Source: an uncultured Chloroflexia bacterium (lineage in GTDB: Bacteria; Chloroflexota; Chloroflexia; QHBQ01; JADMIH01). From it: 64,000 nt of DNA. Shown here piece after piece: positions 1-64,000 of this stretch. Numbering within the stretch: the first letter of the stretch is position 1; each line of letters opens with the position of its first letter. The position numbers and the translations under genes were made by a program. The notes under the pieces were generated by a model that saw nothing but the letters and a program-made list of their open reading frames with translations, ran no database searches and was not told where the DNA came from. The stretch covers positions 130,688 through 194,687 of the forward strand of contig CAWEQU010000003.1 in assembly GCA_963811305.1 (NCBI GenBank), given 5' to 3'.

Positions 1-158
1 GCCTGGTCAGCATGGGGCTGACGGATGGGCAGGTGGCAGAGCGGCTTACCCTCAGCCCGCGCACCGTGCACCGTCACCTGTCGTCTGTGTACAGCAAGCT
101 TGGCGTCACTACTCGTACGGCGGCAGCACACTTCGCTACCGAGCACAGGTTGGTATAG
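1..158 (+). CDS. LuxR-family transcriptional regulator, C-terminal HTH fragment (5' end outside window)
   Basis: Frame 3 translates to LVSMGLTDGQVAERLTLSPRTVHRHLSSVYSKLGVTTRTAAAHFATEHRLV*. This is the LuxR-type HTH signature (LSPRE-V, TV--H, I--KL). Stop at 156-158. Confidence 0.7.
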   Translation, partial: LVSMGLTDGQVAERLTLSPRTVHRHLSSVYSKLGVTTRTAAAHFATEHRLV

Positions 159-190
159 GACGATGGACGATGGACGAAGGACGAAAGAAA
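159..190. repeat. 7-nt word tandem array (GGACGAT/GGACGAA)
   Basis: Direct reading of ggacgatggacgatggacgaaggacgaaag immediately after the LuxR stop. Confidence 0.8.
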
Positions 191-459
191 CTATCCTTTC
201 CTCGACCAGACTTATTACTTATCCATGCACGAACCTAATGGACGATGGAGGCGTAGAGTTGTAAATCAATTTTGGCATATATTTTGAGAGGATAATTGCA
301 GGGAAAAAGTGATGGGTAATCTTACCCATCCATTTTCTTTTGTCGATTTTTGTAAATTGGGTAATCCTGCTGATGTACCGGGGTAAGCCTGGATGTAGAC
401 TTAGGGCACAAGAAGCAGGCAGAATTAAACGTCACAACCAACCAGAAGGAAACAGGGAA

Positions 460-791
460 ATGAAGAAGCTTTTTACGACACTCATGGCATCAGCAGCGGT
501 CTTGGCAGCAACAGCAGTGGGTGTAGCGCCCGCTAACAAGGGTGATAGTGTAAATTGGGGCGGCGTAAGTCGCGGTACCCAGGGGTCGGTCAACTGGGGC
601 GCACCTGCACCCGGTAATGACAGCGTCAACTGGGGCTTCAACGCCCTGGGCAAGTCGCAGGCCAGCGTGAACTGGGCGCACCTGCACCCGGTAATGACAG
701 CGTCAACTGGGGCTTTCACGCCACCAACACATCGGCCAGCGTGAACTGGGGCGCACCCGCACCTGGTTCGGATAGCGTCAACTGGGGCTAA
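460..791 (+). CDS. Small secreted repeat protein: signal peptide plus about seven SVNWG motifs in ~26-aa units; one apparent -1 frameshift at a G-run near 672
   Basis: MKKLFTTLMASAAVLAATAVGVAPA is a signal peptide. It is followed by DSVNWG...GSVNWGAPAPGNDSVNWGFNALGKSQASVNW. The DNA repeat unit then continues in the -1 frame (GAPAPGNDSVNWGFHATNTSASVNWGAPAPGSDSVNWG*). The second unit has aactggg where the first has aactgggg. An RBS-like aggaaacaggga lies upstream. Confidence 0.55.
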
Positions 792-804
792 AGACAACGG
801 AGTG

Positions 805-850
805 CAATAAGATAGGGCACCTTCCAAGCGGGAGGTGCTCTATTTTTGTT
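805..850 (+). terminator. Rho-independent terminator-like hairpin plus T-run after the SVNWG gene
   Basis: ggcaccttccaagcgggaggtgctc stem-loop followed by tatttttgtttg. Confidence 0.45.
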
Positions 851-1009
851 TGTCGTAAATTCGGATCTTACCGTACAGACCTTCGCTTCAACCTCGGCAG
901 AACTGCTGCTTTGTATGATATAAAGCAGGCATGAATAAAGAAATCTGCTGCTACTGCACGGCGCGTTGGGGGCGAGCGAACAATTCGCGCCCCTTCTCCC
1001 ACTCCTCCA

Positions 1010-1621
1010 GGAGATATAACCTCCACACGCTCGACTTCGAGGGGCATGGCCGTGCGCCTATGCAAGAGCGCCCGTTTCGCATCGAGCACTTCACGGAGAA
1101 CGTCCGCAGCTACCTGGCGCAGCACGCCATCGAGCGCACGCACATATTCGGCTACAGCATGGGCGGGTACGTCGCCTGCACCCTGGCTATCACGCACCCC
1201 GATCTTGTGGCGAGCATAGCGACGCTTGGCACGAAGTTCCACTGGGACCCTCAGACTGCCGAGCGTGAGGTAGGCTTCCTCGACACGGAGAAGATAGCGG
1301 CAAAGGTCCCCCACTTCGCCCGCGCCCTCACCGAGCGCCACACCACATCGGGTTGGGAGGCGGTTGTGAACAAGACCGCCGATCTACTTGTGTCCCTGGG
1401 GGAGGTTAGGGGTCTGCGGGCCGAGAAGCTGGGACAGGTTGCCTGTCGCGTAAGGGTTATGGTAGGTGACCGCAATTCGACGGTTGGCGTACCGGAAGCG
1501 TATGAGGTGTACCGCGCCCTCCCGCAAGGCGAGACTGGAGGTGCTGCCTGGGACGCGGCATGAGCTGGAGAGGGTTGAGGTGGGGAGGTTGGCGGGGGCG
1601 CTGGTGGGGTTCTTTGGGTAA
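1010..1621 (+). pseudogene. alpha/beta-hydrolase fold protein (GYSMGG nucleophile elbow), disrupted by at least two frameshifts; N-terminal HG-box remnant upstream in another frame
   Basis: GHGRAP...IFGYSMGGYVA...DRNSTV matches alpha/beta hydrolase. The C-terminus continues in another frame (ARLEVLPGTRHELERVEVGRLAGALVGFFG*, stop 1619-1621). The N-terminal LLLLHGALGASEQFAPLLPLLQE lies in a third frame at about 942-1015. Confidence 0.55.
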
Positions 1622-1942
1622 GCAGCTATGCTGGGGTCTAAGGCCCAGCTTGCATTAGCTCTCACAACCTATGGAGCAAATATGGACCTACTCTCAAGTT
1701 TATCAGTGGTTCTTGACCAGGGCTTTGTCTTCGTTTGCGCTGTTATGTGGGGCCCGGATATTGCCACATGAGAAGCTGAATATACTGCAATGGGTGTCGT
1801 CGTTACTATCATCTCTTTAGTTCTTGTTGCGTGGTCAGACTAGACAAGGCAGGAAGATCCCCACTTCGCCTGCCCCTTCCCCGATCACAAGCCACTACAG
1901 GATGTTATAATGGCCGCACTGAACCAATAAGGAGTTCCCAGC

Positions 1943-2476
1943 ATGTCAGATACTGTATGGGCCGCCATCATTGCTGTTGCTGGCGCGGTGGGCGGCACAT
2001 TACTCGGCGCCACTCTTTCACACATCTTTACCCTAATGAATAGGCGCGAAGAGGCTGAACGCCTCCGCGACCAATATTTACTCGACATTGAAGTAAAGAA
2101 AATTCAAGATGTATTACTCGCTCTCCACAATGCTACAAACATGATCAGCACGTTCAACCCGGAATCTCCAACCTACGAGAAAGACACATTAACAGAAATC
2201 AACAACTACGGCCAAAGCAACATTGACCTCAACAACCTTCTAGTCGTCACCTTACAATACTTCAAGAAGGAAGAACGCGATGCCATAAATAAAGCACGCA
2301 GGGCAATTCGAGAGCAGTTTGATCTTGCAAATGAACTCCACGAAGCAACACAAAATAACGACGAAGAAAAACGAGACACAATACTCAAAACCCTTGCAGA
2401 ACGCCAACCAAACTGGAGTGATGCTTTCTCGATAGCCATACTTATTGTAGGCACAAACTTCAACCAAGCTATCTAA
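1943..2476 (+). CDS. Hypothetical membrane-anchored protein (N-terminal TM helix plus helical or coiled-coil region), in a low-GC islet
   Basis: ORF with hydrophobic N-terminus WAAIIAVAGAVGGTLLGATL followed by a charged helical region. Local GC is visibly lower than the flanks. Confidence 0.5.
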   Translation: MSDTVWAAIIAVAGAVGGTLLGATLSHIFTLMNRREEAERLRDQYLLDIEVKKIQDVLLALHNATNMISTFNPESPTYEKDTLTEINNYGQSNIDLNNLLVVTLQYFKKEERDAINKARRAIREQFDLANELHEATQNNDEEKRDTILKTLAERQPNWSDAFSIAILIVGTNFNQAI

Positions 2477-2663
2477 AGAAGTAACATAATCAAGGATTCA
2501 CATCACGGCCAGTCCTTACGCGCAGAGGAATGCTTCGCCCCAAAAAGCGGCGCAGGCCAGTGCTAAATCAACCGCGCTCCTCGGGCGACCAGGCCAAGAG
2601 GCAAACAAAACTACACAGGATGCTATATAATACCGAAGCCCCACAATAAAGGAGTCTCAAACT

Positions 2664-3211
2664 ATGTCACCAGAATTCTGGCTCGCTATCATCGGCATCA
2701 GCGGCACCCTGCTCGCAACCATAATCCCCCAGTACTTCACCAGCAAGAAAGACGCCCGTGACCGCCAACAATGGTATGCTGAGTTCGCACTCAAACGCCG
2801 CTACGAAGCACTCAACGATCTCTACGCCAAAGCTACCACGTGCCTCCGCCAAGCTGAAGAGCAGAACCTCCAATTCCGCAAAGAACCTACAGAAGTGATG
2901 CTCGAGCTGTTAATGGGCACCGAGCCGTTCAAGATGCATTCGGCGTCGCCTCAACCTATCTTGACAGCAAAACTACCAGTATCACCGAAAACTTGATCGC
3001 CATTCTTAGCGAATACGTCTTGCTCAGCATGGAAAACGTACAGAAGGCCAGAATAAAAAAAGACTCGCCACCAACTCCCGACGAACTAACCAAACTCGAC
3101 GAAGTCTGGAAAAAGGCCAAATCCTCCCTGTTAGAACTACGCGACGATCTCAAACCTATTCTCAACCCTCCCATAGTGGACCGCTATCTCGAGGACATTT
3201 CACGCTCGTGA
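2664..3211 (+). CDS. Paralogue of the 1943-2476 protein (TM helix plus helical region); apparent frameshift near 2930 joins ORFs 2664-2996 and 2993-3211
   Basis: Same architecture: WLAIIGISGTLLATIIP N-terminal TM, then a helical region. The second ORF extends upstream in-frame as ...AVQDAFGVASTYLDSKTTSITENLIAILSEY. The combined length (~182 aa) matches the paralogue (177 aa). Confidence 0.4.
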
Positions 3212-3298
3212 GACTGAGCAATCGCCTCCTCGTATCTCGGCTCCCTTCCCCTCCTCCCTACGCGCCTCTCTGCAAGTATCTTCCACTTTGCTCGTTGC

Positions 3299-3652
3299 TC
3301 AAAGCCCCTGGCCAGAATGGAGCACTATTCCTCTGGTCATCACCTCTGTAGCGAAGGTGAACTCACGCTCCAAAGCCGACTGTAATTGCCTAGGTTCAAG
3401 CACAAGAATATCCAACGCAAGGGGGTGGTCAACGGCAGCCGCAATATTTGCAGCAGCACGTAATGGCCTGCCTCCAGCCTCCATTATCACGAGCAGGTCT
3501 AAGTCGCTATCTTCTCTTGGCACTCCATACGCATAGGAGCCAAACAAGATCACTTTCTGAGGGTGAAAGCCATTTACGATCTGCTGAACAAGCTTCTGTA
3601 AGACTTCAGAGTGTAACTTAGTTGTAATATCAGCCGTGTTGGTTGAATTCAT
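3299..3652 (-). CDS. Nucleotidyltransferase-domain protein (MNT-type, Pol-beta superfamily); no adjacent HEPN partner detected
   Basis: Motif ILFGSYAYGVPREDSDLDLLVI is the GSxxxGxxxxxSDxDL minimal NTase signature. Confidence 0.7.
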   Translation of the reverse strand: MNSTNTADITTKLHSEVLQKLVQQIVNGFHPQKVILFGSYAYGVPREDSDLDLLVIMEAGGRPLRAAANIAAAVDHPLALDILVLEPRQLQSALEREFTFATEVMTRGIVLHSGQGL

Positions 3653-3789
3653 AGCCCTGACCTTAGCGAGAAACAGGTGAAGCGGAGGTCTAGTTGACCT
3701 CTATGACCTATTCATGCCCGTTGATGCGAGAGAATTATAGCACAATGGGCGGCCCAAACGAACCGCCCATTTGTCTTTCTCAGGTTACA

Positions 3790-3892
3790 CTAACCGATAC
3801 TACCTTCCATCTGCAACTCGATCAGCCTGTTCAACTCAATCGCGTACTCTAGCGGGATTTCCTTCGTGATTGGCTCGATGAAGCCGTTGACT
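3790..3892 (-). repeat. Duplicated copy of the sufB 3' end (last ~34 codons plus stop), ~95% identical to 4655-4757 with only synonymous differences
   Basis: Direct comparison: the copy translates to [34 protein letters not shown], identical to the SufB C-terminus. All 5 nucleotide differences are silent. There is an upstream in-frame stop and no start codon. Confidence 0.8.
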
Positions 3893-3915
3893 ATCAACCA
3901 TCTCTTTTGTATTTG

Positions 3916-4302
3916 CTACCACAGAACTTCTACTGGGTATTGTGCGAATACCGCATCCCCACTGAGCAGCACAATACCTTCCACTTGTGCCTGGGTGATG
4001 AGCAGACGGTCGAACGGGTCTCTATGGTGCATGGGAAGGTTATCCAAGGCGAGTACATGCGGTAATTCAACAGGAAGTACCCGAAGGCTGTTCGATTGCT
4101 GATGGCTTGCTATGAGATCAGCGAGGGGCATAGCTAATTGCAATTTGCCAAGCTGATGCTTGATTTGTATCTCCCAGACGCTGGCCACGCTAAGTAATAA
4201 GGTATTTGCCTGGTCTTGGCACAGGGTGAGCACCCTTGGTGATAGCCTGGCAGGCTGGCTATCCCACCAAATGAACGTATGAGTGTCCAGCAGCAGCTTC
4301 AT
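3916..4302 (-). CDS. vapC: Type II toxin VapC (PIN-domain ribonuclease)
   Basis: MKLLLDTHTFIWW...D...LLITQA pattern typical of PIN/VapC. ATGA overlap with the upstream antitoxin gene. Confidence 0.75.
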   Translation of the reverse strand: MKLLLDTHTFIWWDSQPARLSPRVLTLCQDQANTLLLSVASVWEIQIKHQLGKLQLAMPLADLIASHQQSNSLRVLPVELPHVLALDNLPMHHRDPFDRLLITQAQVEGIVLLSGDAVFAQYPVEVLW

Positions 4303-4553
4303 GCCTCCCCAAGCCAGAACTCGTCGGGTAGAGGGTCATCGAAGTCTTCGCTGGTCCAGATGGCGCCGGGATGTAGACCGGCGATGCGCTGTGGCCGCTC
4401 TTGCTCGCCATTGACCGGCACAATGCGGGCCAATGTTTTAGCACCGTCGGTAAGGATTACCTCAGTGCCTTCAGCCACCAGAGCTAACAATCTGGGCAAT
4501 TGTGTTTGGGGGTCTCGCACGTCAACAGTTGTTATAGTCATTTCTGTGTCCAC
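4299..4553 (-). CDS. vapB: Type II antitoxin (Phd/YefM-like) partner of VapC
   Basis: 84-aa ORF with 4-bp overlap to vapC. N-terminus MTITTVDVRDPQTQLPRLLALVAEGTEVILTDGAKTLARIVPV resembles Phd/YefM antitoxins. Acidic C-terminal tail. Confidence 0.6.
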   Translation of the reverse strand: MDTEMTITTVDVRDPQTQLPRLLALVAEGTEVILTDGAKTLARIVPVNGEQERPQRIAGLHPGAIWTSEDFDDPLPDEFWLGEA

Positions 4554-4645
4554 CTCCTATATGCCACCGCCTGCTACAATTATACAAGAAAGGGTGGCCC
4601 AACATGGACCACCCCTTCCAAAGATAAACCGCAGATTGCAGGCTA

Positions 4646-6061
4646 TTATCCGATAGACCCTTCCATCTGCAACTCGATCAGCCTGTTCAGCTCGATTGCG
4701 TATTCCAGCGGGATTTCCTTCGTGATTGGCTCGATGAAGCCGTTGACTACCATCGAAGTGGCTTCATTCTCGGAGATGCCGCGAGACATCAGGTAGAATA
4801 GCTGGTCCTCGCCGACCTTCGAGACGGTGGCCTCGTGCTGTATCGTGGTCGAGTTGTTCGCCACGTTGATGGTCGGGTAGGTGTCGGAGCGGGAGGTGTC
4901 GTCCAGCAGGAGCGCGTCACACTTGACGTTGGCCTTGCAGTGGTGCGCGTCCTCGGCTACCTCAAGGAGGCCACGATAGGTGGCGCGCCCCGTGCCCTTC
5001 GAGATACTCTTGGAGACGACGTTGGAGGTCGTGTAGGGGGCCTTGTGGACCATCTTCGCGCCCGCGTCCTGGTGCTGGCCGTCGCCCGCGAAGGCTACCG
5101 ATAGCACGTCGCCCCGCGCCCCAGGCTCCATCAGCCACACGGCGGGGTACTTCATGGTGAGGCGGCTGCCCAGGTTGCCGTCCACCCACTCCATCGTCGC
5201 GTCGCGGTAGGCAGCGGCACGCTTGGTCACGAGGTTGTAGACGTTGTGCGACCAGTTCTGGATGGTGGTGTAGCGCACTCTCGCGCCTTCCTTGACGATG
5301 ATCTCAACGACGGCAGAGTGGAGCGAGTTGGTTGTGTACGTAGGCGCGGTGCAGCCCTCTACGTAATGGACGTAAGAGCCAGGCTCGGCGATGATGAGCG
5401 TGCGTTCGAACTGGCCCATGTTCTCGGCGTTGATGCGGAAGTACGCCTGTAGAGGCACGTCCACTTTGACGCCTGCGGGGACGTATACGAATGACCCTCC
5501 TGACCACACGGCGGAGTTGAGCGAGGCGAACTTGTTGTCGCCCGCGGGGATGATGGTGGAGAAGTACTCCTTCACGATGTCGGGGTACTCGCGAACTGCC
5601 GTGTCCATGTCGGTGAAGATGACGCCCAGCTCCTCCAGGTCTTCGCGCAGGGAGTGGTAGATTACCTCGGATTCGTACTGAGCGCCCACGCCTGCCAGGT
5701 ACTTCTTCTCGGCCTCCGGTATGCCCAGGCGGTCGAAGGTGTTCTTTACCTCGGCGGGCACGTCGTCCCAGCTTGTGCTGTTTCTGTCCGAAGCCTTCAC
5801 GTAATAATAGATGTCGGAGAAGTCAATGTCGTTCAGCCAGCCACCCCACTGGGGCATCGGCTTGTTCTCAAAGAGGCGCAGGGCGCGCACCCGGAAGCGG
5901 GTCATCCACTCCGGCTCGCCCTTCATCGAGGAAATCTCGCGCACCATGGCTTCGTCCAGCCCCTTGCGGGACTTGAACGCGTAATTCTCCGGCATAGAGA
6001 AGCCATAGCGATAGCCTTCAGTAGCAAGCCCTATCTCAGGGGTCTTTGTCTCAGCAACCAT
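4646..6061 (-). CDS. sufB: Fe-S cluster assembly protein SufB
   Basis: Strong similarity across the full length to SufB (…[19 protein letters not shown]…[14 protein letters not shown]…[10 protein letters not shown]…). Start chosen at MVAETKTP with GGGAGGT RBS upstream. Confidence 0.85.
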
Positions 6062-6218
6062 TTTACTAACCTCCCGGTCCAATACCAGCACGGTTCGTGC
6101 CGCAACCATTCTTTATGTTGTACAATGCTCTGTGTTACTCAGGTATGATACACGTTAAGTATACTCTAAAAATGCCTATTTTTCAATGTTTAGACAGCTT
6201 TAACTGATTTTAGTAGTT

Positions 6219-6279
6219 GGACGATAGACGATAGACGATAGACGATAGACGATAACTTTGAACCTTGAACTTTGAACCC
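6219..6279. repeat. Word arrays: (GACGATA)x5 then (TTGAACC)x3
   Basis: Direct reading ggacgatagacgatagacgatagacgatagacgataactttgaaccttgaactttgaaccc, in the divergent promoter region between sufB and the GT1 gene. Confidence 0.85.
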
Positions 6280-6281
6280 TT

Positions 6282-7379
6282 ATGAACATCGCTCTCGCGC
6301 ATGACGACTTGATACAATATGGTGGGGCCGAGCGTGTGGTGGATGTGCTACACGACATCTATCCCGACGCGCCTTTGTACACCGCTGTGTATGCGAAGGG
6401 GCAGATGCCTGCGCATTACAGGCGATGGAAGATTTACACGTCGTTTATGCAGAAGCTGCCTGGCATAGCTAAATTCCACCAATTGTACCTCCCCCTCTAC
6501 CCTACAGCCTTCGAGACGTTTGACCTGTCGGGGTACGATGTTGTGTTGAGCAGCAGCAGCCGCTTCGCCAAGGGGGTTATCACGGAGGCTGACGCCCTTC
6601 ACGTTTGCTATTGCCATGCGCCGATGCGCTTCGCGTGGAACTACCACAGCTACATGGAGGGGGAGCGCGCCGCGAGCAAAGCGCGCTTCGTCTTGCCCCT
6701 GGTGATGAACTATGTTAGACTCTGGGACGAGGCTTCGGCAGGGCGGGTGGACGCCTATATAGCCAACTCGCTTGTCACCGCTCGCCGCATACGCAAGCGC
6801 TACAGGCGTCAGGCTACGGTCATAAATCCGCCCGTGAATACGAGTTTGTATAAGCCCAGGTCAGACGGTAGCGTGGAAGATTACTTCCTGATTGTGTCGC
6901 GCCTGATACCGTACAAGCGGATAGACCTCGCGGTGGACGCCTTCAGCAAGCTGGGTCTGCCTCTGAAGATTGTGGGGAAGGGACGGCAGGAAGCGGAGTT
7001 GCGGGCAAGAGCCGGGTCCAATATAGAGTTCGTAGGCTCGGTATCGGACGAGAGGCTCAAGGCTCTGTACGCGGGGTGCAAAGCGTTCATCTTTCCGGGG
7101 GAGGAGGACTTCGGCATATCGCCCCTGGAGGCGCAAGCGTCAGGCCGTCCAGTGATAGCATACGGCGCGGGCGGCGCGCTCGAAACGGTTGTGCCTGGCG
7201 TGACCGGCGCGTTCTTCAGCGAGCAGACACCGGACGCCCTGGCCGAGACCGCCAGCCGATTCAACCCGCGACTGTACGATCCATCCGCCATACGCCGCCA
7301 CGCCGAAGGCTTTGATACAGAGGTGTTCAAGCGGAAAATAGCGGAATTTGTTGGACGGACGACGGACGATGAAACGTGA
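6282..7379 (+). CDS. Glycosyltransferase family 1 (GT4-type)
   Basis: C-terminal EEDFGISPLEAQASGRPVIAYGAGG is the GT1 E-x7-E motif region. The last 6 codons (TTDDET*) are encoded by a word array. Confidence 0.8.
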   Translation: MNIALAHDDLIQYGGAERVVDVLHDIYPDAPLYTAVYAKGQMPAHYRRWKIYTSFMQKLPGIAKFHQLYLPLYPTAFETFDLSGYDVVLSSSSRFAKGVITEADALHVCYCHAPMRFAWNYHSYMEGERAASKARFVLPLVMNYVRLWDEASAGRVDAYIANSLVTARRIRKRYRRQATVINPPVNTSLYKPRSDGSVEDYFLIVSRLIPYKRIDLAVDAFSKLGLPLKIVGKGRQEAELRARAGSNIEFVGSVSDERLKALYAGCKAFIFPGEEDFGISPLEAQASGRPVIAYGAGGALETVVPGVTGAFFSEQTPDALAETASRFNPRLYDPSAIRRHAEGFDTEVFKRKIAEFVGRTTDDET

Positions 7380-7476
7380 AACGTGAAACGTGATGACGGA
7401 GTACATACTTCCATAAAATAAACTCTGCGAACTCTGCGTCTCTGCGGTGAATTTACTTTCTGTCGTCCGTCGTCAA
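7354..7476. repeat. Word arrays (GACGGAC, GAAACGT) plus a conserved ~80-bp composite element (copy 1)
   Basis: Region gagtacatacttccataaaataaactctgcgaactctgcgtctctgcggtgaatttactttctgtcgtccgtcgtc is near-identical to 57690-57773 and ends with the inverted word TCGTCCGTCGTC. It lies in the 5' leader of the wzz-like gene. Confidence 0.8.
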
Positions 7477-7488
7477 AAAAGGAGAATC

Positions 7489-8229
7489 ATGGAGTTACGG
7501 CAATACTGGAACGTCATAATGAGAAGGCGGTGGCTGGTGCTGGCTATCGCGGTGCTGGCTACGTTGTTCAGCGCCTTTTCGTTCTTCACTTCGGTCAGGC
7601 AATACAAGGCTGAGACTATCTTTACGGTCAGACAGCAGAATACCCCAACCGATCCGACGAAGATATTCACATTCAATGACTACTACAACTGGATCGCTTC
7701 AGAGTACCTCGTTGACGACTATACGCAGATCGTAGAGAGCGATGCGTTTGGGCAGAGCGTACTTGACACCATCAAGAAAGAGGTGCCCGCGGGCAACATA
7801 GTAGTCAGCGACACCACGAAGCTCATGGTCGAAGTTGATAGGATGAGGCCTAAGAACGTTAGCGACGTCGTAGGCGCGGAGCGCCGTCACAGGGAGTTGC
7901 GCGTCTTCGCTGAAACTTCAAGCAGGGACCTCACTAAAGCTATATTGGAAGGATCGAGCATCGTGCTCACCGAAGGTCTGATGAAAGTCTATAGAGGCGA
8001 GAATACGGACAGACCGATTATCGCGCAGATAAACACCGTGACTAATGACGACATGACCTCAAGCGTGTCTAAGGACATTACCAACGCGATAATCCGCGTA
8101 ATCATGGGCCTGGTCGCCGCCCTTGCTATAGCCTTCTTGCTTGAATACCTCGATAATAGTGTCCGGGACGAAAGGGACGCTCGTAAAGTGCTCGATCTTC
8201 CTGTGATTGGGGCGATACCGAGGACGTAG
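7489..8229 (+). CDS. Polysaccharide co-polymerase (Wzz/CpsC-like chain-length determinant), paralogue 1
   Basis: Strong RBS aaaggagaa. N-terminal TM, and C-terminal TM plus LEYLDNSVRDERDARKVLDLPVIGAIPR tail typical of CpsC/Wzz PCP-2b proteins. Confidence 0.65.
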   Translation: MELRQYWNVIMRRRWLVLAIAVLATLFSAFSFFTSVRQYKAETIFTVRQQNTPTDPTKIFTFNDYYNWIASEYLVDDYTQIVESDAFGQSVLDTIKKEVPAGNIVVSDTTKLMVEVDRMRPKNVSDVVGAERRHRELRVFAETSSRDLTKAILEGSSIVLTEGLMKVYRGENTDRPIIAQINTVTNDDMTSSVSKDITNAIIRVIMGLVAALAIAFLLEYLDNSVRDERDARKVLDLPVIGAIPRT

Positions 8230-8270
8230 TTCAAGGTTCAAAGTTCAAGGTTCAAGGCTCAAGGCTCGAG
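8230..8270. repeat. (TTCAAGG)n word array, inverted relative to 8722-8770
   Basis: gttcaaggttcaaagttcaaggttcaaggctcaaggctcgagg. Confidence 0.85.
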
Positions 8271-8280
8271 GAGTGAGCAC

Positions 8281-8754
8281 ATGACGAGTGCCCGGCAGTT
8301 TGAGGAACTTGAAGTCTGGAAGAAGGCACGATTAGTAACAAGAGAGATATATGCTGTAAGCTCGAAGGGCGCATTTTCACGGAACTTCGGCCTTTGTGAT
8401 CAAATTCAGCGGGCAGCTGTATCCGTAATGTCCAATATTGCAGAAGGATTTGAGCGAGAAGGCAACAAAGAGTTTCGACAGTTTCTTGCCCTAGCAAAAG
8501 GCTCCGCAGGTGAAATTCGCTCCCAGCTATATGTCGCACTGGACGCGGGCTTCCTTCAACAAAGTGAGTTTCAGCAGCTATATAACTCTGTAATCGAATT
8601 GAGCCGTCTCATAGCAGGTTTGATGCGTTACCTCAATGCCTCTGATTACAAAGGAAACAAATTTAAGGAAGCTTCAGGTCCAGAGTACCACACAGAAGGT
8701 CCCGACAGTCAGCTAGAGCGTCTTGAACCTCGAACCTCGAACTTTGAACCTTGA
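8281..8754 (+). CDS. Four-helix-bundle protein (TIGR02436; former 23S rRNA intervening-sequence protein family)
   Basis: EELEVWKKARLVTREIYAV...FGLCDQIQRAAVSVMSNIAEGFEREGNKEFRQFLALAKGSAGEIRSQL matches the family consensus. The C-terminal tail is encoded by the TTGAACC array. Confidence 0.7.
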   Translation: MTSARQFEELEVWKKARLVTREIYAVSSKGAFSRNFGLCDQIQRAAVSVMSNIAEGFEREGNKEFRQFLALAKGSAGEIRSQLYVALDAGFLQQSEFQQLYNSVIELSRLIAGLMRYLNASDYKGNKFKEASGPEYHTEGPDSQLERLEPRTSNFEP

Positions 8755-8770
8755 ACTTTGAACTTTGAAC
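8722..8770. repeat. (TTGAACC/TCGAACC)n word array
   Basis: cttgaacctcgaacctcgaactttgaaccttgaactttgaactttgaac. Confidence 0.85.
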
Positions 8771-9475
8771 AAACACATGCAGCTTGACCTGAGACAAATA
8801 TGGAGCGGCCTGCGTAAGCGGTGGTGGCTGGCGTTGTTGGTGATGCTGTCGGCTGCCGCCGTCGCGTACCTTTACACCAATGCACAGCCGCGTGTGTATC
8901 AGGCGCAGGTGACACTTGTGGCAAAGCCTGTACCTCCTGATAATGGTCTCATAGAGGCGATCAAGAAAACTATGAGCACCTACGCCCAGGAGCTGGGGAG
9001 CAAGAGCCTCTGGACGTCTGTGGTAGATGGTAATTTGATGCGCACGGTGGACCTGAGCGCATTGTCCGGCCAGATAAAGGTGCAGCCACGTCCCGACCAA
9101 AACTCACTCGTTATGACGGTGGATAATCAAGACAGTGTGTTGGCCGCACAGATAGCAGAGGCTATCTCGCAGGCGTTCGTGGAGCGCCAGACCGCAGAGA
9201 ACCAGGCTCTGGCGAGTGGTAATAAGGTCGTGTGGGTGATAGCCCAGGCTGCCGAAGTGCCCTCTCAGCCCTACCAGCCTCGCCCGCTCTTGTATGCGGG
9301 TGCGGCGGCTTTATTTGGCCTTATACTCGGCCTTCTATTGGCAATTGGGCTTGAGTTGCTGGACACGACGATTAAGACTCCTGCGGATATCAAGCAGTAT
9401 ACGGAGCTTAACACGCTGGGGATAATTCCACGTGCTAGCAAGGACGAAGGACGAAGGACGAAGGACGACGGATAG
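8765..9475 (+). CDS. Polysaccharide co-polymerase (Wzz/CpsC-like), paralogue 2
   Basis: N-terminal TM (WWLALLVMLSAAAVAYLY), and C-terminal TM plus LELLDTTIKTPADIKQYTELNTLGIIPR. The final residues (KDEGRRTKDDG*) are encoded by the (GGACGAA)n array. Confidence 0.6.
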   Translation: MNKHMQLDLRQIWSGLRKRWWLALLVMLSAAAVAYLYTNAQPRVYQAQVTLVAKPVPPDNGLIEAIKKTMSTYAQELGSKSLWTSVVDGNLMRTVDLSALSGQIKVQPRPDQNSLVMTVDNQDSVLAAQIAEAISQAFVERQTAENQALASGNKVVWVIAQAAEVPSQPYQPRPLLYAGAAALFGLILGLLLAIGLELLDTTIKTPADIKQYTELNTLGIIPRASKDEGRRTKDDG

Positions 9476-9528
9476 GGATTCTCTATCACCTATTACCAGC
9501 TACCAGCCACTAACTACCGGAGGGACAA

Positions 9529-10233
9529 TTGGCAAGACGAGTCAAAACTAAGGAAGAGAGCAGCGCGGGCCTGGTTGCCCTTACGGAGCCGAGGTCGGCG
9601 GCGGCGGAGGCGTTTCGCGCTTTGCGGACCAATATTCAGTTCGCCAGCCCCGATAAGCCTGTGCATACCATACTGGCGACCTCTACCAGTCCCGATGACG
9701 GCAAATCCACGACCATCGCCAATCTTGCGATAACGTTCGCCGCCGCCGGGTCGCCTACGATATTGGTAGACGCCGATTTGCGCCGCCCGCACCTGCACAA
9801 GCTCTTCGGCCTCTCCAACGAATCGGGCCTTACTACTCTCGTGACGGAGATGGCGCGCAAGGATGGGGGCCAGGACGTTGACCTGCCTTTGCAGGATACG
9901 GAAGTGCCTAATCTGCAGGTGCTGACGAGTGGACCTGTGCCGCCTAACCCCGCCGAGATATTGGCTTCGCAGCGCATGGCCGATATACTGGCCCTCCTCC
10001 GTAACAAAGCTGAATACGTGCTGATAGATACCCCTCCCGTGATCGCCGTGACGGATGCAGCCGTGCTGGCTCCCCGCGTAGATGGAGTCTTCCTGGTGTT
10101 AAATGCAGGTAAGACGCGACGCGACCTTGCCTCTAAAGCACGCGACATCCTCCGGCAAGTAAACGCCAACCTCCTGGGCGTAGTGCTGAACAACGCCAAG
10201 CTCGATAAGAGCGCGTACGAGTATTATGGCTAG
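9529..10233 (+). CDS. BY-kinase (CpsD/CapB-type tyrosine-protein kinase); putative TTG start
   Basis: Walker A PDDGKSTT, Walker A' VDADLRRP, Walker B VLIDTPP. Lies downstream of the CpsC-like genes. Confidence 0.8.
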   Translation: MARRVKTKEESSAGLVALTEPRSAAAEAFRALRTNIQFASPDKPVHTILATSTSPDDGKSTTIANLAITFAAAGSPTILVDADLRRPHLHKLFGLSNESGLTTLVTEMARKDGGQDVDLPLQDTEVPNLQVLTSGPVPPNPAEILASQRMADILALLRNKAEYVLIDTPPVIAVTDAAVLAPRVDGVFLVLNAGKTRRDLASKARDILRQVNANLLGVVLNNAKLDKSAYEYYG

Positions 10234-10312
10234 GAATCAGGAGTCAGGAATCAGTAGAATATGAGTCCTAATCCCTGATTCCTGACTCCTGACCCCTAAT
10301 CCCTGACCCCTA
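10234..10312. repeat. Inverted word arrays forming a hairpin (GAATCAG/GAGTCAG with CTGATTC/CTGACCC)
   Basis: ggaatcaggagtcaggaatcag...aatccctgattcctgactcctgacccctaatccctgacccc, between the kinase and the phosphatase. Confidence 0.85.
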
Positions 10313-10314
10313 AA

Positions 10315-11094
10315 GTGATAGACATCCACACTCATATCATCCCTGACCTCGATGATGGGCCGCCCGATATGAAGACTTCGGTTGGTATGGGGCGCGTGGC
10401 GGCTGAGGAAGGGATAGAGGCTATCATCTCCACATCGCATAGCGAAGAAGCCTCCAATGTAGGGCTTGAAGCTATGCAGGCACGCTTGCTGGCTGTGCAG
10501 GGAGCGTGGGTCGCGGCGGGATTGAATATACGCCTTGAGCTGGGGGTGGAGATTTTCTTGCGACCTGACACGCCCGCTGCTCTCAAGTCGGGCGCGCTCT
10601 GGACGCTTGCGGGAAGCCGGTACGTATTGGTCGAAACTCCGTACCAGCCGTGGCCCACCTACGCCGACCAGACGCTATTCAACCTGCAACTGGCTGGATA
10701 CATCCCTATCCTCGCCCACCCTGAACGCTATATCCCTATTCAAAATGACCCCAACCGCATGTATGCTCTTGTGGAGAGGGGTGTGCTGGCGCAGGTGACG
10801 GCAGCCGCGCTCCTGGGCGAGCATGGGCCTGCATCGAGGCGATGCGCCGAGACGTTGGTGCGTCACAACCTGGCTCATTTCCTTGCGTCGGACGCTCACG
10901 GGCTGACGGTGCGGAGGCGTATGCCGCAATTGCGCGAAGCGTTGAGAGTCGCTGAAGGATTGGTAGGTGCGGAAGCTGCTCGTGCGTTAGTTCAGGACAA
11001 CCCTGCAAGGATACTTGCGAATATGCCTCTCGAAGTCACCCCTGAAAGGGTAAGCGGGAAGAAGTGGTCTTTAGGGGGCCTGTTCAGAGGCTAA
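10315..11094 (+). CDS. PHP-family protein-tyrosine phosphatase (CpsB/YwqE-type); GTG start
   Basis: N-terminal VIDIHTHIIPDLDDGP matches the CpsB MIDIHxHILPGxDDG motif. Confidence 0.75.
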   Translation: MIDIHTHIIPDLDDGPPDMKTSVGMGRVAAEEGIEAIISTSHSEEASNVGLEAMQARLLAVQGAWVAAGLNIRLELGVEIFLRPDTPAALKSGALWTLAGSRYVLVETPYQPWPTYADQTLFNLQLAGYIPILAHPERYIPIQNDPNRMYALVERGVLAQVTAAALLGEHGPASRRCAETLVRHNLAHFLASDAHGLTVRRRMPQLREALRVAEGLVGAEAARALVQDNPARILANMPLEVTPERVSGKKWSLGGLFRG

Positions 11095-11141
11095 GAATCT
11101 GTTCAAGAACAGAGTTGAGACGAGAGCGCCTATCAATAACG

Positions 11142-11252
11142 AAGCACTATTCTGCCTGTCATTCTGAGCGAAGCGAAGAATCTCCGAGCTTGGACGTGTG
11201 GGGGCAGCTTTAGATTCTTCGCTTCGCTCAGAATGACAGGCAAAAGCGTATT
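11142..11252. repeat. Long perfect hairpin element, GTCATTCTGAGCGAAGCGAAGAATCT family (copy 1)
   Basis: cctgtcattctgagcgaagcgaagaatctcc...loop...agattcttcgcttcgctcagaatgacagg. Related copies at 37938-38032 and 63071-63096. Confidence 0.85.
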
Positions 11253-11303
11253 GTTCTTAAATAGCCTTTTAGGAAAGCGTCTTACTTAAGGGTAACGATG
11301 CGA

Positions 11304-11567
11304 TTATCGCGGGAGCGCAGCCCTTATTTTTGTTTCAAGCTCCTCGATCTCTTGCATCACCTGTTTATGAGGCACCAGGATTGCTGTGCCTGAGCGGTAA
11401 TCTTGCAAGGCCTCCCTGACTGCCTCAACTTGCCATGATTGCTCATCTACGTAGTTTATTATCGCTTGCTCAATAACCCACGATTTAGGACGCTCCATTG
11501 AGGCAGCGAGCGCATCTAACTTGGCAGCAAGCTCATCTTCTAAGTAGATAAATATGATTTTTGGCAT
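11304..11567 (-). CDS. Ribbon-helix-helix (CopG/ParD-like) small DNA-binding protein
   Basis: 87 aa. N-terminal IIFIYLEDELAAKLDALAASMERPKSWVIEQAI is the RHH pattern. No toxin partner found. Confidence 0.45.
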   Translation of the reverse strand: MPKIIFIYLEDELAAKLDALAASMERPKSWVIEQAIINYVDEQSWQVEAVREALQDYRSGTAILVPHKQVMQEIEELETKIRAALPR

Positions 11568-11600
11568 AGCACGTCCCGATAATCAACTTTACTCTGCTGT

Positions 11601-13750
11601 TCATATACTAAACAGCGATCTTACGGTCCTTGCTGCACGCTCAGGCTGTAGTTCTGCTTTCAGCAGCGTATGGGGCGTTTCGCCCGCGACGATAAGCACC
11701 GCAGTATCGTAGGTCGTGCCGAGGCCATCTATCGTGAAGCTTACGTCGCCTGAGGGGCCGACCTCTACGGGCTGTATCTCGAAGCCATTCCTATTGAGCT
11801 TTATGGCGGCAAGGTAAATTGCTGGGGGAGGGAGTTGTGGATGCGGGCGAAGCCCGTACTCTGCCAGCCGGTGTCGCTCTCGGCGTCATCGACGTAGCCA
11901 AGCTCAGGGATCGAGATGTCGTCTACGGCGAACCCCTGCGCGTTGTAGCCGTCGTCGGTGATGTACTCGAAGCGGAGCATCACCTCTTTGCCCGCGTATT
12001 CGCCCAGGTCTATGCTTTCCTTTAGCCATCCGCCAGGGTCGGCACCTGATTGGTCCTTGCTCTTGCCCGTATAGCCGTTGCCCTGGTTGGTGCCGTTGGG
12101 GTTATCGGTAGTGGTGTACTCACCTTTGAGGCTGGCCCAGGTTGCGCCGCCATCCGTGGAAGCTTCTACGTAGGCGAAGTCGAAGGTCTTCTCGACGTCG
12201 AACCACGCGTAGAAGTCCAGGGTGGCCGCTTGCAGGTTCCGAAGGTCGAACGCCCGCGTCATGTTCATATTGCTCACGTCGCCCCGGTTGCTCCACCATA
12301 TAGAAGAGCCACTGTGCGCGGGTGGGTCTATCACTCGTGTTTCGGTTTTGCCCGTAAAGTGAACATTCAATGAATTGCCGCTGTCCGGCGCGCTCAACTC
12401 TATGTAGTCAGTCCCGAACTGCGACACCGTACCCCTGTAGTCCTTCGGGTAGCTGCCCACCCTAACGTGTGGCGATACGCTCACGTCGCGGTCGGGGTAA
12501 TCGAGGCCCTCTCTCGCCGCACTTTCCTGACCATCCAGGAGGTTTGCTACCGTCCATCGCTCAAACACGTCCTTGAACTGCTCCTGCTTGCCGAGGGCCT
12601 TTAGCGCATTGTCAATCGCATCGATGCCCGTGCCTGTGGACGATACGATGTCTTTAAGTATTTCTTTGCCGCCGTAGTGCGCTCGTATGTAATCAAGGAA
12701 GAGGAAGGCCGCGCCGTAATGGGGACCCGACTCATTGGGGGTGGCCTCCCAGGCGTTGAGTCTGTATATCGGTGTCGATCATGAAATCGAAGTCTACACC
12801 TACGTCCTCGTAGCCGTTGAGCGCGCTCGCCAGCACCGCCATTCCTTCGTTGAGCCATACGTCGTGATTGGCGTGCTCGTTCCAGTGGATCATATGCTGG
12901 TGCTCGTGGGCGAGGGTGCTTTCGACGCCGAACCAGCCGCTGCCGGTGTTGATATAGATCATCTCGCGCTCATTGCTGAACGGGTTGATAGCGCGGGTGT
13001 ACTCGTCCGCGGACGAGTAATATCCGCCGACATTCGGTATGTCGGCGAAAAGCACGGTGAGGCGAGGGTCGTTGTCCACGCCTGGCGACCACTCGGAGCC
13101 AAATAGCGAACGATTGTTGGGGTATATTTGCTCATCGAAGGCGAGCGCCGCATCCTCTAGCGCGGACCTGTCAATAGGTTTGCCGTCCTGAGCGTACCAG
13201 TAGGCGTGGTCGGTGACCCTCTGTATTGTGGCAGTGACTGTGTAATACCTGTGCTCGCTGATGTTGTTGACGTAGAAGGTATCGGTATGACCCTCCTGGT
13301 AATTACTGGGTGGGTTGCCTGTAGTGTGAGGGATGGGGGTTGTGCTCTTCAGCTTGAGTCTCTGGACGATGGAGTAAAGGTCGCGCTTGGGGACCTCGAT
13401 GCTATCCAAAAGCCGTAGCGTGGCATCCGCATCAGCAGAGACGGTGGCGTTTGGCGAAGGCGTAATGTCACCTGCCCCTACGCTGGGCGATGCTACAGGT
13501 GTAACGCTTGCCGTGCCGAGGCTAATGGCGGTAGGGACTGGCGTGCCCAGGCGAGTTGGCTGGGAGGTTACCTGCGCGATGACGGTGGGCGTGGCCGAAG
13601 GTCGTGGCGCCAACCTAACAGGTATGTTGATGCGATAACCAGCGCCGATACGCCAATTACGAGCGCAATGGTAAGAGCTATCAGCTTCGGTGTGCGGTCA
13701 GGGGGCTGTGGGGTATAGTTGCCGGTAGGTTGATATGGGGGAAGTGACAT
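11601..13750 (-). CDS. M6-family (immune inhibitor A-like) metalloprotease; reading frame interrupted by at least three apparent frameshifts at G/C homopolymers
   Basis: HEHQHMIHW zinc motif. Contiguous homology continues across frames: N-terminal signal/TM in ORF 13568-13750, catalytic part 12732-13613, then 11801-12770, then the C-terminus at 11601-11800. The junctions lie at ggggg/ccccc runs. Confidence 0.6.
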
Positions 13751-13756
13751 AGTGTG

Positions 13757-14251
13757 TTATTGCTCTTTCAAAGGCTCAGAGAATAGGAGCCAGGCGAAGT
13801 TTATGCCGAGGAATATCATCGCTGAGAAGAGGATACCCTCTAGCTCCAGGGGCTGGAGGGCGATACCCAGGTCTTGCCCCACCTCCGGTCTCAACGCGAT
13901 CAGGGTTATGAGTGCATACAAAGGCACCGTTATCCATTGCACCACGCGGGGTATCTGTATACTTTCTTCCTCTACCTTTACGGCGTTGATGACTATCACG
14001 GTGGCAATCATACCAACCAGTCCAGCAATACCGAAGGTCACTTGCCACAGGTATCTGGCGTCACCGGCGATGAGGGCTACAAGGGACATCATTCCTGGCA
14101 CGAGGAAGTAGAGCGACACTGCGTGCGCCATCCGCCGGTATCCCGGTTTTCGCATCCACTCTGCATGTCTGAACTGCACCACGGCCCACCAGAATCCCAG
14201 GAGGGTAAAACATAACTGTGCAGTGGTGGCGTAAAAGGTCTCTACGGACAT
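13757..14251 (-). CDS. Hypothetical polytopic membrane protein (~4 TM)
   Basis: Hydrophobic ORF. Start chosen at MSVETFY. The upstream part of the six-frame ORF is translation of the (GACGATA/GGACGAT) array (SIVHRPSS...). Confidence 0.45.
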   Translation of the reverse strand: MSVETFYATTAQLCFTLLGFWWAVVQFRHAEWMRKPGYRRMAHAVSLYFLVPGMMSLVALIAGDARYLWQVTFGIAGLVGMIATVIVINAVKVEEESIQIPRVVQWITVPLYALITLIALRPEVGQDLGIALQPLELEGILFSAMIFLGINFAWLLFSEPLKEQ

Positions 14252-14263
14252 ACCTTTGCTCTC

Positions 14264-14351
14264 GGACGATAGACGATAGACGATAGACGATAGACGATGG
14301 ACGATGGACGATGGACGATGGACGATGGACGATGGACGATGGACGATAGAC
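14264..14351. repeat. (GACGATA)x4 plus (GGACGAT)x7 word array
   Basis: Direct reading. Confidence 0.9.
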
Positions 14352-14511
14352 CATGAAGTCAATAAAAGGATAGCATATTGTGGGGTGGGTGGCGAGTTCT
14401 AGCCGATAAATGAAAGAGGTGTTGGGCGCGCCCAACACCTCTTTCATATGTAGATACAGAGTGTAGGTACAGGAATTGGACTTTCGCTTACGGGTTTGCA
14501 CACGCCTGCTG

Positions 14512-16704
14512 TTAGCTTTTGTATGTTAGCAGCCTCATCCCGTTGAGGGTTACCAGGAGGGAGACGCCCATGTCGGCCAGGATCGCGCCCCATAAGGGGA
14601 GCATACCGAGGCTTGCGAGAATGAGGGCTATTACTTTCGTCGCCAGCGATACGCCTATATTGGCCTTGATGACGCCTAATGCCTTGCGTGAGAGGGTTAT
14701 CGCGTAGGGGAGGCGCGAGAGGTCGTCGCTCATCAGGGCGACCTCAGCGACTTCCAATGCGGCATCTGTGCCTGCGATGCCCATGGCGATGCCCACGTCG
14801 GCGGTGGCGAGTGCAGGCGCGTCGTTCACGCCGTCGCCTACCATTGCTATGGGGCCATGCTCCGCGGCGATGCGCCGGACTGCTTCTACCTTCTCGGCTG
14901 GGAGAAGCTCAGCGTGGCAGCTATCTACATTGAGCTGGCGTGCTATCGCCTCGGCTGTTCGGCGGTTGTCGCCTGTGAGCATGGCTATATGGCGGATACC
15001 TGATTGGCGTAGCTCCTCAATCGCGGCCTGGGCGTTGGACCTGGACCTGTCGGCGAGGGCTATTATTCCCTGCACGCCGTCAGTAGTGCCCACAAGCACT
15101 GCGGTATTTCCCTCTTCATTGAGAGCGTCGAGCGTGGAAGCTATGCCATTTAGCTCGATGTGATGGTCCCTGAAGAGGCGCGGGCTGCCTACATAGATTG
15201 TCTCGCCACCTATGTCGGCGCGCGCACCCAGGCCGGGCAGGGCGGTGAAGCCAGTTGCCTCTAGCGCAGATGGGTTCTTGTGAAGATCGCGCGCCGCGTG
15301 TACGACGGCTCTCGCCAGGGGGTGCTCTGAGCGGGATTCAGCCGCAGCAGCCATTGTGAGCAACCTATCCTCGTCGCCGTCAGCAGCGCGAACGGCGACT
15401 ACCTGCGGGCGACCCTCGGTGAGAGTGCCGGTCTTGTCGAAGGCGACGACGCGCACCTTGCCCAGCGCCTCCAACGCCTCCCCGCCCTTGATAAGGACGC
15501 CATGCCTGGTAGCGGCACCGATTGCGGAGACGATGCTGACGGGCGTCGAGATGACCAGCGCGCACGGGCACGCTACCACCAGCAGCACCAGCGCGCGGTA
15601 ACCCCACTCCGCGAAGGGCTGTGCTAACAAGAGCGGGGGTATCAGCGCCACGAGGGCCGCTCCCGCTATGACCAGGGGCGTGTAAATCGCTGAGAAGCGG
15701 TCCACGAACTGCTGGGAGGGTGCGCGGCGGGCCTGGGCCTCCTCGACCATGCCGATGATGCGGGCAAGGGTGGTATCACCGGCGGCGCTTGTGCTTCGCA
15801 TGGTAAGCACGCCAGGCCCATTGATGGTCCCGGCGAAGATTTGCGATCCAGGTTCTACGTCAACCGGCACGCTTTCGCCCGTTATGGGGGACTGGTCGAT
15901 TGAAGATATACCCTGCAAGACGATGCCATCGAGGGGAACACGTTCGCCCGGACCAACCAGCACGGTCTCTCCAGGCAGTACTTCCTCTACGGAGACGCGC
16001 ACCTCACGCATGATGGGTAAGCCTGAGCTATTGTCGACGCGGCGCACAAGCGCGGTGTCCGGGGAGAGGTCCATTAGCGCGCGTATCGCGCCGCGCGTCT
16101 TTTGGAGGGTATACGCTTGCAGGGTGCCGCCGAAGGCGAAGAGGAGGACTACCGTAGCGGCTTCGGCCCAGTCGCCAAGCGCAGCCGCGCCTATCGCCGC
16201 CACGGACATGAGCAAGTTCATATCGGCCCGCCCGACGCGCAACGCGAGCAGACCCGCTCTTGCGAAGCCCAGACCGCTTATCACGATTGCCACTGCGTAG
16301 AGGGAATTGACAAACCAGGGAGCGACTCCGAAGAGCGATAGGGCGAAAGCAGCCAGCGCGAATAAGGTTCCAACGCCTGTGGTCAACACCCGGCGTTCTC
16401 GCCGCCAGAAGGGGACTTCTATCAGATGAGCACGCGCCTGGAGTGGAGTAGCTCTATAGCCAGCCTCGTTTACCTTTCGCTCGATGGTTGTTTCGATGCT
16501 GTTGAGCTTGCCTTTTGTGGGAACGACGGATAGCCTTGCAGCGCCGAAGTTCACCCGTGCTGTTTCCACGCCGGGTAGCGCGCCCACCGCCTTCTCTATG
16601 GTGCGCGCGCAGTCCCCGCAGTCCATCCCTTCGATGGTGAACTCAAGGAGGGCATTCGATTTTGGATTTTGGATTTTGGATTTTGGATTTTCTGTGGTAA
16701 TCAT
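14512..16704 (-). CDS. Heavy-metal (Zn/Cd/Pb-type) translocating P1B-ATPase
   Basis: N-terminal HMA GMDCGDC, CPCALVISTP transmembrane motif (ZntA/CadA type), DKTGTLT phosphorylation site and GDGVNDAPAL. The first 16 codons (MITTENPKSKIQNPKS) are encoded by the TTTTGGA array. Confidence 0.85.
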   Translation of the reverse strand: MITTENPKSKIQNPKSNALLEFTIEGMDCGDCARTIEKAVGALPGVETARVNFGAARLSVVPTKGKLNSIETTIERKVNEAGYRATPLQARAHLIEVPFWRRERRVLTTGVGTLFALAAFALSLFGVAPWFVNSLYAVAIVISGLGFARAGLLALRVGRADMNLLMSVAAIGAAALGDWAEAATVVLLFAFGGTLQAYTLQKTRGAIRALMDLSPDTALVRRVDNSSGLPIMREVRVSVEEVLPGETVLVGPGERVPLDGIVLQGISSIDQSPITGESVPVDVEPGSQIFAGTINGPGVLTMRSTSAAGDTTLARIIGMVEEAQARRAPSQQFVDRFSAIYTPLVIAGAALVALIPPLLLAQPFAEWGYRALVLLVVACPCALVISTPVSIVSAIGAATRHGVLIKGGEALEALGKVRVVAFDKTGTLTEGRPQVVAVRAADGDEDRLLTMAAAAESRSEHPLARAVVHAARDLHKNPSALEATGFTALPGLGARADIGGETIYVGSPRLFRDHHIELNGIASTLDALNEEGNTAVLVGTTDGVQGIIALADRSRSNAQAAIEELRQSGIRHIAMLTGDNRRTAEAIARQLNVDSCHAELLPAEKVEAVRRIAAEHGPIAMVGDGVNDAPALATADVGIAMGIAGTDAALEVAEVALMSDDLSRLPYAITLSRKALGVIKANIGVSLATKVIALILASLGMLPLWGAILADMGVSLLVTLNGMRLLTYKS

Positions 16705-16732
16705 TTGTGGGTTCTTATTCTTTGCGTTTAGG

Positions 16733-17140
16733 CTAGTAGTCCCGGACGTGCTCCAAGCAGACTGCTAACAGGGTACGGATATGCTCGTCATCGAGAGAGT
16801 GGTAGATTACTTTGCCGTTGCGCCTGCTCCTGATGAGGTGAAGGTGACGTAAGACCCGCAGGTGCTGGGAGACTGCCAACTCGCTGATGCCAGCTATGGC
16901 TGCCAGGTCGCAGGTGCATAGCTCCTGGCTGAGGAGGCTGTAGACTATCTTGGCGCGGCTCGGGTCAGCGAGCGCCTGGAAGGTGGCAGCTAACGCATGG
17001 TATTCGTGCTGCGGTAAGAGCGCCTCACGCCCGGCGCGCACGCTTTCAGGGTGGACGCAACGCGTCTCGCATACGTCGCTTGCAGGTTTAGTGCGAAGCA
17101 AGGTTATTGCCGCTTTCTTCTTTTCCTTTACAATAGCCAT
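16733..17140 (-). CDS. ArsR/SmtB-family metalloregulator (CadC/CmtR-like)
   Basis: ELCTCDLAAIAGISELAVSQHLRVL is the HTH with the metal-binding Cys motif. Lies directly upstream of the P-type ATPase on the same strand. Confidence 0.75.
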   Translation of the reverse strand: MAIVKEKKKAAITLLRTKPASDVCETRCVHPESVRAGREALLPQHEYHALAATFQALADPSRAKIVYSLLSQELCTCDLAAIAGISELAVSQHLRVLRHLHLIRSRRNGKVIYHSLDDEHIRTLLAVCLEHVRDY

Positions 17141-17257
17141 TTTTGCTCCTGTTCGATTTAGCAATCACTTAATCGTTAATGATATTATATGATATTTTGT
17201 GTGGGATAGCAACCTTTTTAGTGTGGATAAGTGCGTAGGATCGAGGTAAAGGGTAAA

Positions 17258-17320
17258 CCTTCTCTTCCTTCTAAATATTGGCTCCAGCGGAGCCAATATT
17301 TAGAAGGAAGAGAAGTTGGG
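17258..17320. repeat. Long perfect palindrome (AT-rich arms, GC loop) in the arsR upstream region
   Basis: cttctcttccttctaaatattggctccagcggagccaatatttagaaggaagagaag. Confidence 0.8.
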
Positions 17321-17747
17321 GTTGGGCGCAGGGAAATGATGGTTGGATGTGCAAAAACCATTGACACCACCCTATGGCGGGTGTAACATCCGCACACCTC
17401 AAGGCCGGGCACGTAACTCGGCGGCGTACGGAAATATGAAGCGAAGCAAGGGTTATTGGAAAGTGGAAAGGGTTGCCCCTATGCGTACCGACTGGATATT
17501 GTTTACATTGCTGGGTCTGCTATGGCTAGGGGCCGGGGGCATACACCTGAGATTGCCACGCCGTCAAAAGGACCAATCGCCGGAGATAGAGGAGTGAAAC
17601 GTGACGACGGACGATAGACGATAGACGATAGACGATAGACGATAATGTCTGATGCGTGATACGTAAGTCTATTGCCTAGCGCATAAACTCTTATAAAATC
17701 TTAGCGTTCTTGGTTATCTTTGCGTCTTGGCGTTTAATAATCACGCA

Positions 17748-19041
17748 TCAATCCTTCACGCGCCTGACTTTTGCGCCTAGAGTTTGCAGGCGGGTTTCGA
17801 TGGCTTCGTAGCCCCGGTCTATCTGGCGGACGTTGGAGATTGTGCTTGTGCCCTGGGCACACAGAGCGGCTTGCAAGAGGGCCATGCCTGCTCGTATGTC
17901 GGGGCTGGTGATCTCGTCGGCGCGCAGCTTCACTTTTCCCACTACTACCGCACGGTGCGGGTCGCACAGTACGATGCGTGCGCCCATGCTTATCAAGCTG
18001 TCCACGAAGAAGAGGCGGCTCTCGAACATCTTTTCGAATATGAGCACGGTGCCCTCGGACTGGGTAGCCGTAACGAGGGCGATACTCATCAGGTCGCTGG
18101 GGAAGGCGGGCCAGATGCCGTCGTCTATCTTCGGCACGGCGTCATGCACATCGTACTCTACCTTGAGGTCCTGCCCGCCAGGCACCACTATATCCTCACC
18201 ATCCACGTCTACGCGCACGCCCAGCTTCTTGAAGATATACCGCACCATGCGGAGATGCTCCGGCACGGCCTTGCGGATGCGTAATTCCCCGCCCGTTGCC
18301 GCCGCGAGACCTATGAAGCTTCCCACCTCGATGTGGTCCGACATGATGGTGTGCTCGCCACCATGTAGACCCCCGGTTGTGCCCTCGATGGTAAGGGTGT
18401 TGGTGCCGATGCCGCTTATGCGCGCACCGAGGCAGTTGAGCATATGGCAGAGGTCTTGCACATGAGGCTCGGAGGCGGCGTTGCCGACGATAGTTGTGCC
18501 ATCGGCGCAGACCGCCGCGAGGATGGCCTGCTCGGTGCCGGTCACGCTTGCCTCGTCGAGGAAGATGTCGGCTCCACGCAGGCGCTCTGCGCTCATTTCG
18601 TAGCGGTCATCTTTTACGCTGACCGTAGCTCCCAGCGCCTCTAAAGCCAGCTTGTGCGTGTCTATGCGCCTGCGGCCAATGCTGTCGCCTCCAGGTTGTC
18701 CGACTATAGCGTGTCCTCTGCGCGCCAGGAGCGGCCCGGCCATCAGGAGCGATCCACGCACTTTCGATCCGAGGTCCTGGTCGGGGTGGCTGTCTATACC
18801 GGAAGAGCGCAAGGTGACAACGTGCTCTGTTGCCAGTTGCGAAGTCCTCTACCTCTACGCCCATCTTCCTCAACAGCCTCAAGAGGACGCGAATGTCCTC
18901 GATGTTGGGCACATTGCGCAAGGTAACGGGCGCGTCGGTGAGAAGGCAGGCTGCCAGCATCGGCTGGGCCGAGTTCTTATTTCCGGCAGGGGTTATCTCC
19001 CCGTGTAATGGGCGTCCGCCTTCGACTATTAGCTTTTCCAT
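17748..19041 (-). CDS. murA: UDP-N-acetylglucosamine 1-carboxyvinyltransferase MurA; apparent 1-nt frameshift near 18830 (probably a sequence error, as the gene is essential)
   Basis: N-terminus [31 protein letters not shown] is the MurA start. The rest (…[35 protein letters not shown]…) continues in an adjacent frame. Confidence 0.75.
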
Positions 19042-19059
19042 TGAGCTCCTGTGTAGTTC

Positions 19060-19137
19060 GGACGAAAGATGAAGGACGATAGACGATAGACGATAGACGA
19101 TAGACGATAGACGACGGACGACGGACGACGGACGATT
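19060..19137. repeat. (GACGATA)n plus (GACGGAC)n word array upstream of murA
   Basis: Direct reading. Confidence 0.9.
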
Positions 19138-19178
19138 GATAATGAGTACTGCTTCTGCCTTCTGCCTTCTGTCTTCTA

Positions 19179-22100
19179 TTACCTCGTCGCTGTCAAGGTC
19201 AGGCTGTAATAGAGCGGTTGGCCTGGGGTTGGGGCTTTCAGTCTGAGCCAGTTAGTGCCTGCGTGCAATTCGCTGCCGGAGATGATAAGGGAGACCGTGC
19301 TTCCGTTGCTACCATCTGACGAAACCTGCACGGGGCGGTCATTCAGGGTGAGGGTAGGCAAGCCCTTCAACGCCTTTTCGCTCGACTGGGCTGCGTACCG
19401 TGACAGGGACCACATCGCGTCTGAGGTAGCGCCGTAGCCAGCCCAACCGATGCCCTGCCTGGACTCCATCAGAAGCCGGACATAGGTGGGGGCTGTGCTC
19501 GCGTAGGCTGAGGGCTCTCTTACTTGGTAAACAGGCTCCGCCTGGGTGGCAGCCTTGTCCGCTACAATGAGCGCATAGAGGACGGGCGCGGCGGCTTCGG
19601 CCGTAATCTTCATGCGGTCATCGAGCAGCCTGCCAACCAGCACGAGGCCATCCTGGGTGCTCCCCGACTGCATGAGCGCCAGGGCTAACCATGCCTGCCC
19701 TGCATAAGATAGACCTGCTCCTGGGGAGGCGTATGCTATATAGGGGCGAGCCAACTCAGGTTGGAGCACTCCATAAGAAGATAGTGCGTAGAGGCCATAG
19801 GCGCGTTTGTCTAGAGCCTCATCGTCCCTTACTGGGCGGGCTAGCTCCGCGCCGAGATAGGCAAGCCCGCGCTCGATTACAGCTACATCTACATGGGGAT
19901 ACGGGTCCGATTCGCGGTCTCGTTCTGGGGAGGTGAGGCTGTAGTGCCTCAGCGCTAGTAGAATATGTGCCGTGCCGGTAATGCTGCCGAGTGGCGCTTC
20001 CGCAACGGCGTCTTCGGCGCTCCAACTGCCGTCGCTGTTCTGAGCTGAATATATTTGCTCCAGGAGGCTCGCTACCTCTTCAGCTGTTGGAGAGAGGTTA
20101 TCGGGTATCTGCGCTCCTGCCTGAGTATAAGCCCAGGCGACTGAAGCAGAAGAACTCAGGCGCGCCGCCGATGCCATAGCTCTCTCATGCTTGGATGGCG
20201 AATCGCTTGCGATGTTGGTGGCTATGCTTGCGAGCGCGGGCAAGAGCGAGCTAGAGGCGCGCACCTGTAGCTCTACGCCGCCAGCAGATAGACCTGAGGG
20301 GACGAGTACGCCTACAGAACGCTCCCCGGACATCACCCCAGATACATAGGTAGTGTTCGTGCGCGCGCTCTTAGAGGCCACAATAGGGAGGCTCCACGCT
20401 CCCGCGCCATATTGTCCGGGTGCGAAGGAGAACGTTGCCAGGTGAGCGCCGGGCCTGGAGGCTTGCAAGCGCCAATCTACTCTCCGGCTACCACCGGGCG
20501 CGAGAGATAGGGTTTGCGAATCGCTGCTCAAGGTTCTAACTGCATCTTCGCCGTCCATGCGTATGACGACTGATGCAGACTGGTCGGTTGGGTTATGGAC
20601 TACTATGGAGACTGTTTGGGGTTCCATAGATTGAGCCTGAATGGTAGATGGCGTCTGGATCGAGGGGCCGGGCAGGACTCTCAGCACCGACCACGACTGC
20701 ACGTACCCTCCGTCTCCTGTGACCGCTTCCGATAGCATATACCAGAGGCCCGGCGTCCCCGGGGCTTGCAGGGTGGCAGATACGGTGCCGCTGGCTGAGA
20801 GGGTCACGTCTGGCTCCCAGCCACGCGATTCTCCCATGGCATCGCCTATATCGCTCCCGGCAACCCGCCTGAACCAGATGGACGCCACACCTGCTACACC
20901 CTGCCTTTCCCTGTCTGTGAGGCTTAGAAGGGTCACTACAGGTGCATTGGGCAAAGCGGGGAGCGGGTCGGACATTTGTAGCTCGATCCCACCAACTACC
21001 TGAGGCATGAGCGCCATCTCACGCGAGCCTGCTACTCCTGCCCTGAGAAGTCTCAAGCGCCCTCCTGCGTAGTGGCGAGGGAGGGGCACGGTGAGGTCGC
21101 CTGCGCTTGATAGGTCGAGAGACCAGGTTTGTTGCTCACCCGCCGGGGGGTAGGCCGTTAGCAACACGTCGCCATCGACGCCGCTACCGTTCAGCGTCAC
21201 GATACGCACGTTGATGCTGCCATCCTTCGCGGGGCGAGCCACAGCAGCCAGGTTGAGCTCAGGGGAGACCAACTGTCTCATACCCGCTCGCGCCGCCCCA
21301 AACGATGTAAGGTCGAGGTACTGGCTGTCGCTCCCTGCCATGCCATTGAGCGTTGCTGTGGTGGCAAGATAGAGGCTGGGGTCGTTATATGACGCTATCC
21401 ATGACGGTAAGGTCATAACGACTGTGGCCTTGCCCTCGCTATTTGTGGTAGCGGTGACCGGACTTGACACCCAGGAGTCGCCCATTATTCCGAGGGTCAT
21501 AGTGAGGGCAGAGCCTGGTGCAGCGCCTCCATTTGGCCCCAAAATGCTCACAGTACGCGTGATTACGCGGGGGGTCGCGTCCTCCGGCGCTCCGGGCACT
21601 ATATAGACGCCCAGGGTGTCGCTCTTTGGTTGCTTCACGTAGAGTGGGAAGCGACGCTCCTCTCCACCGGCACGGGCCAGCAGCGTGTATTCTCCAGGGC
21701 GTAAATCAGTGGGTAAGTTGAACAGGCCGCTTGCGCCTCCTGCATCGTCAGGTTTCAGGGTGAGAGACCTTAGCACATTTCCTGGAGGGGTGAGCAAAGA
21801 GACTTCTACCTCTCGCTCTGTGAGGGGGGTGTTCGGAATGGCGTCCGTGGTGGGGTGCAACAGTACGCGAAAGTTGACTGTCTGGCCGGGATAATATTCC
21901 GCGCGGTCGGTGCGTAGCGTGGCCGCGAGGGTGTCCCTGGATTGCGTCTTCGGGGCTGTTCCGGGAGACAGCGTCATGGCGGCGAGATGACCCGCACCGT
22001 CGCGGGCGATAGCCAGAGTAGCTTTCTCCATCAATATGTCGGGGGACCAGAGGCCGCGCTCATCCGTAAGCCCCTTCTGGAGGAGTGAGCCTTCAGGCGA

Positions 22101-23765
22101 ATAAAGAGAGATTTCGCTGCCTGCCCATGCGTGGCCGTGCTCGCCAGTGGCCCAGAAGGAGGGTCCACCTCTGTCGTCGATAGCTACCAGGTTATGGTCA
22201 GCAACCGCCAGCAATTGCCAGTCGGTCACAATCCCCTCTTCTGCCAGGGTAGAAGCTACGAGCAGATACGTGCCTGCCGGAAGCTCGTCCGGCACGGGGG
22301 CCGCGCCTTCTGATTTGCCCGCATCTGGCAGGCTCGAACTGAACGTCTGGACCGGCGCTAATCCAGCGGGTAGCCCGCCGGGGAGGGAGACCGGCCAGGG
22401 CCTCTTCTGCGCGCCCAGGGCAGATATGTACTCGGCGGGGAGGTTGTACAGAGAGAACGTCACGATAGGGCCGGAATTCGCATCTTCATCAGGGATGTAA
22501 CCCTGCGCCGGGACTTCACGCGCTTCATCTGCACTTACTTCATACTTTACGCTTCCTGACTGGCTCATGGGAACTACGCTGACACGCCCATCCAACAAGC
22601 GAACCCTCGAAGTTGGGAGCGTGCTGGTGTAGGCGAACTCATGGGGCTGCCCCAGGGTATCGCCACCCTGGGTGCGTGAGGTAGCTGCTGTGCGTAGATA
22701 GACCGTACCTTCGGGCATCGGTACGTCGGGCGACACAATGACTTTGCGCCCATCTGGATCCCAGTAAAGGGTTGCGGGCAAAGCCTCGCTTGACCCGCTC
22801 GTGTGGAGCGACACAGCCGTTTGTTCTCTGTTCATGGGGGCTTCAAAATTGAGGCTGAGTGTGGCTGTGGGGGATAGAGTAGCGCCTGGATTGGTGTCCG
22901 GCATGACGCCATATGGCTCTTTGGTGCGGAAGGACCAGGTGATGGGCTGCCGGAGGGGCGTGCCGGTGAGGGAGCGCGCAGTGCTGCTGAGTAGCAGGGT
23001 GTAAGTGATGCCCCTGAGCAGGCCCGGCTCGTGCGGGGAGAAGAGCAACTCGTTGTCGGCTGCCCACTGGAACGCCCCGGCTGCGGGTGGGTCTATGCCC
23101 CAGGCGTTTTCGACCGAGGCCCGGTCCATAGGCTGGTCGAAGCGGATGCTCATGGGCGCGCCGAGGGGAACGTCGTGAGCATCGCCGGTGGGCGAGAGGC
23201 GCACCGGATTGGGTATGGCTACCGGACCGCCAACCCCGTATTTGCCCGATGATATGGCCGCTAGAGGAGTGGAGTTGACGGCAATGGGGGCTTCTTCGCC
23301 CGGCACGAGGAAGCCAAGCTCTTTGTAACCCCCAATGGGAGGGAGTATGTTCAGCCAGTAGGCCAGGCTGATCATGGCAAAGATGGAGGTGGCTGCCGCA
23401 AATGCGACGCGCTTCGGAGAAGGATCGAACCGCAAGAGCAGACCTGCCGCAAGCAAGCTCCACTTTCTAAATGCGGAGTGCGGAGTGCGGAGTGCGGAAT
23501 TGGGACGGGTTGTGGCTTGGATTGATCTGGTAGGCGCTGGCTCGTCGTGCTTGACGGAGCTTAGGACGGCGTTTCGCACGCGGTCAGAGGGGCGAGGCTC
23601 GGAGGCTGCTTCCTTGAGAAGCACGTCTGTCTGGCGTGCGCGGGCCAGCCATGCGGCGCACTCGTGGCAGCCCTCTACGTGGTCGAGCAACTCGCGGCGC
23701 TGGCGGGGCGTGACCTCGCCATCCATGTAGCGCGATATTAGCTGCCGGTAGCGCGCGCAGGTCAC
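19179..23765 (-). CDS. Giant membrane anti-sigma factor (1528 aa): N-terminal zf-HC2 anti-sigma domain, TM, tandem SbsA-type Ig-like domains, MG-like repeats and a C-terminal alpha-2-macroglobulin TED-like region
   Basis: CARYRQLISRYMDGEV…HVEGCHECAAWL is a zf-HC2 anti-sigma motif. GTG start overlaps the sigma gene stop. The C-terminal LEQIYSAQNSDGSWS…TAHILLAL resembles an A2M thiol-ester domain, but no CxEQ thioester motif is evident. The GCGGAGT x3 array is in-frame in the cytoplasmic linker. Confidence 0.55.
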   Translation of the reverse strand: MTCARYRQLISRYMDGEVTPRQRRELLDHVEGCHECAAWLARARQTDVLLKEAASEPRPSDRVRNAVLSSVKHDEPAPTRSIQATTRPNSALRTPHSAFRKWSLLAAGLLLRFDPSPKRVAFAAATSIFAMISLAYWLNILPPIGGYKELGFLVPGEEAPIAVNSTPLAAISSGKYGVGGPVAIPNPVRLSPTGDAHDVPLGAPMSIRFDQPMDRASVENAWGIDPPAAGAFQWAADNELLFSPHEPGLLRGITYTLLLSSTARSLTGTPLRQPITWSFRTKEPYGVMPDTNPGATLSPTATLSLNFEAPMNREQTAVSLHTSGSSEALPATLYWDPDGRKVIVSPDVPMPEGTVYLRTAATSRTQGGDTLGQPHEFAYTSTLPTSRVRLLDGRVSVVPMSQSGSVKYEVSADEAREVPAQGYIPDEDANSGPIVTFSLYNLPAEYISALGAQKRPWPVSLPGGLPAGLAPVQTFSSSLPDAGKSEGAAPVPDELPAGTYLLVASTLAEEGIVTDWQLLAVADHNLVAIDDRGGPSFWATGEHGHAWAGSEISLYSPEGSLLQKGLTDERGLWSPDILMEKATLAIARDGAGHLAAMTLSPGTAPKTQSRDTLAATLRTDRAEYYPGQTVNFRVLLHPTTDAIPNTPLTEREVEVSLLTPPGNVLRSLTLKPDDAGGASGLFNLPTDLRPGEYTLLARAGGEERRFPLYVKQPKSDTLGVYIVPGAPEDATPRVITRTVSILGPNGGAAPGSALTMTLGIMGDSWVSSPVTATTNSEGKATVVMTLPSWIASYNDPSLYLATTATLNGMAGSDSQYLDLTSFGAARAGMRQLVSPELNLAAVARPAKDGSINVRIVTLNGSGVDGDVLLTAYPPAGEQQTWSLDLSSAGDLTVPLPRHYAGGRLRLLRAGVAGSREMALMPQVVGGIELQMSDPLPALPNAPVVTLLSLTDRERQGVAGVASIWFRRVAGSDIGDAMGESRGWEPDVTLSASGTVSATLQAPGTPGLWYMLSEAVTGDGGYVQSWSVLRVLPGPSIQTPSTIQAQSMEPQTVSIVVHNPTDQSASVVIRMDGEDAVRTLSSDSQTLSLAPGGSRRVDWRLQASRPGAHLATFSFAPGQYGAGAWSLPIVASKSARTNTTYVSGVMSGERSVGVLVPSGLSAGGVELQVRASSSLLPALASIATNIASDSPSKHERAMASAARLSSSASVAWAYTQAGAQIPDNLSPTAEEVASLLEQIYSAQNSDGSWSAEDAVAEAPLGSITGTAHILLALRHYSLTSPERDRESDPYPHVDVAVIERGLAYLGAELARPVRDDEALDKRAYGLYALSSYGVLQPELARPYIAYASPGAGLSYAGQAWLALALMQSGSTQDGLVLVGRLLDDRMKITAEAAAPVLYALIVADKAATQAEPVYQVREPSAYASTAPTYVRLLMESRQGIGWAGYGATSDAMWSLSRYAAQSSEKALKGLPTLTLNDRPVQVSSDGSNGSTVSLIISGSELHAGTNWLRLKAPTPGQPLYYSLTLTATR

Positions 23766-24350
23766 TTAGAAGCCCTCCCCTTTGTCGCCCAGGCCATCCG
23801 CGCTGAGAGGCTCGGTGTTGTGGGAGAAGTCGCGGTATCCCTGCATGAAGGCTTCGCGGGCGCGGGCAAGGCGGCTAAAGACGGTGCCCTTGGGTATCTT
23901 GAGGATTTCGGCTATCTCTTCGCAAGAGAAGCCCTCTACGGAGCGCAATACGAGGCATACGGCCAGCGCGGGGGGCATCTCGCGTAAAGTGCGGCGCACT
24001 ATTTGCGACTCGATAACCTGGGGCGCGAAGTCGTCGGAGGTGAACTCGGCTGTCTTCTCACTCTCTTCGAGGATGGGCATCCAGGTGATCAGCTTGCGGC
24101 GGCGGAGTATGTCGAAGCAGGCGTTGGAGGCTATGCGGTATAGCCATGCGCTGACGTTGGAGTCCCTGGCGATGCTTCTTATGCCCTGGAATGCCTTGAG
24201 GAAGGTCTCCTGGGTAATGTCGTCGGCTAGCTCCTGGTTTCCGATGAGGCGGTAGACATAGCGATATATCTGCGGGCTGAAACGCTCGTAGATGAGCACA
24301 AAAGCTTCTTCGTCGCCATTACGCGCCCGTTCGATTACTGCTATATCCAT
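23766..24350 (-). CDS. ECF (sigma-70 family, group IV) RNA polymerase sigma factor
   Basis: Region 2 (YRYVYRLIGNQELADDITQETFLKAF) and region 4 (EGFSCEEIAEILKIPKGTVFSRLARAR) signatures. Confidence 0.8.
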   Translation of the reverse strand: MDIAVIERARNGDEEAFVLIYERFSPQIYRYVYRLIGNQELADDITQETFLKAFQGIRSIARDSNVSAWLYRIASNACFDILRRRKLITWMPILEESEKTAEFTSDDFAPQVIESQIVRRTLREMPPALAVCLVLRSVEGFSCEEIAEILKIPKGTVFSRLARAREAFMQGYRDFSHNTEPLSADGLGDKGEGF

Positions 24351-24496
24351 GGAACGTGATACGTGATTAAGGTGGTAGTTATCCCTCTAGTTTAAGAGGA
24401 TGAGGGGAAGATACCCTATGATTATAGGAGGGATGCTTGCTGGTCGTCAAGATATTCTCTTGCCTGAGAGTGGCGAAAAATGAAGAGAAATATTTG

Positions 24497-24575
24497 TAGG
24501 GGCGTGATTTATCGCGCCCTGGAGTAAGAGGATGCTGTACCAACCAGGGCGCGATAAATCACGCCCCTACATCTG
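24497..24575. repeat. ~27-bp-stem perfect hairpin in a divergent promoter region
   Basis: tgtaggggcgtgatttatcgcgccctgg…ccagggcgcgataaatcacgcccctaca. Confidence 0.8.
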
Positions 24576-24647
24576 CATTATTCGCTACTCCTCTTCTCAT
24601 ACCACAGACCGATAGGCTGGGCTGCCACCGACCTGTATAATGTCAAC

Positions 24648-26459
24648 ATGTCTGTGGCCGTTGATTCCGCACGTCGAACCGCCAATAAGGAAGGCCCTCC
24701 CGTCAGGGGCCGCCGTCCCTTCCGCACTTTGCTCGGCACATATCTCAGGCCGCAGTGGCGTCGCGCCCTGTTGCTGTGCCTGCTGCTGTTCGGCGGCATC
24801 ACTCTCCAACTGATCAACCCACAGGTGCTCGGTAGCTTCATAGACAGCGCGACCGGCCAGAATGCGCAGCAGAGCCAGGGGCTTGACGTTCTAACCGGGC
24901 TGGCCTTGCTCTACCTGGGGCTGGCATTTGTTGGGCAAATCGTAACGGTCATAGAGACTTATGTAGCCCAGAATATTGGGCTAACCGCCACCAACAAGCT
25001 GCGCAACGACCTGTTGCTGCACACCCTGGGCCTCGATCCTGGGTTTCATAACTCGCACACCCCCGGAGAGATGATTGAGCGTGTGGATGGTGACGTCTCT
25101 CTGCTTGGCAACTTCTTCTCGCGCTTCGTGGTCAATCTGCTGGGCAATGCCATCCTGCTTGTTGGGGTGCTGGCGCTGCTGCTAGCCATTGACTGGCGCG
25201 TGGGCGTCGCGGTGGGTATTTGCAGTCTATCCGGCATATTCCTGATGAACTCGCTACGAAGGTTCGCCGTGCCTCATTTCAAAGCAGGGAGGCAGGCAAG
25301 CGCCGAGCTTTTTGGCTACCTGGAAGAGAGATTATCGGCTACGGAAGATATACGCTCCAGCGGGGCAATTCAGCACGCGATGCGAGGGCTGTACGCCAGG
25401 AGCCGGGCGCTTTTAGAAAAGCAGCGCAGGGCAGCAATAGTAGGCAGCCTCGCCTGGAACACTACTTTTGCCTTCCTCTTGTTCAGCCTGGCCGCCGCGA
25501 TGGGCATAGGCGGCTATCTCTATATGCAGGGCCAGATCACCATCGGCACGCTGTATATTATCTTCAACTACACCTCTCTGCTGAGAAACCCTATCGAGCA
25601 GATATCGCGGCAGATGCAAGACCTACAGCAGGCCGCCGCAGGCATCTCGCGTATCTACGACCTTTTGAACACGCAAAGCATTCTCAAAGACGGGCCAGGC
25701 ACGCCGCTCCCCGCAGGCGCGCTCTCTGTGGAGTTTGACGGCGTGGCCTTCGGCTACGACGCCGAGGAGATCATACTGCGCGATATCTCGTTCAACCTGC
25801 GGCCGGGTGAGGTGCTGGGACTGCTGGGGCGCACCGGCTCAGGCAAAACGACGATGACTCGCCTCCTCTTCCGGCTATACGACCCGACACGGGGTGCCAT
25901 CAAGCTGGGCGGGGTGGCCCTGCGCGATATGTTCATAAAAGAGTTGCGGCGGCACGTGGGCATGGTTACCCAGGACATCCAGATATTCCACGCCAGCGTG
26001 CGTGACAATCTTACCCTGTTCGACCGCTCCATCCCCGACAGCAAGGTAGAAGGGGCGCTGGCTGACCTGGGTCTAGAGGGTTGGCTTCACGGCCTGCCGC
26101 ACGGGCTGGACACAAAATTAGCCCCCGGCGCGTCCGGCTTATCGGCGGGGGAGGCGCAGCTCCTCGCTTTTGCGCGGGTCTTCCTGCATGACCCTGGAGT
26201 GGTCATCCTTGACGAAGCCTCCTCGCGCCTCGATTTTGCTACAGAGCAGAAGCTGGAGCACGCCGTTTCGCGCCTGCTTGAGGGGCGTACGGGCATAATC
26301 ATCGCGCATAGACTCGGCACTGTGCAGCGAGCCGATACGATAATGGTGCTGGAGGACGGGCTGTGCCAGGAGTATGGCGAGCGAGCCGCTCTGGAGCGCG
26401 ACCCCAATTCTCGCTTCGCCCAACTACTGAAGGCCGGTTTGGAAGAAGTGCTGGTTTGA
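24648..26459 (+). CDS. ABC exporter, fused permease/ATPase (half-transporter 1)
   Basis: 6-TM N-terminal domain, Walker A GRTGSGKTT, signature LSAGEAQLL, Walker B ILDEASS. Confidence 0.8.
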   Translation: MSVAVDSARRTANKEGPPVRGRRPFRTLLGTYLRPQWRRALLLCLLLFGGITLQLINPQVLGSFIDSATGQNAQQSQGLDVLTGLALLYLGLAFVGQIVTVIETYVAQNIGLTATNKLRNDLLLHTLGLDPGFHNSHTPGEMIERVDGDVSLLGNFFSRFVVNLLGNAILLVGVLALLLAIDWRVGVAVGICSLSGIFLMNSLRRFAVPHFKAGRQASAELFGYLEERLSATEDIRSSGAIQHAMRGLYARSRALLEKQRRAAIVGSLAWNTTFAFLLFSLAAAMGIGGYLYMQGQITIGTLYIIFNYTSLLRNPIEQISRQMQDLQQAAAGISRIYDLLNTQSILKDGPGTPLPAGALSVEFDGVAFGYDAEEIILRDISFNLRPGEVLGLLGRTGSGKTTMTRLLFRLYDPTRGAIKLGGVALRDMFIKELRRHVGMVTQDIQIFHASVRDNLTLFDRSIPDSKVEGALADLGLEGWLHGLPHGLDTKLAPGASGLSAGEAQLLAFARVFLHDPGVVILDEASSRLDFATEQKLEHAVSRLLEGRTGIIIAHRLGTVQRADTIMVLEDGLCQEYGERAALERDPNSRFAQLLKAGLEEVLV

Positions 26460-26493
26460 TGTGTTAGAGGCAATAAGCAGGTAGAAGGCTGTA

Positions 26494-28319
26494 GTGAAAA
26501 TCCAAAATCCAAAATCTAAAATCCAAAATCGGAAGAGCTGGTGGTATATCTGGCGGCTAGCCCGCTTCCGCTTTCCTCTTTACCTGCTGAGCGGCCTGCT
26601 GGCAAGCTCGCTATTTTACTTCTTTCCACTGATCCCCGGTCTCTTTGTGCGTGAGATATTCGACAACCTCACCGGCAATGCCCCCGCCGAGAGCAGCCTC
26701 TGGACCTACGCCGCACTGATCGCCGCCGTAGGCCCCGTCCAGATGCTATCCAATCTAGGTGCTAATGTGGTCGAGGTGACCATGCAACTGACCACGGCGG
26801 CGCTGCTGCGCCGCAATATGTTCGAGCGTATACTACAGCGTCCAGGAGCGAAGGCGCTGCCCGCGTCGACGGGAGAGGCGATAAGTCGCTTCCGCAATGA
26901 CGTTGAGGAGATTTACGGCTTCCTGACCTGGACGCTCGATCCCCTGGGCCAGGCGATAGTCATGATCCTCGCTCTCAGCATACTGATCAGCATCAACCCA
27001 CTCATCACGGTGGCGGTTTTCGTGCCGCTCGTGGCGGTGCTGGTCATTGTAAACACTGCCAGTAAGCGCATCCAGAAGTATCGCAAAGCCAACCAGGAAG
27101 CGATTGGTGAGGTGACAAGTCTACTGGGCGAGGTGTATGGGGCAGTACTGGCGATAAAGGTGGCGGGCGCTGAGGAGAACGTAGCAGCGCATTTTCGGGG
27201 AGTGAACGAGGCGCGTCGAAAAGCCGCGCTCAACGACGTGCTGCTCACAGAGCTGCTAGGCTCGATCTCCTTCAACGTCGCCAACCTGGGCACCGGGTTG
27301 ATGCTACTGGTCGCGGCGCAGGCCATGCACAGCGGCAGCTTTACCGTGGGCGATTTCGCACTCTTCGTATCGTACCTGGGCTGGCTGACCGTCGTGATCA
27401 GCATGTTCGGGAACTATCTGACCAAGTATCGCCAGGTGCAGATATCGTTGCAAAGGGCTATCGAGCTGTTACAGGGCGCGCCTTCCGAGATGCTTGTCAG
27501 ATATAACCCCGTCCACATGCGCGGCCCTCTGCCTGAGCCTACCCACATCCAAAGGACCGAGGCCGACACCCTGAAACGGCTCGAAGCCACCGGCCTGGTA
27601 TTTCATTACCCAGGCTCCTCTAATGGGATTGAGGCTGCCAGCTTTAGCCTTGAGCGAGGATCATTTACCGTCATCACGGGGCGCATCGGTGCGGGCAAGA
27701 CAACCTTGCTGCGAGTGCTGCTGGGGTTGTTGCCGCGAGAGGGAGGTGCGGTCCGGTGGAACGGTGAGGAGGTGGACGACCCGGCGAGCTTCTTCGTGCC
27801 GCCACGCTGTGCCTACACGCCGCAGACGCCGCGCCTCTTCAGCGACTACGTTGCGAGAGAACATTCTGCTCGGGCTACCCCGGTGAGGAACCGGCCATGA
27901 CCACTGCCCTGCACGCCGCCGTGCTCGAACGGGACATCGGCGAGATGGAGCAGGGGCTTGACACCCTGGTTGGGCCACGGGGGGTCAAGCTGTCGGGTGG
28001 GCAGATGCAGCGCACCGCGGCGGCGCGCATGTTCGTGCGCGAGGCCGAATTATTGGTAGTGGACGATCTTTCGAGCGCGCTCGACGTGGAGACCGAAAGC
28101 GCTCTCTGGGCACGCCTGGCCCGGCAGCGAAACGTCACCACCCTCGCCGTCTCCAACCGGCGCTCGGCTTTGCGCCGTGCCGATCAGATCATTGTCCTCA
28201 AAGAGGGGCAGGTTGAGGACAGGGGCACGCTGCCCGAGCTGCTGGAGAGATGCGAGGAGATGCATCGCCTATGGCACGGCCAGCTTGAGAGACGCGAGGT
28301 GGAGGAAGCACGCGCATAA
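26494..28319 (+). CDS. ABC exporter, fused permease/ATPase (half-transporter 2); two closely spaced apparent frameshifts at 27845-27890
   Basis: Walker A GRIGAGKTT. After …PRLFSD the expected TLRENILLGLP and GEEPAMTTALH… segments are in the other two frames (C4 run), then LSGGQMQRTAAARMF. The N-terminus MKIQNPKSKIQNRKS is encoded by the TCCAAAA array. Confidence 0.7.
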
Positions 28320-28611
28320 ACCGATGGTATTTTCTTTGCGCACGCGGTTTTGAAATGCGCTCAAGGGAGTGGCAAAAAGGGGAGACATGATTGGGTAGCG
28401 CCAGCATCTTGCTGGCATTGTCAAGCGTCATACTTGCCGCCAAGATGGCGGCGTTACAATTACGTCTCTTCCTTTTTAGCCACTCCCGCTCAAGCAGACA
28501 TTTGCATACTTTGGTGGATATTGTATACTGCGACAGCGCGCCCGCCAGCCTTAGAGAGGCGGGGGCAGCGCCGAGGCAACTAATATTTATGTTTAGGAGG
28601 AGGTAGAGATC

Positions 28612-29926
28612 ATGTCTATACGACGGCGTTTATCAAGTGGTCTGGCCTTAGCAATGCTGATAGGGACTTTGCTGCCGGCAGGTAGCACGCTTGCCAAGGA
28701 AGACTCGCACACGGGCCACGTAGTGGCGGGCGGCCTGGCCAGCCCTCGCGGTCTCAGCGTGGGTGACGACGGCAACCTGTACGTGGCCGAAGCAGGCAGC
28801 GGCGGTGACCAGGTGGTTACTATTATAGGTCCGGACGGGGAGCCAACGGAGGCCCGCGTCGGCCTCAGCGGGCAGGTTAGCAGGATCACACCTGATGGGC
28901 AGAAGACGATAGTAGCACGCAACTTGCCTTCGGCCCTTACGGGGGATGCGGAGGCTGCTGAGGCCGCAGGACCGCATGGCGCGATCTACGCAAATGGCGC
29001 TCTTTGGGTGACCACTTTCGGTGCCCTGCAAGCCCCTCAGCCGCCGCCCAATACGGGAGCACTTCTCAAAGTCAACGTACAGGATGGCTCGATAGAGGAG
29101 ATCGCAAACCTCCAGAATTACGAGAAGGCCAATAACCCCGACGGCTTCCTACCCGAACTCGAACCCCTACGGCCTGGCCCTCGGTAAGGATGGCATGATA
29201 TACGTTGCTGATGCCGGTGGTAACGCGCTCTACAAGGTAAATCCGGCCAGTAAGGAGTTGAGCGTGGTCAGCGTGTTCGCTGGGCTGCCTCTCCCTGAGA
29301 TGCTGCGTGGGCCTGGACCGTTCGCGGAGGGGAACCCGACGCGCAACGGCGCTTTCGAAATCGACCCTGTACCCACAGGCGTAACCATAAGTGACGGCGG
29401 CACTATCTATGTCGGCATGTTGAGTGGTTTCCCCTTCCTGCCAGGCGGGACCAAGATAGTAAGCGTTTCGAGCGATGGCAAAATGGCTGACGCAGCCGAT
29501 GGTCTCACAATGGTTGTGGATGTTGAATATGGACCGGACGGGATGCTCTACGCGTCCGAGTTCGGCCAGTTCAGCCTGGGCGAAGGTGGCCCTCCAGGCT
29601 TCATTCCCAACAGCGGCCGTATCATGCGCGTTATGCCGGACGGCACCTCGGAGGCAATTGCCCAGGGTCTGAGCTTCCCCAACGGCATCGCTATCATGGA
29701 AGATGGTAGCTTGTATGCTGCCGTCGACAGCCTCTCCACTACCGACGGCCAGGTAATGATGCTCGGCAACGTAAATGAGTTGACCGGAATACCTGTCGGT
29801 ATGCCTACTTCCGGGCAGGGCTTCACTCTCGACTGGGCGATTTACGTTAGCCTGGTGATGTTGCTTGGCGGCTGTGCGATACTCGTCACATCGCATAGGC
29901 TTGCACTCCGCAAGCGCGACCTCTAA
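28612..29926 (+). CDS. ScyD/ScyE-family beta-propeller protein with signal peptide and C-terminal TM anchor; apparent frameshift near 29150
   Basis: HGAIYANGALWVT and NPYGLALGKDGMIYVADAGGNALYKV are ScyD/ScyE-type motifs. The two ORFs (28612-29187 and 29195-29926) are joined in adjacent frames. Confidence 0.55.
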
Positions 29927-29933
29927 AGGAATT

Positions 29934-29988
29934 CTTCTTTTTCGTCAAATATCGGCCTTGCAAGGCCGATATTTGACGAAAAAGAAAT
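29934..29988. terminator. Long perfect palindrome after the ScyD-like gene (bidirectional terminator-like)
   Basis: ttctttttcgtcaaatatcggccttgcaaggccgatatttgacgaaaaagaa. Confidence 0.6.
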
Positions 29989-30686
29989 AAAAGTTTGGCT
30001 GGGTACGCCGAGCCTTTCAACCAGGTAGCCTTGCCGGCTGGTTGTTATTTTCACGCGTGGGTGCTATAATGTATACTTGTGATGTGGCCCCTACGCAGGT
30101 GGGAATGAGCGAAGCGGGGTGGGGCAAGTTAGATAATTACGTCATTCTGTATAAACACCGACAGGTAAGGGGCACTGTTCGCTACGACGCTACGAGCACA
30201 CAAGAATAGACGGTCACAGGGACCGCGCAGATAGGCAGGCTCGTAGGCCCCCTGTTTATGAAACTCGAAACTCCGACATGTGCCGCCCCGACACGGGCAG
30301 GCACATTATCTTCTAGAGCGCACGTCAGCGAGTGCGCCCCTATATCCCCTACAGGCGAGAAGGAACCTGGTACGCGCTTGCCCGGCGCGCTGTCACTCTT
30401 GACGGCGTGCGGAGATTACCTGTCTACCATGCTTTACTTCAGACATTCCCGACACCTGACTTTCCCAATATCCCGTTTCCTTGCCGCACGATCAGTCTAT
30501 GCTGCCCTCTTTAGAGAGAGCACAGCATCTTCTCGATGCTTCCTTGTGGGAACCGGATTTGCACTCACGCTGTGTATGGTGAATATGGCACATATAGCAA
30601 CAGCCTGACGTATATTATAGTGGCACGCCCATTGCCAGGAAACATGGTGAGCGCGCCTGATACTTACTAGAGGAGTTATAAAAGCA

Positions 30687-31172
30687 TTGGCTCCACTCAA
30701 GATAGGTCGAACGAACGGTGAGACCACAACCAAGCGCATACTGGTGCCCGTGAAGGGCGATTTGATAGATGACGAAGCGATGCGCCTGGCGTATACTTAC
30801 GCGCAGGCCAAGATGGGTAAGGGGCGCAATGTGGAGGTAGATGTGGTCTACGTGGTAGCCGTACCCCATGCCCTGCCGCTGAATGCTGAGCTGCCCAACG
30901 AGCTGGAGAAGGGGGAAAAAGCGCTCGACCATGCGGAGAGCGTAGCCCGCGACATGGGTTTGCACGTCGAGTCGTCATTGCTACAGGCCCGCAGCCCTGG
31001 GGCGGCTATCGTGGACATGTCCCGCGAAAGCGGCTGCGAACTGATCGTTATGGCAACCGATTATGAGCGCAAGCTGGGCGAGCTTGACCTGGGCCGAACC
31101 ATACCCTACGTGCTAAAGAACGCACCTTGCCGCGTATGGGTGTGCCGCGCGCCTATGGAAGAAGCGACGTGA
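30687..31172 (+). CDS. Universal stress protein (UspA family); putative TTG start
   Basis: KRILVPVKGDLIDDEAMRLAYTYAQA…ELIVMAT…VLKNAPCRVWV matches the UspA fold pattern. Confidence 0.65.
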   Translation: MAPLKIGRTNGETTTKRILVPVKGDLIDDEAMRLAYTYAQAKMGKGRNVEVDVVYVVAVPHALPLNAELPNELEKGEKALDHAESVARDMGLHVESSLLQARSPGAAIVDMSRESGCELIVMATDYERKLGELDLGRTIPYVLKNAPCRVWVCRAPMEEAT

Positions 31173-31236
31173 TGTGGACGATAGACGATAGACGATAGAC
31201 GACTAGATTTTACCGCAGAGACGCAGAGTTCGCAGA
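31173..31236. repeat. (GACGATA)n array plus inverted partial copy of the composite element (CCGCAGAGACGCAGAGTTCGCAGAG)
   Basis: Reverse complement of the ctctgcgaactctgcgtctctgcgg core seen at 7420-7450 and 57705-57730. Confidence 0.75.
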
Positions 31237-31297
31237 GATTTATTGAGGATTCACGCATCACGTTTCACGTCACGTATGACGAATGGAGGAAGGGGAG

Positions 31298-31963
31298 ATG
31301 AAGATAGTTATCCTGGGTAGCGGGCGCGTGGGAGCGCGGTTGGCTCAGCTGATGGAGGCTGATGGTCACGATGTCAATATTATTGACGGCGACAAGGCCT
31401 CTTTCGACCGGCTGCCCGACAGCTTCAAGGGGAGGACGATACTGGGCACAGGCATAGACGTAGACGTGCTCAAGTCCGCCGGTATCGAGAACGCCGATGC
31501 TTTTGCCGCCGTTACGAACTTCGACAATACCAATATCATGGCGTGCCAGGTTGCTAAGGAGATATTTGGCGTCAGGAAGGTGCTGGCGCGCATTTACGAT
31601 CCTGGGCGCGAGCAGCTTTATCATGAGCTTGGGCTGGAGACGATCTGCCCCACTACCCTCATATCTACCACCTCCCGCGACATATTGCTGGCGGCAGATG
31701 GGGTGGAGATATTACAGATGCCGCCACACATAGGGGGTCCCAAGCTGAATGTAACTCCCATCATGTCCTCCGCTACTACCCCGCTATCGAGCGATGAGCA
31801 TGAAGGGCACAGGCCCATGTCTCAACCTGCTCGAACGCAGGCTGATAGCGATAACCGCCCTGGACAGCAAGCATCGCAGGGTCTCCAGCCCAATGGTGGA
31901 GATGAGCAAGGGGAGCGCTCGCCCAATAATGGGCGTGGGTTGAGGGGGATATTCAAGCATTAG
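31298..31963 (+). CDS. TrkA-N (NAD-binding) domain protein with low-complexity C-terminal extension
   Basis: MKIVILGSGRVGARLAQLMEADGHDVNIIDGD is the Rossmann GxGxxG motif. RBS ggaggaagggg. Confidence 0.65.
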   Translation: MKIVILGSGRVGARLAQLMEADGHDVNIIDGDKASFDRLPDSFKGRTILGTGIDVDVLKSAGIENADAFAAVTNFDNTNIMACQVAKEIFGVRKVLARIYDPGREQLYHELGLETICPTTLISTTSRDILLAADGVEILQMPPHIGGPKLNVTPIMSSATTPLSSDEHEGHRPMSQPARTQADSDNRPGQQASQGLQPNGGDEQGERSPNNGRGLRGIFKH

Positions 31964-32048
31964 GAATTAGGAATCAGGAGTCAGGAATGAGTAGATGGAC
32001 TCGGCCACTAATTGCTACTAACTCCTGGCTCCTGATTTCTGATTCCTG
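31962..32048. repeat. Inverted GAATCAG/CTGATTC word arrays forming a hairpin
   Basis: ggaattaggaatcaggagtcaggaatgag…actcctggctcctgatttctgattcctgg. Confidence 0.85.
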
Positions 32049-32077
32049 GAAGCACTTCATAGAGAGGTACTGAAAGT

Positions 32078-32743
32078 ATGTACATAATCATCGTAGGTGG
32101 CGGCAAGGTGGGGTATTACCTTGCCAAGACCCTGGTGAATGAGGGGTATGAGCTGCTGCTCATCGAGAAGAACCCCAAGAAGGTGGCGACATACTACGAG
32201 CGGTTCGGCGCGGTGGTGATGGAGGGGGATGGGGCCGAGATGGATACCTTGCAGGAAGCGGGTATGGGGCGCGCCGACGTGGTGGTAGCCGTGACGGGAG
32301 AGGACGAGGACAACCTGGTGATATGCCAGACCGCGAAGAAGCTCTTCCACGTGCCTCGCGCTATCGCTCGCGTCAACAACCCCAAGAATGAAGAGTTGTT
32401 CAGACGGCTAGGTATAGACGTTACGGTTTCGGCTACCAACATCCTCCTGAGCATTATCGAGCAGGAGATACCTCAGCGCGGGCTGGTCCACCTTATTGCT
32501 TTGAAGCACGGGCAGCTTTCGCTGGTGGAGGCGACGGTCGAGGCTGGAGCGCCCGCCGCAGGTAAGTCGCTGGCCGAGATTAGCTTCCCTCCCAACGTGG
32601 TCATATCCGCGGTGTTACGCGACGGTAGCGTGTTGATCCCAAGGGGCGACACCACGCTGGTGCCCAAGGATGAAGTGATAGCACTCTCTCCACGTGAGAG
32701 TGAGGGAACGTTGCGCGATATACTTATCGGGGCAGCTCCTTGA
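32078..32743 (+). CDS. trkA: K+ transport regulator TrkA/KtrA (TrkA-N plus TrkA-C domains)
   Basis: MYIIIVGGGKVGYYLAKTL…VVAVTGEDEDNLVICQ… and the C-terminal RCK_C region. Confidence 0.65.
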   Translation: MYIIIVGGGKVGYYLAKTLVNEGYELLLIEKNPKKVATYYERFGAVVMEGDGAEMDTLQEAGMGRADVVVAVTGEDEDNLVICQTAKKLFHVPRAIARVNNPKNEELFRRLGIDVTVSATNILLSIIEQEIPQRGLVHLIALKHGQLSLVEATVEAGAPAAGKSLAEISFPPNVVISAVLRDGSVLIPRGDTTLVPKDEVIALSPRESEGTLRDILIGAAP

Positions 32744-32774
32744 TGGGACGACAGACGATGGACGATAGACGAGG

Positions 32775-32812
32775 AATCAAAATGAGCGCCGCAGGCGCTC
32801 ATTTTGATTCCT
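32775..32812 (+). terminator. Strong hairpin terminator after trkA
   Basis: aatcaaaatgagcgccgcaggcgctcattttgattc. Confidence 0.6.
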
Positions 32813-33900
32813 ATAGGACTTACGCAAGAACCATCTTGATGGCAGGATATTTGAGTTGAGCAACAAGATAGTCATGAAGCAAGGCATGCTTAAGTTGATA
32901 AACCGTCTGTGCGGTCTGGTAAGCCAGGCTCTTGAGCCTGCTCCACACCAGCAACGAGCAAGCTATGTGATTGCGCTGAATACGAGCTTTGCGACACTGG
33001 CAATCCTCAAGGCCCGTCAGTTGCTTGGCTTCTCGATGAAACTCCTCAATCTTCCAGCGCAAGGCACTCACTTGTTGAGCGCCTTGTGTCGAGGATTGAG
33101 ACAAGTCGTTGGTCACGACCCATTCCGTGCGGTGGGTACGAGAGTAGGACACCTCAACCCGGAACAGCTTCACCTTGAACTCCCCTGGGAACCCTCTGAC
33201 CTTGACCAGCTTGCCTCCTACCAATTCAGCCTCGCTCCAATCCAACTTCTCGATACGACGGTAAGGCTGCTCCCCTCCACTGTCGTCCGCCAGACGGTTG
33301 GACTTGAGCGGGCAATAGAAGAGCTTGCCCATTCCGGCGATCTGCATCATCACCTCTTTGGCAGCATACCAGGCGTCCATCAAGACCATTTGGAAGGGGA
33401 GCCTACGCTGTCCTGCCATCTGAAGCATCTCCCTAACATGGTCCAGTTTGCTCTTGCCATCGGTGTCAGGGTCAAAGATGCGGTAGTCAATCACCCAGAA
33501 CTGCTCCGTCCGAGGATTGACATACACACACGACACCAATCCTATGCCTCGGATCACGCTCTTTTGGTTGCCACTCCACTGACGACGTACCATCTCGATA
33601 CGAGGGCCAAAGCTGTGGTCAAGCACGGTGTCATCGAAGATCAGGTAAGCTCCATCGTCGAATTCCAGCATCGGCTGTACTTGCTCCCACAACAGACGAG
33701 GCGAAAGCTTCTCGCCACGCAGGTACCGATTGATGGTATCATGGCTGAAGCTTTGCAGGTGGTCAGCCATGTGCGTCAGCGTGTAATTGATCTGGCTGCT
33801 CAACAGAAATTGGCAGTAGTCGAGTTTGCTAAAGGCTCTTTCGCTCATGCCTCTAGTTTACCATCCGATCTCCCTTCTGTTGCTGCTGCGTAAGTCCTAT
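32813..33900 (-). mobile_element. IS element (IS4/IS701-like) with 14-bp perfect terminal inverted repeats ATAGGACTTACGCA; possible 3-bp TSD CCT
   Basis: TIRs at 32813-32826 and 33887-33900. Contains the 342-aa DDE-type transposase ORF. Confidence 0.65.
32820..33848 (-). CDS. DDE transposase (IS4/IS701-like)
   Basis: MSERAFSKLDYCQFLLSSQINYTLTHMADHL N-terminus and DDE-region pattern. Bounded by TIRs. Confidence 0.6.
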   Translation of the reverse strand: MSERAFSKLDYCQFLLSSQINYTLTHMADHLQSFSHDTINRYLRGEKLSPRLLWEQVQPMLEFDDGAYLIFDDTVLDHSFGPRIEMVRRQWSGNQKSVIRGIGLVSCVYVNPRTEQFWVIDYRIFDPDTDGKSKLDHVREMLQMAGQRRLPFQMVLMDAWYAAKEVMMQIAGMGKLFYCPLKSNRLADDSGGEQPYRRIEKLDWSEAELVGGKLVKVRGFPGEFKVKLFRVEVSYSRTHRTEWVVTNDLSQSSTQGAQQVSALRWKIEEFHREAKQLTGLEDCQCRKARIQRNHIACSLLVWSRLKSLAYQTAQTVYQLKHALLHDYLVAQLKYPAIKMVLA

Positions 33901-33915
33901 CCTAAAGAAAGGAGG

Positions 33916-35988
33916 TTACTGTTTGCCCCAGGAGATGGTGGCGGAATCTAGCATGAAGAAGTTAGCGCAGCGTATACAGCTGCTGATGCTCAGGTTGGTG
34001 ATGGTGAGGGTGTTGGAGCCTTTCTTGAGGGTTTTTGACGGGATAGGCCAGGTGTGAGTGTCCCAGTTGCCGGGGCCATTGGGGTTGTTTACGGTGTCAT
34101 TGGGGAAGGGATTTCGGGCCACTGAATATCTCGGTGTTGTTGATGGTTATCAGGATAGGGGTCTTGGCAACGTCCTCGGAGTCTACTGCAACCATAGTGA
34201 GAGTGGCGTCTCCTTTAGGGGCTTTGTCGAGGTCGAAGTGAGCGGTCATGGTGTGGTACTGCGTGCGCTGGCCGTAGACCCACTGGGCTGTGACGTTGTG
34301 GTAGAGGCCGTTGCCGTTGGTGTAGCCGCCTGTGAAGCTCGTGTCCTGTATGGTAATCGTACCTGGGGTCTCGGTTATAGGGTCGGGCGTGGGAGTGTCG
34401 TCTACAGGCGCAGGCTCGATGGTCGCCGTTGGTTCAGGCTCGATAATGAGTGTAGGCTCGACAGTAGGCTCAGGTGGGGGTTCAGGGGTCAGCGTTGGAG
34501 GCTCCGGCGTGGGTGGGGGTGGCACAGTGTTTCGGTGGGTGGGAGGGGTGTTTCAGTGGGAGGGGTGAGCGTCTCGGTTGGGGTTATGGCGAGCGTGACC
34601 GTCTCGGTAGGGGTTAGCACCAGTACGGCAGTGGGTGGGGCTGTGGTGGCCGTTGCGTCGAGGGGTACGGTGGTGGGCGGGGTGATAATGGCTTCCAGGG
34701 TGGCAGTGGGGGTCGCGGCTACAGGGCCGTTGTTGGGACCAAGTAACGTGCTCCCCAGCCATATGCCTGCTCCCCCCAGGCCAAGCAATAGTAGCGCGAT
34801 GGCCGCCATCGGCACCCAGCTTGAATCTCTACGGCCACCAGAGCTTGCTACAATTGGCGCTCTTGGCGGGGGAGGTGGTGGGGATGCCTGGTGCGTCCTG
34901 GAGGAGGTCCTTTGGGGTGGTGGCGTTACCGTTACCCTGGGGACAGGTATGCTGTGAGGGGGCTGTGCCCCCTGCTGAGGCCCTACTCCCCTGCCTCCAG
35001 GGCCTCCTGCTCGCGTGGAGGGCATAGGGATGGGCTGGCTCATCTCGGCGGAGGCGCGCTGCCCGGTCGGGGTCCACCGCCCGCCGTTGGGCAGGGAGGC
35101 CATAGCCCCCAGGGAGACGGCCTGCGTAGGCTGGTTGAAGGAGACGCTGAGGGTTTCTAGCTCCTGCGCCAGGGACTCGGTGTTGGGGTAGCGCCTCTGC
35201 GGGTCTTTGCTCAGGCAGCGCATTATCACGCTTTCAAGGGATGGGAAGACTTCGGGAGCCATTTCGTGGAGAGGTTGGGGCTGCTCCCACACCTGCTTGT
35301 AGGCGACTATCGCGGGGTTGTCGCCTGTGAATGGGGGCTGGCTCGACAGGCACTCGTACATGACGCAGCCGAGCGCGTATATGTCGGACGCGGGTCCTAC
35401 AGGCTCGCCCGTAGCCTGCTCAGGGGAGAGGTAGGCGGCAGTGCCGAAGGTCATGCCAGACTGGGTGAGGGAGGGGCCTGAGAGGGCTTTGACTACGCCG
35501 AAGTCGGTGAGGTGGGCGTTGCCACGCTCATCTATCATTATGTTCTGGGGCTTTACGTCGCGGTGGATCAGCCCCTTGGAGTGGGCGGCGGTGAGGGCGT
35601 AGCACGCCTGTATCGCTATGGTTATGGTCTCGGCGGTGGAGAGACGACCGCGCTTATGCAGGATGTCCTTGAGGTTCTTGCCCTCGATGAATTGCATGGC
35701 GAGGAACATCGCGCCGTCTTCGGCCTCGCCGAAGTCGTAGATGTCCACGATGTTTGGGTGGGAGAGGGCTGCCGCGGCCTTAGCCTCTACGACGAAGCGC
35801 CTGCGGGAGGCGGAGTCGTGTGTATACTGGGGGCGCAGTAGCTTGATGGCAACTACGCGGTCGAGGCGGATGTCCCTGGCGCGGAAGACTTCGGCGGCCC
35901 CGCCTTCGCCTACCTTTTCGATGAGCCGGTATCGCCCGGCGAGCGTACCTTCTCCCTCGAACATGGGTGTGGAACCGTCGGTTTGCAT
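33916..35988 (-). CDS. Hanks-type Ser/Thr protein kinase with TM segment, Pro/Thr-rich linker and extracellular beta-rich sensor domain; two apparent frameshifts in the 3' part (near 34520 and 34100)
   Basis: Kinase subdomains (VAIK, HRDVKPQN, DFG, SPE). The C-terminal ORFs 34097-34525 and 33916-34122 continue the extracellular region in other frames. G-runs at the junctions. Confidence 0.65.
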
Positions 35989-36136
35989 GAGAACTCCTTG
36001 CTAATATCCAGGTATGGGCATCCAGTTATAACGTGCTGAAAGCATGGGGCGTGATGCTATGGCTCATACCTGGCGTTGGTGACACGCTATTTAGAATAGC
36101 ACATCATGTGCCGAGGTGGACGGGGGACGATGGGTC

Positions 36137-36262
36137 GTGAAACGTGATGATGGACGAAAGACGAAAGACGAAAGACGGATTAAACGCCAAGACGCCAAGA
36201 TTACGAAGGACGCCAAGATTATTTATGGGTATTAGCCGCAGAGACGTAGAGGTCTTATGGTA
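36137..36262. repeat. Word arrays (GAAACGT, GGACGAAA, CGCCAAGA) plus partial inverted composite element (GCCGCAGAGACGTAGAG)
   Basis: Direct reading. ATTAAACGCCAAGACGC also occurs inverted at 17718-17735. Confidence 0.75.
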
Positions 36263-36900
36263 GGTGTTTTGATGGTAAGGTGGTGTAGTGGGTAGGGGTG
36301 CGGTGGCAGGGGCATGGCGACGCCATGCCCCTACGGGCGCGTTGGGTTGTCGGTTGTCGGTTGTGGGGTCAGGTGTCCCTGTGCCGCAACTGGTTCCTGG
36401 TGATTTATCTCTGTGCCTGGGGTGTATCGTTATTTGGTTAGATACACCGCCAGGGGAGAGCTATGGGCGTGGCGCTCCTACCAGGTACGGATTGACCTGC
36501 GCTGTGCCCGTTGTTCGAATGTTGAGTGCGGAGTGCGGAATGTTTGTGGGTGGCACTCTCTACTCTGCACTCTATATTCTAGGCTGAGACCTCCTTTTCG
36601 GGGGTGTCAAGGGAGAGTGTAATTCCCTCGACGACAGGGACACCAGCGGGACCCTTGGGGTTGGACCTCGACTGCGGTGGGCGAGGTCGGAAATGCATCT
36701 CTATTAACTTAATCCCCTTTCGAGGCTAAAATGGGACATGATTTTGGGGGTTTTTCCAAAATTGGTCTGAAATTGGTCGTTTGGGGGGTATTTTGGTGGA
36801 CTATGGACGATATACCATAGATGAAGAGGGCTGCTGTGTGGTTTTTGAAGGCGCTCTTAGTTCGGAGGAGGGTTAGATTGGGCGATATTGGGGGTGAGAA

Positions 36901-37749
36901 GTGAAGAGTATGTGCGCTATTGTTGTGACGGGCGCTTCGAGCGGGATTGGGGAGGCTTGCGCGTTGCGGATGGACGAGTTGGGGTTCAAGGTGTTCGCGG
37001 GGGTGCGCAAGGTTGAGGATGGAGAGGCGTTGAAGCGCAAGGGGTCTGAGCGGCTGGCGCCTGTGCTTCTTGATGTGACCGATGCGGACTCTATTGCCTC
37101 TTTCGCCAGGATCGTGGGGGAGGCGGTGGGTGAAGATGGGCTGGCGGGGCTGGTGAATAACGCTGGGATAGCGGTGGCGGGGCCGTTGGAGTTCCTGCCT
37201 GTGGGGGAGCTTCGCAGGCAGCTTGAGGTGAACGTGGTGGGGCAGGTCGCCGTGACGCAGGCGTTGCTGCCGATGTTGCGTAAGGGGCGCGGGCGGGTGG
37301 TGAATATTGGGTCGATCAGTGGAAGGGTATCTGTTCCTTTGCTGGGGCCTTATTGCGCTTCAAAGTTCGCGCTTGAGGCGGTTACGGCGGCGTTGCGCAT
37401 GGAGTTGCGACCCTGGGGAATAACAGTGTCCATCATAGAGCCTGCGGGGATTGCGACGCCGATATGGGAGAAGTCGCTGGCGCGGGGGGATAAGCTCCTG
37501 ATAGACCTCCCTCCTGAGGCGCAGGAGCGGTACGGAAAGATGATTGCTGCCCAACGCAAGCGCGCTATGAAGACAGGTAAGCATGGCATACCTGTTGAGG
37601 AGGTGGTCCGCCCTGTTGTACATGCGCTTACCAGCAAGCGGCCGAGGGCAAGATACCCGATAGGTAGGACCACGCGATTGGGGGAGATATTGCGGCTGCT
37701 CCCCGACAGGCTGCGAGAGCTTATTATCTTGCGGCAACTGTCCAGGTAA
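36901..37749 (+). CDS. SDR-family short-chain dehydrogenase/reductase
   Basis: TGASSGIGEA cofactor motif, NAGI, and catalytic YCASKFALEA (YxxxK). Confidence 0.8.
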   Translation: MKSMCAIVVTGASSGIGEACALRMDELGFKVFAGVRKVEDGEALKRKGSERLAPVLLDVTDADSIASFARIVGEAVGEDGLAGLVNNAGIAVAGPLEFLPVGELRRQLEVNVVGQVAVTQALLPMLRKGRGRVVNIGSISGRVSVPLLGPYCASKFALEAVTAALRMELRPWGITVSIIEPAGIATPIWEKSLARGDKLLIDLPPEAQERYGKMIAAQRKRAMKTGKHGIPVEEVVRPVVHALTSKRPRARYPIGRTTRLGEILRLLPDRLRELIILRQLSR

Positions 37750-37937
37750 GTATTACTTTCAACCTTCGTCTGCACTGGATTGCAGGGATAATCCGCACTG
37801 ATTTTTAAGTGTGAACGAATATATTCTGCTCGGAATGAGGGTTGCCTGTACGTGGTTGAGACAAATACACAGCCAACGAGCATTTCTACATGGTCTCAAA
37901 ACTCTGCGCAGAATATAAGAGGAGGGGTAACAACGAG

Positions 37938-38032
37938 TGTAATAAGAGTGTCATTCCGAACGCAGTGAGGAATCTCCGTGCTTGGATGTATGGATAGACC
38001 TTTATATTCCTCACTTCGTTCGGAATGACAGG
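37938..38032. repeat. Long hairpin element, GTCATTCCGAACGCAGTGAGGAATCT family (copy 2)
   Basis: tgtcattccgaacgcagtgaggaatctcc…tattcctcacttcgttcggaatgacagg. Confidence 0.85.
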
Positions 38033-38176
38033 AAAAAGGTGCTTCGTTATAGCAGACTACTCAGCCTCCGTCATAGTTGGTAAACAGGCACTAACAAATG
38101 AAACGGTGATTATAGCAACGATTTTCCGATGAGTAGGAAGCGCTAACCGCGTTTTTGAATGGCCTCCTGGTTGCCC

Positions 38177-39256
38177 CTATTCCGGATGAAGCGCGACAAG
38201 CGCGTCGGCGATGCGGTATATCTCCTGTGCCAAACGCTCGGCGGAGTCAAGTCGCTCTGCCCATGCCTCGGCTGATGTATACCCCAGAGCGGCATGCATT
38301 GCTTGTAGCTGTGCCGCGAACTCAGGTTTCTCGCCATCGGGAGCATCATTCTGCAGCACGAGATACAATTCGCCAGCGAGTGCCATGATCCAGAACATCG
38401 CTTCTCGATGATTCCCTTCGTCGATCATCTCCTGGGTCGCTTCGGCGAGATAGGGCCGCAGATGAGGGCGGATTGTGAAGCCATACGGCGTTGGCGTTTG
38501 ATAGACCTCAACTGACCGGTCGAAGGCGAGCACGCTCTGGTCAAGCATGGCCTGAACGTCCGCACGGCTCATGTGTGCGGACCCGAAGAGTGTGAGCGCT
38601 GCCTCATTCAGATCGGGCCGCCCTTGCGCTTCGAGTAACTCGCGCAACAGGGTCAGCGTGCGCCGCGTGGTCGGACGCTTGAGTTGAGCGACGGCAAGCA
38701 GTCCACTGAGCGCGCTGAGAAACTGCCACACGGAATCGATGCGCTCAGTAAAGGTAGACGCCTGGCGCATAGCGGTCAGGGCTTTCTCCGCCGATGCCTT
38801 TTCCTTCTCGCAGCGTGCCTCTATCCAGCGGCGCCGGCTATACTCCGCAGCGACAGCCTGTTGCAGGGGTGCGAGTATCCCGGTAGGGTCGGCCAGGATC
38901 TGCGTCGTAGCCATGTTGGGGCCATGGCTGGGGTTTGCCAGTATAGCTTCAGCGTCCTGGTGGGCTTCGAGGTCCAGCGAGATGACCTCCAGCATGAGAC
39001 CGCGGTAGAAAACCTCCACGGTGTCATCTTGTGCGCCCTTGGGCAGCACCACAACTACATCGACATCGCGGTAGAGTGGAAAGGGCGCATCCGGCGGCAA
39101 CGCGGTGATCCCGGCCCACAGATAAGCGCCAGCAAAATCTGGCAGGTGGCGTGCATGGAGGTCCACCCACTCTCGCACAATTTCTACGACTTCTATAACA
39201 GGCAGGACTGCGCTACTTCCCGCCAGACCTGCCTGTTTTGTTTCCTGCGCCGGCAT
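38177..39256 (-). CDS. Nucleotidyltransferase-fold protein with large helical C-terminal domain (function unknown)
   Basis: GAYLWAGITALPPDAPFPLYRDVDVVVVL fits the Pol-beta-like NTase G[SA]…DxD motif. Confidence 0.4.
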   Translation of the reverse strand: MPAQETKQAGLAGSSAVLPVIEVVEIVREWVDLHARHLPDFAGAYLWAGITALPPDAPFPLYRDVDVVVVLPKGAQDDTVEVFYRGLMLEVISLDLEAHQDAEAILANPSHGPNMATTQILADPTGILAPLQQAVAAEYSRRRWIEARCEKEKASAEKALTAMRQASTFTERIDSVWQFLSALSGLLAVAQLKRPTTRRTLTLLRELLEAQGRPDLNEAALTLFGSAHMSRADVQAMLDQSVLAFDRSVEVYQTPTPYGFTIRPHLRPYLAEATQEMIDEGNHREAMFWIMALAGELYLVLQNDAPDGEKPEFAAQLQAMHAALGYTSAEAWAERLDSAERLAQEIYRIADALVALHPE

Positions 39257-39293
39257 CGAAATGTCTCCAGTAATGTGGTCCTATTATAGCATG

Positions 39294-39367
39294 GTGGACG
39301 ATGGACGATGGACGATAGACGATGGACGATGGACGATGGACGGTGAAGTGAAACGTGAAACGTGAGG
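39294..39367. repeat. (GGACGAT)n plus (GAAACGT)n word array upstream of the NTase-like gene
   Basis: Direct reading. Confidence 0.9.
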
Positions 39368-39510
39368 GTAGAAGGTTATTGCCTTCTGTCGTCCTGAGTT
39401 CAGCGTCCCATTGCTTGCCAAACTCTGGTGCGTGCGCTATTATGCTCGTCATATCTGAGAAAGTACTTCACCCGTTGGGCAGGGGATGTTAGTGAGTATA
39501 AGGAGGTTAT

Positions 39511-39891
39511 ATGATGAACGCGGGTATACGCGAGTATGAAGTGAAGGCGCAGTCGACCGATACATTTGGGCGGGTGATGTGCAGCGCCCGCAACCACTAC
39601 TTTGTGGTGGACGGGCCGGTCCAGAATGGGTGCCCAGGCGAGGAGATTACGCCGAGCGAGCTTTTCCTGTCGGCGGTGGCAGCGTGCGGGGTCGAGCTGT
39701 TGCAGGTGATAGCCAGGCAACAGGAAGTGCCTCTTACGGGGTCGAGCGTGCGCGTCTACGGCATGATGGACCGCAACAACCCGGTGCGCCCTGACGTGGC
39801 GCTGTTCAATTCGGTCAGCCTTCAGTTCCGGCTCAGAGGGGTCACCCAGGAGGAGGGGGAGGGGCTGGTACAGGCGTTCAAGGGCCGCTGA
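39511..39891 (+). CDS. OsmC/Ohr-family protein
   Basis: ELFLSAVAACGVELLQVIARQ matches the OsmC Cys-containing core. Confidence 0.65.
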   Translation: MMNAGIREYEVKAQSTDTFGRVMCSARNHYFVVDGPVQNGCPGEEITPSELFLSAVAACGVELLQVIARQQEVPLTGSSVRVYGMMDRNNPVRPDVALFNSVSLQFRLRGVTQEEGEGLVQAFKGR

Positions 39892-40031
39892 CCGCTGTAC
39901 GGCACGGTCGCAGTTGCGACCCCCGACGTTCGCGTTGAAGTGCAGGTGGAGCTTTAGACTGGACGATAGACGATAGACGATAGACGATAGACGACGGAGG
40001 GCAGCAGGTTGGGGTAAGGTTTGGGTAGGTT

Positions 40032-41354
40032 CTACGCTTTGAGCTGAGCCATCTCCCTTTGTACTTGAGCCTGGCCCTCTGTGGCAATCTCCATTAGCGA
40101 ACGCTCTAACGCTTCCAGGGCGTAGTCTATCTGGTCCCTGGTTATTACCAGGGGCGGCTGGACCCTGACGACGTTGCCATAGACGCCCCCTACGCCTACC
40201 AGGACACCTTTCTCCAGGCAGGAAGCTCTGATAGCTTCCGCTTGCGCCGTGGCGGGGGTCATATCTCCGGTGACAAGCTCCATGCCGATCATCAGGCCGA
40301 TGCCTCGCACATCTCCGATGATTGGGAACTGGATTTGTAAAGCTCTGAGCTTGGAGAGTACGTATTGTCCATCCTCCCAGGCTTTGGCGCTAAGCTGCTC
40401 GCGCTCTATGAAGTCGATGCTTGCCAGGGCAGCCGCGCATGACACCGGGTTGCCGCCGAAGGTGGAGAGGTGGTCGCCCGGCCTGAACGCCGCCGCGATT
40501 TCGTCTCGCGTGGTGAAAGCGCCCAGTGGGAAGCCGTTTGCAATCCCTTTCGCCGTTACCAGGATGTCCGGCTCAATGCCGTAGTGCTCGACGGCGAACA
40601 TCGCCCCGGTGCGCCCAAATCCGGTTTGCACTTCGTCGGCTATGAAGAGGATGTCGTGTTTGTCCAGGATGCGCTTCACCTCTTTGAAGTAGTCGAGCGG
40701 CGGGACGATGATGCCACCCTCGCCCAGCACCGGCTCGGCTATGAAGGCGGCTACGTCGCCCGACGTGGAGAACTGGAGGATGTCTTCCAGCGAGCGGGCG
40801 CATTGGTCGGTGATCTCGTCCTCGCTACTTGCATGCGAGCGGTAAAGATACGGGGCCTGAGAGAAAGCGACGCCTGGAGCGTAGGGTCCGCCGCGACGCT
40901 TGCGGCCTGCGTTGCCCGTAATGCTTAGAGTGCCCCAGGTGCGCCCGTGGAAGCCGTGCGTGAGGGCGATAAGCTCTGCCTTGCCCGTGTAGAGCTTCGC
41001 CAGCTTGATGGCACCCTCTATCGCTTCCGCGCCGCTGTTGGCGAAGAAGCTCTTTTTGAGCCGTCCTGGAGTAATCTGCGCCAGCTTCTCGGCGAGGTCG
41101 GCGATGGGCGCGTTGTGGTAGACGTAAGAGCAGCAATGCACCAGCTTCTCCATCTGCGCCCTGGCTGCCGCTATGACTTCGGGGTTGCAGTGCCCGGCGT
41201 TGACTACGGCTATCCCGGCAAAGCAGTCAATGTAATCTTTGCCTGCGCTGTCCGTCACCACAGCGCCTTGCGCCCTCTCGATTACGATTGGCTGGATGGC
41301 CTTCACGAAGCTGGTGATGACGTACTCCCGGTATTTGTCGAATGTGTCAGTCAT
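40032..41354 (-). CDS. Class III (aspartate aminotransferase family) PLP-dependent aminotransferase
   Basis: Full-length similarity, e.g. FIADEVQTGFGRTG and the …TFGGNPV… motif. Confidence 0.8.
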   Translation of the reverse strand: MTDTFDKYREYVITSFVKAIQPIVIERAQGAVVTDSAGKDYIDCFAGIAVVNAGHCNPEVIAAARAQMEKLVHCCSYVYHNAPIADLAEKLAQITPGRLKKSFFANSGAEAIEGAIKLAKLYTGKAELIALTHGFHGRTWGTLSITGNAGRKRRGGPYAPGVAFSQAPYLYRSHASSEDEITDQCARSLEDILQFSTSGDVAAFIAEPVLGEGGIIVPPLDYFKEVKRILDKHDILFIADEVQTGFGRTGAMFAVEHYGIEPDILVTAKGIANGFPLGAFTTRDEIAAAFRPGDHLSTFGGNPVSCAAALASIDFIEREQLSAKAWEDGQYVLSKLRALQIQFPIIGDVRGIGLMIGMELVTGDMTPATAQAEAIRASCLEKGVLVGVGGVYGNVVRVQPPLVITRDQIDYALEALERSLMEIATEGQAQVQREMAQLKA

Positions 41355-41375
41355 ATATGACTCCTATATCTACTC

Positions 41376-42113
41376 CTATATCTTGAAACTACTTTGTCGC
41401 ATGCAGGTGGGGCCTGAGTTATAGATCTTATCGGCCAAGAAGTCCGATACAATCATCTTCAGCAAGGGTGTCGCTTTTTCCACTACCTGATGATCATTAG
41501 CATCATCTGCCCTCTTGCCTCCATGTAGTAGGTTGTTCCGAACCGTATAGAGCAAATTGACTATTTCTATTGCCAAAGTATTCTTAGCCTTAACGTCTTG
41601 GTTATTCCCTTTGTAGCGCGTATACAGGCTAATATCAATTGGACTCCAAACTGGGTGGTCTTTATTAATCGTACGACCAACGTTTAGGACTCCATTTAGC
41701 TTTTGACGCTGTTTGTCATACTCCAGGCGTTCCATGTGCCAGGAAGGGGTTCGGTGCAGGAAGAATTCGATATTTGGGTGCATGATAAGACTGTGTTTCA
41801 GCTCTTCACTCAATTCAGCACATGCTAATTTTATCTGCTCTATTTCGGTTGGTCCCGATACCTCAGGGATATTTACGCCACCCTCCCGTTTTGTTATTAT
41901 ACGTCCTCTTCGAGTTCTCAGTTTTGGTACATATCCCCGATATTCAGCATTGGTTGTATAGATGTTATTGAACGCCATCCAGAGGAAAATGTACTTGTGA
42001 AACGGTTGATATCCCTCATGGGGAATTCCTCTAGTCAAAGCGAACAGTGAATAGGCTACAGGAACTTCATAACGGTGGAATACACGGCCCATAGTCATAA
42101 CCTCCATTTTCAA
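41376..42113 (-). CDS. Low-GC orphan protein with C-terminal HEPN-like R-x4-HG motif (TVRNNLLHGGK); candidate Abi/HEPN-type RNase
   Basis: AT-rich ORF embedded among GC-rich housekeeping genes. Rx4H motif near the C-terminus. No other recognisable domain. Confidence 0.35.
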   Translation of the reverse strand: MKMEVMTMGRVFHRYEVPVAYSLFALTRGIPHEGYQPFHKYIFLWMAFNNIYTTNAEYRGYVPKLRTRRGRIITKREGGVNIPEVSGPTEIEQIKLACAELSEELKHSLIMHPNIEFFLHRTPSWHMERLEYDKQRQKLNGVLNVGRTINKDHPVWSPIDISLYTRYKGNNQDVKAKNTLAIEIVNLLYTVRNNLLHGGKRADDANDHQVVEKATPLLKMIVSDFLADKIYNSGPTCMRQSSFKI

Positions 42114-43250
42114 GATAGAAGACGGCTATATTTCCTCAGTATCTCCCGAAGGCGGTCGTGGGGGAGGGCTATGACGCGGTGGTTGTCGCGGCCAACCATC
42201 GTTTCGGCGGCGACAAGGGCGTTGATGATGGCTTCTTCGGTAGCCTGGACTGTGGCATCGAATAGCGGGGTGATGGCGTTGTTGCTCAACATATCGACGT
42301 GGGCGACAGGCTCTTCGGTTGCCTGGGGATTGGCGGTGGAGAAGGCGATGAAGATGTCGCCGGAGCTGTTGCCCGCAATGCTGCCCGTTCTAGCGAGGCC
42401 CATCGTGGCGCGTCGCACGATGCGTTTTAGCTGGTGGGGAAGAAGGGGTGCGTCGGTTGCGACGACGATGATGATGGAGCCGGTATCTCCTGAAGTTGGA
42501 TTGGCTGATACGGGTCCTGGTAAGTTATCAGATAGCTCTTTGCCTACGGGCGCGCCAGCGACCAATAGCTGATGCCTGAGGCCAAAGTTGCATTGGGCAA
42601 GCACCCCTAGAACGTACCCGCCTGCATCTTCAGCTAGCTTTCTTGAAGTGGTGCCGATGCCGCCCTTGAACTGGTAGCAGACCATGCCAGTGCCGCCGCC
42701 GACGTTGCCCTCTTCTACGGGGCCGGAGCGGGCGTTGTCGAGGGACTCGAAGACGTGCTCCTCTTTGACGTGGAAGCCGTTGATGTCGTTCAGGTAGCCG
42801 TCGTACGTCTCTCCGACGACCGGGAGGGACCAGAAGCCATTAATGAAGTTGTATTGTTTCTTGCTGTTGAGGCGTAAACGCGCATGTGTCTTTATCTGCC
42901 AGGCGATTACCGAGTCTCGGACGGTGCCGACGCTGTGGGTGTTGGTAATCATCACAGGCCCTTCGAGGAAGCCCGAACTCCTCGACCCAGGTGGTGCCGG
43001 TCATCTCGCCATTGCCGTTTTGTGAGAACCAGCCAGCGAAGGCAGGCTCTATAGAGTCGCGCCCGCGTGGGAAGATGGCCGTGACGCCGGTGCGTACCGG
43101 GCCAACGCCCACCTGTAGCTCTCCTTCGCCGGAGATGAGCGTGACCTGGCCGACCTCGACGCCGCTCACGTCGGTGATGGCGTTGAGCGGGCCGGGCGTG
43201 CCGTCGAAGGGGATGCCGAGGTCGCGGGCGCGTGGCTTGGGCCGGGTCAT
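42110..43250 (-). CDS. Peptidase S58 (DmpA/L-aminopeptidase D-Ala-esterase family); apparent frameshift near 42960
   Basis: DmpA-like N-terminal region (ARDLGIPFDGTPGPLNAITDVSGVEVGQVT…) and C-terminal part (…ITNTHSVG…GGTGMVCYQFKGGIGTS…) in adjacent frames. Confidence 0.6.
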
Positions 43251-43756
43251 GCGCGCACCCCTTCGACCAATTGCCTGTATTCCAGTGAGTTGAAGAATAA
43301 AGGCAAGATATGGGTTGTGCTTATCGCTAAGTCCAACTTCAGGGCCTCGTGAGGAGCTAAAAAAGCCAGGACATCACCCTCAGTAAGTATCATGTCTTGC
43401 AGGAGGGTAGTCGTGAGTCCGTAGAAGATATAGACCTCGCGGAGAGGGATGGCATCTGCACTGGCGTTACCGGCACTGCCTGCTTCCACGTAATAGAATG
43501 AGCCGTCGGGTTCGCGGTATATCATAATGTGCCTGAAGAGGGTTAGAGGCTCAGTTAGACGCAAGTCTAGTTCTTCCAGAAGCTCTCGCCGGACGGCTTC
43601 TTCTGGTGTTTCAGGAGGTTCGATGTGCCCGCCGGGGGTTGCCCAGGTGTTTGGCGACGTGGGGGCGTTTGCATCGCGGTGCTGTAGGAGTACTCGCCCG
43701 GTGGGGTCTACCAGCAGTGCGCCCGCGACGACAGGCCACTCGCTCCCAGGCATCAC
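43247..43756 (-). CDS. NUDIX hydrolase
   Basis: Nudix box GGHIEPPETPEEAVRRELLEELDL. Confidence 0.8.
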   Translation of the reverse strand: MMPGSEWPVVAGALLVDPTGRVLLQHRDANAPTSPNTWATPGGHIEPPETPEEAVRRELLEELDLRLTEPLTLFRHIMIYREPDGSFYYVEAGSAGNASADAIPLREVYIFYGLTTTLLQDMILTEGDVLAFLAPHEALKLDLAISTTHILPLFFNSLEYRQLVEGVRA

Positions 43757-43766
43757 TCCATACCTC

Positions 43767-45245
43767 TCAGAACCTCCGAGACCACTCGCTCGGCCAGCGC
43801 TCGATTACCACCTTCTTATCAGTGTAGAACTCTACGGCGTCGCGCCCCTGGCCGTGCAACACCCCCAGGAAGCTGTCTTTCCAGCCGCTGAAGGGGAAGT
43901 AGGCCATCGGAGCGGCCACGCCGATGTTGACGCCGATGTTGCCTGCGGGCGCTCTGTAGCGGAACTCGCGCGCCGCGGCCCCGCTGCTCGTGAAAATCGA
44001 GGCGGCGTTACCGTAGCTGCTGCGCGCCAGGATGTCTATCGCTTCATCAACGCTCTCTGCGTGGACGAGGCTGAGGACGGGGCCGAAGATTTCGGTCTTC
44101 TGCAACTCGCTGTCGGGGGACACGCCGTCCAGTACGGTTGGCTTGATGAAATTGCCTCCATCGTAGCCTGGGATTCGGGCGCTGCGGCCATCCAGCAGAA
44201 GGTGAGCGCCTTCGCTCGCTCCCTGGGCTATCAGCCCCTCGATGCGCGATTTGCTCTCGCTGGTGATTACGGGACCCATCTGCACGCCCTGGTCCAGGCC
44301 GGATCCGACCCTGAGTGAGCCTGCCATGTCGGCTATGGCATCCCTGAAGGTGCGTTGCGCTTCTCCCACCGTAACCGCTACCGAGACGGCAAGACACCTC
44401 TGGCCTGCACAGCCGAATGCGCTATCGCTGACGATGCGCGTCGCCATCTCCAGGTCGGCATCTGGGAGGATGACGGCGTGGTTTTTGGCCCCGCCCTGGC
44501 ACTGGACCCTCTTGGCATTTTGCGCGCCGCGTGCGTAGATGTACCTCGCTACGGGGGTTGAGCCTACGAAGCTGATGGCTCGCACGGAAGGGTGGTCCAG
44601 GAGAGCGTCAACCGCTTCTTTCGACCCGTTGACTAGGTTGAGCACGCCCGGGGGGAGATGAAGCTCCTCCATCAATTGGAAGACGTGGCTTATCGCCACC
44701 GGGACTCTTTCCGAGGGCTTGAGGATGAAGGTATTGCCGCAAGCGATTGCATATGGCAGGAACCAGAAGGGGATCATCACCGGGAAGTTGAAAGGGGTGA
44801 TGGCGGCGACCACGCCGAGCGGCTGGCGGATCATGAACTCGTCGATGCCTGCGGCCACGTCCTCAAGATTGTAGCCTTGCATGAGCGTAGGGATACCGCA
44901 TGCTACTTCGACGTTCTCTATACCCCGGCGGATCTCGGCCTTCAATTCGTCCAGGGTCTTGCCATTTTCTAGCGTGACGAGGCGCGCTATCTCCTCGAAG
45001 TTTGCCTCGAGAAGCTGCTTGAGCTTGAAGAGGTACTGGATTCGCTCTTCCGGCGGCGTGCGCCGCCAGCCTGGGAACGCTTCCGCCGCTGCTTCCACGG
45101 CAGCAGCGACTTCGATCTGGCTGGATAGTGGGACTTGTGCGAGGAGTTCGCCCGTTGCCGGATTGATAACGTCCTTATGGCCGTCCGACTGCGGGTTGGT
45201 CCACCGCCCGTTGACGTAGTTAGATATTCGAGTGCTGGTAAGCAT
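43767..45245 (-). CDS. mmsA: CoA-acylating methylmalonate-semialdehyde dehydrogenase (aldehyde dehydrogenase family)
   Basis: ALDH fold with [11 protein letters not shown] and catalytic GQRCLA characteristic of MMSDH. Confidence 0.7.
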
Positions 45246-45351
45246 CCCTTTTGCCTTTCACCAATAGTTGGTTGCCATTATACAGGAGCGAGGGCAAACA
45301 TGGCACATCCCGCACCAAACCCCCACCTCCAACCCCTCCCCAACGGGGAGT

Positions 45352-45412
45352 TTGAAAAAGGATAAAATAAAGGTTCGGCGCAGCCGAACCTTTATTTTAT
45401 CCTTTTTCAAAG
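45352..45412. terminator. Long perfect palindrome (bidirectional terminator-like) after the cupredoxin operon
   Basis: tttgaaaaaggataaaataaaggttcggcgcagccgaacctttattttatcctttttcaaa. Confidence 0.6.
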
Positions 45413-45442
45413 AAGTGTTAATGCGTCAACACTGGTAATGCG

Positions 45443-45964
45443 CTATCGGGCGATACGTCCTCGAATACTCTTGCTGACGACGAGTGCGCCCAGGCTGATA
45501 AGTACCAGGGCGACCATGCCTAGCAGCCATAGCTCAGATAGTGAGCTATTTCCCGTCCCAGGCATACCGCCGGGAGTTGTAGACGTGACTTCGATCTCGC
45601 CCATCATGCCATGCCCTTTGTGATCATCTACCGGGCAGTACATCTCCCAGTCGCCGGCTACCGGGAATACATATTCGGCAGTGCGCGTCTCTCCGGGCAT
45701 GAGATTTGTATCGAAGAGATGCTGCTCGATACCCCTGTCTTCAAGCTCCACTACGAGATTGTGTGGCACGGTGCCGCCGTTGTGTACGGTGAAATGTACC
45801 ATCTGGCCCGCCGAAACGGTGACACTCGATGGTGTGATCTTGAACTCGCTGAGCGTAATATCTAGCTCCTGGCCGTCCTGGGCGAGAGCGAATGAGGGGA
45901 TGAGGAGCACGGCTGCCAGCCACGCGATTCCCAGCAAGCTGCGGGTGAATGAACGACAAGTCAT
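45443..45964 (-). CDS. Membrane-anchored cupredoxin (type-1 blue copper protein, plastocyanin/azurin-like) with signal peptide and C-terminal TM
   Basis: Type-1 Cu ligand pattern H…C…H…M (PHNLVV…YCPVDDHKGHGMMG). N-terminal signal MTCRSFTRSLLGIAWLAAVLLIPSFALA. Confidence 0.65.
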   Translation of the reverse strand: MTCRSFTRSLLGIAWLAAVLLIPSFALAQDGQELDITLSEFKITPSSVTVSAGQMVHFTVHNGGTVPHNLVVELEDRGIEQHLFDTNLMPGETRTAEYVFPVAGDWEMYCPVDDHKGHGMMGEIEVTSTTPGGMPGTGNSSLSELWLLGMVALVLISLGALVVSKSIRGRIAR

Positions 45965-46116
45965 GATTCTGGCCCTCCTAGTTTGTGGATGTTGGTCTAT
46001 TGCAGCGCTGATATAGGGGCTAACGTTTCTATGTGCGGAAAAGTAGCGGGCAGGCAAGCAAAAAGACCGGCGATTTCTGCCGGTCTTTTTGCGGGGCGGA
46101 GGGATAGAAGTTGAAA

Positions 46117-46824
46117 TTAGAAGCCGGTGGCATACCACCTGAAGAATAGACTTTCAGGAACCACGATGGGCGTCCCGGGGCCTTCATGTATCCAGATTTC
46201 CAGGGCGCGGTAACGCTCAGGACCTGGCAGGCGCTCGGCTATACACGACATCTGGGCACCTACGGCGGGCTGGCCGTGTATCTCGGTTGCAGCGTCGATG
46301 ACCACCTCGGTGTCATCGCCGATCAGCCATTCGTTGCCGTCGATGCGCGTGATGGTCCCACTGTAGTGCTCCAATGGCGTGCGCGTATCGGGCTGCCGGA
46401 GGAGGGGCGTCGTAAACACCAGCACCAGGGCTACCAGCGCGGCCAGCACGGGCAGGACAAAGACCAGCTTGCGGCGTGGTGCTTGCAAGAGCGTATCGAG
46501 CCAGGAACGGCGTTGTGGCTGAGGGGGCAATATTCGCGGGCGACCGATCTCCTGAGCAGGGGAGGTCGTGGCGTCCTCTATAGTGCGTGGCTCCTGGGTG
46601 GTAGCGTGAAGCTGCTCTTTCATACGGGCAAGGGCCTTCGAAGATAGCGCCGGGGAAGGCACGGCGCGGATGGCGAGGTTGAGCCGCAGGAGGGCTTCCA
46701 GCTCCGCGGCGTGCTGGGGGAACTGCTCCAGCACCAATTCGATGCTGTGACCGGACATGACCTGCCGCGACGCCTCGCTGAATGCTTCTTCAACTCGCGG
46801 GTTGCTTTCAAACATTGTTGCCAT
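46117..46824 (-). CDS. Putative membrane anti-sigma factor (single TM) cognate to the upstream ECF sigma
   Basis: Overlaps the sigma gene end, has a single TM (LVFVLPVLAALVALVLVF), and operon position. Confidence 0.4.
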   Translation of the reverse strand: MATMFESNPRVEEAFSEASRQVMSGHSIELVLEQFPQHAAELEALLRLNLAIRAVPSPALSSKALARMKEQLHATTQEPRTIEDATTSPAQEIGRPRILPPQPQRRSWLDTLLQAPRRKLVFVLPVLAALVALVLVFTTPLLRQPDTRTPLEHYSGTITRIDGNEWLIGDDTEVVIDAATEIHGQPAVGAQMSCIAERLPGPERYRALEIWIHEGPGTPIVVPESLFFRWYATGF

Positions 46825-46846
46825 AGTTCCTTCTAGCCGGGGTCTA

Positions 46847-47407
46847 TCATGTAGCCTCTCCGATGGCGACGAACGCACGGCGGAGGGCCTCCATTCCCCG
46901 GTAATATAACCCTTTTACTGAAGGGAGGGTCCGTTCGAGCATGAGCGCCACGTCCGGTAAGTCCCAACCCTCGATTATATGTAGCAAAATCACCTGGCGC
47001 TGCTCGTCCGTCACCATTTCCAGGGCCTGTCGCAGTTGCTCGCGGTCCAATATCCCTTCAAAGCGCGGGTCGTAAGCGCCCGGCTCGCTGGCAGGCTCGA
47101 CGTCGAGCCTCTCCTCAAGAGAGACGTGGGGGTGACGCTTACGTGCCCTGTGATGGTCTATGACCAGGTTCCGAGCGATGCGAAAGAGCCAGGCTTGAAA
47201 GCTGGCCTGCTCTACCCTGAACGAACCGATATGCCTGACCATTCTTGCGAGTACCTCTGCAACCAGGTCCTCTGCGTAGGTGGCGTCGTGCAATTGGTAG
47301 AAAGCGAACCGGTACAGGGCCGGTGCGTAATGATGCACAACGTATTCAACCGCTTCGGAATCGCCCCGCTTCAAGCCAGCCAGGAGAGCAATGTCATCCA
47401 TGCATCG
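46847..47407 (-). CDS. ECF sigma factor (sigma-70 group IV)
   Basis: Region 2 YRFAFYQLHDATYAEDLVAEV and region 4 EGWDLPDVALMLERTLPSVKGLYYRGMEAL. Confidence 0.8.
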   Translation of the reverse strand, partial: RCMDDIALLAGLKRGDSEAVEYVVHHYAPALYRFAFYQLHDATYAEDLVAEVLARMVRHIGSFRVEQASFQAWLFRIARNLVIDHHRARKRHPHVSLEERLDVEPASEPGAYDPRFEGILDREQLRQALEMVTDEQRQVILLHIIEGWDLPDVALMLERTLPSVKGLYYRGMEALRRAFVAIGEAT

Positions 47408-47742
47408 TGGGGCGGTGGTGGTAGTGTAGGGCAAGGCCCAGAGTTGATCTTGGTACATCTAACCCCGTCGGCATAGGTTGTAGAATGCGGGCTTCGGCGA
47501 TATCAGGCACGGCGTTCTGGCTTGTAGCGTTACTCATAATGTCTAACGTGCCAGAGGCCCGAAAAGTACCGGGTGATTTGACGACTTTTACAAGAGCATA
47601 AGTTGTGCCTGGGAAGAATCGCACAGCCTTGTGTATCCACGACCCTGGTGTTATAATCAATTTCGGGCAGCGATAGCTGCCTGGTGGAACCCCGGACAGC
47701 GTGGTCCGGCCCCCGCCTCTCGCCAGCATAGGAGGAATTGGA

Positions 47743-48713
47743 TGAACGACGCATTGCCACTCCTTTGTTACTTTGAAGGTAAGGTTATGCCTCTCAGCGA
47801 GGCTAAAGTGGGCATACTTACCCACGCCCTGAGCTACGGAACCGGATGTTTCGAGGGCATACGAGCCTATTACAATAAAGAGCAGGACCAGCTCTACGGC
47901 TTTCGCGTGCGCGAGCATTACGAGCGCTTGCAGCAATCAAGCCGCGTCCTGCTTATGGACCTCCCCCATTCGCCGGAGCAACTCGTAAGTATCACTAACG
48001 ACCTGCTGAGACGCAGTGGCATCCGCCAGGACGCATATATGCGTCCTATGGTTTACAAGGCTGACGAAGTCATAGGAGTCAGGCTGCACAATCTCCGCAC
48101 CGAGATGTATGTCACGGTACAGCCCTTTGGCAATTACATAGACATAGACCGCGCTCTCGAAGTGGGCGTATCTTCCTGGAAGCGTATTGACGACAATATG
48201 ATACCGGCCCGCGCCAAGATAACGGGTACATACGTCAACTCAGCCTTCGCCAAGAGCGAAGCCAACATGAATGGCTTCGATGAGGCGATTATGCTAGACC
48301 ACGCTGGGCACGTTTCGGAAGGCTCCGCCGAGAACTTATTCATGATACGTAACGGTGTAGCCTACACACCGCCCGTCACCGAGAACATACTTGAGGGGAT
48401 CACCCGCCTCACGATTATGACCTTGCTGAGCGAAGAGCTGCATATCCCGCTTGTCGAGCGCGTCATAGACCGTACGGAGCTATATGTCTGCGACGAGCTA
48501 ATACTGTGCGGCACGGGCGCGCAGATAGCCCCCGTAGGCTCGGTAGACCACCGCCCCGTCGGCAATGGCGGCGTGGGTAAGATAGGCCATGCGCTCCAGG
48601 AGCTTTATTTTGATGTGGTACGTGGCAATGTACCAAAGTACAAAGAGTGGTGCAGCCCCGTTTATGCAGAAGCTCGCCGCCCCGCCGACGTGCGAATGGC
48701 AGTAGCCTCATAA
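47743..48713 (+). CDS. ilvE: Branched-chain amino acid aminotransferase (class IV PLP enzyme)
   Basis: Full-length BCAT similarity incl. EGSAENLF and catalytic Lys region. Confidence 0.8.
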
Positions 48714-48770
48714 TTTTGGATTTTGGATTTTCGATTTCGATAGTTGATCCAAAATCCAAAATCCAAAATC
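48714..48770. repeat. Inverted TTTTGGA/TCCAAAA word arrays (hairpin) between ilvE and the bPH gene
   Basis: ttttggattttggattttcgatttcgatagttgatccaaaatccaaaatccaaaatc. Confidence 0.85.
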
Positions 48771-48772
48771 AT

Positions 48773-49738
48773 ATGTCTTTTTGGCGTCCGCAATCTTCAC
48801 CAACCAGGCTCGCGTTGTTCATACTGCCGGTGCTATGTATAGCATTGGCGGTATGGATGTGGCTGCTTATCGCCGCACGCGTGCCGGTGGTGGTGTTCGA
48901 CGCCGGGGTGTTTCTGCTGGGCCTGGAGCTGTTCCTGGCGCTCACGCTGGCGGGGATGCTCGCTTATATGGGGTGGTGCGTCTCTACCATGCGATACCGT
49001 ATTGACGACGACGCTGTGGCGGTACGGTGCGGGGGGGTCAAGTACGTTGTCCCCCTGGAAAGCATTATTGCCGTATATGCGCCGGGGGCCACCGTCAACG
49101 GCGAGCCGATAAGCGTCATATGGAAGCGCACAACGCCCCCTCTGCCTGGCTACGTGATTGGCTCAGGCATCAGTATGAAGCTTGGGAACGTCATATCGGT
49201 GGCGACGAGGCCGCCCTCTGAGCAGGTGTTTATTGTCACGCGTGAGGCAGCTTTCGGGGTCTCTCCTCAAAGCGGGCTTGAGTTCGTCTCCCAGCTTAAC
49301 CAGAAGCTGAAACTGGCGGAGCGTGACGAGGAGTTAGATGAGCAATTGGAATACTCAGGCGAGGGCGCGTACCTGGAGCTATCGGGAATTAGCGGGTGGG
49401 GAGCAACCCTCTGGGCAGACCCTTTAGCGCGACCCCTTCTCTTTATAGGGCTGGCTATTTGCGCGGCTATCTTTCTTTACCTGGGATTTGTGTACGGCAG
49501 CCTCCCCACGAACCTCTTACTGCACTGGAACGCACTCGGCCAGCCGGACCGCGTGGGTGACCCTATAGAGCTGCTGCGCCTGCCCGCGTTCGCCCTGGGT
49601 ATATGGCTGGTCAATGCTGTGGTGGCCTGGGTAGTGCGCCCCAGGGAGCGCGCCGCTACCCTCTTCCTGCTGGGGGGAGCGGTTGCGGTGCAGGTGGTGT
49701 TCGCGGCAGCGGTGCTCTCTATCGTCCTGCGCTCATAG
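48773..49738 (+). CDS. Membrane protein with bacterial PH (bPH_2/YdbT-like) domain
   Basis: TM pairs flanking YRIDDDAVAVRCGGVKYVVPLESIIAV (bPH-like). Confidence 0.5.
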   Translation: MSFWRPQSSPTRLALFILPVLCIALAVWMWLLIAARVPVVVFDAGVFLLGLELFLALTLAGMLAYMGWCVSTMRYRIDDDAVAVRCGGVKYVVPLESIIAVYAPGATVNGEPISVIWKRTTPPLPGYVIGSGISMKLGNVISVATRPPSEQVFIVTREAAFGVSPQSGLEFVSQLNQKLKLAERDEELDEQLEYSGEGAYLELSGISGWGATLWADPLARPLLFIGLAICAAIFLYLGFVYGSLPTNLLLHWNALGQPDRVGDPIELLRLPAFALGIWLVNAVVAWVVRPRERAATLFLLGGAVAVQVVFAAAVLSIVLRS

Positions 49739-49744
49739 CAGCCT

Positions 49745-49990
49745 GTAGGGGCGTGCCGTCGGCACGCCCCAAATGTATCAAGCAAGCCCTCAATACGTCT
49801 ATAATCCCCAAGAGGGAAAAGGAATTATTCTTATATCTCAATAATCGACCCTGCCAGGGTCGATTATTGAGATATAAGAAAGATAAGTTTGGCTGGGCGC
49901 GCCACTTGAGGCGCTGATCGCCGCCAGGGAGAGGTAAAAAATCCTTAGCTTGGTACGCATGGGGCATGCCGTCGGCACGCCCCTACGGAG
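49745..49990. repeat. Cluster of palindromes: two inverted copies of GGGGCGTGCCGTCGGCACGCCCC flanking a 49-bp perfect palindrome and an AAGTTTGGCTGGG motif
   Basis: Direct reading. Lies between convergent genes. The same AAGTTTGGCTGGG.RCGCC motif follows the palindrome at 29990-30010. Confidence 0.75.
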
Positions 49991-50007
49991 AAGCTGTATC
50001 ATAAACC

Positions 50008-50595
50008 TTAACTCGTTACTCCTCCGTGCTGCTCAAGCAGGGGGGTTATCTCATCGTGGCCCTTATCTATGGCTGCTTGGAGGGGCGTTTTCTTGTCGAA
50101 GTTGAGCACGTTCACGTCAGTGACGCCGTGGTCGAGGAGCCACTTCACCATTTCCAGGTGGCCGAAGTTGACCGCCGCGTGCAGAGCGCCATTTATACCT
50201 TCCCTGGCTCCATGAGCAAACAGGAGGTCAGCTACCTCTGTTTGGCCGCTCAGGGCGGCATGGTACAGCACGGGGATGCCGTGCGCGCCTCGCGCATTTG
50301 CAAGCGCGGGGTCCTCCCGTAAGAATTGCGCAACTTCATCAGCCATACCGAGCATGGCCGCCGCACAGATATTGTTTGGCGCACCCTCTGACAGCAGATA
50401 GAGCGCTATCTCACGGTTTCCCATGTGAGAGGCGGCTTGCAGCGCGGTCTCATCGAACTTCTCCCATGTGGAGTTGAGGAGCGCCGGGTTTTCTGCGTGC
50501 AGTTCCCGCACCCTGGCAAGGTTACCATGCGCTGCGATAACAAATGGTTCTACAAGCTCTTGCGAAAGCTCCTGTGTCATGTTCATGTTACACAC
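50008..50595 (-). CDS. Ankyrin-repeat protein
   Basis: Repeated …G.TPLH.AA..GH.E.V..LL..GA… units. Confidence 0.75.
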   Translation of the reverse strand: MCNMNMTQELSQELVEPFVIAAHGNLARVRELHAENPALLNSTWEKFDETALQAASHMGNREIALYLLSEGAPNNICAAAMLGMADEVAQFLREDPALANARGAHGIPVLYHAALSGQTEVADLLFAHGAREGINGALHAAVNFGHLEMVKWLLDHGVTDVNVLNFDKKTPLQAAIDKGHDEITPLLEQHGGVTS

Positions 50596-50602
50596 TCCTG
50601 GA

Positions 50603-51595
50603 TTACTTCTTGATCCGGGTTAATCTTCCCTGACCAGTATAATCGATTGCGCCACTCTCTATGCCCATGAGCAGTCCCGCGGCGAGGTCGATACCCGTAG
50701 TATTGCCAATTGAGAAGAGTCGAGTTGCCGACGAGACGAGGTCATCTATATTGCCGGAGAGAAGTACTGCGCCGAGGTCCATTGCGGGCGCATACAACAC
50801 CCCTTCACAGGCGTGCCACAAGAGGCGAGCACTGATGCGGTTAGTCCTCGATGAAGCAACCGCGCTGATCGCCTCGGTTAGCCGTTGGACAAGCTCCCCC
50901 GGGACGCAGCCTAAACGAGCCTGCCATACGAGAGCCGCTACCACACCAGCTACTAAATCGTCGCCGGAAGGGGTCAGGCCGGGACCCAGCCCTATGAGGG
51001 CAACTAGAGCGTTGGCAGTCTCCTCGTAATCGCCTCTAAGCATTGCATTATGAGCCTTGTTGAAGCTTCTTATGAAGCGAGATAACAAGGCGTCGGGAGG
51101 CACATCCTGTAGGGGCATGGCGTGCGTCGCTACGCTCCATGCCCCTACGAGTTGCGCGATAAATGGAGCGCAACCCTCTGATTTCCCTATATCTTCGATG
51201 AGTCGTGTCAAGGTGTGAGAGGCACGTAGTCGCTCGCTGGCGGAACCTACTTCACTAGGAAGCTGGGGCGACCAGCATGGAGTATCTGCCCACACTATTG
51301 GAGGTACGCCCTCTATGTAGAGCGCTTCCCGGGTAGCCTTGAATGTTACACCAGGGTGTGAGGTGAGCGCCGAGCGTAGGGGTGTCAGGTCTGCAACGCG
51401 AAGGGTGAGTGGGCCGTCGATCTCGCCGTCTACGATGCAGATGATGCGTCCATCGTCGCATTCCAGGTAGAGTGCGTTCCGCAGCAGAGCCAGCACGCGT
51501 CCAATGGCAGGCTCTGCTCTCACTTCAGCCGCCTCCGGTCCGAGGCAAAGAGGGTAAAGGAAATATGTAGATTCGGTGCGATACTCTATTGACAT
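50603..51595 (-). CDS. DUF2877-domain protein
   Basis: GLGPGLTPSGDDLVAGVV motif characteristic of DUF2877. Confidence 0.5.
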   Translation of the reverse strand: MSIEYRTESTYFLYPLCLGPEAAEVRAEPAIGRVLALLRNALYLECDDGRIICIVDGEIDGPLTLRVADLTPLRSALTSHPGVTFKATREALYIEGVPPIVWADTPCWSPQLPSEVGSASERLRASHTLTRLIEDIGKSEGCAPFIAQLVGAWSVATHAMPLQDVPPDALLSRFIRSFNKAHNAMLRGDYEETANALVALIGLGPGLTPSGDDLVAGVVAALVWQARLGCVPGELVQRLTEAISAVASSRTNRISARLLWHACEGVLYAPAMDLGAVLLSGNIDDLVSSATRLFSIGNTTGIDLAAGLLMGIESGAIDYTGQGRLTRIKK

Positions 51596-51687
51596 ATTAG
51601 AACAATTGTGCTATAATGGTCCTATCTTCGTTATACCTTACGTCCCACCTCACAAACCCCTATTCATACTGAGGAGGCAAATTTATC

Positions 51688-52077
51688 ATGGCTAATCGCT
51701 CTATCGTACACGTCGAATTTTCCACCAAGGACGCTCCATCTTCGGCCAGGTTCTACTCCGAGTTGTTCGGCTGGGAGATGCATGAGATGCCGGAGTTCAA
51801 CTATTGGACCTTTGCGACAGGTCCTGAACAGGGTGGCGGCTTCAACAACATAGGCGACAACGCGGGAGGCGGCTTCGAGGTCAAGCCGGGCACGGTAGTC
51901 AGCTACGTGACGTCTGAAGATATAGATGCCGACCTTGCCAAAGCCAAGTCGCTTGGTGGGACAACCAAATCGCCTAAGATGGAGATACCTGGCATCGGCT
52001 GGTATGGTGTTTTCGAGGATCCATCAGGAAATCTGGTTGGTTTATACACAGGTATGCCCAGGCCCGCCGAGGCTTAG
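51688..52077 (+). CDS. VOC-family (glyoxalase/bleomycin-resistance fold) protein
   Basis: Single VOC-domain pattern (VHVEFST…FYSELFGWE…GNLVGLY). Confidence 0.65.
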   Translation: MANRSIVHVEFSTKDAPSSARFYSELFGWEMHEMPEFNYWTFATGPEQGGGFNNIGDNAGGGFEVKPGTVVSYVTSEDIDADLAKAKSLGGTTKSPKMEIPGIGWYGVFEDPSGNLVGLYTGMPRPAEA

Positions 52078-52126
52078 TGCTGCTCAAGCCCCACCCCTGA
52101 CCCCTCTCCACTGGGGAGGGGAGTAT

Positions 52127-52183
52127 GAAAAGCATAAAAAGTAGGTTTCGGCGAAGCCGAAACCTACTTTTTATGCTTTTCAT
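52127..52183. terminator. Long perfect palindrome between convergent genes (bidirectional terminator-like)
   Basis: gaaaagcataaaaagtaggtttcggcgaagccgaaacctactttttatgcttttc. Confidence 0.6.
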
Positions 52184-52237
52184 AGATTAATAATTCAGCA
52201 CCATGCTTGTTGACAATTCTGGAAGTCTCATGTTTCA

Positions 52238-53701
52238 TTAGCGTATTGTGATGGCCTTGCCCCAAAGGTCGTACTCGGTGCTCTCGGTGACGCGCACTTT
52301 GACCACATCGCCTTGTTTTAGCTCAGTCTCTTTGGGCGGCTTGATGAAGACCATGCCGTCCACTTCGGGGGCCTGGCGGTAGGTGCGGCCCACGTAGATG
52401 GGGACCTGGCGGCCCTTGCCGTCCTCCAGGGTGCCCGTGCCGTCTACCAGCGCCTCAACCGTTTGCCCGACCATGCGGCGGTTCTTCTGGGAGCTGATCT
52501 TCTGCTGGCGAAGCATGGCCTCGCGGTAGCGCTTCATCTTCACCTTCTCAGGCACTTGTCCTGGCATGTCGCCTGCGGGCGTGCCCTTCTCAGGCGAGTA
52601 AGTGAACATCCCGACGTTATCGAAGCGCACTTCTTCTATGAATTCGAGTAGCGTCTTGAACTCTGCGTCGGTCTCACCAGGGAAGCCGACTATGAAGGTG
52701 GTACGTAGAGCGATGTCGGGCATGGCCTCGCGGAAGCTCTCTATGAGGCGGCGGTATCGCTCCACGTCGTTGGGGCGCTTCATGCGCTTCAGCACGTCGG
52801 GGTGCCCATGCTGAAGGGGCATGTCTATGTACTTGGCTACCTGTGGGTGGCGGGCCATCGCCTCTATGAGGCCGGGCGTCACCTGGGTCGGGTATGCGTA
52901 CATGAGACGCACCCACATTACGCCTGGGGCGGCCTCGGCTATGGCGTCAAGCAGGCGAGCCAGCCCGTCGCGCATCCCCAGGTCGATGCCGTAGTAGGTG
53001 CTATCCTGGGCTATCAGCACTACCTCTTTGACGCCCTGCTCGGCCAGGTCAGCGACTTCGTGGGCTATTTCATCGATGGGGCGCGAGACGTGCTTGCCAC
53101 GTATGGCGGGGATGATGCAGAAGGCGCACTTGTGGTCGCACCCCTCGGAGATTTTGACGTACGCGCTAGGCCCGTTGGCTTTGCGGCGGAATCGCTTCAA
53201 CTGAGAGGTAATCTGCACAGGCGCGATGGGCGCCCAGGCGATTCCTGTGATGCCAGTGCTGGGGACGGACGATGGACGATGGACGATGGACGATGGAGAA
53301 GTGAGAACTGAGACAGAAGTGCCGTTTGATTCCTGACCCCTGACCCCTGATCCCTGATCCCTTAACTTCTCAACGTACTGCGCTATCTCCGGCCATGCAC
53401 GGGTGGAGATTACGCCGTCCACACCGGGCACCCAGCCTGGCACGTCGGGAGCGTAACGCTCGCTCATGCAGCCTGCGGAGATGAGTATCTGGCCGTCGCG
53501 CTTCTTCTCGGCCAGGGCGCGCAGCTCCCCTACCAACTCATCTACGGCGGATTGGAGGAAGGCGCAAGTATTGACTATGAGCACGTCGGAGTCGGCGGGG
53601 TTGGCGCTCTGCTCGTATCCCGCCTCGGTGAGCATCGCGCCCATGCCCTCGCTATCAACGTTATTCTTTTCGCAACCCAGGGTGGTGATGTTGAATTTCA
53701 T
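52238..53701 (-). CDS. rimO: Ribosomal protein S12 methylthiotransferase RimO, carrying a ~45-aa in-frame linker insertion made of word-array DNA
   Basis: MTTase N-domain, radical-SAM CDHKCAFCIIP, TRAM C-terminus. Between the first two domains lies …DQGSGVRGQESNGTSVSVLTSPSSIVHRPSSVPST…, encoded by (GGGATCA/GGGGTCA)n plus (GGACGAT)n at 53262-53364. Confidence 0.8.
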   Translation of the reverse strand: MKFNITTLGCEKNNVDSEGMGAMLTEAGYEQSANPADSDVLIVNTCAFLQSAVDELVGELRALAEKKRDGQILISAGCMSERYAPDVPGWVPGVDGVISTRAWPEIAQYVEKLRDQGSGVRGQESNGTSVSVLTSPSSIVHRPSSVPSTGITGIAWAPIAPVQITSQLKRFRRKANGPSAYVKISEGCDHKCAFCIIPAIRGKHVSRPIDEIAHEVADLAEQGVKEVVLIAQDSTYYGIDLGMRDGLARLLDAIAEAAPGVMWVRLMYAYPTQVTPGLIEAMARHPQVAKYIDMPLQHGHPDVLKRMKRPNDVERYRRLIESFREAMPDIALRTTFIVGFPGETDAEFKTLLEFIEEVRFDNVGMFTYSPEKGTPAGDMPGQVPEKVKMKRYREAMLRQQKISSQKNRRMVGQTVEALVDGTGTLEDGKGRQVPIYVGRTYRQAPEVDGMVFIKPPKETELKQGDVVKVRVTESTEYDLWGKAITIR

Positions 53702-53705
53702 GCTT

Positions 53706-53780
53706 TAAGAAGTTAGAAGTTAGAGATTAGAAGCTAGAAGCTGATGATCAGATTTCTAACTTCTAACTTCTGATTTCTAC
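53706..53780. repeat. Inverted AGAAGTT/AACTTCT word arrays (hairpin) between yajQ and rimO
   Basis: agaagttagaagttagagattagaagctagaagctgatgatcagatttctaacttctaacttctgatttctac. Confidence 0.85.
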
Positions 53781-54274
53781 CTGTAATTTGTGAATTGCAG
53801 CGCCACAGGCAAATCATCGGCCTTGCCGCGCAGGTGTTGGATTACGCGCTGGAGGTCGTCTTTACTCTTGGCGGTGATACGCAGGGCGTCTCCCTGGATT
53901 TGGGACTGCACCTTTGGGAAGTTAGACTTGATATCTTTGACGAGGCTCTTGGCTATCTCCTCACTGAGGCCCTTTTGCAAGTCTACGATCTGGCGGATGC
54001 GGTCACCTGAGGCAGACTCGGCCTTGCCGAACTTGAATATCTTTAGCGACAGACTGCGCTTGACCGCCTTGCTCTGGAGGATGTCCTTGATGGCGGTCAG
54101 GTGGTATTCAGAGTCTGTACTGATGGTGATCTTCTTATCTTCGAGATCAATGTCGGTCTTGCTGTCCTTGAGGTCGTAACGGGTACGCACCTCCCGCAGG
54201 GTCTGGTCCACCACGTTGACCACTTCCTGCTTATCAAAGTCGCTCACTACGTCAAATGAAAATGTATCTGCCAT
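53777..54274 (-). CDS. yajQ: YajQ-family (UPF0234) nucleotide/c-di-GMP-binding protein
   Basis: [18 protein letters not shown]…LQFTNYR matches YajQ end-to-end. Confidence 0.75.
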
Positions 54275-54295
54275 CTCTTCTCCCGATTGAAATTA

Positions 54296-54375
54296 TGAAG
54301 GAAAAGGGAAAAAGGATAAATTACAACCATAAATGTATTTGCATTTATCCTTTATCCCTTTTCCTTTTTCCTTTA
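54296..54375. repeat. Inverted AAAGGGA/AAAAGGA word arrays (hairpin)
   Basis: gaaggaaaagggaaaaaggataaat…atttatcctttatcccttttcctttttcctt. Confidence 0.8.
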
Positions 54376-55294
54376 CTTGATGATTGTCTCTTCTCCTGCG
54401 ACGTTCCACTCTTTTTCCAGGATGAGGTCCTTACCGTCGCCCAACATTAAACCCCTGTCTTCACCGTTCACGGTGAGTTTTACGACATCTGCGCGGCCCG
54501 TTCGTATGCGGACGGTGCTGTCGCCGGTCCACTGCCTGGTAGTGCCCTGGGCGAGGGTGCCTTCGTATGTCTTCACGCCGTCTACCGTCACACGCATCCA
54601 GACGTCCCTTACGGCTGTAACCTTGACGGTTGCCTTGCCAGAAATTGCAGTTTCGCCAGTCAGGACTCGCCCCGGCTTCGGGTGTAGAGCCAGGCGATAG
54701 GGGCGTACCTTCCACCACAGGCACCTGAGTGGTAGTGATCGGGTTCGTGGTGATAACAATGGTTGGTGGTGCGGCTGTGAAGGCGCTCATGGGCAGAGGG
54801 GTCACGGTAGCGAGTGCTGGGCCGGTTGTGGGTAGTGGAATGACGGCGCTACGATTGCCGAACGCGCCGCTGTAGATAAAGTAAAAAACGATAATCAGGG
54901 GTATCGCTAGCAGAGATATAGCTACGTATTGCGTGCCATATCGCACGCGAGTGTCTATCTTCTCAGGGCTGAGGGGCGCGATGCTTATCCTTTCGGGGTC
55001 TTTTGCGCCCTTCAGCTTGGGCATAGGCTCGCCCCGCGCCGTTCTGATCTTGGTGCGTGTAGGCGTGCTCTGGCTGTTATATAACTCGAGAGTCTCGTCG
55101 GGGTCTACTCCCAGGTAGAGAGCATAATTTCGAAGGAAGCCGCGCACATACAGCGGACCTGGAAGCGCCGCTATGTTATCGTCCTCAAGTGCGGCCAGGT
55201 ATTTCTGGCGTATTTTGGTCTCGCGCTCGGCATCGGCAAGGGTAAGCCCTCGCCTCTCGCGCACCTCGCGCAGCATTTCACCTACTGTTGACAA
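54373..55294 (-). CDS. rodZ: Cytoskeleton protein RodZ (XRE HTH, TM, DUF4115); apparent frameshift near 54700
   Basis: N-terminal HTH (LREVRERRGLTLADAERETKIRQKYLAALE), a TM segment, and the C-terminal DUF4115-like beta domain in the adjacent frame (VKVTAVRDVWMRVTVDG…). Confidence 0.65.
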
Positions 55295-55617
55295 ATGGGT
55301 CCCTCGTTACTGGCTACCAGACGTCAGCTATCAATTGGCTGACGCTTGCCTACTCCCGACCTTCCATTATACACAAGTGAGTTGCAAAGGGGCAAATTGC
55401 TTGGGACGATGGACGACAGAGAAGCGGGCTGCTATTTCCCTGGCTCTCTTGCTGATTGGAAAGAGCAAAAGCGCACCTCACATCTTACGAAGGTCTATGT
55501 GAGGTGCGCTTTTGCCACAATCCAAACACTAATGGTTCTCCGTTAATTGGAACAGGGAAGATAGGGTGGACAACACCTTATCTTCCCTGTTCTATCTCGC
55601 CCATGCTAATTTTGCTA

Positions 55618-56535
55618 CTAGGGGCCTGGGCTAGCTGTTCCGCTAGGTACAGCTGTACCTACTCTTGTGCTCGCTGCTGTTGTGCTCGTCAGGACCGTAG
55701 GGACCGCACGAGATGGGGTTGCAGGCACACTGGGCGCACTCGTGGGCAATGGCGCAGGTGTAAAGGTTGGTGTAGGCGGCACAGGAGTGTCGGTCGGTGG
55801 CGGTGGTGGGATGCTACGCTTGATAATGGTCAGCCTTTGGACGATGGTGCTGCTGGCGAGGTCTTGCCCTTTGTTGTTGGGCTTGGGGCGTATTTCCACC
55901 GAGATGGGGTAACCAAGTCCAGGCTCGAACGTAGAGATATAATCAACCCGCTGCTCCAACGCGCTGCCGAACCCCTCGGAGGTCAGCCGGGCCTCAATCG
56001 AGGCGAACATGCCATCCACCGTCATGAACTTCAACGCCTCTCCAACCATGAAATCAGGCGGCGTTGTAGGGGTAATAACGTTGGGCGCCGAGTAGCTAAC
56101 CACATCTATCTGGGCGCCGTTTACGTGGAGGGTCCAAGTTCCTCCAAACTGAGCGGGGGAGTTGTTCTGCACCACCACTTCATACTCGATCACGTACTGT
56201 GCGCGCCACTTCGCAAGACCTTCATCGTACTTCGCGCGCGCTTCCGCCGCGTCTTTCCTCACGAGAGTGGTAGGCTGCGGCCCCGGCAGGCTGACAAAAG
56301 TAGGCTGGGGCGTCTCGGTGGGCGTGCTGGTCGGCGTGGATGTGCTGGTAGCCGTAGGTGTACTGGTAGCCGTTGCAGTAGGGGTGGGCGTGCCGGGAGG
56401 TGTGGGAGATGCCACCGTCGTGGGCGTGGATGGGATGCGGGTGGGCGTGGGCTTCTCGTCGGAGTCGCACGCGCTTATAAAGAAGATGGCGGATAGAGAG
56501 ATGAGGAAGATGAGGCAGAGACGCATGACCTTCAT
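55618..56535 (-). CDS. Lipoprotein with Pro/Thr-rich linkers (function unknown)
   Basis: Signal peptide with lipobox LSAIFFISAC. PT-rich low-complexity segments flank a globular domain. Confidence 0.55.
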   Translation of the reverse strand: MKVMRLCLIFLISLSAIFFISACDSDEKPTPTRIPSTPTTVASPTPPGTPTPTATATSTPTATSTSTPTSTPTETPQPTFVSLPGPQPTTLVRKDAAEARAKYDEGLAKWRAQYVIEYEVVVQNNSPAQFGGTWTLHVNGAQIDVVSYSAPNVITPTTPPDFMVGEALKFMTVDGMFASIEARLTSEGFGSALEQRVDYISTFEPGLGYPISVEIRPKPNNKGQDLASSTIVQRLTIIKRSIPPPPPTDTPVPPTPTFTPAPLPTSAPSVPATPSRAVPTVLTSTTAASTRVGTAVPSGTASPGP

Positions 56536-56634
56536 ACAGTATGTTCCTTAGAGCGTTTTAGGGAACTGGTTTAGCCGGGTATGAAGGTATTATAGGTGAA
56601 CTCGATTTCTTGAGTATAGTTATCCCCTCTATCC

Positions 56635-56964
56635 TCACTTCGCCATGCCCCCACTCGCCGCCACTTCACGTGCCTCCGTACTTGCTCCATCCTCCGGCCT
56701 GTGCCGCATATCCTGGTCGAGGAGCATCATGGGGAAGCCGCGCTCTATTGGGTAGACGCGGTTGCAGCCGTTGCACTTCACGGCATCGCGCAGCATCTTT
56801 ATGTCGCTTCCGCAGGCAGGGCAGGCCAGTATAGTTTCGAGGTTGAGCTTGCGAGCGGGAGTACGCTTCTGGCGGCGCAGCCTGGTTACCAGCTTCTTGG
56901 CGGGCCTGGGCAGGAACTCATCGGCGACTGTTATAGCGGTGCGTTTTACTGATGTAACAGGCAA
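56635..56964 (-). CDS. Trm112-like zinc-ribbon protein (methyltransferase activator family)
   Basis: LACPACGSD…CNGCNRVYPIERGFPMML is the Trm112p/YcaR motif. Overlaps the 3' end of the methyltransferase gene. Confidence 0.6.
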   Translation of the reverse strand: MPVTSVKRTAITVADEFLPRPAKKLVTRLRRQKRTPARKLNLETILACPACGSDIKMLRDAVKCNGCNRVYPIERGFPMMLLDQDMRHRPEDGASTEAREVAASGGMAK

Positions 56965-57539
56965 CTCTCTGGCACGGCCATGCGCTTGAGGACGCGGGGG
57001 TCGTCCAGGTTGAGGGGCGAGCTATCGCGCATCTCTATGTTGATGTGGCCTTCCCACTCGTATTCCATCCAGAAGAGGTCGGGCACCGAGCGGTGGAAGC
57101 GTGCGAACCAGGGGTTGTACTCGTAGAAATAGTCGAAGAGATCCCCGAAGATGTTGGGCACGTTCACCTTGGGGTGCAGGACCAGCTTGTCGCCCAGCTT
57201 GTTGACGTACCACTTGTGGAACGACCAGTAAAACATGTGCTCGGCAAGCTCGGTGGGCGACGCGATGAACCCGCGCCTGGAGACGCGCTCAAGCTCCGAG
57301 CAGAAGCGCTGGGGGTCGTCCATGTGCTCGATGATATGTGAGGCGATAACGTAGTCGAACGCCTTGTCTTTGAAGGGGAGGTTATGGCCGTCAGCGACGA
57401 TAAGTGGGCGGTCAACCTGGATGGCCCCGCCACGCTCGGTGTCGTCTTCGATGTAGCGGTCGCACAGCACGTCGCTACGCGGGTTGGGGCTGTGCCCGCT
57501 CCCCACGTCCAGCACAAGGTCGTCAGGACCTATCTTCAA
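56946..57539 (-). CDS. Class I SAM-dependent methyltransferase
   Basis: Motif I VLDVGSGHSP and post-I acidic residue. Adjacent Trm112-like partner. Confidence 0.65.
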   Translation of the reverse strand: MKIGPDDLVLDVGSGHSPNPRSDVLCDRYIEDDTERGGAIQVDRPLIVADGHNLPFKDKAFDYVIASHIIEHMDDPQRFCSELERVSRRGFIASPTELAEHMFYWSFHKWYVNKLGDKLVLHPKVNVPNIFGDLFDYFYEYNPWFARFHRSVPDLFWMEYEWEGHINIEMRDSSPLNLDDPRVLKRMAVPESCLLHQ

Positions 57540-57617
57540 TGAGAATACTCCTCTGAGGGAAATTGCATCTAACCGAAGGATGATAGCACCTGCGGTCTGG
57601 GAGTGTCAACTTGCTAT

Positions 57618-57773
57618 GGACGATAGACGATAGACGATAGACGATAGACGATAGACGATAGACGATAGACGATAGACGATAGAGGATGGAATGCATACTT
57701 CCCTAAAATAATCTCTGCGTCTCTGCGGTGAATTTACTTTCTGTCGTCCATCGTCCGTCGTCTATGATATAAT
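57618..57773. repeat. (GACGATA)x10 array plus conserved ~80-bp composite element (copy 2)
   Basis: gcatacttccctaaaataatctctgcgtctctgcggtgaatttactttctgtcgtccatcgtccgtcgtc matches 7400-7476. Confidence 0.85.
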
Positions 57774-57801
57774 ATCCTCCACACGTGGAAAGGACCTGAA
57801 C

Positions 57802-58053
57802 ATGCCTGTAGAGCCGATGGATATACGCATCGGGGATGTGTATACCTTGAGGAAACCGCACCCTTGCGGGAGCTATGATTGGCGCGTGGTGCGCGTGGGA
57901 GGCGACATCGGTATGCGCTGTGTCAAGTGCGACCACAAAGTGCTCCTCCCGCGCTCGGAGTTCGAGCGTCGGAGTCAAGAAATTGGTGGAGCGTACAGAG
58001 ACCGAAAATGCGATATAATTCATATTACGTATTGCGTGATGCGTGATGCGTGA
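57802..58053 (+). CDS. DUF951-family small protein
   Basis: IRIGDVYTLRKPHPCGSYDWRVVRVGGDIGMRCVKCDHKVLLPRSEFERR fits the DUF951 Zn-ribbon-like pattern. The tail is encoded by the (TGCGTGA)n array. Confidence 0.55.
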   Translation: MPVEPMDIRIGDVYTLRKPHPCGSYDWRVVRVGGDIGMRCVKCDHKVLLPRSEFERRSQEIGGAYRDRKCDIIHITYCVMRDA

Positions 58054-58110
58054 TGCGTAATAGCCTGTAAGCAATCAGATGCCCTACGAACTATTTCAAT
58101 ACGAGTATTT

Positions 58111-59655
58111 ATGATCAAAGAAGAACAAGTCACAAGCGGCCACGAGCATCAGCATCAGAAGGTCAAGGCTGAAGAGACGCCGACGATGCGCGACGTGCTC
58201 AAGAACCGCAACTTCCTGAAACTGTGGCTGGCGCAAATAGTGTCGCAGACGGCGCAGCAGATCGTCAATTTCGCGCTGGTGCAGCACGGTCTTCCAGCTG
58301 ACCGGGTCGAGCACGGCAGTAGGGGGCGTGATTATCGCCTTCACCGTGCCGGGCATCCTATTCGCGGCTATCGCGGGGGTGTTTGTCGAGCGCAACTCCA
58401 AGCGCACCATGCTGATAGCTACGAATATAGCTCGCGGCATATTGGTGCTTGCCTACATATTCACCGACAAGAGCTGGGGAGCTGGGGCCGTGCTCCCACT
58501 GATATATACTGTGACGCTTTTGTTTTCGGCAGTGAGCCAGTTCTTCAGTCCGGCTGAAGCGTCGATGATACCGATCGTTGTAAAAAAAGAGGAGCTGGTG
58601 GCGGCCAATTCACTCTTCAATCTCACACTGACGGGCACGGCCCTGGGTGGATTTGTAATATTGGGGCCATTGCTCATCGCTACAATATTCAGTGGGCAGA
58701 ACTTCTCGGGCATGTACATGATTCATCTGTGTATTGTGCCTGGCGGCTGCTATGGTAACTTACTTTCTACCCAAAGATAAGCCCATTGAGACAATGGGAG
58801 AGCTACTACGTGGTAGGGACGGTACTGCAACGCCCACGACCAGGTGGCGGATGCTCAAGAGCGGCATAGATACCGCGTGGGGAGAACTGGTCGAAGGGTG
58901 GTCCTTTCATACGCAAGGACCGCATTATAGGGAGTGCAATCATCTACTGGTCCATCGCCATCGCAGTATTCATGATGCTTGGCACCATCGGGCCGGGCTT
59001 CCTCGTGCGGATGTTGGGCATAAACCCCGAGCAGCTTGTCTATGTTCTCTTGCCTGGCGGCATCGGCCTGGTGATAGGGGTAATATTGGTAGGGCGTATA
59101 TCTACCGAGGCAAATCGTGAGGACCTGATAAACCGCAGCCTGCTGGCGGCCGGCGTAACCCTGGTAATATTCGCGCTTATACAGCCTGTCAGTAGCTGGC
59201 TTTTAGGGGTTGTACAGGTCACTCCGCCCGCATGGCTAATGCTGGTGCTTATGGGTGGGTTGACCCTGGTGCTCGGTGGCTTCAATAGCGCCATATCTGT
59301 GCTGGCGCAGACGGCGTTACAGGAGCGCTCGCCCGAAGAGATACGTGCACGCGTCTTCAGCGCCTTTTATACGGTGTCTAACGCTATATTGCTCGTGCCC
59401 GTATTCTTCGCAGGCGCGCTGGCCAACTCTCTTGGGTACGTGCAGACAGTGACGGCAATAGGCGTGGTGGTGGCGCTAATCGCGGGCTTCGGCTTCTATC
59501 GCATGAAGCATCGCACCGCTCCTGAGACCCGGCCCCTCTCCATAGGCGGCGTTACCCCTGAAGAGGCCGAAGCAGCGCTCATGGTAGGCTCCCCTGCCCC
59601 TCGCCCCCTCACGGCAGCCACAGAACAGCAGGGGCATCACGCTACGCAAGAATAG
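58111..59655 (+). CDS. MFS transporter (DHA3/EntS-like), reading frame broken by several apparent frameshifts
   Basis: MFS TM segments are spread over ORFs 58111-58557, 58328-58780, 58734-59120 and 58972-59655 in different frames. Confidence 0.5.
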
Positions 59656-59727
59656 CAGGCGAGATTATCTCTTGCGCTTCACCATAAGATTTGGGAACGC
59701 GGCCTCTAGCATTGGGTCGCGTTCCAT

Positions 59728-60081
59728 CTATTCGAGGTAGCCTCTTTCCCTACCCCACATGAGCCACGCCTTTGCTGCACCTTCAACACTATCCTCGGGT
59801 TGAGCAGGGTTTTCACCAGTGATAGCGTTAAGTGCCCAAAACCAGTGGTCAGGCTCTTGTCCCAGCTTGCGCAAAATTAGGGGGACCACCTGCCGCCCCA
59901 TACCTATGATCCTCTGGTAGGAAGGATGAACGCACATATCATCCAGCGATGACATGAAGAAGGTCTCGCTCTTCCATTTTTCGGCATGGCTCTGAAACTC
60001 CTTTTCCAATTCGGAAGGGGTATATAGAAAGAGTTCTGCCTCGCCTATAGAGATACCTTTTACTCTTGTTACGGCTTGCAT
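59728..60081 (-). CDS. Hypothetical protein
   Basis: ORF only. No recognisable motif. Relatively AT-rich. Confidence 0.3.
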   Translation of the reverse strand: MQAVTRVKGISIGEAELFLYTPSELEKEFQSHAEKWKSETFFMSSLDDMCVHPSYQRIIGMGRQVVPLILRKLGQEPDHWFWALNAITGENPAQPEDSVEGAAKAWLMWGRERGYLE

Positions 60082-60208
60082 ATCTGTATTGTAACATATC
60101 ATTCTATAGTGCTAGAGCCCTAATCTAGGCTGTTATTCTAATCCAGCCTGTTATGATATAACTAGGGTATATTTCAGTCAAACCTGAGAGACTCACCGAG
60201 GAGTTTTC

Positions 60209-62317
60209 ATGTCAACACCCAGCACTCAGTGGCAGCCCCTGCCTGCTCCTAGCGACCCACGCAATCCCTCCACAGATTGGTGGCTCGCTATATTGGAGCG
60301 TGCCCTCATCTCGCGCGCGATGGACGACCTCGAGGTCACGAAGGAGTACCGACCCAACCCTGACAAGCCGCACGAAGGGAAGCTCAAGTTTCAGTTCGGG
60401 GCGAAGGGGCACGAAATCCCACAGCTTATAGCCGCTGCGCTCTTGAGTCACCCCCACGACGGTGCGACCGTCTATTATCGCTCGCGCCCTCTGATGCTGG
60501 GCGTGGGGCTGACTCCGTTCGAGGCATTCGCCAGTAATATGCACAAGCTTGAGGGCGTGTCGGGTGGGCGTGACATAGGCGTGGTCTTCAATCACAAGCA
60601 GCCAGGCGGCGTGACAGTCCTCCCGGCATCGGGCGACGTTGGCGCGCAGTTCACGCCCGCCATAGGGTGGGCGCAGGCCGTGCAGTACCGCGCCACCGAG
60701 CTTGGGCAGGAGGAGTACGCGGGCGCCGTCGCGCTGGCTCACGCAGGCGACGGCGCTACCTCCACCAACGGCTTCTGGAGCGCCATCAACATAGCAGCCC
60801 CTCGCCGTCTCCCCTACGTGATGCTGATTGAAGACAATCGCTATGCCTTATCGGTGCCCTGGCGCTATCAGAGCGGCTCCCCATCCATCGTAGACAACCT
60901 CCGCAACTTCCAGGACCTCAATATGCAGTCCGTCGAGGGCGGCGACATCCTGGCTCTTTATCAGGCCCTGTACAGCGCCATCATGGGAGCGAGGCAGGGT
61001 GCTGGCGCGCAGTTAGTCCACGTCAAAGTGCCCCGCCTAACAGGCCACAACTGGCAGGACCCCGCCGCCTACAAGAGCGCCGAGGAGAAAGAGGAAGACG
61101 CTCGACGCGATCCCCTCACACGCCTCATCGCTCACCTGCAAGAGGAGCATGGCGTCTCCGCCGCGCAGATAGACGCACTGCGCGAGCAAGCAACCGAGTT
61201 CGCAAGGGAGCAGGCAGAAGCAGCCTGGGAGCGCGGCTCCGATCCGCCCGGCGACGACGCTACCACTCACCTATTCTCCCCTCAGCAATCCAAACTCCAA
61301 AATCCAAAATCCGAAATCGTCACGGAGGGTCCCAGGCTGACTATGCAGCAGGCCATCAAGCAGACCCTTGAGGACGAGATGGCCCACGACAATACCATCC
61401 TGGTCTTCGGGGAGGACGTGGGGGCGTTCGGCGGCGTGCATAGGGTGACGGATGGGTTGCAGGCACGCTTCGGCGAGGCGCGCTGCTTCGACACGAGCCT
61501 GAACGAGGAGGGCATTGTAGGTCGCTCTGTGGGCATGGCGCTCAACGGACTTAGACCCGTGCCCGAAATCCAGTTCCGTAAGTATGCAGACCCCGCGCAT
61601 GAGCAGATCACCGACGCGGGGAGCATGAGGTGGCGCACGCATGGGCGCTTCGGCGGCCCAATCGTGCTGCGCATCCCCGTAGGCTACCAGCTTATGGGAG
61701 GGGACCCCTGGCACGCGGTGTGTGGGGAGGCTGTGTTCGCCCACCTCCCCGGCTGGCAGATAGCCTACCCGTCGAACGCGGCGGACGCAGTGGGCCTACT
61801 CCGAACCGCGCTACGGGGAGATGATCCTGTGGCCTTCCTGGAGCATCGCCTCCTCTATCGCTACCGCGAGGCCAACCGCCCTTATCCCGGCGCAGATTAC
61901 GTAGTGCCCTTTGGTCAAGCCGCTCAGGTCCGCGAGGGGGACGATGCGCTCATAGTCACCTGGGGCGATACCGTTTACCGCTCGCTGGAGGCGGCGAACG
62001 TCGTGGCGCAAAGCACGGGCGCGCAGACCCGCATCCTCGACCTGAGGACGGTGGTCCCCTGGGACCATGATAAGGTTATGCAGGCGGTGAAGGATATAGG
62101 CCGCGTGCTGGTCGTGCATGAGGATACGATAACGTGCGGCTTCGGTGCGGAGATAGCTGCCCAGGTCGCTGATGAAGCCTTCGTCTATCTCGACGCGCCG
62201 GTGAAGCGTGTGGCGTGCGCCGACGTCCCCTCCCCTACCCACGACAACCTCTTCGAGGCCGTCATGCCCACCGCCCGCAAGATACAGGCGGCGCTGGAGG
62301 AGTTGGTTAAGTTCTAA
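60209..62317 (+). CDS. Fused 2-oxoacid dehydrogenase E1 component (TPP-dependent alpha subunit plus beta subunit in one 702-aa chain); linker encoded by a word array
   Basis: N-terminal E1-alpha TPP fold (…GDGATSTNGFWSAINIA…), C-terminal E1-beta (…ILVFGEDVGAFGGVHRVTDGLQARFG…RCFDTSLNEEGIVG…). The linker …QQSKLQNPKSEIV… is encoded by caaactccaaaatccaaaatccgaaatc (61288-61319). Confidence 0.75.
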   Translation: MSTPSTQWQPLPAPSDPRNPSTDWWLAILERALISRAMDDLEVTKEYRPNPDKPHEGKLKFQFGAKGHEIPQLIAAALLSHPHDGATVYYRSRPLMLGVGLTPFEAFASNMHKLEGVSGGRDIGVVFNHKQPGGVTVLPASGDVGAQFTPAIGWAQAVQYRATELGQEEYAGAVALAHAGDGATSTNGFWSAINIAAPRRLPYVMLIEDNRYALSVPWRYQSGSPSIVDNLRNFQDLNMQSVEGGDILALYQALYSAIMGARQGAGAQLVHVKVPRLTGHNWQDPAAYKSAEEKEEDARRDPLTRLIAHLQEEHGVSAAQIDALREQATEFAREQAEAAWERGSDPPGDDATTHLFSPQQSKLQNPKSEIVTEGPRLTMQQAIKQTLEDEMAHDNTILVFGEDVGAFGGVHRVTDGLQARFGEARCFDTSLNEEGIVGRSVGMALNGLRPVPEIQFRKYADPAHEQITDAGSMRWRTHGRFGGPIVLRIPVGYQLMGGDPWHAVCGEAVFAHLPGWQIAYPSNAADAVGLLRTALRGDDPVAFLEHRLLYRYREANRPYPGADYVVPFGQAAQVREGDDALIVTWGDTVYRSLEAANVVAQSTGAQTRILDLRTVVPWDHDKVMQAVKDIGRVLVVHEDTITCGFGAEIAAQVADEAFVYLDAPVKRVACADVPSPTHDNLFEAVMPTARKIQAALEELVKF

Positions 62318-62379
62318 TATACTATAATAGATACATGACCTGGTTGAACTAGGCCTTTCCAGAGAAAAAGGAGTATGCG

Positions 62380-62616
62380 ATGGTGATGACAACACAAGGC
62401 CAACTCGTACAGTATGGGGACAATCTGGCCCTGGTGCTTGACGCTGAGATGTTGAAGCAGATGGACATCACTCCCGATACTAAGCTTGATATAGTTGTGG
62501 ACGGCAACTCGATGATCGTTACCGTTCGTGATGAGGAACATCGTGCCAGGCTGCATCAGATAATGGAGGAGATGAACCAGGAGTACGCCGAGGTATTCAG
62601 GAGATTGGCGGAGTAG
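62380..62616 (+). CDS. AbrB/MazE-fold antitoxin (Doc partner)
   Basis: 78 aa, swapped-hairpin pattern (LVLDAEMLKQMDITPDTKLDIVVDGNSMIV), 2-nt spacing to the Doc gene. Confidence 0.55.
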   Translation: MVMTTQGQLVQYGDNLALVLDAEMLKQMDITPDTKLDIVVDGNSMIVTVRDEEHRARLHQIMEEMNQEYAEVFRRLAE

Positions 62617-62618
62617 CT

Positions 62619-63014
62619 GTGAGTCCTCTTTTCCTTAGCCTCGAAGACGTGCTGGAACTGCATGAGGACCAGATCAATCGGTACGGAGGGAGCGCGGGTA
62701 TACGCGATCTTGGTCTGCTGTTATCGGCCATTGAAATGCCTAAAGCCAGTTTCGGCGGCCAATTCCTACATGAGGACCTGTATGCCATGTCTGCCGCATA
62801 CCTGTTCCACATAGTACAGAACCATCCATTCATAGATGGTAACAAGCGCGCAGGGCTTGCGGCAGTTATAGCGTTTATGGGTCTTAACAATCTCAAGGTA
62901 AAAGCGGACAAAGCCGCCTTGACCGATTTAGTGCTAAGCGTAGCTCAGGGGAAGGCAGATAAAGGGGCAATAGCCAAGTTCCTGCAAGCAAACGCGATAC
63001 AGCAGCAACCCTGA
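62619..63014 (+). CDS. Fic/Doc-family toxin (death-on-curing)
   Basis: Fic motif HPFIDGNKRAG. Confidence 0.8.
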   Translation: MSPLFLSLEDVLELHEDQINRYGGSAGIRDLGLLLSAIEMPKASFGGQFLHEDLYAMSAAYLFHIVQNHPFIDGNKRAGLAAVIAFMGLNNLKVKADKAALTDLVLSVAQGKADKGAIAKFLQANAIQQQP

Positions 63015-63070
63015 GACGTGGGCAAAGATATACCTCTGAGAGGGCGTCCGAAACGTGTAAAGTAATGAAT

Positions 63071-63096
63071 GTCATTCTGAACGCAGTGAAGAATTC
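63071..63096. repeat. Left arm of a GTCATTCTGAACGCAGTGAAGAAT hairpin element (copy 3), interrupted by the IS5 insertion
   Basis: gtcattctgaacgcagtgaagaattc matches the arms at 11145-11170 and 37940-37965. Confidence 0.7.
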
Positions 63097-63100
63097 TAAG

Positions 63101-63968
63101 AAACTGTCTGAAAAGGGGTGACGGTCAGGGAGGAAAGAGGATAAACTTGGAGTGTGAAGCACCAAAGATATCCAACTGACCTGACTGACCGTCAATGGGA
63201 GTGTATCAGAAACCATATACCTGAGGCAAAGCCTGGTGGCAGACCTCGCACTCTTGACATGCGAGGGGTCATCAACGCCATCTTGTACATAGTAGTGGGA
63301 GGGTGTCAGTGGCGAATGCTGCCCCGCGAGTACCCCAACTGGAAGAGTGTCTACCACTACTTCAGCAGATGGCGAGACGATGGTACTTGGCAGCGTATCC
63401 ACGACAAGATACGAGCAACTCTCAGACGCAAGTTGGGGCGTAACAAACAAGCAAGTGCTGGGTGTTTGGATAGCCAATCGGTCAAGGCCACACAGGTACG
63501 TGGTGTGCGTGGGTATGATGCCAACAAGAAGATAACAGGACGCAAGCGCCATGTGGTGACTGACACGTTGGGGCTGCTCCTGGCGGTAGTGGTCACCGCA
63601 GCCTCTGTTTCCGACCCGCAAGGAGGGAAGCTGGTGTTGAGTAGGGTTCGGCAACTGGGCAGCGGCAAGAGGCTGAGGCGCATCTGGGTAGATGGCATCT
63701 ATCGTGGCGCTCTGATGGAATGGGTGGTTGGACATTTCAGGTTTGTGTTGGAGGCAGTGTTACGCCCCGACGAGATGAAAAATGTGAAAGGGTGGGTGGT
63801 GTTACCGAGGCGATGGGTGATCGAGAGGACATTCTCATGGCTGATGCATTGCAGACGATTGGGCAGGGATTACGAAGCGTTACCAAAGAGCAGCGAGGCT
63901 TTCATCTACATCGCTATGACCCGTTTGATGCTCCGTCGTCTTGCTCGCTGACCTTTTCAGACAGTTTC
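63101..63968 (+). mobile_element. IS5-family insertion sequence, 16-18-bp terminal inverted repeats (AAACTGTCTGAAAAGG), flanked by CTAAG direct repeat
   Basis: TIRs at 63101-63116 and 63953-63968. CTAAG lies immediately outside both ends. Single 265-aa DDE transposase ORF. Confidence 0.75.
63154..63951 (+). CDS. IS5-family DDE transposase
   Basis: MKHQRYPTDLTDRQWE…GRPR… N-terminal DUF4096-like region and the DDE domain (…DSQSVK…DANKKITGRKRHVVTDTLGLLL…). Confidence 0.8.
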   Translation: MKHQRYPTDLTDRQWECIRNHIPEAKPGGRPRTLDMRGVINAILYIVVGGCQWRMLPREYPNWKSVYHYFSRWRDDGTWQRIHDKIRATLRRKLGRNKQASAGCLDSQSVKATQVRGVRGYDANKKITGRKRHVVTDTLGLLLAVVVTAASVSDPQGGKLVLSRVRQLGSGKRLRRIWVDGIYRGALMEWVVGHFRFVLEAVLRPDEMKNVKGWVVLPRRWVIERTFSWLMHCRRLGRDYEALPKSSEAFIYIAMTRLMLRRLAR

Positions 63969-64000
63969 TAAGGATTTTTACCGCAATACATGCTCAGAGA

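What the first reader, a model, noticed from the sequence alone, without database searches (positions are those of the whole stretch)
460..791. Secreted tandem-repeat peptide with seven SVNWG motifs next to a LuxR-type regulator
A Sec signal peptide is followed by ~26-aa units, each carrying two SVNWG motifs (GAPAPGNDSVNWGFNALGKSQASVNWG repeated). The gene lies immediately downstream of a LuxR-family HTH regulator and ends in a clean terminator. Highly regular Trp-containing repeats in a small secreted protein could be a multi-core pheromone or signal precursor, or a cell-surface binding module. One G-run indel breaks the frame, consistent with the window-wide indel problem.
Basis: partly seen in the sequence, partly recalled or inferred. 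Interest (0 to 1): 0.55.

Follow-up and report, generated by a model that had tools for sequence, protein, structure and literature searches.

The report
Regulator-controlled secreted VNW-repeat propeptide
A small exported protein made of seven copies of the five-residue motif SVNWG belongs to a rare, undescribed family in soil Chloroflexota, and its gene is the conserved target of the large sensor-regulator next door, an arrangement like the peptide-pheromone cassettes of Gram-positive bacteria built from different parts.

Summary
Window 460-791 (+) encodes a signal peptide followed by seven SVNWG motifs. Six are intact; the fourth is broken by one missing G at 674-676. An intact 110-aa copy at 96% identity exists elsewhere, dN/dS is 0.10-0.18, and the neighbouring hydrolase gene carries three more indels, so the frameshift is most likely a sequencing error.

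The gene belongs to a rare family of about 30 clusters with no Pfam or NCBIfam model. Members are 60-110 aa, with a signal peptide and 4-7 copies of [DAN][ST]VNW[GNST]. Nearly all end exactly at the last motif.

In at least six lineages, with peptide identity down to 35%, the gene lies just downstream of an orthologous NB-ARC + TPR + LuxR-HTH regulator of about 830 aa. It is preceded by a conserved two-box operator and a -10-like hexamer at a fixed distance. The geometry fits an activator-dependent promoter, and the gene is monocistronic with its own terminator.

Function is inferred, not shown. My best reading (0.4) is a regulator-activated, Sec-exported multi-copy propeptide cut into short peptides ending in SVNWG, probably a cell-cell signal. 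The main rival is an uncleaved beta-rich structural or amyloid-like protein. No peptidase, exporter or modifying enzyme is conserved nearby.

The parts
3..158 (+). 3' end of the regulator gene (GerE/LuxR helix-turn-helix; stop at 156-158). Full-length orthologues are 831-869 aa: NB-ARC NTPase, then TPR_12 repeats, then GerE.
   Evidence: Searches give the window translation LVSMGLTDGQVAERLTLSPRTVHRHLSSVYSKLGVTTRTAAAHFATEHRLV, with the recognition helix SPRTVxRHLSS invariant in all orthologues. One search gives the Pfam domains: NB-ARC 31-248, TPR_12 x4, GerE 771-825. Searches give the contexts.
312..329 (.). Box 1: the perfect palindrome ATGGGTA-ATCT-TACCCAT, the proposed upstream binding site of the LuxR-type regulator.
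   Evidence: The arms are invariant and the 4-nt centre varies in 7 aligned loci. The box is also present in the distant loci L008, L009-11, L022, L026 and L048. It occurs once in the 64-kb window and once per locus.
357..375 (+). Box 2: TTGGGTAATCCTGCTGATG, a degenerate copy of box 1 that overlaps the -35 position. Proposed promoter-proximal activator site, centred about 42 nt before the inferred transcription start.
   Evidence: Conserved as TTGRGTAATnnTrCyGATG in all regulator-linked lineages. Box1-to-box2 start spacing is 23, 34 or 43-45 nt, i.e. steps of about one helical turn. The value 23 is inferred from the miscalled ORF of P0008.
396..401 (+). -10-like hexamer TAGACT (family pattern TAnAnT). 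The transcription start is inferred near 408.
   Evidence: T, A, A and T are invariant in alignment A2. The hexamer lies 20-21 nt after box 2 in every lineage. No full sigma-70 consensus promoter was found, which fits dependence on an activator. No transcript data.
444..458 (+). Purine-rich Shine-Dalgarno region (AGAAGGAAACAGGGA) before the ATG.
   Evidence: Read directly. Relatives have AGAAGGAGAGAGGGA or AGGAGGCGGGGGA at the same place.
460..791 (+). Coding sequence of the VNW-repeat propeptide. It is 110 aa once one G is restored; as assembled it is a 94-aa truncated ORF ending at 744.
   Evidence: reading frames and repair. (intact 110-aa homologue at 96% identity). (dN/dS 0.10-0.18). (P0037, the truncated product, is on record from a 216-kb public contig).
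460..534 (+). Predicted Sec signal peptide: MKK, then an 18-20-residue uncharged core, then A-P-A with cleavage inferred before N26.
   Evidence: Sequence inspection. The same n/h/c layout is present in all family members. AlphaFold models residues 3-19 as a helix. SignalP was not available.
544..788 (+). Seven [D/G/A]SVNWG motifs separated by alternating linkers (APAPGxD and F[NH]xxxxxxA). The last motif is followed directly by the stop codon.
674..676 (+). G-run of 3 where all other motifs and all homologues have 4. This is the frameshift site.
   Evidence: Three further indels lie in the next gene (942, 1010, 1534) relative to L002.
809..856 (+). Intrinsic terminator-like hairpin (17 pairs) plus T-run. 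It makes the peptide gene monocistronic.
   Evidence: It is conserved in L006, L002 and L003. Other lineages have their own hairpin after the gene.

Best explanation
**Shown or strongly supported.**
- Window 460-791 is a protein-coding gene under purifying selection. Its product is an 81-110-aa protein with an N-terminal Sec-type signal peptide and 5-7 copies of SVNWG.
- It is a monocistronic unit. Its promoter region carries two conserved boxes of the GGGTAA-N-TTACCC type and a -10-like hexamer at a fixed distance.
- It is genetically coupled, across deep divergence, to an orthologous NB-ARC + TPR + LuxR-HTH (STAND/LAL-type) regulator encoded directly upstream.

**Inferred mechanism.**
1. Once its TPR sensor is occupied and the NTPase domain oligomerises, the regulator binds box 1 and box 2 on the same face of the DNA. 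It then activates a promoter that lacks a usable -35 element, with box 2 centred near -42.
2. The propeptide is exported by Sec.
3. Signal peptidase and extracellular proteases cut it after each motif. This releases several short peptides that all end in ...SVNWG-COOH, or the pentapeptide itself.
4. These peptides act as an extracellular signal. Most likely they are sensed again by the TPR domain of the same regulator, which would give an autoinduction loop like PlcR-PapR or Rap-Phr with tandem pheromone copies.
For: - **Real gene.** There is an intact homologue. Motif codons differ synonymously. dN/dS is 0.10-0.18.
- **Family.** About 30 clusters share a signal peptide plus 4-7 [DAN][ST]VNW[GNST] motifs.
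- **Beads-on-a-string pattern.** V, N and W are invariant in 170 motifs. Linkers are 2-17 residues with no conserved residue. In P0024 and P0028 two motifs abut directly (SVNWGSVNWN). In 27 of 32 proteins the stop codon follows one residue after the last Trp.
- **Copy number changes in frame.** It is 5 versus 7 motifs between two contigs whose regulators are 100% identical.
- **Coupling to the regulator.** Orthologues at 58-60% identity over 831 aa lie upstream in the window lineage and in L005, L008, L009-11, L026 and L045-47. Their other neighbours differ.
- **Operator.** Box 1 and box 2 are invariant where the rest of the spacer has diverged. Their spacing is phased at 23, 34 or 43-45 nt. 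TAnAnT lies 20-21 nt after box 2. The operator is unique in the 64 kb and in each locus. In L008 it stays with the peptide gene although another ORF intervenes. In L048 it is present although the regulator is not adjacent.
- **HTH-operator link.** In about 10 unrelated metagenome loci a different, 538-aa regulator with a related GerE HTH (47-48% identity) ends right at the same kind of operator, and there it drives a methyltransferase.
- **Independent transcription.** A terminator lies between the regulator and the peptide gene in L004, and there is no consensus promoter.
- **TPR type.** The nearest solved TPRs are LGN/GPSM2, Pins and kinesin light chain, which are peptide-binding.
- **No stable fold.** The best pLDDT was 63.6, with the other four models at 38-46. 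A short-linker member gave 56.7, and its mature part is about 46-53 with almost no secondary structure.
- **RRNPP signature.** Four of the five published computational criteria are met (PMC10075063). Tandem pheromone copies in Sec-exported propeptides are documented (PMC11343458).
Against: - There is no experimental datum of any kind: no transcript, no peptide, no binding.
- No protease, Opp-type importer or exporter is conserved next to the cassette.
- The receptor is not an RRNPPA protein. It is 831-869 aa rather than 250-500, and it has a STAND NTPase and a C-terminal LuxR HTH.
- The TPR region is no more divergent than the rest of the regulator (59-61% against 60-64%), so there is no sign of receptor-ligand diversification.
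- A sub-family (L007, L044) has neither the regulator nor the operator nearby.
- One AlphaFold model places every motif in a beta strand, which also fits a structural protein.
- The operator was found only in front of the peptide gene, so no further regulon, as expected for quorum sensing, is visible in the DNA available.
Confidence: 0.4

Rival explanations
1. Uncleaved structural protein. The mature ~85-aa product stays intact and each SVNWG forms a short beta strand. This builds a beta-meander, beta-solenoid or functional-amyloid-like fibre, or a matrix or surface layer. The LuxR-type regulator switches it on, as CsgD switches on curli CsgA (the CsgD/CsgA parallel is from my own knowledge).
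For: - The best AlphaFold model puts all seven motifs in strands (E30-36, 41-46, 55-60, 66-72, 81-86, 91-96, 106-109).
- The top Foldseek hits are FapC amyloid, ice-binding beta-helices and bactofilin, but none is significant.
- Asn, Gly, Ser and an aromatic residue are conserved in short repeats, as in amyloid subunits.
- The two-motif period is regular within each protein.
- Cell-wall genes (LysM proteins, an amidase, GT4, an SLH/BNR protein) lie near some members.
Against: - Four of the five models have pLDDT 38-46. The short-linker member shows almost no secondary structure. All Foldseek hits have E > 0.3 and TM < 0.35.
- Linker length varies from 2 to 17 residues across homologues, and some motifs abut directly. 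This is unlike the constant rung length of curli or Fap repeats.
- There is no match to Curlin or other repeat families.
- No nucleator, chaperone or anchoring gene is conserved nearby.
- The hydrophobic content is only Val and Trp.
Confidence: 0.25
2. Released peptides that act as an effector, not as an autoinducer. The propeptide is exported and cut as in the main model, but the peptides act on other targets: competitors, partner organisms, or a surface receptor of the producer. The adjacent regulator responds to an unrelated ligand.
For: - It rests on the same anatomy as the main model.
- The only operator found is the one before the peptide gene. This fits a dedicated pathway-specific activator of the LAL type whose sole output is the peptide.
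- The TPR region shows no faster divergence.
- The regulator-less sub-family shows that the peptide can function without the adjacent receptor.
Against: - No immunity, exporter or receptor gene is conserved nearby.
- The peptides are neutral to acidic, not amphipathic and without Cys. This is unlike typical antimicrobial peptides.
- The tight receptor-propeptide adjacency across six or more lineages is the hallmark of cognate pairs.
Confidence: 0.2
3. Multi-core RiPP precursor. The Trp, Asn or Ser of each motif is modified (cross-link, prenylation and so on) by enzymes encoded elsewhere before or after export.
For: - Repeated invariant Trp-containing cores with variable spacers resemble multi-core precursors.
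- A methyltransferase lies upstream of the regulator in the window lineage.
Against: - No radical-SAM, P450, YcaO, lanthipeptide, prenyltransferase or peptidase-ABC gene is conserved beside the gene in any lineage. The methyltransferase, Ldi-like and hydrolase neighbours are confined to the closely related window lineage.
- A Sec signal peptide, which takes the unfolded precursor out of the cytoplasm, is atypical for bacterial RiPPs (my own knowledge).
Confidence: 0.07
4. Dead gene or assembly artefact. The frameshift is real, so the locus is a pseudogene in this genome, or the repeat is mis-assembled.
For: - The public assembly carries the truncated 94-aa ORF (P0037).
- Another family member, P0035, is also frameshifted in its assembly.
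Against: - The deletion lies in a homopolymer.
- The sequence downstream of the break is still 95% identical to the intact L006 copy, with mostly synonymous changes.
- The adjacent hydrolase gene has three more indels in 690 nt. The window shows further chains of overlapping same-strand ORFs. This pattern is typical of consensus errors, not of one decayed gene.
Confidence: 0.05

Closest known systems
RRNPPA peptide quorum-sensing cassettes (Rap-Phr, PlcR-PapR, NprR-NprX, AimR-AimP), especially propeptides with tandemly duplicated pheromones (Phr of phages phi3T and phi105; PMC11343458)
   Same: - The receptor gene and a small Sec-exported propeptide gene are direct neighbours.
- The receptor has a TPR domain.
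- The candidate mature peptide sits at the very C-terminus and is repeated inside the propeptide.
- The propeptide size (60-110 aa) lies within or at the edge of the 50-120 aa range.
- A palindromic receptor box lies upstream of the peptide gene, as in PlcR-papR (my own knowledge).
   Different: - The receptor is 831-869 aa, with an N-terminal NB-ARC (STAND) NTPase and a C-terminal LuxR/GerE HTH. RRNPPA receptors are 250-500 aa with an N-terminal XRE-type HTH plus TPR.
- There was no sequence match to any RRNPPA structure.
- The phylum is Chloroflexota, not Bacillota.
- There are 4-7 motif copies instead of 1-4.
- Processing, import and binding are untested.
MalT / LAL (large ATP-binding LuxR-family) STAND transcription activators
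   Same: - The domain order is P-loop NTPase, then TPR-like sensor, then LuxR HTH.
- Several phased binding sites lie upstream of a promoter with a poor -35, which implies ligand-driven oligomerisation and cooperative binding (the MalT mechanism is from my own knowledge).
   Different: - Known ligands are small molecules (maltotriose for MalT) or unknown.
- No LAL is known to be paired with a secreted repeat peptide. I found no such case in the paper library.
- TPR_MalT scores below its Pfam cut-off here (31.8 against 45); the sensor is TPR_12-type.
Curli CsgA / Fap FapC functional-amyloid subunits under the LuxR-family regulator CsgD
   Same: - It is a small Sec-exported protein of imperfect short repeats with conserved Asn, Gly and Ser.
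- It is controlled by a LuxR-type HTH regulator.
- One AlphaFold model is all-beta.
   Different: - There is no sequence or significant fold similarity.
- The repeat spacing is not constant across homologues.
- There are no accessory nucleator or secretion genes.
- The AlphaFold models are not confident.
Class IIa (pediocin-like) bacteriocins such as leucocin A and carnobacteriocin B2, which contain ...CSVNWG...
   Same: The pentapeptide SVNWG occurs in them. These papers were the only biological literature hits for the string.
   Different: - It occurs once, inside a YGNGV/disulfide N-terminal sheet.
- The leader is a double-glycine leader, not a Sec signal.
- There are no Cys residues and no YGNGV here.
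- This is a five-residue coincidence.

Membership tests
RRNPP(A) quorum-sensing cassette (five-criterion signature of PMC10075063) | Propeptide is small (10-100 aa) | tested here: met
   Family members are 60-110 aa. The window copy is 110 aa after repair and its closest relatives are 81-84 aa. The window copy is slightly above the 100-aa default.
RRNPP(A) quorum-sensing cassette (five-criterion signature of PMC10075063) | Propeptide carries a Sec/SPI signal sequence | tested here: met
   Judged by inspection only. All members have MKK, then an 18-20-residue uncharged core, then a small-residue c-region (A-P-A). AlphaFold models this N-terminal segment as a helix. There is no Cys lipobox and no twin-Arg. 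SignalP was not available.
RRNPP(A) quorum-sensing cassette (five-criterion signature of PMC10075063) | Receptor is about 250-500 aa | tested here: not met
   The regulators are 831-869 aa.
RRNPP(A) quorum-sensing cassette (five-criterion signature of PMC10075063) | Receptor harbours TPRs | tested here: met
   TPR_12 E = 4.6e-35 in 4 stretches, plus TPR_10, TPR_2, TPR_1 and TPR_7.
RRNPP(A) quorum-sensing cassette (five-criterion signature of PMC10075063) | Receptor and propeptide genes are direct neighbours | tested here: met
   True for the window, L001-L005, L009-L011, L026 and L045-47. L008 has one ORF in between. L007, L044 and L048 are not adjacent.
RRNPP(A) quorum-sensing cassette (five-criterion signature of PMC10075063) | Receptor is homologous to Rap/Rgg/NprR/PlcR/PrgX/AimR | tested here: not met
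   No RRNPPA chain appears among the 48 PDB sequence matches. Pfam shows NB-ARC plus GerE instead of an N-terminal XRE HTH.
RRNPP(A) quorum-sensing cassette (five-criterion signature of PMC10075063) | Mature peptide is released, re-imported and bound by the receptor's TPR domain | not testable with these tools
   This needs peptidomics, binding assays and reporter assays. Complex prediction was not possible with the tools allowed.
STAND / LAL-type LuxR regulators (MalT-like); applies to the neighbouring regulator | N-terminal P-loop NTPase of the STAND class | tested here: met
   NB-ARC 31-248 (36 bits, cut-off 23.5) and AAA_22.
STAND / LAL-type LuxR regulators (MalT-like); applies to the neighbouring regulator | C-terminal LuxR/GerE helix-turn-helix | tested here: met
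   GerE 771-825, E = 1.9e-15. The window holds this part at 3-158.
STAND / LAL-type LuxR regulators (MalT-like); applies to the neighbouring regulator | Repeat-type sensor domain between the NTPase and the HTH | tested here: met
   TPR_12 repeats at about 450-720. TPR_MalT is below its cut-off.
Functional amyloid subunits (curli CsgA / FapC) | Sequence match to Curlin or Fap repeat models | tested here: not met
   The only Pfam hit is DUF6302, which is sub-threshold. The only NCBIfam hit is WGxxGxxG at E = 3.8.
Functional amyloid subunits (curli CsgA / FapC) | Constant repeat (rung) length and a confident beta-solenoid model | tested here: inconclusive
   Linkers are 2-17 residues across the family but regular within a protein. 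AlphaFold gave one all-beta model at pLDDT 63.6, the others at 38-46, and 56.7 for a second member. Foldseek E > 0.3.
Functional amyloid subunits (curli CsgA / FapC) | Adjacent nucleator, chaperone or secretion genes | tested here: not met
   None in any of the contexts read.
Multi-core RiPP precursor | Maturation enzyme genes conserved beside the precursor | tested here: not met
   Apart from the regulator, the neighbours differ between lineages. No rSAM, P450, YcaO, LanM or prenyltransferase families are listed.
Class IIa bacteriocin | YGNGV box with a disulfide, and a double-glycine leader | tested here: not met
   The sequence has no Cys, no YGNGV and a Sec-type leader.

The most novel reading that the evidence does not exclude
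This would be a peptide-based cell-cell signalling system in Chloroflexota whose receptor is a STAND/LAL-type ATPase-TPR-LuxR activator, not an RRNPPA protein. The adjacent Sec-exported propeptide would deliver 4-7 copies of a VNW-core pheromone per molecule and feed back on its own promoter through a two-box operator. That would be an independent invention of receptor-propeptide quorum sensing outside Bacillota. It would also give the first peptide ligand for the very large and mostly orphan LAL/STAND regulator class.
Probability: 0.3. Interest if true: 0.85.

Novelty: new variant of a known kind. Interest (0 to 1): 0.6.

Why it matters
- **Where peptide signalling is known.** Genetically encoded peptide pheromones with cytoplasmic TPR receptors are known almost only from Bacillota and their phages. 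The standard detector looks for receptors of 250-500 aa and would miss this cassette (PMC10075063).
- **What a signal would mean.** If the VNW peptides are signals, they extend peptide quorum sensing to Chloroflexota, an abundant and poorly studied soil phylum. They would also give a ligand class to STAND/LAL LuxR regulators, most of which have no known inducer.
- **Value whatever the function.** The work defines an undescribed protein family: about 30 clusters, no Pfam or NCBIfam model and no literature. It also defines a precise operator-promoter module (ATGGGTA-N4-TACCCAT, then TTGRGTAAT..GATG, then 20-21 nt, then TAnAnT) that can be tested directly. The same operator type serves a second, smaller LuxR-type regulator that drives a methyltransferase in other bacteria.
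- **Practical point.** The frameshift in this window is most likely a homopolymer error, and the gene should be annotated as intact.

Tried and rejected
1. **Family libraries.** Pfam, NCBIfam and PADLOC scans of the repaired peptide gave no family. DUF6302 (16.6 bits) and WGxxGxxG (E = 3.8) are noise.
2. **Literature.** The string 'SVNWG' returned only class IIa bacteriocin papers and unrelated acronyms. Keyword searches for a Chloroflexi, LuxR or STAND propeptide precedent found nothing relevant.
3. **Structured RNA.** An Rfam scan of window 1-1500 gave only a chance SurA hit at 14 bits, so a structured-RNA reading is rejected.
4. **Antisense ORF.** The ORF at 432-827 (131 aa) is rejected. 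Repeats stay open in several frames. The synonymous pattern, signal peptide, ribosome-binding site, promoter and terminator all fit the + strand.
5. **Box 1 as the regulator's terminator.** The scan lists it as a weak hairpin plus T-run on both strands. This is rejected because:
   - the arms are invariant in sequence, with no compensatory changes;
   - the T-run is absent in L001, L004 and L005;
   - L004 has its own strong terminator upstream, and L005 has a 20-pair hairpin there.
6. **Fold.** Two AlphaFold runs and one Foldseek PDB search gave no confident fold and no significant match.
7. **Left flank of the same genome.** The exact look-up of the window's 94-aa ORF and of P0008 returned 'not on record'. 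The left flank is therefore inferred from relatives with 89% identical regulators.
8. **Receptor-ligand co-divergence.** The TPR region is as conserved as the other domains, and there are too few sequences for covariation.
9. **Operator scan of metagenomes.** Besides true family loci, it returned marine-sediment contigs with the same pattern in unrelated, AT-rich contexts. I did not pursue these.
Full report
**1. The observation**

Window 460-791 (+) starts with ATG. In that frame it reads MKKLFTTLMASAAVLAATAVGVAPANKGDSVNWGGVSRGTQGSVNWGAPAPGNDSVNWGFNALGKSQASVNW and then runs out of frame. The remainder, GAPAPGNDSVNWGFHATNTSASVNWGAPAPGSDSVNWG-stop, lies in the frame that begins at 459.

The break is at AACTGGGCGC (670-679). 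Every other motif has AACTGGGGC, so one G is missing from the run at 674-676. Restoring it gives a 110-aa protein with seven SVNWG motifs and a TAA at 789-791.

The six intact motifs are the only SVNWG strings in the six-frame translation of the 64-kb window. Tandem Repeats Finder reports a 77-nt period with 2.6 copies and score 257.

The 3' end of a GerE/LuxR HTH gene stops at 158. A 17-pair hairpin with a T-run follows the peptide gene at 809-846.

**2. A real gene, and probably not a real frameshift**

A search of 5.8 billion proteins returned four homologues. One is an intact 110-aa protein at 96% identity (P0001, locus L006).

Across homologues and across repeats the motif is kept at the amino-acid level while its codons differ: Ser AGT/AGC/TCG, Val GTA/GTC/GTG/GTT, Asn AAT/AAC. 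Pairwise dN/dS in the + frame is 0.10-0.18. The antisense ORF at 432-827 is a by-product of the repeat.

Relative to L002, the α/β-hydrolase gene just downstream (931-1563) carries three more indels in 690 nt. The window's ORF list shows further chains of overlapping same-strand ORFs. The parsimonious reading is homopolymer-type consensus error.

The truncated 94-aa product is on record from a 216-kb public contig (P0037). The error, or the mutation, is therefore in the deposited assembly.

**3. The family**

I searched 1.84 billion representative proteins with a profile of the first hits, then ran a second word-indexed search with a 15-sequence profile. This gave about 30 clusters of 60-110-aa proteins. 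One hit, a 1005-aa eukaryote-like repeat protein, is unrelated.

All members share the same plan:
- MKK, then an uncharged stretch of 18-20 residues, then a short small-residue segment;
- 4-7 copies of [DAN][ST]VNW[GNST].

V (166 of 170), N and W (170 of 170) are essentially invariant. The residue after W is uniform within most proteins (G, S, N or T). Linkers are 2-17 residues with no conserved position. In P0024 and P0028 two motifs abut directly (SVNWGSVNWN). In 27 of 32 proteins the stop codon comes one residue after the last Trp, and most exceptions are contig-end truncations.

Copy number changes in frame. L001 has 5 motifs and L004 has 7, although their regulators are 100% identical.

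Named sources are Chloroflexota or 'Chloroflexia' MAGs, and the sample names (forest, farmland) point to soil. Pfam, NCBIfam and PADLOC have no model for the family. The literature search found nothing on it.

**4. The regulator link**

In relatives, the gene cut by the window's left edge is an 831-835-aa protein with NB-ARC (31-248), four TPR_12 stretches (about 450-720) and GerE (771-825).

Orthologues at 58-60% identity over the full length lie directly upstream of family members with quite different peptides:

| Locus | Peptide motif | Peptide identity to the window copy |
|---|---|---|
| L005 | DSVNWG | 59% |
| L009-L011 | TVNWN | 35% |
| L026 | SVNWGY | not determined |
| L045-47 | SVNWT | 35% |
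| L008 (one ORF in between) | SVNWN | 44% |

Sources.

The other neighbours differ between lineages:
- window lineage: Ldi-like, methyltransferase and hydrolase genes;
- L009: sulfur-carrier and LysM genes;
- L008: BNR/SLH genes;
- L045: a DEAD helicase gene.

The coupling is therefore specific to the regulator and the peptide. It is not universal. L007 and L044 lie in a GT4-TsaE-TsaD neighbourhood with no regulator within reach. L048 has an amidase upstream.

Relatives show none there.

**5. The operator-promoter module**

Aligning the intergenic regions of seven loci shows two invariant blocks in otherwise diverged DNA:
- Box 1 is ATGGGTA-N4-TACCCAT (window 312-329). It is a perfect palindrome with invariant arms and a variable centre.
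- Box 2 is TTGRGTAATnnTrCyGATG (window 357-375). It is a degenerate copy of box 1.

Both boxes are present in the distant loci L008, L009-11, L022, L026 and L048, and with a degenerate left arm in L045. They can even be read in the miscalled N-terminal extensions of P0004 and P0008, where MGNITHP...DWVIL[PL]M is the translation of the two boxes.

The start-to-start spacing is 23, 34 or 43-45 nt. These steps of about one helical turn point to proteins bound on one face of the DNA. A TAnAnT hexamer lies 20-21 nt after box 2 in every lineage (window 396-401, TAGACT). The position 17 nt upstream of it has no -35 consensus, and the simple sigma-70 scan finds no complete promoter.

If transcription starts about 7 nt after the hexamer (near 408), box 2 is centred near -42. 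That is the geometry of class II activators, and the LuxR lux box sits at -42.5 (my own knowledge).

The operator occurs once in the 64-kb window and once per locus, always before the peptide gene. In L008 it stays with the peptide gene, not with the intervening ORF. In L004 a strong terminator separates the regulator from box 1.

A metagenome-wide scan for the operator gave an independent link between operator and HTH. It returned two more VNW-peptide loci. It also returned about ten loci in which a different, 538-aa regulator ends immediately before the same kind of operator. Only the GerE domain of that regulator is related (47-48% identity, recognition helix ERTVDRHVSN against SPRTVHRHLSS). 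There the operator precedes a methyltransferase gene.

I conclude, by inference from comparative sequence, that the adjacent regulator activates the peptide gene directly.

**6. What the product does**

This is the uncertain step. Four things favour a string of short functional units rather than a folded domain:
- the invariant-core and free-linker pattern;
- the abutting motifs;
- the exact C-terminal ending of the protein at the last motif;
- the lack of a stable predicted fold. The first AlphaFold run gave 63.6 for the best model and 38-46 for the other four. The second run, on a short-linker member, gave 56.7, with the mature part at 46-53 and nearly no secondary structure.

Cutting after each motif would release peptides that all end in ...SVNWG, including the last one without any cut.

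The layout matches RRNPPA systems. In those, a Sec-exported propeptide of 50-120 aa sits beside a TPR-containing transcription factor. The pheromone is usually at the propeptide's C-terminus and sometimes occurs in 1-4 tandem copies (PMC11343458). Four of the five computational criteria of RRNPP_detector are met, and receptor size is not (PMC10075063).

The regulator's TPRs are closest to LGN/GPSM2, Pins and kinesin light chain, which bind extended peptides. This is consistent with the model but generic.

Several points count against it:
- no importer or protease is conserved nearby;
- the receptor belongs to another superfamily (STAND/LAL);
- its TPR region diverges no faster than its other domains;
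- a sub-family lacks the regulator;
- no regulon beyond the peptide gene is visible.

The main rival is an uncleaved β-rich structural or amyloid-like protein. One AlphaFold model makes every motif a strand, and the non-significant Foldseek hits are FapC and β-helical ice-binding proteins. Variable repeat spacing, weak model confidence and the absence of accessory genes weaken this reading.

A RiPP reading lacks any conserved maturase gene.

**7. Verdict**

The finding is real and more interesting than a single odd ORF. It is an undescribed, rare family of secreted VNW-repeat peptides in Chloroflexota, with a conserved dedicated STAND-LuxR activator and a well-defined operator.

- The anatomy and the regulatory link are well supported (about 0.8).
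- The signalling or propeptide mechanism is a reasoned hypothesis (0.4 for the full chain).
- The system works like an RRNPPA cassette but is not a member of that family.

Noticed in passing
window 158-250: A heptamer tandem array GGACGAT x3.9 starts at the regulator's stop codon. Relative to L002 the window has two extra heptamers and a 61-nt insert (186-246) bounded by GGACGAT. L008 has an analogous TTTTGGA array after the regulator stop, with its reverse complement just before box 1. These flank a 1.3-kb insert that holds a 296-aa ORF with no Pfam hit. The spacer between regulator and operator seems to be a hot spot for insertion.
   Followed up: partly
window 931-1563, and 8765-11094, 45443-47458, 47631-49738: The α/β-hydrolase gene next to the peptide has indels at 942 (-1), 1010 (-2) and 1534 (+1) relative to L002. 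Several chains of adjacent or overlapping same-strand ORFs elsewhere in the window look like further frameshifts. This fits an error-prone assembly.
   Followed up: partly
P0035 (ENA, 43-kb contig); no locus fetched: A second family member is frameshifted inside its repeats in another assembly (...DSVNWSRPGGTSIASTGAL). Either these repeats are error-prone in assembly, or frame loss recurs in the family.
   Followed up: no
L007 9640-10000 and L044 3300-3586: The sub-family without the regulator lies in a conserved GT4-TsaE-TsaD neighbourhood and lacks box 1 and box 2. Both loci carry several GTAGTAC/GTACTAC motifs upstream. L007 also has the palindrome TACGTAAAATTACGTA, which has the same GTAA-NN-TTAC core as box 1. 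This may reflect a different regulator.
   Followed up: partly
L007 10439-10512 and 12693-16602: A tRNA-Ala(GGC) gene follows the peptide gene directly. A Trypco1 gene and a 1161-aa CHAT protease-SBP_bac_5 (peptide-binding) fusion lie 2.4 kb downstream. The protease and peptide-binding pair is suggestive, but it was seen in one locus only.
   Followed up: no
L012 2133-4697 (also L015, L019, L023, L031, L032, L035, L037, L043; L041 is similar): A 538-aa TPR-like + GerE regulator ends right at a box1/box2 operator, which is followed by a SAM-dependent methyltransferase gene. In L041 a similar operator precedes an α/β hydrolase, with no GerE match found there. This is a second regulator family that uses the same operator type. 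In the window lineage a methyltransferase and an α/β hydrolase also flank the cassette.
   Followed up: partly
L013-L021, L025, L029; L018, L027, L028, L030, L034, L038, L040, L042: The operator pattern also matches AT-rich marine-sediment contigs with no LuxR gene nearby. L028 and L042 carry it at both ends of a ~2-kb contig. L042 has an 82-nt terminal direct repeat, so it may be circular. I cannot explain these hits.
   Followed up: partly
P0013 (L045-L047): JGI names this family member 'Spy/CpxP family protein refolding chaperone'. Nothing in the sequence supports that. It looks like a spurious automatic annotation that could spread.
   Followed up: no
L009 4552-6969: A second STAND regulator (HTH_3 + NB-ARC + TPR, 805 aa, 40% identical to the cassette regulator) lies directly upstream of the cassette regulator. 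It could be a paralogous or hierarchical regulator pair.
   Followed up: no

Follow-up and report, generated by a model that had tools for sequence, protein, structure and literature searches.

A vapBC cassette between duplicated ends of sufB in a Chloroflexia clade and its possible entry by homologous recombination

Described systems closest to the sufB locus

Integrative elements target and restore the 3′ ends of genes, and their non-autonomous derivatives include CIMEs and tycheposon-type cargo elements flanked by partial tRNA repeats. We analysed a locus in a 64,000-nt stretch of DNA from an uncultured Chloroflexia bacterium (the window), in which a vapBC pair lies between two copies of the sufB 3′ end. 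As in CIMEs and tycheposons, of which recombinase-free, helper-dependent versions exist, direct repeats of a gene 3′ end flank the cargo and the gene stays intact. The sufB site differs in that no integrase-bearing relative was found for it, the repeats (105-132 nt) are diverged with ragged left ends, the crossover points appear variable, and the target is a protein-coding gene in Chloroflexia.

For Rhs genes, a C-terminal displacement model based on homologous recombination with circular intermediates was presented in 2009 (PMC2935791). Downstream of an intact Rhs gene lies a dissociated 3′ fragment, which opens with conserved gene sequence of variable length, and the same arrangement was found at sufB. 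The incoming unit combines part of the conserved gene with genes downstream of it and encodes no recombinase; exchange occurs among close relatives only, and the old tip is shunted downstream, not deleted (PMC2935791). Rhs proteins are polymorphic toxins, whereas sufB is a housekeeping Fe-S assembly gene whose incoming and displaced tips encode the same peptide, with none of the diversification that marks Rhs. The payload at sufB is a predicted type II toxin-antitoxin (TA) pair with its own predicted terminator and promoter, and one displaced fragment was seen per sufB locus, not a long array.

Staphylococcal prophages of the Sa1int type sit next to sufB (PMC6036120, PMC8297860; records NC_055019.1, PV200784.1). 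Their insertion point is likewise immediately downstream of the terminal sufB gene; however, they are 40-50 kb long, their integrase lies adjacent, their att repeat measures 12 bp and is located ~50 nt past the stop codon, and no sufB coding sequence is duplicated. Minimal mobile elements, or recombination-driven hot spots between conserved genes, have been described in Neisseria (PMC3787668). They resemble the sufB locus in having one site with conserved flanks, differing content in related strains, no mobility genes, and exchange through flanking homology. Classical ones use two conserved flanking genes and leave no duplication, whereas at the sufB site the cassette brings along its right-hand arm, which duplicates part of the left-hand gene. 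Literature searches revealed neither TA cassettes with a duplicated gene end at their flanks nor a duplicated sufB end.

Anatomy of the duplicated sufB end

The features of the locus are listed in Table 1. SufB of the window matched Pfam SUFBD_core (297 bits) and SufBD_N, and the SufB proteins of relatives, also of 471 aa, were 88-96% identical to it. Neither sufD nor sufC was found in the 64-kb window, which contained no SufD-like match; sufB stands alone there.

Table 1. Features around the sufB 3′ end (positions in the window)
Feature	Positions	Strand	Description
sufB CDS	4646..6061	-	471 aa, ATG at 6061 behind GGGAGG; mechanical ORF extends to 6109
Repeat copy B	4646..4752	-	final 33-35 codons of functional sufB plus TAA stop
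Cassette-borne hairpin	4588..4618	-	GAAGGGGTGGTCC...GGGCCACCCTTTC, 27 nt past sufB stop, then T-rich tract
-10-like box	4579..4587	-	TTGTATAAT, directly after cassette-borne hairpin; read from sequence
vapB antitoxin gene	4299..4541	-	80 aa, ATG at 4541 behind GGAGGTGG; stop overlaps vapC start by 4 nt
vapC toxin gene	3916..4302	-	128 aa, PIN domain; acidic residues D6, E44, D98, D116 present
Junction of vapC stop (TAG) and copy A	3897..3915	-	decayed remnant of sufB codons ~-43 to -34 (CAAATACAAAAGAGATGGTTGATA), in vapC frame
Repeat copy A	3790..3896	-	native-like displaced sufB 3′ fragment, 33 intact codons plus TAG; no sufB body upstream
Native hairpin	3745..3770	-	ATGGGCGG...CCGCCCAT, after copy A
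Extended -10-like box	3734..3742	-	TGCTATAAT, after native hairpin, upstream of MNT
Solo MNT-type nucleotidyltransferase gene	3299..3652	-	Pfam NTP_transf_2, Polbeta; weak MntA match

A repeat search returned a direct repeat of 106 nt (3791-3896 versus 4647-4752; 91% identity, spacing 856), far above chance. It was the sole repeat of its kind within the window, and in 2.1 Mb of retrieved loci comparable repeats occurred only as the same sufB structure, in three relatives. The original prediction, made from the sequence of the window alone, that the sufB 3′ end is directly duplicated was borne out: the duplication is real and recurs in independent assemblies. The structure was present in five of these (JGI, ENA, NCBI, Logan), and an assembly artefact was rejected on that ground. 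Several details required revision. Copy B, formerly placed at 4655-4757, lies at 4646-4752, with copy A at 3790-3896 and an offset of 856, not 865; overall identity of the copies is about 90%, not about 95%. Five silent third-position differences had been counted. All differences are indeed synonymous, but there are 10 over the 33 codons and the stop, and not all are in third positions: they include TTG/CTG (first position), Ser AGT/TCT (two positions) and the stop codons TAG/TAA. The two copies encode an identical 33-residue peptide, as had been claimed.

Between copies A and B lie only vapB, vapC, a hairpin and a promoter-like box; an ORF and Pfam survey agreed with the earlier statement that vapBC alone, and no integrase, separates the repeats. 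Alignment showed that the junction remnant travels with the cassette and is longer or less decayed in three relatives (L081, L211 and L208).

VapC matched the Pfam PIN family (PF01850) with 34 bits against a cutoff of 23.6, and its 6928 homologues were named VapC or PIN toxin by their sources. The four acidic residues are invariant in 117 homologues, and all four are present in the window protein. VapB scored 24 bits with NCBIfam TA_VapB, below the 60-bit cutoff, and had no Pfam match; its L208 orthologue gave a sub-threshold PhdYeFM match, and orthologues of 80 aa were found in L081 and L211. The dN/dS ratio of vapB was ~0.1. The pair, in which the upstream antitoxin gene overlaps the toxin gene in the window, is conserved in L081, L211 and L208. 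With a PIN toxin and a coupled upstream antitoxin gene, the window pair is a predicted VapBC-like type II TA system. The duplication is not a property of the VapBC family; a close VapC homologue from another organism (L212) had no flanking repeats.

RNA folding revealed a strong hairpin 3′ of each sufB copy; both were missed by a simple promoter/terminator scan. The cassette-borne hairpin (-30.4 kcal/mol, z = -4.7), conserved in L081 and L211, is a putative sufB terminator. The native hairpin (-25.8 kcal/mol, z = -4.7), orthologous in L081 with loop changes, is putatively the original one. The box behind the cassette-borne hairpin is a candidate vapBC promoter, for which the promoter scan gave no -35 match; the arrangement of hairpin plus TTCTTGTATAATT recurs in L081, L211 and L085. 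The motif of the box behind the native hairpin also follows the sufB terminator in the empty-site relatives L086 and L087. MNT is a resident downstream neighbour, outside the cassette. A 26-nt repeat (1309-1334/1859-1884) at the edge of a low-GC islet was attributed to chance, and no second abhydrolase fragment was found there.

Recurrence, empty sites and mosaic copies

A TA cassette was found at exactly the same sufB position in four other assemblies from the same Chloroflexia clade, with a sufB 3′ duplicate of 105-132 nt. DNA context was available for five instances, four of which are one cassette lineage. In L081, vapBC, a fragment of 34 aa and MNT follow sufB. The same cassette recurs in L211 with a fragment cut to 12 codons, and L208 has vapBC, a 43-codon fragment and then a second vapBC. 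In L151, an unrelated PIN pair (69 aa/135 aa) lies between 123-nt repeats. L151 was the sole new instance from a metagenome pattern scan on the last 15 sufB codons; most matches were distant sufB-sufD operons, and the partial ones, L128 excepted, were contig edges. The fragments begin at codons -43 (L208), -40 (L151), ~-39 (L081) and ~-35 (window). The original prediction had regarded the structure as a decayed element; however, all five instances, including the unrelated L151 pair, carry a TA pair only, indicating that the minimal cassette is the unit and not a remnant.

Empty sites, to which the original prediction pointed as a check, were found at orthologous or near-isogenic sites in relatives. 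L086 and L087 have the downstream genes of L151 without the sufB duplication. L209 and L210 are 98.7% identical to L208 as far as the sufB stop codon, differ beyond it, and have no duplication; the duplication is also absent from L082, L085 and the P0005 contig. Occupied and unoccupied alleles coexist in one sample in one case: ERZ25039588 contains both L208, which is occupied, and L209, which has an alternative island. The upstream GT4-Wzz-ParA-CpsB block and sufB are conserved among relatives, and the downstream content varies. Comparison of window/L081, L085, L082, the P0005 contig, L086/87, L151, L208 and L209/210 showed TA pairs, MNT, Schlafen/AlbA_2, a PIN-AAA-methylase island, PRiA4_ORF3, GNAT, or sigma/anti-sigma genes after sufB. 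Content thus differs at one site between conserved flanks, without mobility genes, as in a hot spot of the minimal mobile element type.

When the fragment peptide was used as query, 146 clusters of SufB C-terminal ORFs (34-72 aa) from several lineages were retrieved, ~17 of them with a non-SufB leader; many of these clusters may be contig-edge or frameshift artefacts. One such mini-ORF, P0261, shares a 98-kb contig with the SufB protein P0011. No exact-sequence matches to window SufB, VapC, or the 100%-identical P0121 were obtained. In a SufB scan of a genome collection, the closest among the matches listed was only 73% identical. Second C-terminal SufB matches in 19 loci of that collection were the paralogue SufD, not duplications.

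Over four genomes, copies A and B differed by 25 synonymous changes versus 1 non-synonymous change (P ~1e-14 under neutrality). Copy A of the window differs at 3 positions from the end of functional sufB in L081, is 91.5% identical to the empty-site L085 sequence versus 87.1% for copy B, and has the orthologous native terminator and MNT behind it. The 3′ part of copy B has the foreign synonymous states GAA, GCA, ATC and GGG TCT ATC GGA TAA; GGG TCT is common to copy B of L211, which goes with the same cassette subtype in another host. These foreign states would have arrived with the cassette. The native-like copy A and the foreign states that copy B shares with L211 uphold the original view of an incoming element with a replacement sufB 3′ end.

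Between the window and L081, dS was 0.46 for sufB, 0.59 for MNT, 0.91 for vapB and 1.82 for vapC; synonymous divergence of vapBC is 2-4 times that of the flanking sufB and MNT. Because vapBC dS exceeds that of both flanks, the cassette was evidently exchanged independently of them. MNT and the low-GC islet (1830-3650) had been suggested as possible remaining cargo; they lie outside the repeats and co-diverge with sufB. Since MNT co-diverges with sufB and vapBC does not, MNT is not cassette cargo.

The copies are also mosaics. In L208, informative sites relative to near-isogenic L209 read BBBB and then AA. In L211, copy B has an L082-like 5′ part and the same 3′ end (GGG TCT) as copy B of the window, and the 5′ part of copy A, junction included, is identical to that of window copy A. 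These mosaics fit a copy B with host 5′ and element 3′ parts and a copy A with element 5′ and host 3′ parts. The inferred switch points, which depend on a small number of informative sites, with proxy sequences standing in for the "host", fell at codons -33 to -20 (window), -36 to -29 (L208), -15 to -5 (L211) and near the stop codon (L081). Differing switch points are as expected under homologous recombination and not under fixed-core recombination; later gene conversion or allelic recombination could, however, have blurred a fixed crossover. L208 and L209 were 95.8% identical within sufB versus 98.7% across the whole 7.4 kb from upstream through sufB, a drop suggestive of a recombination tract whose end is at the island. 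On their left side, the repeats end within a narrow band, codons -43 to -33, which could also reflect a site preference.

Possible routes of entry and their meaning

Anatomy, recurrence, empty sites, mosaic pattern and excess cassette divergence are shown by the data, and the recombination pathway, its circular or linear intermediate and the addiction effect are proposed here. We hold with about even confidence that a minimal TA cassette recombined into the sufB end by homologous recombination, in an Rhs-like C-terminal displacement, and was stabilised by addiction. The mobile unit would comprise its own copy of the last 33-43 sufB codons, the terminator hairpin, the promoter-like box, vapB and vapC, and the insertion site would be the final ~100 nt of sufB. 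A crossover within the shared sufB segment would join the host gene body to the 3′ end of the cassette (now copy B) and keep SufB intact, and the original 3′ end of the host would be shunted downstream as silent copy A, its native terminator and neighbour still attached. Because the cassette has no recombinase and the sufB segment that it carries could act as a portable homology arm, we infer movement by ordinary homologous recombination. Entry could take place by a single crossover with an excised circle, or by a double crossover with linear donor DNA (arms: sufB body and copy A). Copies A and B would differ synonymously only because each was recently part of a functional sufB, and decay would be confined to the extreme 5′ edge beside vapC, which can never be exchanged. 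The TA pair, with its predicted toxin and addiction, probably penalises loss through repeat-mediated deletion; such a penalty would account for the persistence of TA pairs, in particular, between repeats of this kind. For RecA to recombine them efficiently, however, these repeats are short (105-132 nt) and diverged (~90% identity).

The original prediction had favoured an integrase-type att mechanism. In one such reading, the cassette would be non-autonomous, an integrative element of CIME or satellite type with att in the sufB 3′ end, mobilised in trans by a tyrosine or serine recombinase whose gene lies elsewhere in the genome or on a helper element. We consider this rather unlikely. The locus does show the classical signature of att sites, direct repeats that include a replacement 3′ end. 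One core would be compatible with the boundary between decayed and intact sequence of copy A, which lies near codon -33 in the window and L081 and is overlapped by the L208 interval (-36 to -29); however, the switch points of L211 and L081 fall outside -36 to -29, and att cores are not usually as long, or as ragged at the left end, as these repeats. Integrase-bearing prophages do use the sufB downstream region elsewhere (in Staphylococcus, with the integrase adjacent to sufB and the short att past its stop), but ORF and Pfam surveys found no recombinase gene between or beside the repeats in the five instances, and no integrase or integrase-bearing element was seen at the sufB site in ~12 related loci. 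Neither a second sufB end nor a recombinase at the site was found in the 80 more distant genome loci listed, and viral-contig scans gave 0 matches to contigs carrying this sufB end. Phage tblastn matches were prophage records that include the whole sufB of the host, with the 12-bp att past its stop codon; plasmid matches proved to be either complete sufB genes of large replicons or the edge of a chromosomal contig.

An origin in situ appears improbable. The sufB 3′ end and its terminator would have been duplicated locally, long ago, round a resident vapBC; gene conversion, or allelic recombination with strains that have an empty site, would have kept the copies similar, and relatives would have lost the structure repeatedly. 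Copy A does follow the SufB amino-acid variants of its host (e.g. V/V in L208), copies A and B of L151 are 97.5% identical with lineage-specific states in common, within-genome A/B pS (0.07-0.40) is not above host divergence, and weak homology runs on into the hairpin and -10 box of both copies. However, at least two independent duplications with near-identical limits would be required, round two unrelated TA pairs. This origin also leaves unexplained the 2-4-fold divergence of vapBC relative to both flanks, the foreign Ser codon type in window copy B, and the element-side junction that is identical in L211 and the window while the host-side sufB differs.

It is highly improbable that copy A is a functional micro-gene, that is, a 33-35-aa SufB C-terminal peptide that ribosomes re-initiating after vapC would translate and purifying selection would maintain, e.g. 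for interaction with SufC or the TA pair. Codons -32 to -1 of copy A differ between the window and L081 by 7 synonymous and 0 non-synonymous changes, with the 9 codons upstream scrambled, but the displacement model accounts for this synonymous pattern without translation. Every complete copy has a start codon at -35 or -34, which is TTG in the window, a newly arisen ATG in L081 and the natural ATG in L208 and L151; its position is not conserved, however, and no convincing Shine-Dalgarno sequence precedes it. The fragment is in the vapC frame, 2-10 codons past the vapC stop, in all four related cassettes, and is called as an ORF by gene callers; yet the L211 fragment has only 12 codons and that of L151 has an L to P change. 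A residue never seen in 275 full-length SufB proteins occurred in 20 of 120 database fragments versus 11 of 275 in a leave-one-out control, and about six fragment-only residues lie at otherwise invariant SufB positions. A transposon or IS target duplication (diverged repeats of 105-132 nt, no terminal inverted repeats reported, no transposase ORF), an integron cassette (neither intI nor an attC-type array came up close by in the ORF and Pfam surveys) and intein homing (an intein in L151 alone, 520 nt upstream) were rejected.

Type II TA pairs are among the most horizontally mobile prokaryotic genes. To our knowledge, most of them have no mobility gene, and their means of movement is largely unexplained. 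The sufB locus provides a concrete, recurrent and testable case, with several independent cassettes at one chromosomal point and both occupied and unoccupied alleles. For annotators, short "SufB" ORFs downstream of sufB can be read as displaced gene ends that mark insertion events. Tentatively, TA cassettes bearing the 3′ end of a conserved gene might form a recombinase-free mobile class that enters related genomes through this homology arm and leaves the target intact, the TA pair guarding against deletion between the repeats; such cassettes may be widespread. If the sufB segment does serve as a homology arm, any small cassette could turn mobile by capturing the end of a conserved gene, TA addiction would gain a specific role in blocking repeat-mediated loss, and displacement of the Rhs type would extend from toxin diversification to housekeeping genes. 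Recurrent recombinase-free insertions at sufB hint at how TA cassettes move.

Duplication of the sufB end and the enclosed cassette

One long direct repeat was found near the left end of the window (3791-3896 versus 4647-4752); it measures 106 nt, with 91% identity and a spacing of 856. Copy B forms the end of sufB (4646-6061, minus strand; 471 aa; Pfam SUFBD_core, 297 bits), and copy A lies 856 nt downstream of it without a sufB body in front. tblastn revealed only these two SufB C-termini in the 64-kb window. Both copies translate to the same 33-aa peptide; they differ at 10 positions over 33 codons plus stop, and every difference is synonymous, among them the TAG/TAA stops, a Leu codon changed in its first position and a Ser codon changed at two bases (AGT/TCT). 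The predicted sufB duplication flanking vapBC is therefore real, with only the vapB and vapC toxin-antitoxin (TA) genes between the copies. The prediction was also right that all differences are silent; however, it had counted five, all in third positions, its counts were too low, and its repeat register was 9 nt off. Past the stop codons, weak similarity between the copies runs on into the hairpin and a -10 box. No recombinase gene was found in the window's stretch from sufB through the cassette and copy A to the solo nucleotidyltransferase (MNT) gene. Comparable repeats in the other DNA fetched (2.1 Mb) were the same sufB structure in relatives only.

Features of the sufB cassette, in-frame vapC-fragment stretches and heptamer arrays
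Feature	Position	Strand	Remarks
Copy B	4646-4752	-	sufB end, first in downstream order
Strong hairpin	4588-4618	-	27 nt past copy B; -30.4 kcal/mol, z = -4.7
TTGTATAAT	4579-4587	-	after copy B hairpin
GGAGG and vapB	4299-4541 (vapB)	-	80 aa
vapC	3916-4302	-	PIN domain; D6, E44, D98 and D116 present; 4-nt overlap with vapB
Junction		-	19 nt, between vapC and copy A
Copy A	3790-3896	-	downstream of junction
Second, different hairpin	3745-3770	-	19 nt past copy A; -25.8 kcal/mol, z = -4.7
TGCTATAAT	3734-3742	-	after copy A hairpin
Solo MNT-type nucleotidyltransferase gene	3299-3652	-	after TGCTATAAT
vapC stop/fragment in-frame stretch, window	3897-3921
vapC stop/fragment in-frame stretch, L081	12195-12230
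vapC stop/fragment in-frame stretch, L208	8172-8190
vapC stop/fragment in-frame stretch, L211	843-870
Heptamer arrays, window	150-205, 6211-6278, 8228-8271, 8722-8777, 9434-9475, 14234-14385, 17565-17660, 19044-19167, 39266-39368, 57581-57718		and others

The window also contains other repeats. Intergenic tandem arrays of 7-nt units (GGACGAT/AGACGAT and TTGAACC/TTGAACT) occur at many places, and a 42-nt register of heptamers is spread over the window in >36 copies. Similar heptamer runs follow sufB in relatives, e.g. CGCCAAG in locus L082. Inverted repeats of 43 nt, made of TTGAAC heptamers (8229-8271 and 8728-8770), flank a gene whose product is a 23S rRNA intervening-sequence protein (PF05635, 122 bits; around 8281-8754), and the whole looks like a small inserted unit. 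A signal-peptide ORF at 461-790 (plus strand) is made of recurring ...SVNWG... units, in direct-repeat families of 49 and 21 nt, and has an apparent frame break around 660-700.

Occupied and unoccupied sufB sites in relatives

Chloroflexia metagenome bins contained SufB proteins 88-96% identical to that of the window. The block upstream of sufB (GT4 glycosyltransferase, Wzz, ParA-like kinase, CpsB) is conserved in all these relatives; the content 3′ of sufB is different in each lineage. The duplication was present in five assemblies, those of the window and of sufB loci L081, L211, L208 and L151. L081 (SufB 96%), collinear with the window over 5.2 kb at 86.5% nucleotide identity, carries vapB, vapC, the fragment (called as a 34-aa ORF) and MNT. 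L211, a 1.4-kb contig, has the window's cassette type (VapB 92%, VapC 84%) and an identical junction; its fragment ends after 12 codons, and a Schlafen/AlbA_2 gene is next. In L208 (SufB 89%), vapB and vapC (71%) are followed by a 43-codon fragment and a second, different PIN pair. L151 holds an unrelated 69-aa/135-aa PIN pair between 123-nt repeats (97.5% identical). The duplication is lacking in L086 and L087, where L151's sigma/anti-sigma/ABC genes directly follow sufB; in L209 and L210, whose SufB protein is that of L208 and which are 98.7% identical to L208 up to the stop codon, followed by a PIN-AAA-methylase island; and in L082, L085 and the contig of protein P0005, which have other neighbours after sufB. 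Because five assemblies are occupied and related sites lack the duplication, the structure is real, and it is both recurrent and polymorphic. No fewer than two unrelated TA pairs have inserted at one and the same point of sufB.

The 4.9-kb island directly past the sufB stop (L209 7552-12110; L210 5966-10900) replaces the TA cassettes of L208. Encoded in it are a protein with a PIN domain, an AAA ATPase (AAA_22; its TniB and BrxC/D-like matches are weak), an unknown protein of 340 aa and a weak match to a DNA methylase. Such a gene set resembles a defence island, and the sufB site therefore behaves as a defence/TA hot spot. Identity of L208 to L209, upstream through sufB, was 95.8% inside sufB and 98.7% over the whole 7.4 kb, a pattern that looks like a recombination tract ending at the island. 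sufB of L151 contains an intein (11756-12619, minus strand) 520 nt upstream of the TA insertion; its ORF reads ...GTGNFISQGFIVHN and then 11 residues, at about SufB residue 298.

Origin of the two copies and of the cassette

Between the two copies, the four genomes with complete fragments together showed 25 synonymous changes against a single non-synonymous one, with one boundary codon in addition (P about 1e-14 under neutrality, with 23% synonymous sites). Judging from the alignments, copy A is the native sufB end of the window, because it differs from the functional sufB end of L081 at 3 positions only, is closer than copy B to the empty-site locus L085 (91.5% versus 87.1% identity), and is followed by a terminator and MNT, both orthologous in L081. 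Copy B ends in GGG TCT ATC GGA TAA; its type of Ser codon also occurs in L211, together with the same cassette, and, as TCC, in the L087/L151 lineage. The original prediction that the element brings a replacement 3′ end is supported by the native copy A downstream and by the 3′ end of copy B, which matches that of L211 with the same cassette.

The mosaics fit a crossover within the shared segment, copy B combining host 5′ with element 3′ sequence and copy A element 5′ with host 3′ sequence. Six informative sites in L208, compared with near-isogenic L209, read B,B,B,B,A,A. The 5′ part of copy B in L211 is L082-like, with 10 differences from the window's copy B, and the 5′ part of its copy A, non-coding junction included, is identical to the window's. 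The vapC-adjacent part of copy A corresponds to sufB codons about -43 to -34 (counted back from the stop). L208 has these codons intact, though with synonymous divergence, and in both L081 and the window they are scrambled. A scrambled vapC-side edge is expected, since this stretch moves along with the cassette and never has to work as part of a functional sufB.

Nei-Gojobori dS between the window and L081 was 0.46 for sufB, 0.59 for MNT, 0.91 for vapB and 1.82 for vapC (pS 0.68); dN/dS of vapB and vapC was about 0.1. Because the TA values exceed those of sufB and MNT, the TA pair split long before its flanks, and the cassette was not co-inherited with them. Either the pair was a separate acquisition or one lineage exchanged it. 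As for MNT and the low-GC islet (1830-3650), both behave as resident DNA rather than cargo of this cassette. The original reading, a decayed integrase element that may have MNT as cargo, is not supported: the dS of MNT is sufB-like, and no recombinase is present at the site in any instance.

Islet genes decay differently in the two genomes: a 182-aa gene of L081 (13660-14171) corresponds to two separate ORFs of 110 and 72 aa in the window (2664-3211, plus strand), and L081 has the window's 177-aa ORF (1943-2476) broken into two frames. An alpha/beta-hydrolase gene converging on the sufB region (931-1620, plus strand) occupies three reading frames relative to its 232-aa L085 orthologue; it is either a pseudogene or affected by sequence errors.

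Mode of insertion and wider distribution

Recombinase-free movement of the cassette by homologous recombination is the most likely mechanism. The cassette-borne sufB segment would act as a homology arm towards the sufB of any relative, and integration could proceed by a single crossover with a circle excised by recombination between copies A and B, or by a double crossover with linear donor DNA, with the sufB body and copy A as arms; either route would insert the cassette, keep SufB intact and shunt the old end downstream. For Rhs genes, the same model, with its two steps, has been proposed to explain C-terminal displacement (PMC2935791). We favour it because no recombinase is present at the site, the left ends of the repeats vary (codons -43, -40, about -39 and about -35), and the inferred switch intervals (window, -33 to -20; L208, -36 to -29; L211, -15 to -5; L081, near the stop) do not all overlap.

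An integrase that acts in trans on a non-autonomous element is the main rival explanation. Near codon -33 the intervals of the window and L208 do overlap, the decayed-to-intact boundary of L081 copy A lies at the same codon, and in Staphylococcus the region downstream of sufB is used by prophages that have a 12-bp att and the integrase next to it; however, no helper was found at about 12 related and 80 more distant sufB loci, and viral-contig scans revealed no viral contig with this sufB end. Two Staphylococcus "phage" records (NC_055019.1, L218, 55-2569; PV200784.1, L219, 2798-5312) contain the host's entire sufB beside the integrase, and PV200784.1 also has host sufD, sufS and sufU; this shows that the prophage limits in these records were placed within host DNA. 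The annotation of NC_055019.1 includes a 12-bp repeat 48 nt beyond sufB.

Copy A might instead be a translated micro-ORF, as each complete copy has a start codon at -35 or -34 and four cassettes have the fragment in the reading frame of vapC. The vapC stop (TAG; TAG TAG in L208) lies in the fragment's frame, 2-10 sense codons upstream, in all four related cassettes, and a 6-nt indel between the window and L081 keeps this frame; the fragment of the unrelated L151 cassette is out of frame. The truncated fragment of L211, an L to P change in L151 and private substitutions among the database fragments weaken this reading. A duplication of purely local origin, with gene conversion keeping its copies alike, accounts for less than homologous recombination does.

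Only TA pairs were found between such sufB repeats, which would fit addiction, since loss of the cassette by deletion from repeat to repeat would set the toxin free. The structure is most aptly called C-terminal displacement, in which minimal TA cassettes push aside the end of a housekeeping gene; it is recurrent in one Chloroflexia clade.

A search of public protein sets with the fragment peptide yielded short proteins only, with 146 clusters of SufB C-termini (34-72 aa; P0241-P0360 among them). These stem from several SufB lineages, some on contigs of 0.1-1.4 Mb, and about 17 of them have an N-terminal leader that is not SufB. One example of the latter is L128 (153-668), a locus of a different lineage, where the last 65 SufB residues are fused to unrelated sequence. 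Among the entries of 35, 47 and 59 aa, many begin at a natural Met or Val codon and could be contig-edge or frameshift artefacts. If the clusters are not artefacts, and as a lead only, displacement of the sufB end may be widespread.

Follow-up and report, generated by a model that had tools for sequence, protein, structure and literature searches.

Tandem arrays of 7-nt words recur along the 64-kb window, by which we mean the whole stretch of DNA analysed here from an uncultured Chloroflexia bacterium, and these arrays belong to the already described STRR-type class of bacterial heptanucleotide repeats rather than to a new kind of system. They probably represent fast-evolving repeat DNA that arises and is reshaped at the DNA level, accumulating wherever 7-nt-periodic inserts are tolerated, and in our best reading it is driven by slippage and template switching, fills permissive sites and has possible secondary effects on mRNA. 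The first-pass annotation of this DNA had portrayed an architecture without known counterpart, a view that does not hold given that heptamer arrays have been described in cyanobacteria, Xanthomonas, Nostoc, Beggiatoaceae and Chloroflexus aurantiacus.

Tandem Repeats Finder returned approximately 45 period-7 rows at approximately 29 separate loci spanning positions 57-61318 of the window, and a custom scan recovered 30 period-7 arrays scoring at least 10, which together occupy 997 nt or 1.56% of the window, confirming the earlier estimate of at least 25 loci with tandem heptamers. Perfect arrays of at least three copies numbered 19 at period 7 and zero at each of periods 4, 5, 6 and 8-12 in the window, and the chance expectation for period 7 from a second-order Markov model is 0.0 perfect arrays. 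Every word of the vocabulary listed by the annotation was found in the window (GACGATA/GGACGAT/GGACGAA, TTGAACC, GAAACGT, GGAATCA/GGAGTCA, TTTTGGA, GCGGAGT, AGAAGTT, TGCGTGA, AAGGGAA-type and the octamer CGCCAAGA). The description as heptamers fails for a few words of 8-9 nt (AACTCTGCG, CGCAGAGA and CGCCAAGA). Word families differ by single substitutions (e.g. GACGA followed by TA, TG, CG, AG or AA), variant units spread as blocks, as in the five GACGATA and then seven GACGATG units at 14265-14347, and different words are concatenated at single loci, as had been noted, in recurring orders. With 1172 rotation/strand classes taken as equally likely, 34 same-word array pairs were observed against 0.37 expected, an approximately 90-fold excess. 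The end variant AAAATCG is common to four separate TTTTGGA loci, and a composite block of 43 nt is 98% identical between two sites 50 kb apart.

The arrays sit wherever they are tolerated (Table 1). By independent gene calls, 30 of 40 arrays (75%) are intergenic, compared with an intergenic share of 16% of the sequence (P = 3e-16). The remaining 10 fall within coding sequences, at linkers or termini, and the arrays are thus not confined to the gene boundaries named earlier. Arrays occupy 16 of 45 co-directional spacers versus 2 of 13 divergent ones, and direct GACGATA arrays run in both orientations relative to transcription.

Table 1. Arrays and composite modules in the window, with neighbouring genes and differences in relatives.
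Position	Strand	Array	Remarks
158..185	+	GGACGAT/GGACGAA array, 4 copies	
6220..6278	+	GACGATA x5 directly followed by TTGAACC-type x3.6	Ends 3 nt upstream of glycosyltransferase start at 6282; orthologous L105 spacer lacks this array
7354..7474	+	Composite module: GACGGAC x2.3, GAAACGT x3.4, conserved core, AACTCTGCG x3 (9-mer), GGTGAATTTACTTTCT, inverted GTCGTCC arm	Near-identical paralogue of 57690-57765
8229..8271	+	GTTCAAG x5.6, 5' arm of long-range inverted pair	With 3' arm, brackets PF05635 (23S rRNA IVS protein) gene 8281-8754
8722..8770	+	CTTGAAC x7, 3' arm	Paired with 8229..8271
9440..9468	+	AAGGACG x4	ORF-internal; translated as C-terminal tail of second Wzz gene
10232..10313	+	GGAATCA/GGAGTCA array and inverted CCTGAYY array	Hairpin fills ParA-like to CpsB spacer
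14264..14355	+	GACGATA x5 then GACGATG x7 (13 copies, block-structured)	Leader of InhA-like gene (- strand); orthologous L104 array has 4 copies
16658..16691	-	AAAATCC x4.9 (gene sense)	ORF-internal; translated in P-type ATPase N-terminal tail (ENPKSKIQNPKS)
17603..17644	+	GACGATA x5-6, with lone GAAACGT and TGCGTGA units on its flanks	17687-17738: inverted copy of CGCCAAGA module
19060..19177	+	GACGATA x5 then GACGACG x3, then CTTCTGC x3.7	
23472..23498	-	CTCCGCA x3.9 (gene sense)	ORF-internal; translated in zf-HC2 anti-sigma protein linker (NSALRTPHSAF)
26497..26530	+	AAAATCC x4.9	Between two ABC-transporter genes
31177..31238	+	GACGATA x4.3 then CGCAGAGA x3	Inverted copy of 7420-7451 block
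31959..32048	+	GGAATTA/GGAATCA/GGAGTCA hairpin	Between two TrkA genes
32746..32772	+	GACGAYA x3.7	After TrkA stop; ordinary GC hairpin follows
36153..36230	+	GACGAAA x3.6 then ACGCCAAG octamers module	
36345..36364	+	GGTTGTC x2.9	
39295..39365	+	GGACGAT x6.9 then GAAACGT x2.6	
39962..39994	+	GACGATA x4.7	Between convergent genes
48713..48770	+	TTTTGGA / TCCAAAA hairpin	One extra unit per arm in L107 and L108
53267..53362	-	GGACGAT x4.4 and CCTGACC x4.4	ORF-internal; translated in RimO interdomain linker
53706..53780	-	AGAAGTT-type hairpin	Fills YajQ to RimO spacer
54296..54375	-	AAGGAAA/AAGGGAA/AAGGATA hairpin	RodZ to YajQ spacer; TGAATTY-word hairpin replaces these words in L107 and L108
57619..57765	+	Composite module: GACGATA x9.9, conserved core, TCTCTGCG x2, inverted CGTCC arm	L107 counterpart: GACGACG x7 with TATCGTC arm
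58033..58058	+	TGCGTGA x3.7	One unit more in L107
61287..61318	+	AAAATCC-type x4.6	ORF-internal; translated in fused E1 alpha/beta dehydrogenase linker (SKLQNPKSEI)

Arrays followed by their reverse-complement arrays had been predicted to form long hairpins, and the five inverted pairs singled out at that stage (10234-10312, 31962-32048, 48714-48770, 53706-53780 and 54296-54375) all fold strongly, with stems of 17-27 bp, free energies of -38.5, -49.2, -25.9, -26.0 and -32.6 kcal/mol and z-scores of -6.5, -7.9, -6.0, -4.3 and -6.1; 0 of 200 shuffles folded as well as any of them. The G-rich arm lies 5' in inverted pairs by 80 to 3, and the "loops" can be as short as 5 nt or as long as an entire gene, with PF05635 genes bracketed by arrays both in the window and in L059. 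The suggestion that such structures act as terminators or attenuators was not borne out. None of the five hairpins carries a U-tail, a terminator scan of 1-20 kb made no call at arrays, the genes on either side of each of the five are co-directional, with the next start codon often directly adjoining, and sense minus antisense free energy for 15 intercistronic hairpins runs from +9.2 to -9.5 kcal/mol, giving the sense strand no advantage. Taken together, the missing U-tails, co-directional neighbours and equivalent folding of both strands indicate that these are not canonical terminators. In several cases the hairpin takes up the entire spacer, which places stop and start codons at its stem base and leaves no Shine-Dalgarno motif; depletion of this motif at hairpins is not statistically significant (4/5 vs 27/69, P = 0.15).

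We compared the window with loci of relatives that were chosen by protein homology, independent of repeat content. Across four independent assemblies (L104, L105, L107 and L108) array density is 0.5 arrays per kb, equal to that of the window, and the words are common to them, in line with the genome-wide modular vocabulary envisaged by the annotation. Arrays grow and shrink by whole 7-nt units, and the slippage that had been postulated is directly visible as single-unit differences: at approximately 88% identity, the window and L107 differ by +7 nt at 48712, 48750 and 58033, by 7 nt at 54300 and 57739, and by +21 nt (three units, in frame) in a coding N-terminus at 60212. Change is concerted between the two arms of an inverted pair: the TTTTGGA hairpin, with approximately 3+3 units in the window, has 4+4 in L108. 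A permissive site remains occupied while its word is replaced between close relatives; at single spacers, whole words are swapped for unrelated ones between approximately 90% identical genomes, and hairpin position is kept with changed words in 3-4 genomes at the ParA/CpsB, Wzz1/Wzz2, YajQ/RimO and Aminotransferase/bPH spacers. The RimO linker is hypervariable, each relative carrying a different heptamer-derived, 7-aa-periodic peptide in a protein that is otherwise 80-97% identical. At the sufB/GT spacer, an array is found where gene content differs from L104, which has an extra gene, and composite modules are dispersed in contexts that differ from genome to genome. The independent assembly pairs L105/L106 and L108/L109 are identical. 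Lineage specificity, as originally proposed, applies to the secondary words, which are common to related Chloroflexia, and not to (GACGATA)n, which Gemmatimonadales genomes also carry at numerous loci each and which is scattered over at least 10 other phyla. Viral contigs are nearly free of arrays (2 hits).

The period-7 excess, unit-step indels, block-wise variants, single-substitution word families and concerted arm changes favour slippage and template switching at the DNA level as the source of the arrays, as do their distribution over tolerated sites, the hypervariable RimO linker, the lack of an RNA-strand signature and the mixed orientation of GACGATA. Heptamers are the most over-represented class of long SSR in many bacteria, for which polymerase slippage has been proposed, according to secondary accounts of that work (Mrazek 2007, via PMC4679880; PMC4692102). 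Replication slippage on direct arrays would be the engine of this process, intramolecular template switching between arms would preserve the complementarity of inverted pairs, and occasional ectopic copying between arrays could account for reuse of a small vocabulary and for word replacement. Intercistronic stem-loops would be transcribed and may, like REP elements, affect mRNA stability, processing or the coupling of adjacent cistrons, effects that would be secondary and not the reason for the arrays' existence. Pure local slippage leaves unexplained the excess of same-word pairs at unrelated loci, the shared AAAATCG end variant, the near-identical 43-nt block, whole-word replacement between close genomes, the many GACGATA loci in other phyla and the G-rich-arm-first polarity. 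The persistence of hairpin positions and their tight stop-to-start fit count against the slippage reading as well, being equally expected from selection for RNA function.

Such selection defines an alternative that widens the view of the first-pass annotation and that we consider unlikely, namely that the arrays are cis-acting RNA elements, with inverted pairs serving as upstream mRNA stabilisers, RNase III sites, read-through attenuators or devices that juxtapose stop and start codons for translational coupling, and direct arrays serving as leaders. Strong stems, hairpins that persist at four spacers despite word changes, units gained by both arms together, spacer-filling stems without a Shine-Dalgarno motif and the greater occupancy of co-directional spacers agree with it, and transcript stability or translational coupling has been proposed for cyanobacterial STRR hairpins (PMC2670836). 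Nonetheless, U-tails and terminator calls are absent, sense RNA is no stabler than antisense, Shine-Dalgarno depletion falls short of significance, and the same words also occur unpaired, in both orientations and in coding linkers without RNA structure. It is more doubtful still that the arrays are the product of a dedicated activity, possibly spread by horizontal transfer, either a non-autonomous mobile element (MITE/REPIN-like) or an activity that extends DNA 3' ends with repeats where breaks or insertion junctions occur, which would make inverted pairs junction scars. The 80:3 polarity fits G-rich strand synthesis outward from two facing 3' ends, and loops as long as a gene, bracketed PF05635 genes, arrays exactly where the gene content of relatives differs, a restricted vocabulary with dispersed composite modules, a word present in many phyla and a period fixed at 7 all point the same way. 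Against this stand the lack of target-site duplications and conserved element ends, with flanks of same-word arrays being unrelated, the failure to find a candidate enzyme (the sole transposase in the window belongs to an ordinary DDE IS), the scarcity of arrays in viral contigs and the fact that slippage alone accounts for unit-step changes.

We regard as very improbable a role for the arrays as putative multivalent targets of a sequence-specific DNA- or RNA-binding protein, be it a regulator, a nucleoid protein or an S1/Csp/CsrA-like factor. The small conserved vocabulary common to related genomes, the GGA contained in many words and the many arrays that finish a few nt from start codons are compatible with this role, which has been proposed for the TAACTGA repeats of Beggiatoaceae (PMC4679880), but more than 12 unrelated words would require many proteins, unrelated words replace one another at one site, GACGATA orientation relative to transcription is mixed and arrays are tolerated within proteins. 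Assembly or sequencing error deserves practically no credence as the origin of the arrays: the window does contain a split MFS, EPSP synthase, InhA-like gene and ABC transporter, which are probably pseudogenes or products of single-base indel errors, but the same arrays recur in the same spacers in independent short-read assemblies of relatives from JGI, ENA and NCBI (L104, L105, L107 and L108), which refutes an artefact.

The heptamer arrays have several described counterparts. The arrays had been set apart from standard REP/BIME, MITE and CRISPR architectures, and although they are indeed neither CRISPR nor classical REP, a known architecture exists for them. REP units are imperfect palindromes of 20-40 nt with a conserved GTAG that are mobilised by RAYT transposases. 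Enterobacterial REP/BIME elements may work similarly to the arrays, both being intercistronic stem-loops and mosaics of few motifs in alternating orientation, but they lack a tandem 7-nt organisation. The window also has separate GTAGGGGCG palindromes, which are closer to REPINs than the heptamer arrays are.

Cyanobacterial STRR (short tandemly repeated repetitive) heptanucleotide sequences, reportedly described by Mazel et al. in 1990, likewise consist of a few tandem 7-nt words reused at many intergenic loci. These arrays often form intercistronic hairpins (PMC2670836), lying as here between cistrons of one operon (e.g. hupS-hupL), and, as cited secondhand, STRR also occur within a tolerated part of a gene, that for RNase P RNA (Vioque 1997, via PMC2858038). 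Their hosts are heterocystous cyanobacteria instead of Chloroflexota, our array scan found none of their words CCCCAGT, TTGGTCA and CAACAGT arrayed in the window, and the Chloroflexia lineage differs in its larger vocabulary and in modules that nest several words. Intergenic heptamer arrays are also formed by Xanthomonas GGGAATC and Nostoc GGGGA(T/C)T, both strands of which are transcribed (Rehm et al. 2015, PMC4692102). The inverted GGGAATC pairs, 70-75 per genome, are "always convergent", which equates to the G-arm-first polarity seen here, and the repeats differ in length from one related species to another but keep their single or paired type (PMC4692102); GGAATCA, GGAGTCA and GGGGTCA in the window are near neighbours of this word. 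Most window words, in contrast, are not G-quadruplex formers (GACGATA, TTGAACC, GAAACGT, AGAAGTT), and many word families coexist with no single dominant word.

TAACTGA direct repeats of marine Beggiatoaceae, some Cyanobacteria and Bacteroidetes (MacGregor 2015, PMC4679880) resemble the window arrays in lying directly 5' of start codons, often replacing the Shine-Dalgarno site, and in one word being common to distant phyla without a known transfer mechanism. They comprise a single word in 169 direct sets versus 1 inverted set with consistent forward orientation, whereas in the window numerous words coexist, inverted pairs are common and orientation is mixed. Within class Chloroflexia itself, Chloroflexus aurantiacus carries heptamer-derived (GATAGRA)n satellites of family Fam_1_14_23 (Subirana & Messeguer 2019, PMC6749651), in a survey of longer satellites only that leaves inverted pairs, other words, gene context and turnover undescribed (PMC6749651). 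The published unit consensus is GATAGaAgATAGGA, unlike that of the window, but these satellites are likewise genome-scattered heptamer arrays at a similar GC content (56.7% vs about 57%), and only one or two substitutions separate their unit from GATAGAC/GATGGAC, which equal GACGATA/GGACGAT.

The first-pass annotation had proposed that a small vocabulary of tandem heptamers pervades the window, and the repeat searches bear this out. Tandem Repeats Finder returned ~45 period-7 rows at ~29 separate loci, every word named earlier was found, and all 19 perfect arrays with three or more units have period 7, with none of period 4, 5, 6 or 8-12 and a second-order Markov expectation of 0.0 for period 7. 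A mismatch-tolerant scan gave 30 period-7 arrays that together occupy 997 nt, or 1.56% of the window, which has a GC content of ~57%. With rotations and strands pooled, 34 pairs of arrays share the same word against 0.37 expected, in keeping with a modular and reused vocabulary: GACGATA/GACGATG types occur at at least 10 loci, TTTTGGA at five, and TTGAACC, GAAACGT and AGAAGTT at two each. The words of a family are single-substitution variants of one another, and variant units are clustered as blocks inside arrays.

The same system is present in related genomes. SufB and RimO of the window find their closest counterparts in uncultured 'Chloroflexia bacterium' MAGs, and RimO is 100% identical to a protein on a 216-kb NCBI/ENA contig. 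We selected four syntenic loci by protein identity, irrespective of repeats, from independently assembled relatives, namely L104 (96% identity in SufB), L105 (92% in SufB), L107 (~88% nucleotide identity over 21 kb) and L108 from the close relative DATEOC01 (GCA_035274425.1, 'Chloroflexia bacterium'), whose RimO is 94% identical to that of the window. These loci contain 40 period-7 arrays in 79.5 kb, a density of 0.50/kb compared with 0.47/kb in the window, and this similarity rules out both an assembly artefact and a feature restricted to the window. The secondary words GAAACGT, TGCGTGA, GCGGAGT, CTGCCTT, TTTTGGA, AAGGACG and TTGAACC are likewise common to related genomes. With one array in roughly every 2 kb, this lineage would by extrapolation carry thousands per genome. 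Beyond it, (GACGATA)x3 was found in at least 103 stretches across 185,579 species genomes; among the matches listed, several Chloroflexota and one Gemmatimonadales MAG have many loci per genome, and scattered matches fall in Bacteroidota, Acidobacteriota, Armatimonadota, Fibrobacterota, Marinomonas and others. Period 7 is also dominant in these loci (L001-L103); because they were picked for (GACGATA)x3, counts of GACGATA in them are biased, and statistics on polarity, period and other words are not. A scan of viral contigs for (GACGATA)x3 gave 2 matches only, which argues that the arrays are not phage-borne.

According to the databases' own gene calls for the four relatives' loci, 30 of the 40 arrays are intergenic, compared with 16% of the sequence (P=3e-16), and arrays occupy 16/45 co-directional, 4/12 convergent and 2/13 divergent spacers. 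The remaining quarter lies within ORFs, always at tolerated places such as interdomain linkers and protein termini. As a 7-nt unit cycles through the three reading frames, an array in an ORF is translated into a 7-amino-acid repeat, and the RimO linkers of many relatives show this periodicity with a different word in each (DDRLRTTDDRL, QKAEGRRQKAEG, IRNPQSAIRN and QNSKFKIQNS). Naive ORF calling is broken by the arrays: ORFs are extended along the stop-free strand, genes are fused and 7-amino-acid-periodic linkers are added. The alpha and beta parts of the E1 dehydrogenase form a single ORF with a heptamer-array linker, and its L107 counterpart (1153-3150) carries an additional (CAGCACC)x3 of 21 nt in frame in its N-terminus. 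This gene fusion may be marked by heptamer arrays or may even have come about through them.

Translated arrays, array hairpins and neighbouring features of the window
Feature	Position	Remarks
RimO, interdomain linker array	53267-53362	translated ...GSGVRGQ...SSIVHRPSSV...
Fused E1 alpha/beta dehydrogenase, linker array	61287-61318	translated SKLQNPKSEI
Anti-sigma factor, array in linker after zf-HC2 domain	23472-23498	translated NSALRTPHSAF
P-type ATPase, N-terminal tail array	16658-16691	
Wzz, C-terminus array	9440-9468	
Array hairpin	10232-10313	
Array hairpin	31959-32048	
Array hairpin	48713-48770	
Array hairpin	53706-53780	
Array hairpin	54296-54375	
E1 alpha/beta dehydrogenase ORF	60209-62317	
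PF05635 gene	8281-8754	in 'loop' of inverted arrays (8229-8770)
REPIN-like palindromes	24470-24600, 49745-49986	start GTAGGGGCG; two inverted copies per element
Two dispersed hairpin families	45318-45428, 52084-52186, 11150-11245, 37949-38045	~100 nt; also in DATEOC01 loci
DDE transposase (PF01609/PF13546)	32820-33848 (-)	adjoins GACGAYA array and hairpin 32746-32819
Split genes (EPSP synthase, InhA-like MAM protein, second ABC transporter, MFS transporter)	17748-19041, 11801-14250, 26494-28319, 58111-59655	each in adjacent ORFs
Tandem repeat, 77 nt (36-nt sub-period)	589-789	inside ORF 340-744
Direct repeat, 106 nt, 91% identical	3791-3896, 4647-4752	sufB 3' end copied ~850 nt downstream

Five inverted pairs, each an array followed by its reverse complement, had been singled out as hairpins, and on folding all five give long stems (-26 to -49 kcal/mol, z -4.3 to -7.9), with no shuffled sequence as stable as any of them. 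All lie between co-directional genes with the next start codon 0-30 nt away, and several span the entire spacer from stop codon to start codon. The accompanying suggestion that they act as terminators or attenuators found no support: a U-run after the stem is absent at 5/5 hairpins, they are not at the ends of transcription units, and a scan of 1-20 kb found no terminator-like site at any array, which together reject intrinsic (Rho-independent) termination. A hairpin selected at the level of RNA would be expected to tolerate G-U pairs on the transcribed strand and so to fold better there than on the complement, and in a set of 15 intercistronic hairpins with known gene orientation, sense and antisense free energies differed by +9.2 to -9.5 kcal/mol without bias, so that an RNA-level strand signature is rejected as well. 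Of the genes next to direct GACGATA arrays, about half have the array in sense orientation and the others in antisense. A Shine-Dalgarno motif is absent from 4/5 array-abutted genes compared with 27/69 elsewhere, a trend that is not significant (P=0.15), and an Rfam search of the window gave no match at the gathering threshold, with just a chance miRNA match at 35980-36910. The hairpins may nonetheless exert a REP-like effect on mRNA stability, undergo RNase III processing of their 17-27 bp stems or couple stop and start codons across the stem base; no function as terminator, attenuator or leader emerged from these tests.

Comparison with the relatives indicates two modes of change. Array differences between the window and L107 are mostly whole units (steps of +7 at 48712, 48750 and 58033, of 7 at 54300 and 57739, and of +21, in frame, at 60212), and such single-unit differences uphold the earlier view of the arrays as prone to slippage. 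The two arms of the TTTTGGA hairpin lengthen in concert by one unit, from ~3+3 units in the window to 4+4 in L108. The second mode is replacement of the word itself. Between RodZ and YajQ, where the flanks are conserved, the hairpin of the window is built from AAGGAAA-type words and those of L107 and L108 from TGAATTY-type words; at ParA/CpsB, the window and L104 carry GGAATCA-type hairpins and L105 a TTTTGGA hairpin; and three genomes have three different words between Wzz1 and Wzz2. In the RimO linker, the GGACGAT word of the window encodes SSIVHRPSS and the GCGGAGT word of the 94%-identical DATEOC01 orthologue encodes LHTPHSAL. Occupancy of the site and type of array thus persist while the word turns over. 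L105 and L106 are identical in sequence and so are L108 and L109, and a metagenome scan for alleles of the hairpin at 48713 found none. With respect to phase variation, unit-step changes are present, the reading frame is kept where an array lies within an ORF, and housekeeping genes have flanking arrays no less often than the polysaccharide operon. For typing strains among Chloroflexia MAGs, the arrays are self-evident hypervariable markers.

Words are also combined in an ordered way. Certain successions recur (e.g. GACGA-type, then GAAACGT, then TGCGTGA), and words are nested, with a GACGA-type outer stem around inner arrays or a block of octamers. Copies of the 43-nt block CTCTGCGTCTCTGCGGTGAATTTACTTTCTGTCGTCC... 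at 7432-7474 and 57713-57755 share 98% identity, and the block occurs again in L107 and L108, the L108 copy in another gene context; the composite modules that contain it (7409-7474 and 57690-57765) and their relatives in L107 and L108 vary in length, have unrelated flanks and show no target-site duplication. The octamer and nonamer words AACTCTGCG and CGCAGAGA at 7421-7456, 31209-31240 and 57712-57740 are part of a far wider element, [YCTCTGCG]n-GGTGAAYTTRCT-(CACC[GCAGAGAC]n), which we found with unrelated flanks on 24 metagenome contigs (L112-L135), frequently as a hairpin with GGTGAATTTACTCACC at its apex. Strings of this element (AACTCTGCG, CGCAGAGA) had no match in the literature searched, and string searches with GACGATAGACGATA and CTCTGCGTCTCTGCG likewise found no bacterial description.

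Inverted pairs further possess a strong polarity: with one-to-one pairing, the G-rich arm is 5' and the C-rich arm 3' in 80 pairs, against 3 in the opposite order and 4 ties, and in loci chosen irrespective of repeats the count is 12 to 0. A G-first pair reads identically on both strands, which leaves this polarity unexplained by the direction of transcription or replication. The solitary GACGAYR arrays of the window (158-57687) are all G-rich on the + strand (12:0, P=5e-4), whatever the direction of the neighbouring gene. A replication-strand rule is rejected in general, given that in other loci orientation divides 43 vs 37 with respect to local GC skew and that within loci 11 pairs of arrays are concordant and 13 discordant.

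Several neighbouring features of the window deserve mention in their own right. The PF05635 gene (23S rRNA intervening-sequence protein family, E=1.8e-35) is bracketed by TTCAAGG/CCTTGAA arrays with 43-nt arms that are 88% complementary, and the orthologous spacers in L104 and L105 hold a plain heptamer hairpin only. The sole other PF05635-like gene in all fetched loci, in a Dehalococcoidia locus (L059, 4400-5080), lies between a GACGATA/CCATAGA array on one side and an inverted array of GTCTA type on the other; rRNA intervening sequences, with a long stem around an IVP ORF, have the same layout as these two array-bracketed genes. The GTAGGGGCG REPIN-like family has an extra 135-nt copy in L107, at window position 47613, that is absent from the window, and given this presence/absence polymorphism the family may be mobile. 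Of the two dispersed hairpin families, the one containing …GGATAAAATAAAGGTTCGGCGCAGCCGAACC… follows gene ends and resembles a bidirectional terminator, and the other is a GTCATTCTGAGCGAAGCGAAGAATC palindrome. A strongly G-skewed 900-nt stretch at 36100-36830, with no convincing ORF and no Rfam match, is 77-80% identical to two DATEOC01 loci (L030, L094), carries GACGAAA, CGCCAAGA, GGTTGTC and GAGTGCG arrays and may represent either a conserved leader or an RNA that is not translated. The split genes are either pseudogenes or products of assembly indel errors; relative to L107, it is the window that has single-base insertions in coding sequence (e.g. at 58288, 58722 and 58903). The DDE transposase is the sole transposase among the ORFs scanned.

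Taken together, the period, the unit steps, the blocks of variant units, the concerted arms, the occupancy of permissive sites and the lack of an RNA-strand signature fit the creation and remodelling of repeats at the DNA level. Replication slippage would create and remodel the 7-nt arrays, template switching from one arm to the other would preserve the complementarity of inverted pairs, and purifying selection would confine arrays to sites where a frame-cycling insert is harmless. Slippage and template switching by themselves leave the reuse of the vocabulary, the composite modules, the replacement of words, the occurrence of GACGATA across phyla and the polarity unaccounted for, and the end variant AAAATCG common to four TTTTGGA loci also lies outside this account. 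The simplest supplement would be ectopic copying between arrays. More radical, and in our view unlikely, would be a dedicated activity that inserts or adds repeats; we give very little credence to a horizontally spread form of it that extends DNA 3' ends with G-rich 7-nt repeats where breaks or junctions of insertions occur, as a bacterial analogue of telomere-like healing, with the arrays as its footprint and not passive products of slippage. If a repeat-adding activity did exist, inverted pairs would be head-to-head junctions, and it would explain the almost absolute G-arm-first polarity, the fixed period, the small cross-phylum vocabulary, the replacement of whole-word cassettes and the genes captured between arms. 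Slippage supplemented by ectopic copying, like any other mechanism, would have to obey the same rules: a strict period of 7, a reusable vocabulary, the use of all permissive sites, protein linkers among them, change by single units together with turnover of whole words, concerted arms and G-rich-arm-first polarity. Two of these rules in particular, the polarity and the turnover of whole words at a fixed site, could make the question of origin testable.

Descriptions of bacterial heptanucleotide arrays go back to 1990, and we know of no established origin or function for them. Mazel et al. (1990) reportedly defined STRR1-3, short tandemly repeated repetitive heptanucleotide sequences of cyanobacteria, and Jackman & Mulligan (1995) are said to have attributed the 'highly variable but structured' character of nif intergenic regions in Anabaena strains to repeats of this kind. 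The STRR1-3 units CCCCAGT, TTGGTCA and CAACAGT are not among the 30 arrays of the window, which are not STRRs sensu stricto because both their words and their host differ (a member of the Chloroflexia rather than a heterocystous cyanobacterium). The arms of the window's pairs are tandem heptamers without a common GTAG, and not the 20-40 nt imperfect palindromes with 5' GTAG of REP/BIME elements; the units are contiguous 7-mers without spacers, and not the 23-50 nt repeats of a CRISPR array; the arrays are probably not MITEs either.

In the available account of Mrazek et al. (2007), heptamers are the most abundant long simple sequence repeats (SSRs) in many genomes and polymerase slippage is suggested as their source (PMC4679880, PMC4692102). 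Cyanobacterial STRRs are 7-bp repeats that often form hairpins between cistrons, as between hupS and hupL, with a suggested role in transcript stability or translational coupling and a function described as unknown (PMC2670836). TAACTGA arrays lie just upstream of start codons in Beggiatoaceae, some cyanobacteria and Bacteroidetes, with no known route of transfer (PMC4679880). Chloroflexus aurantiacus has 76 satellites, the most among bacteria in the survey's table, 22 of them derived from (GATAGRA)n and scattered over the genome (PMC6749651); the dominant GATAGAC/GATGGAC words of the window are 1-2 substitutions away from the GATAGRA unit of its Fam_1_14_23 (consensus GATAGaAgATAGGA) and thus do not belong to that family. 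Xanthomonas carries ~180 GGGAATC arrays, 70-75 of them as 'always' convergent pairs; from species to species array length changes and the type, single or paired, stays the same (PMC4692102), and these arrays have the same polarity and dynamics as the arrays of the window. The first-pass annotation had set the architecture apart from standard REP/BIME, MITE and CRISPR ones; it is nonetheless not an unknown one. The window arrays consist of exact 7-nt head-to-tail units, with a few unit sequences reused at many dispersed loci; they are mostly intergenic, form convergent stem-loop pairs and vary in copy number and sequence while position and type are kept. They are a very dense instance of the known heptanucleotide long-SSR class, alongside those of cyanobacteria, Xanthomonas, Beggiatoaceae and Chloroflexus aurantiacus.
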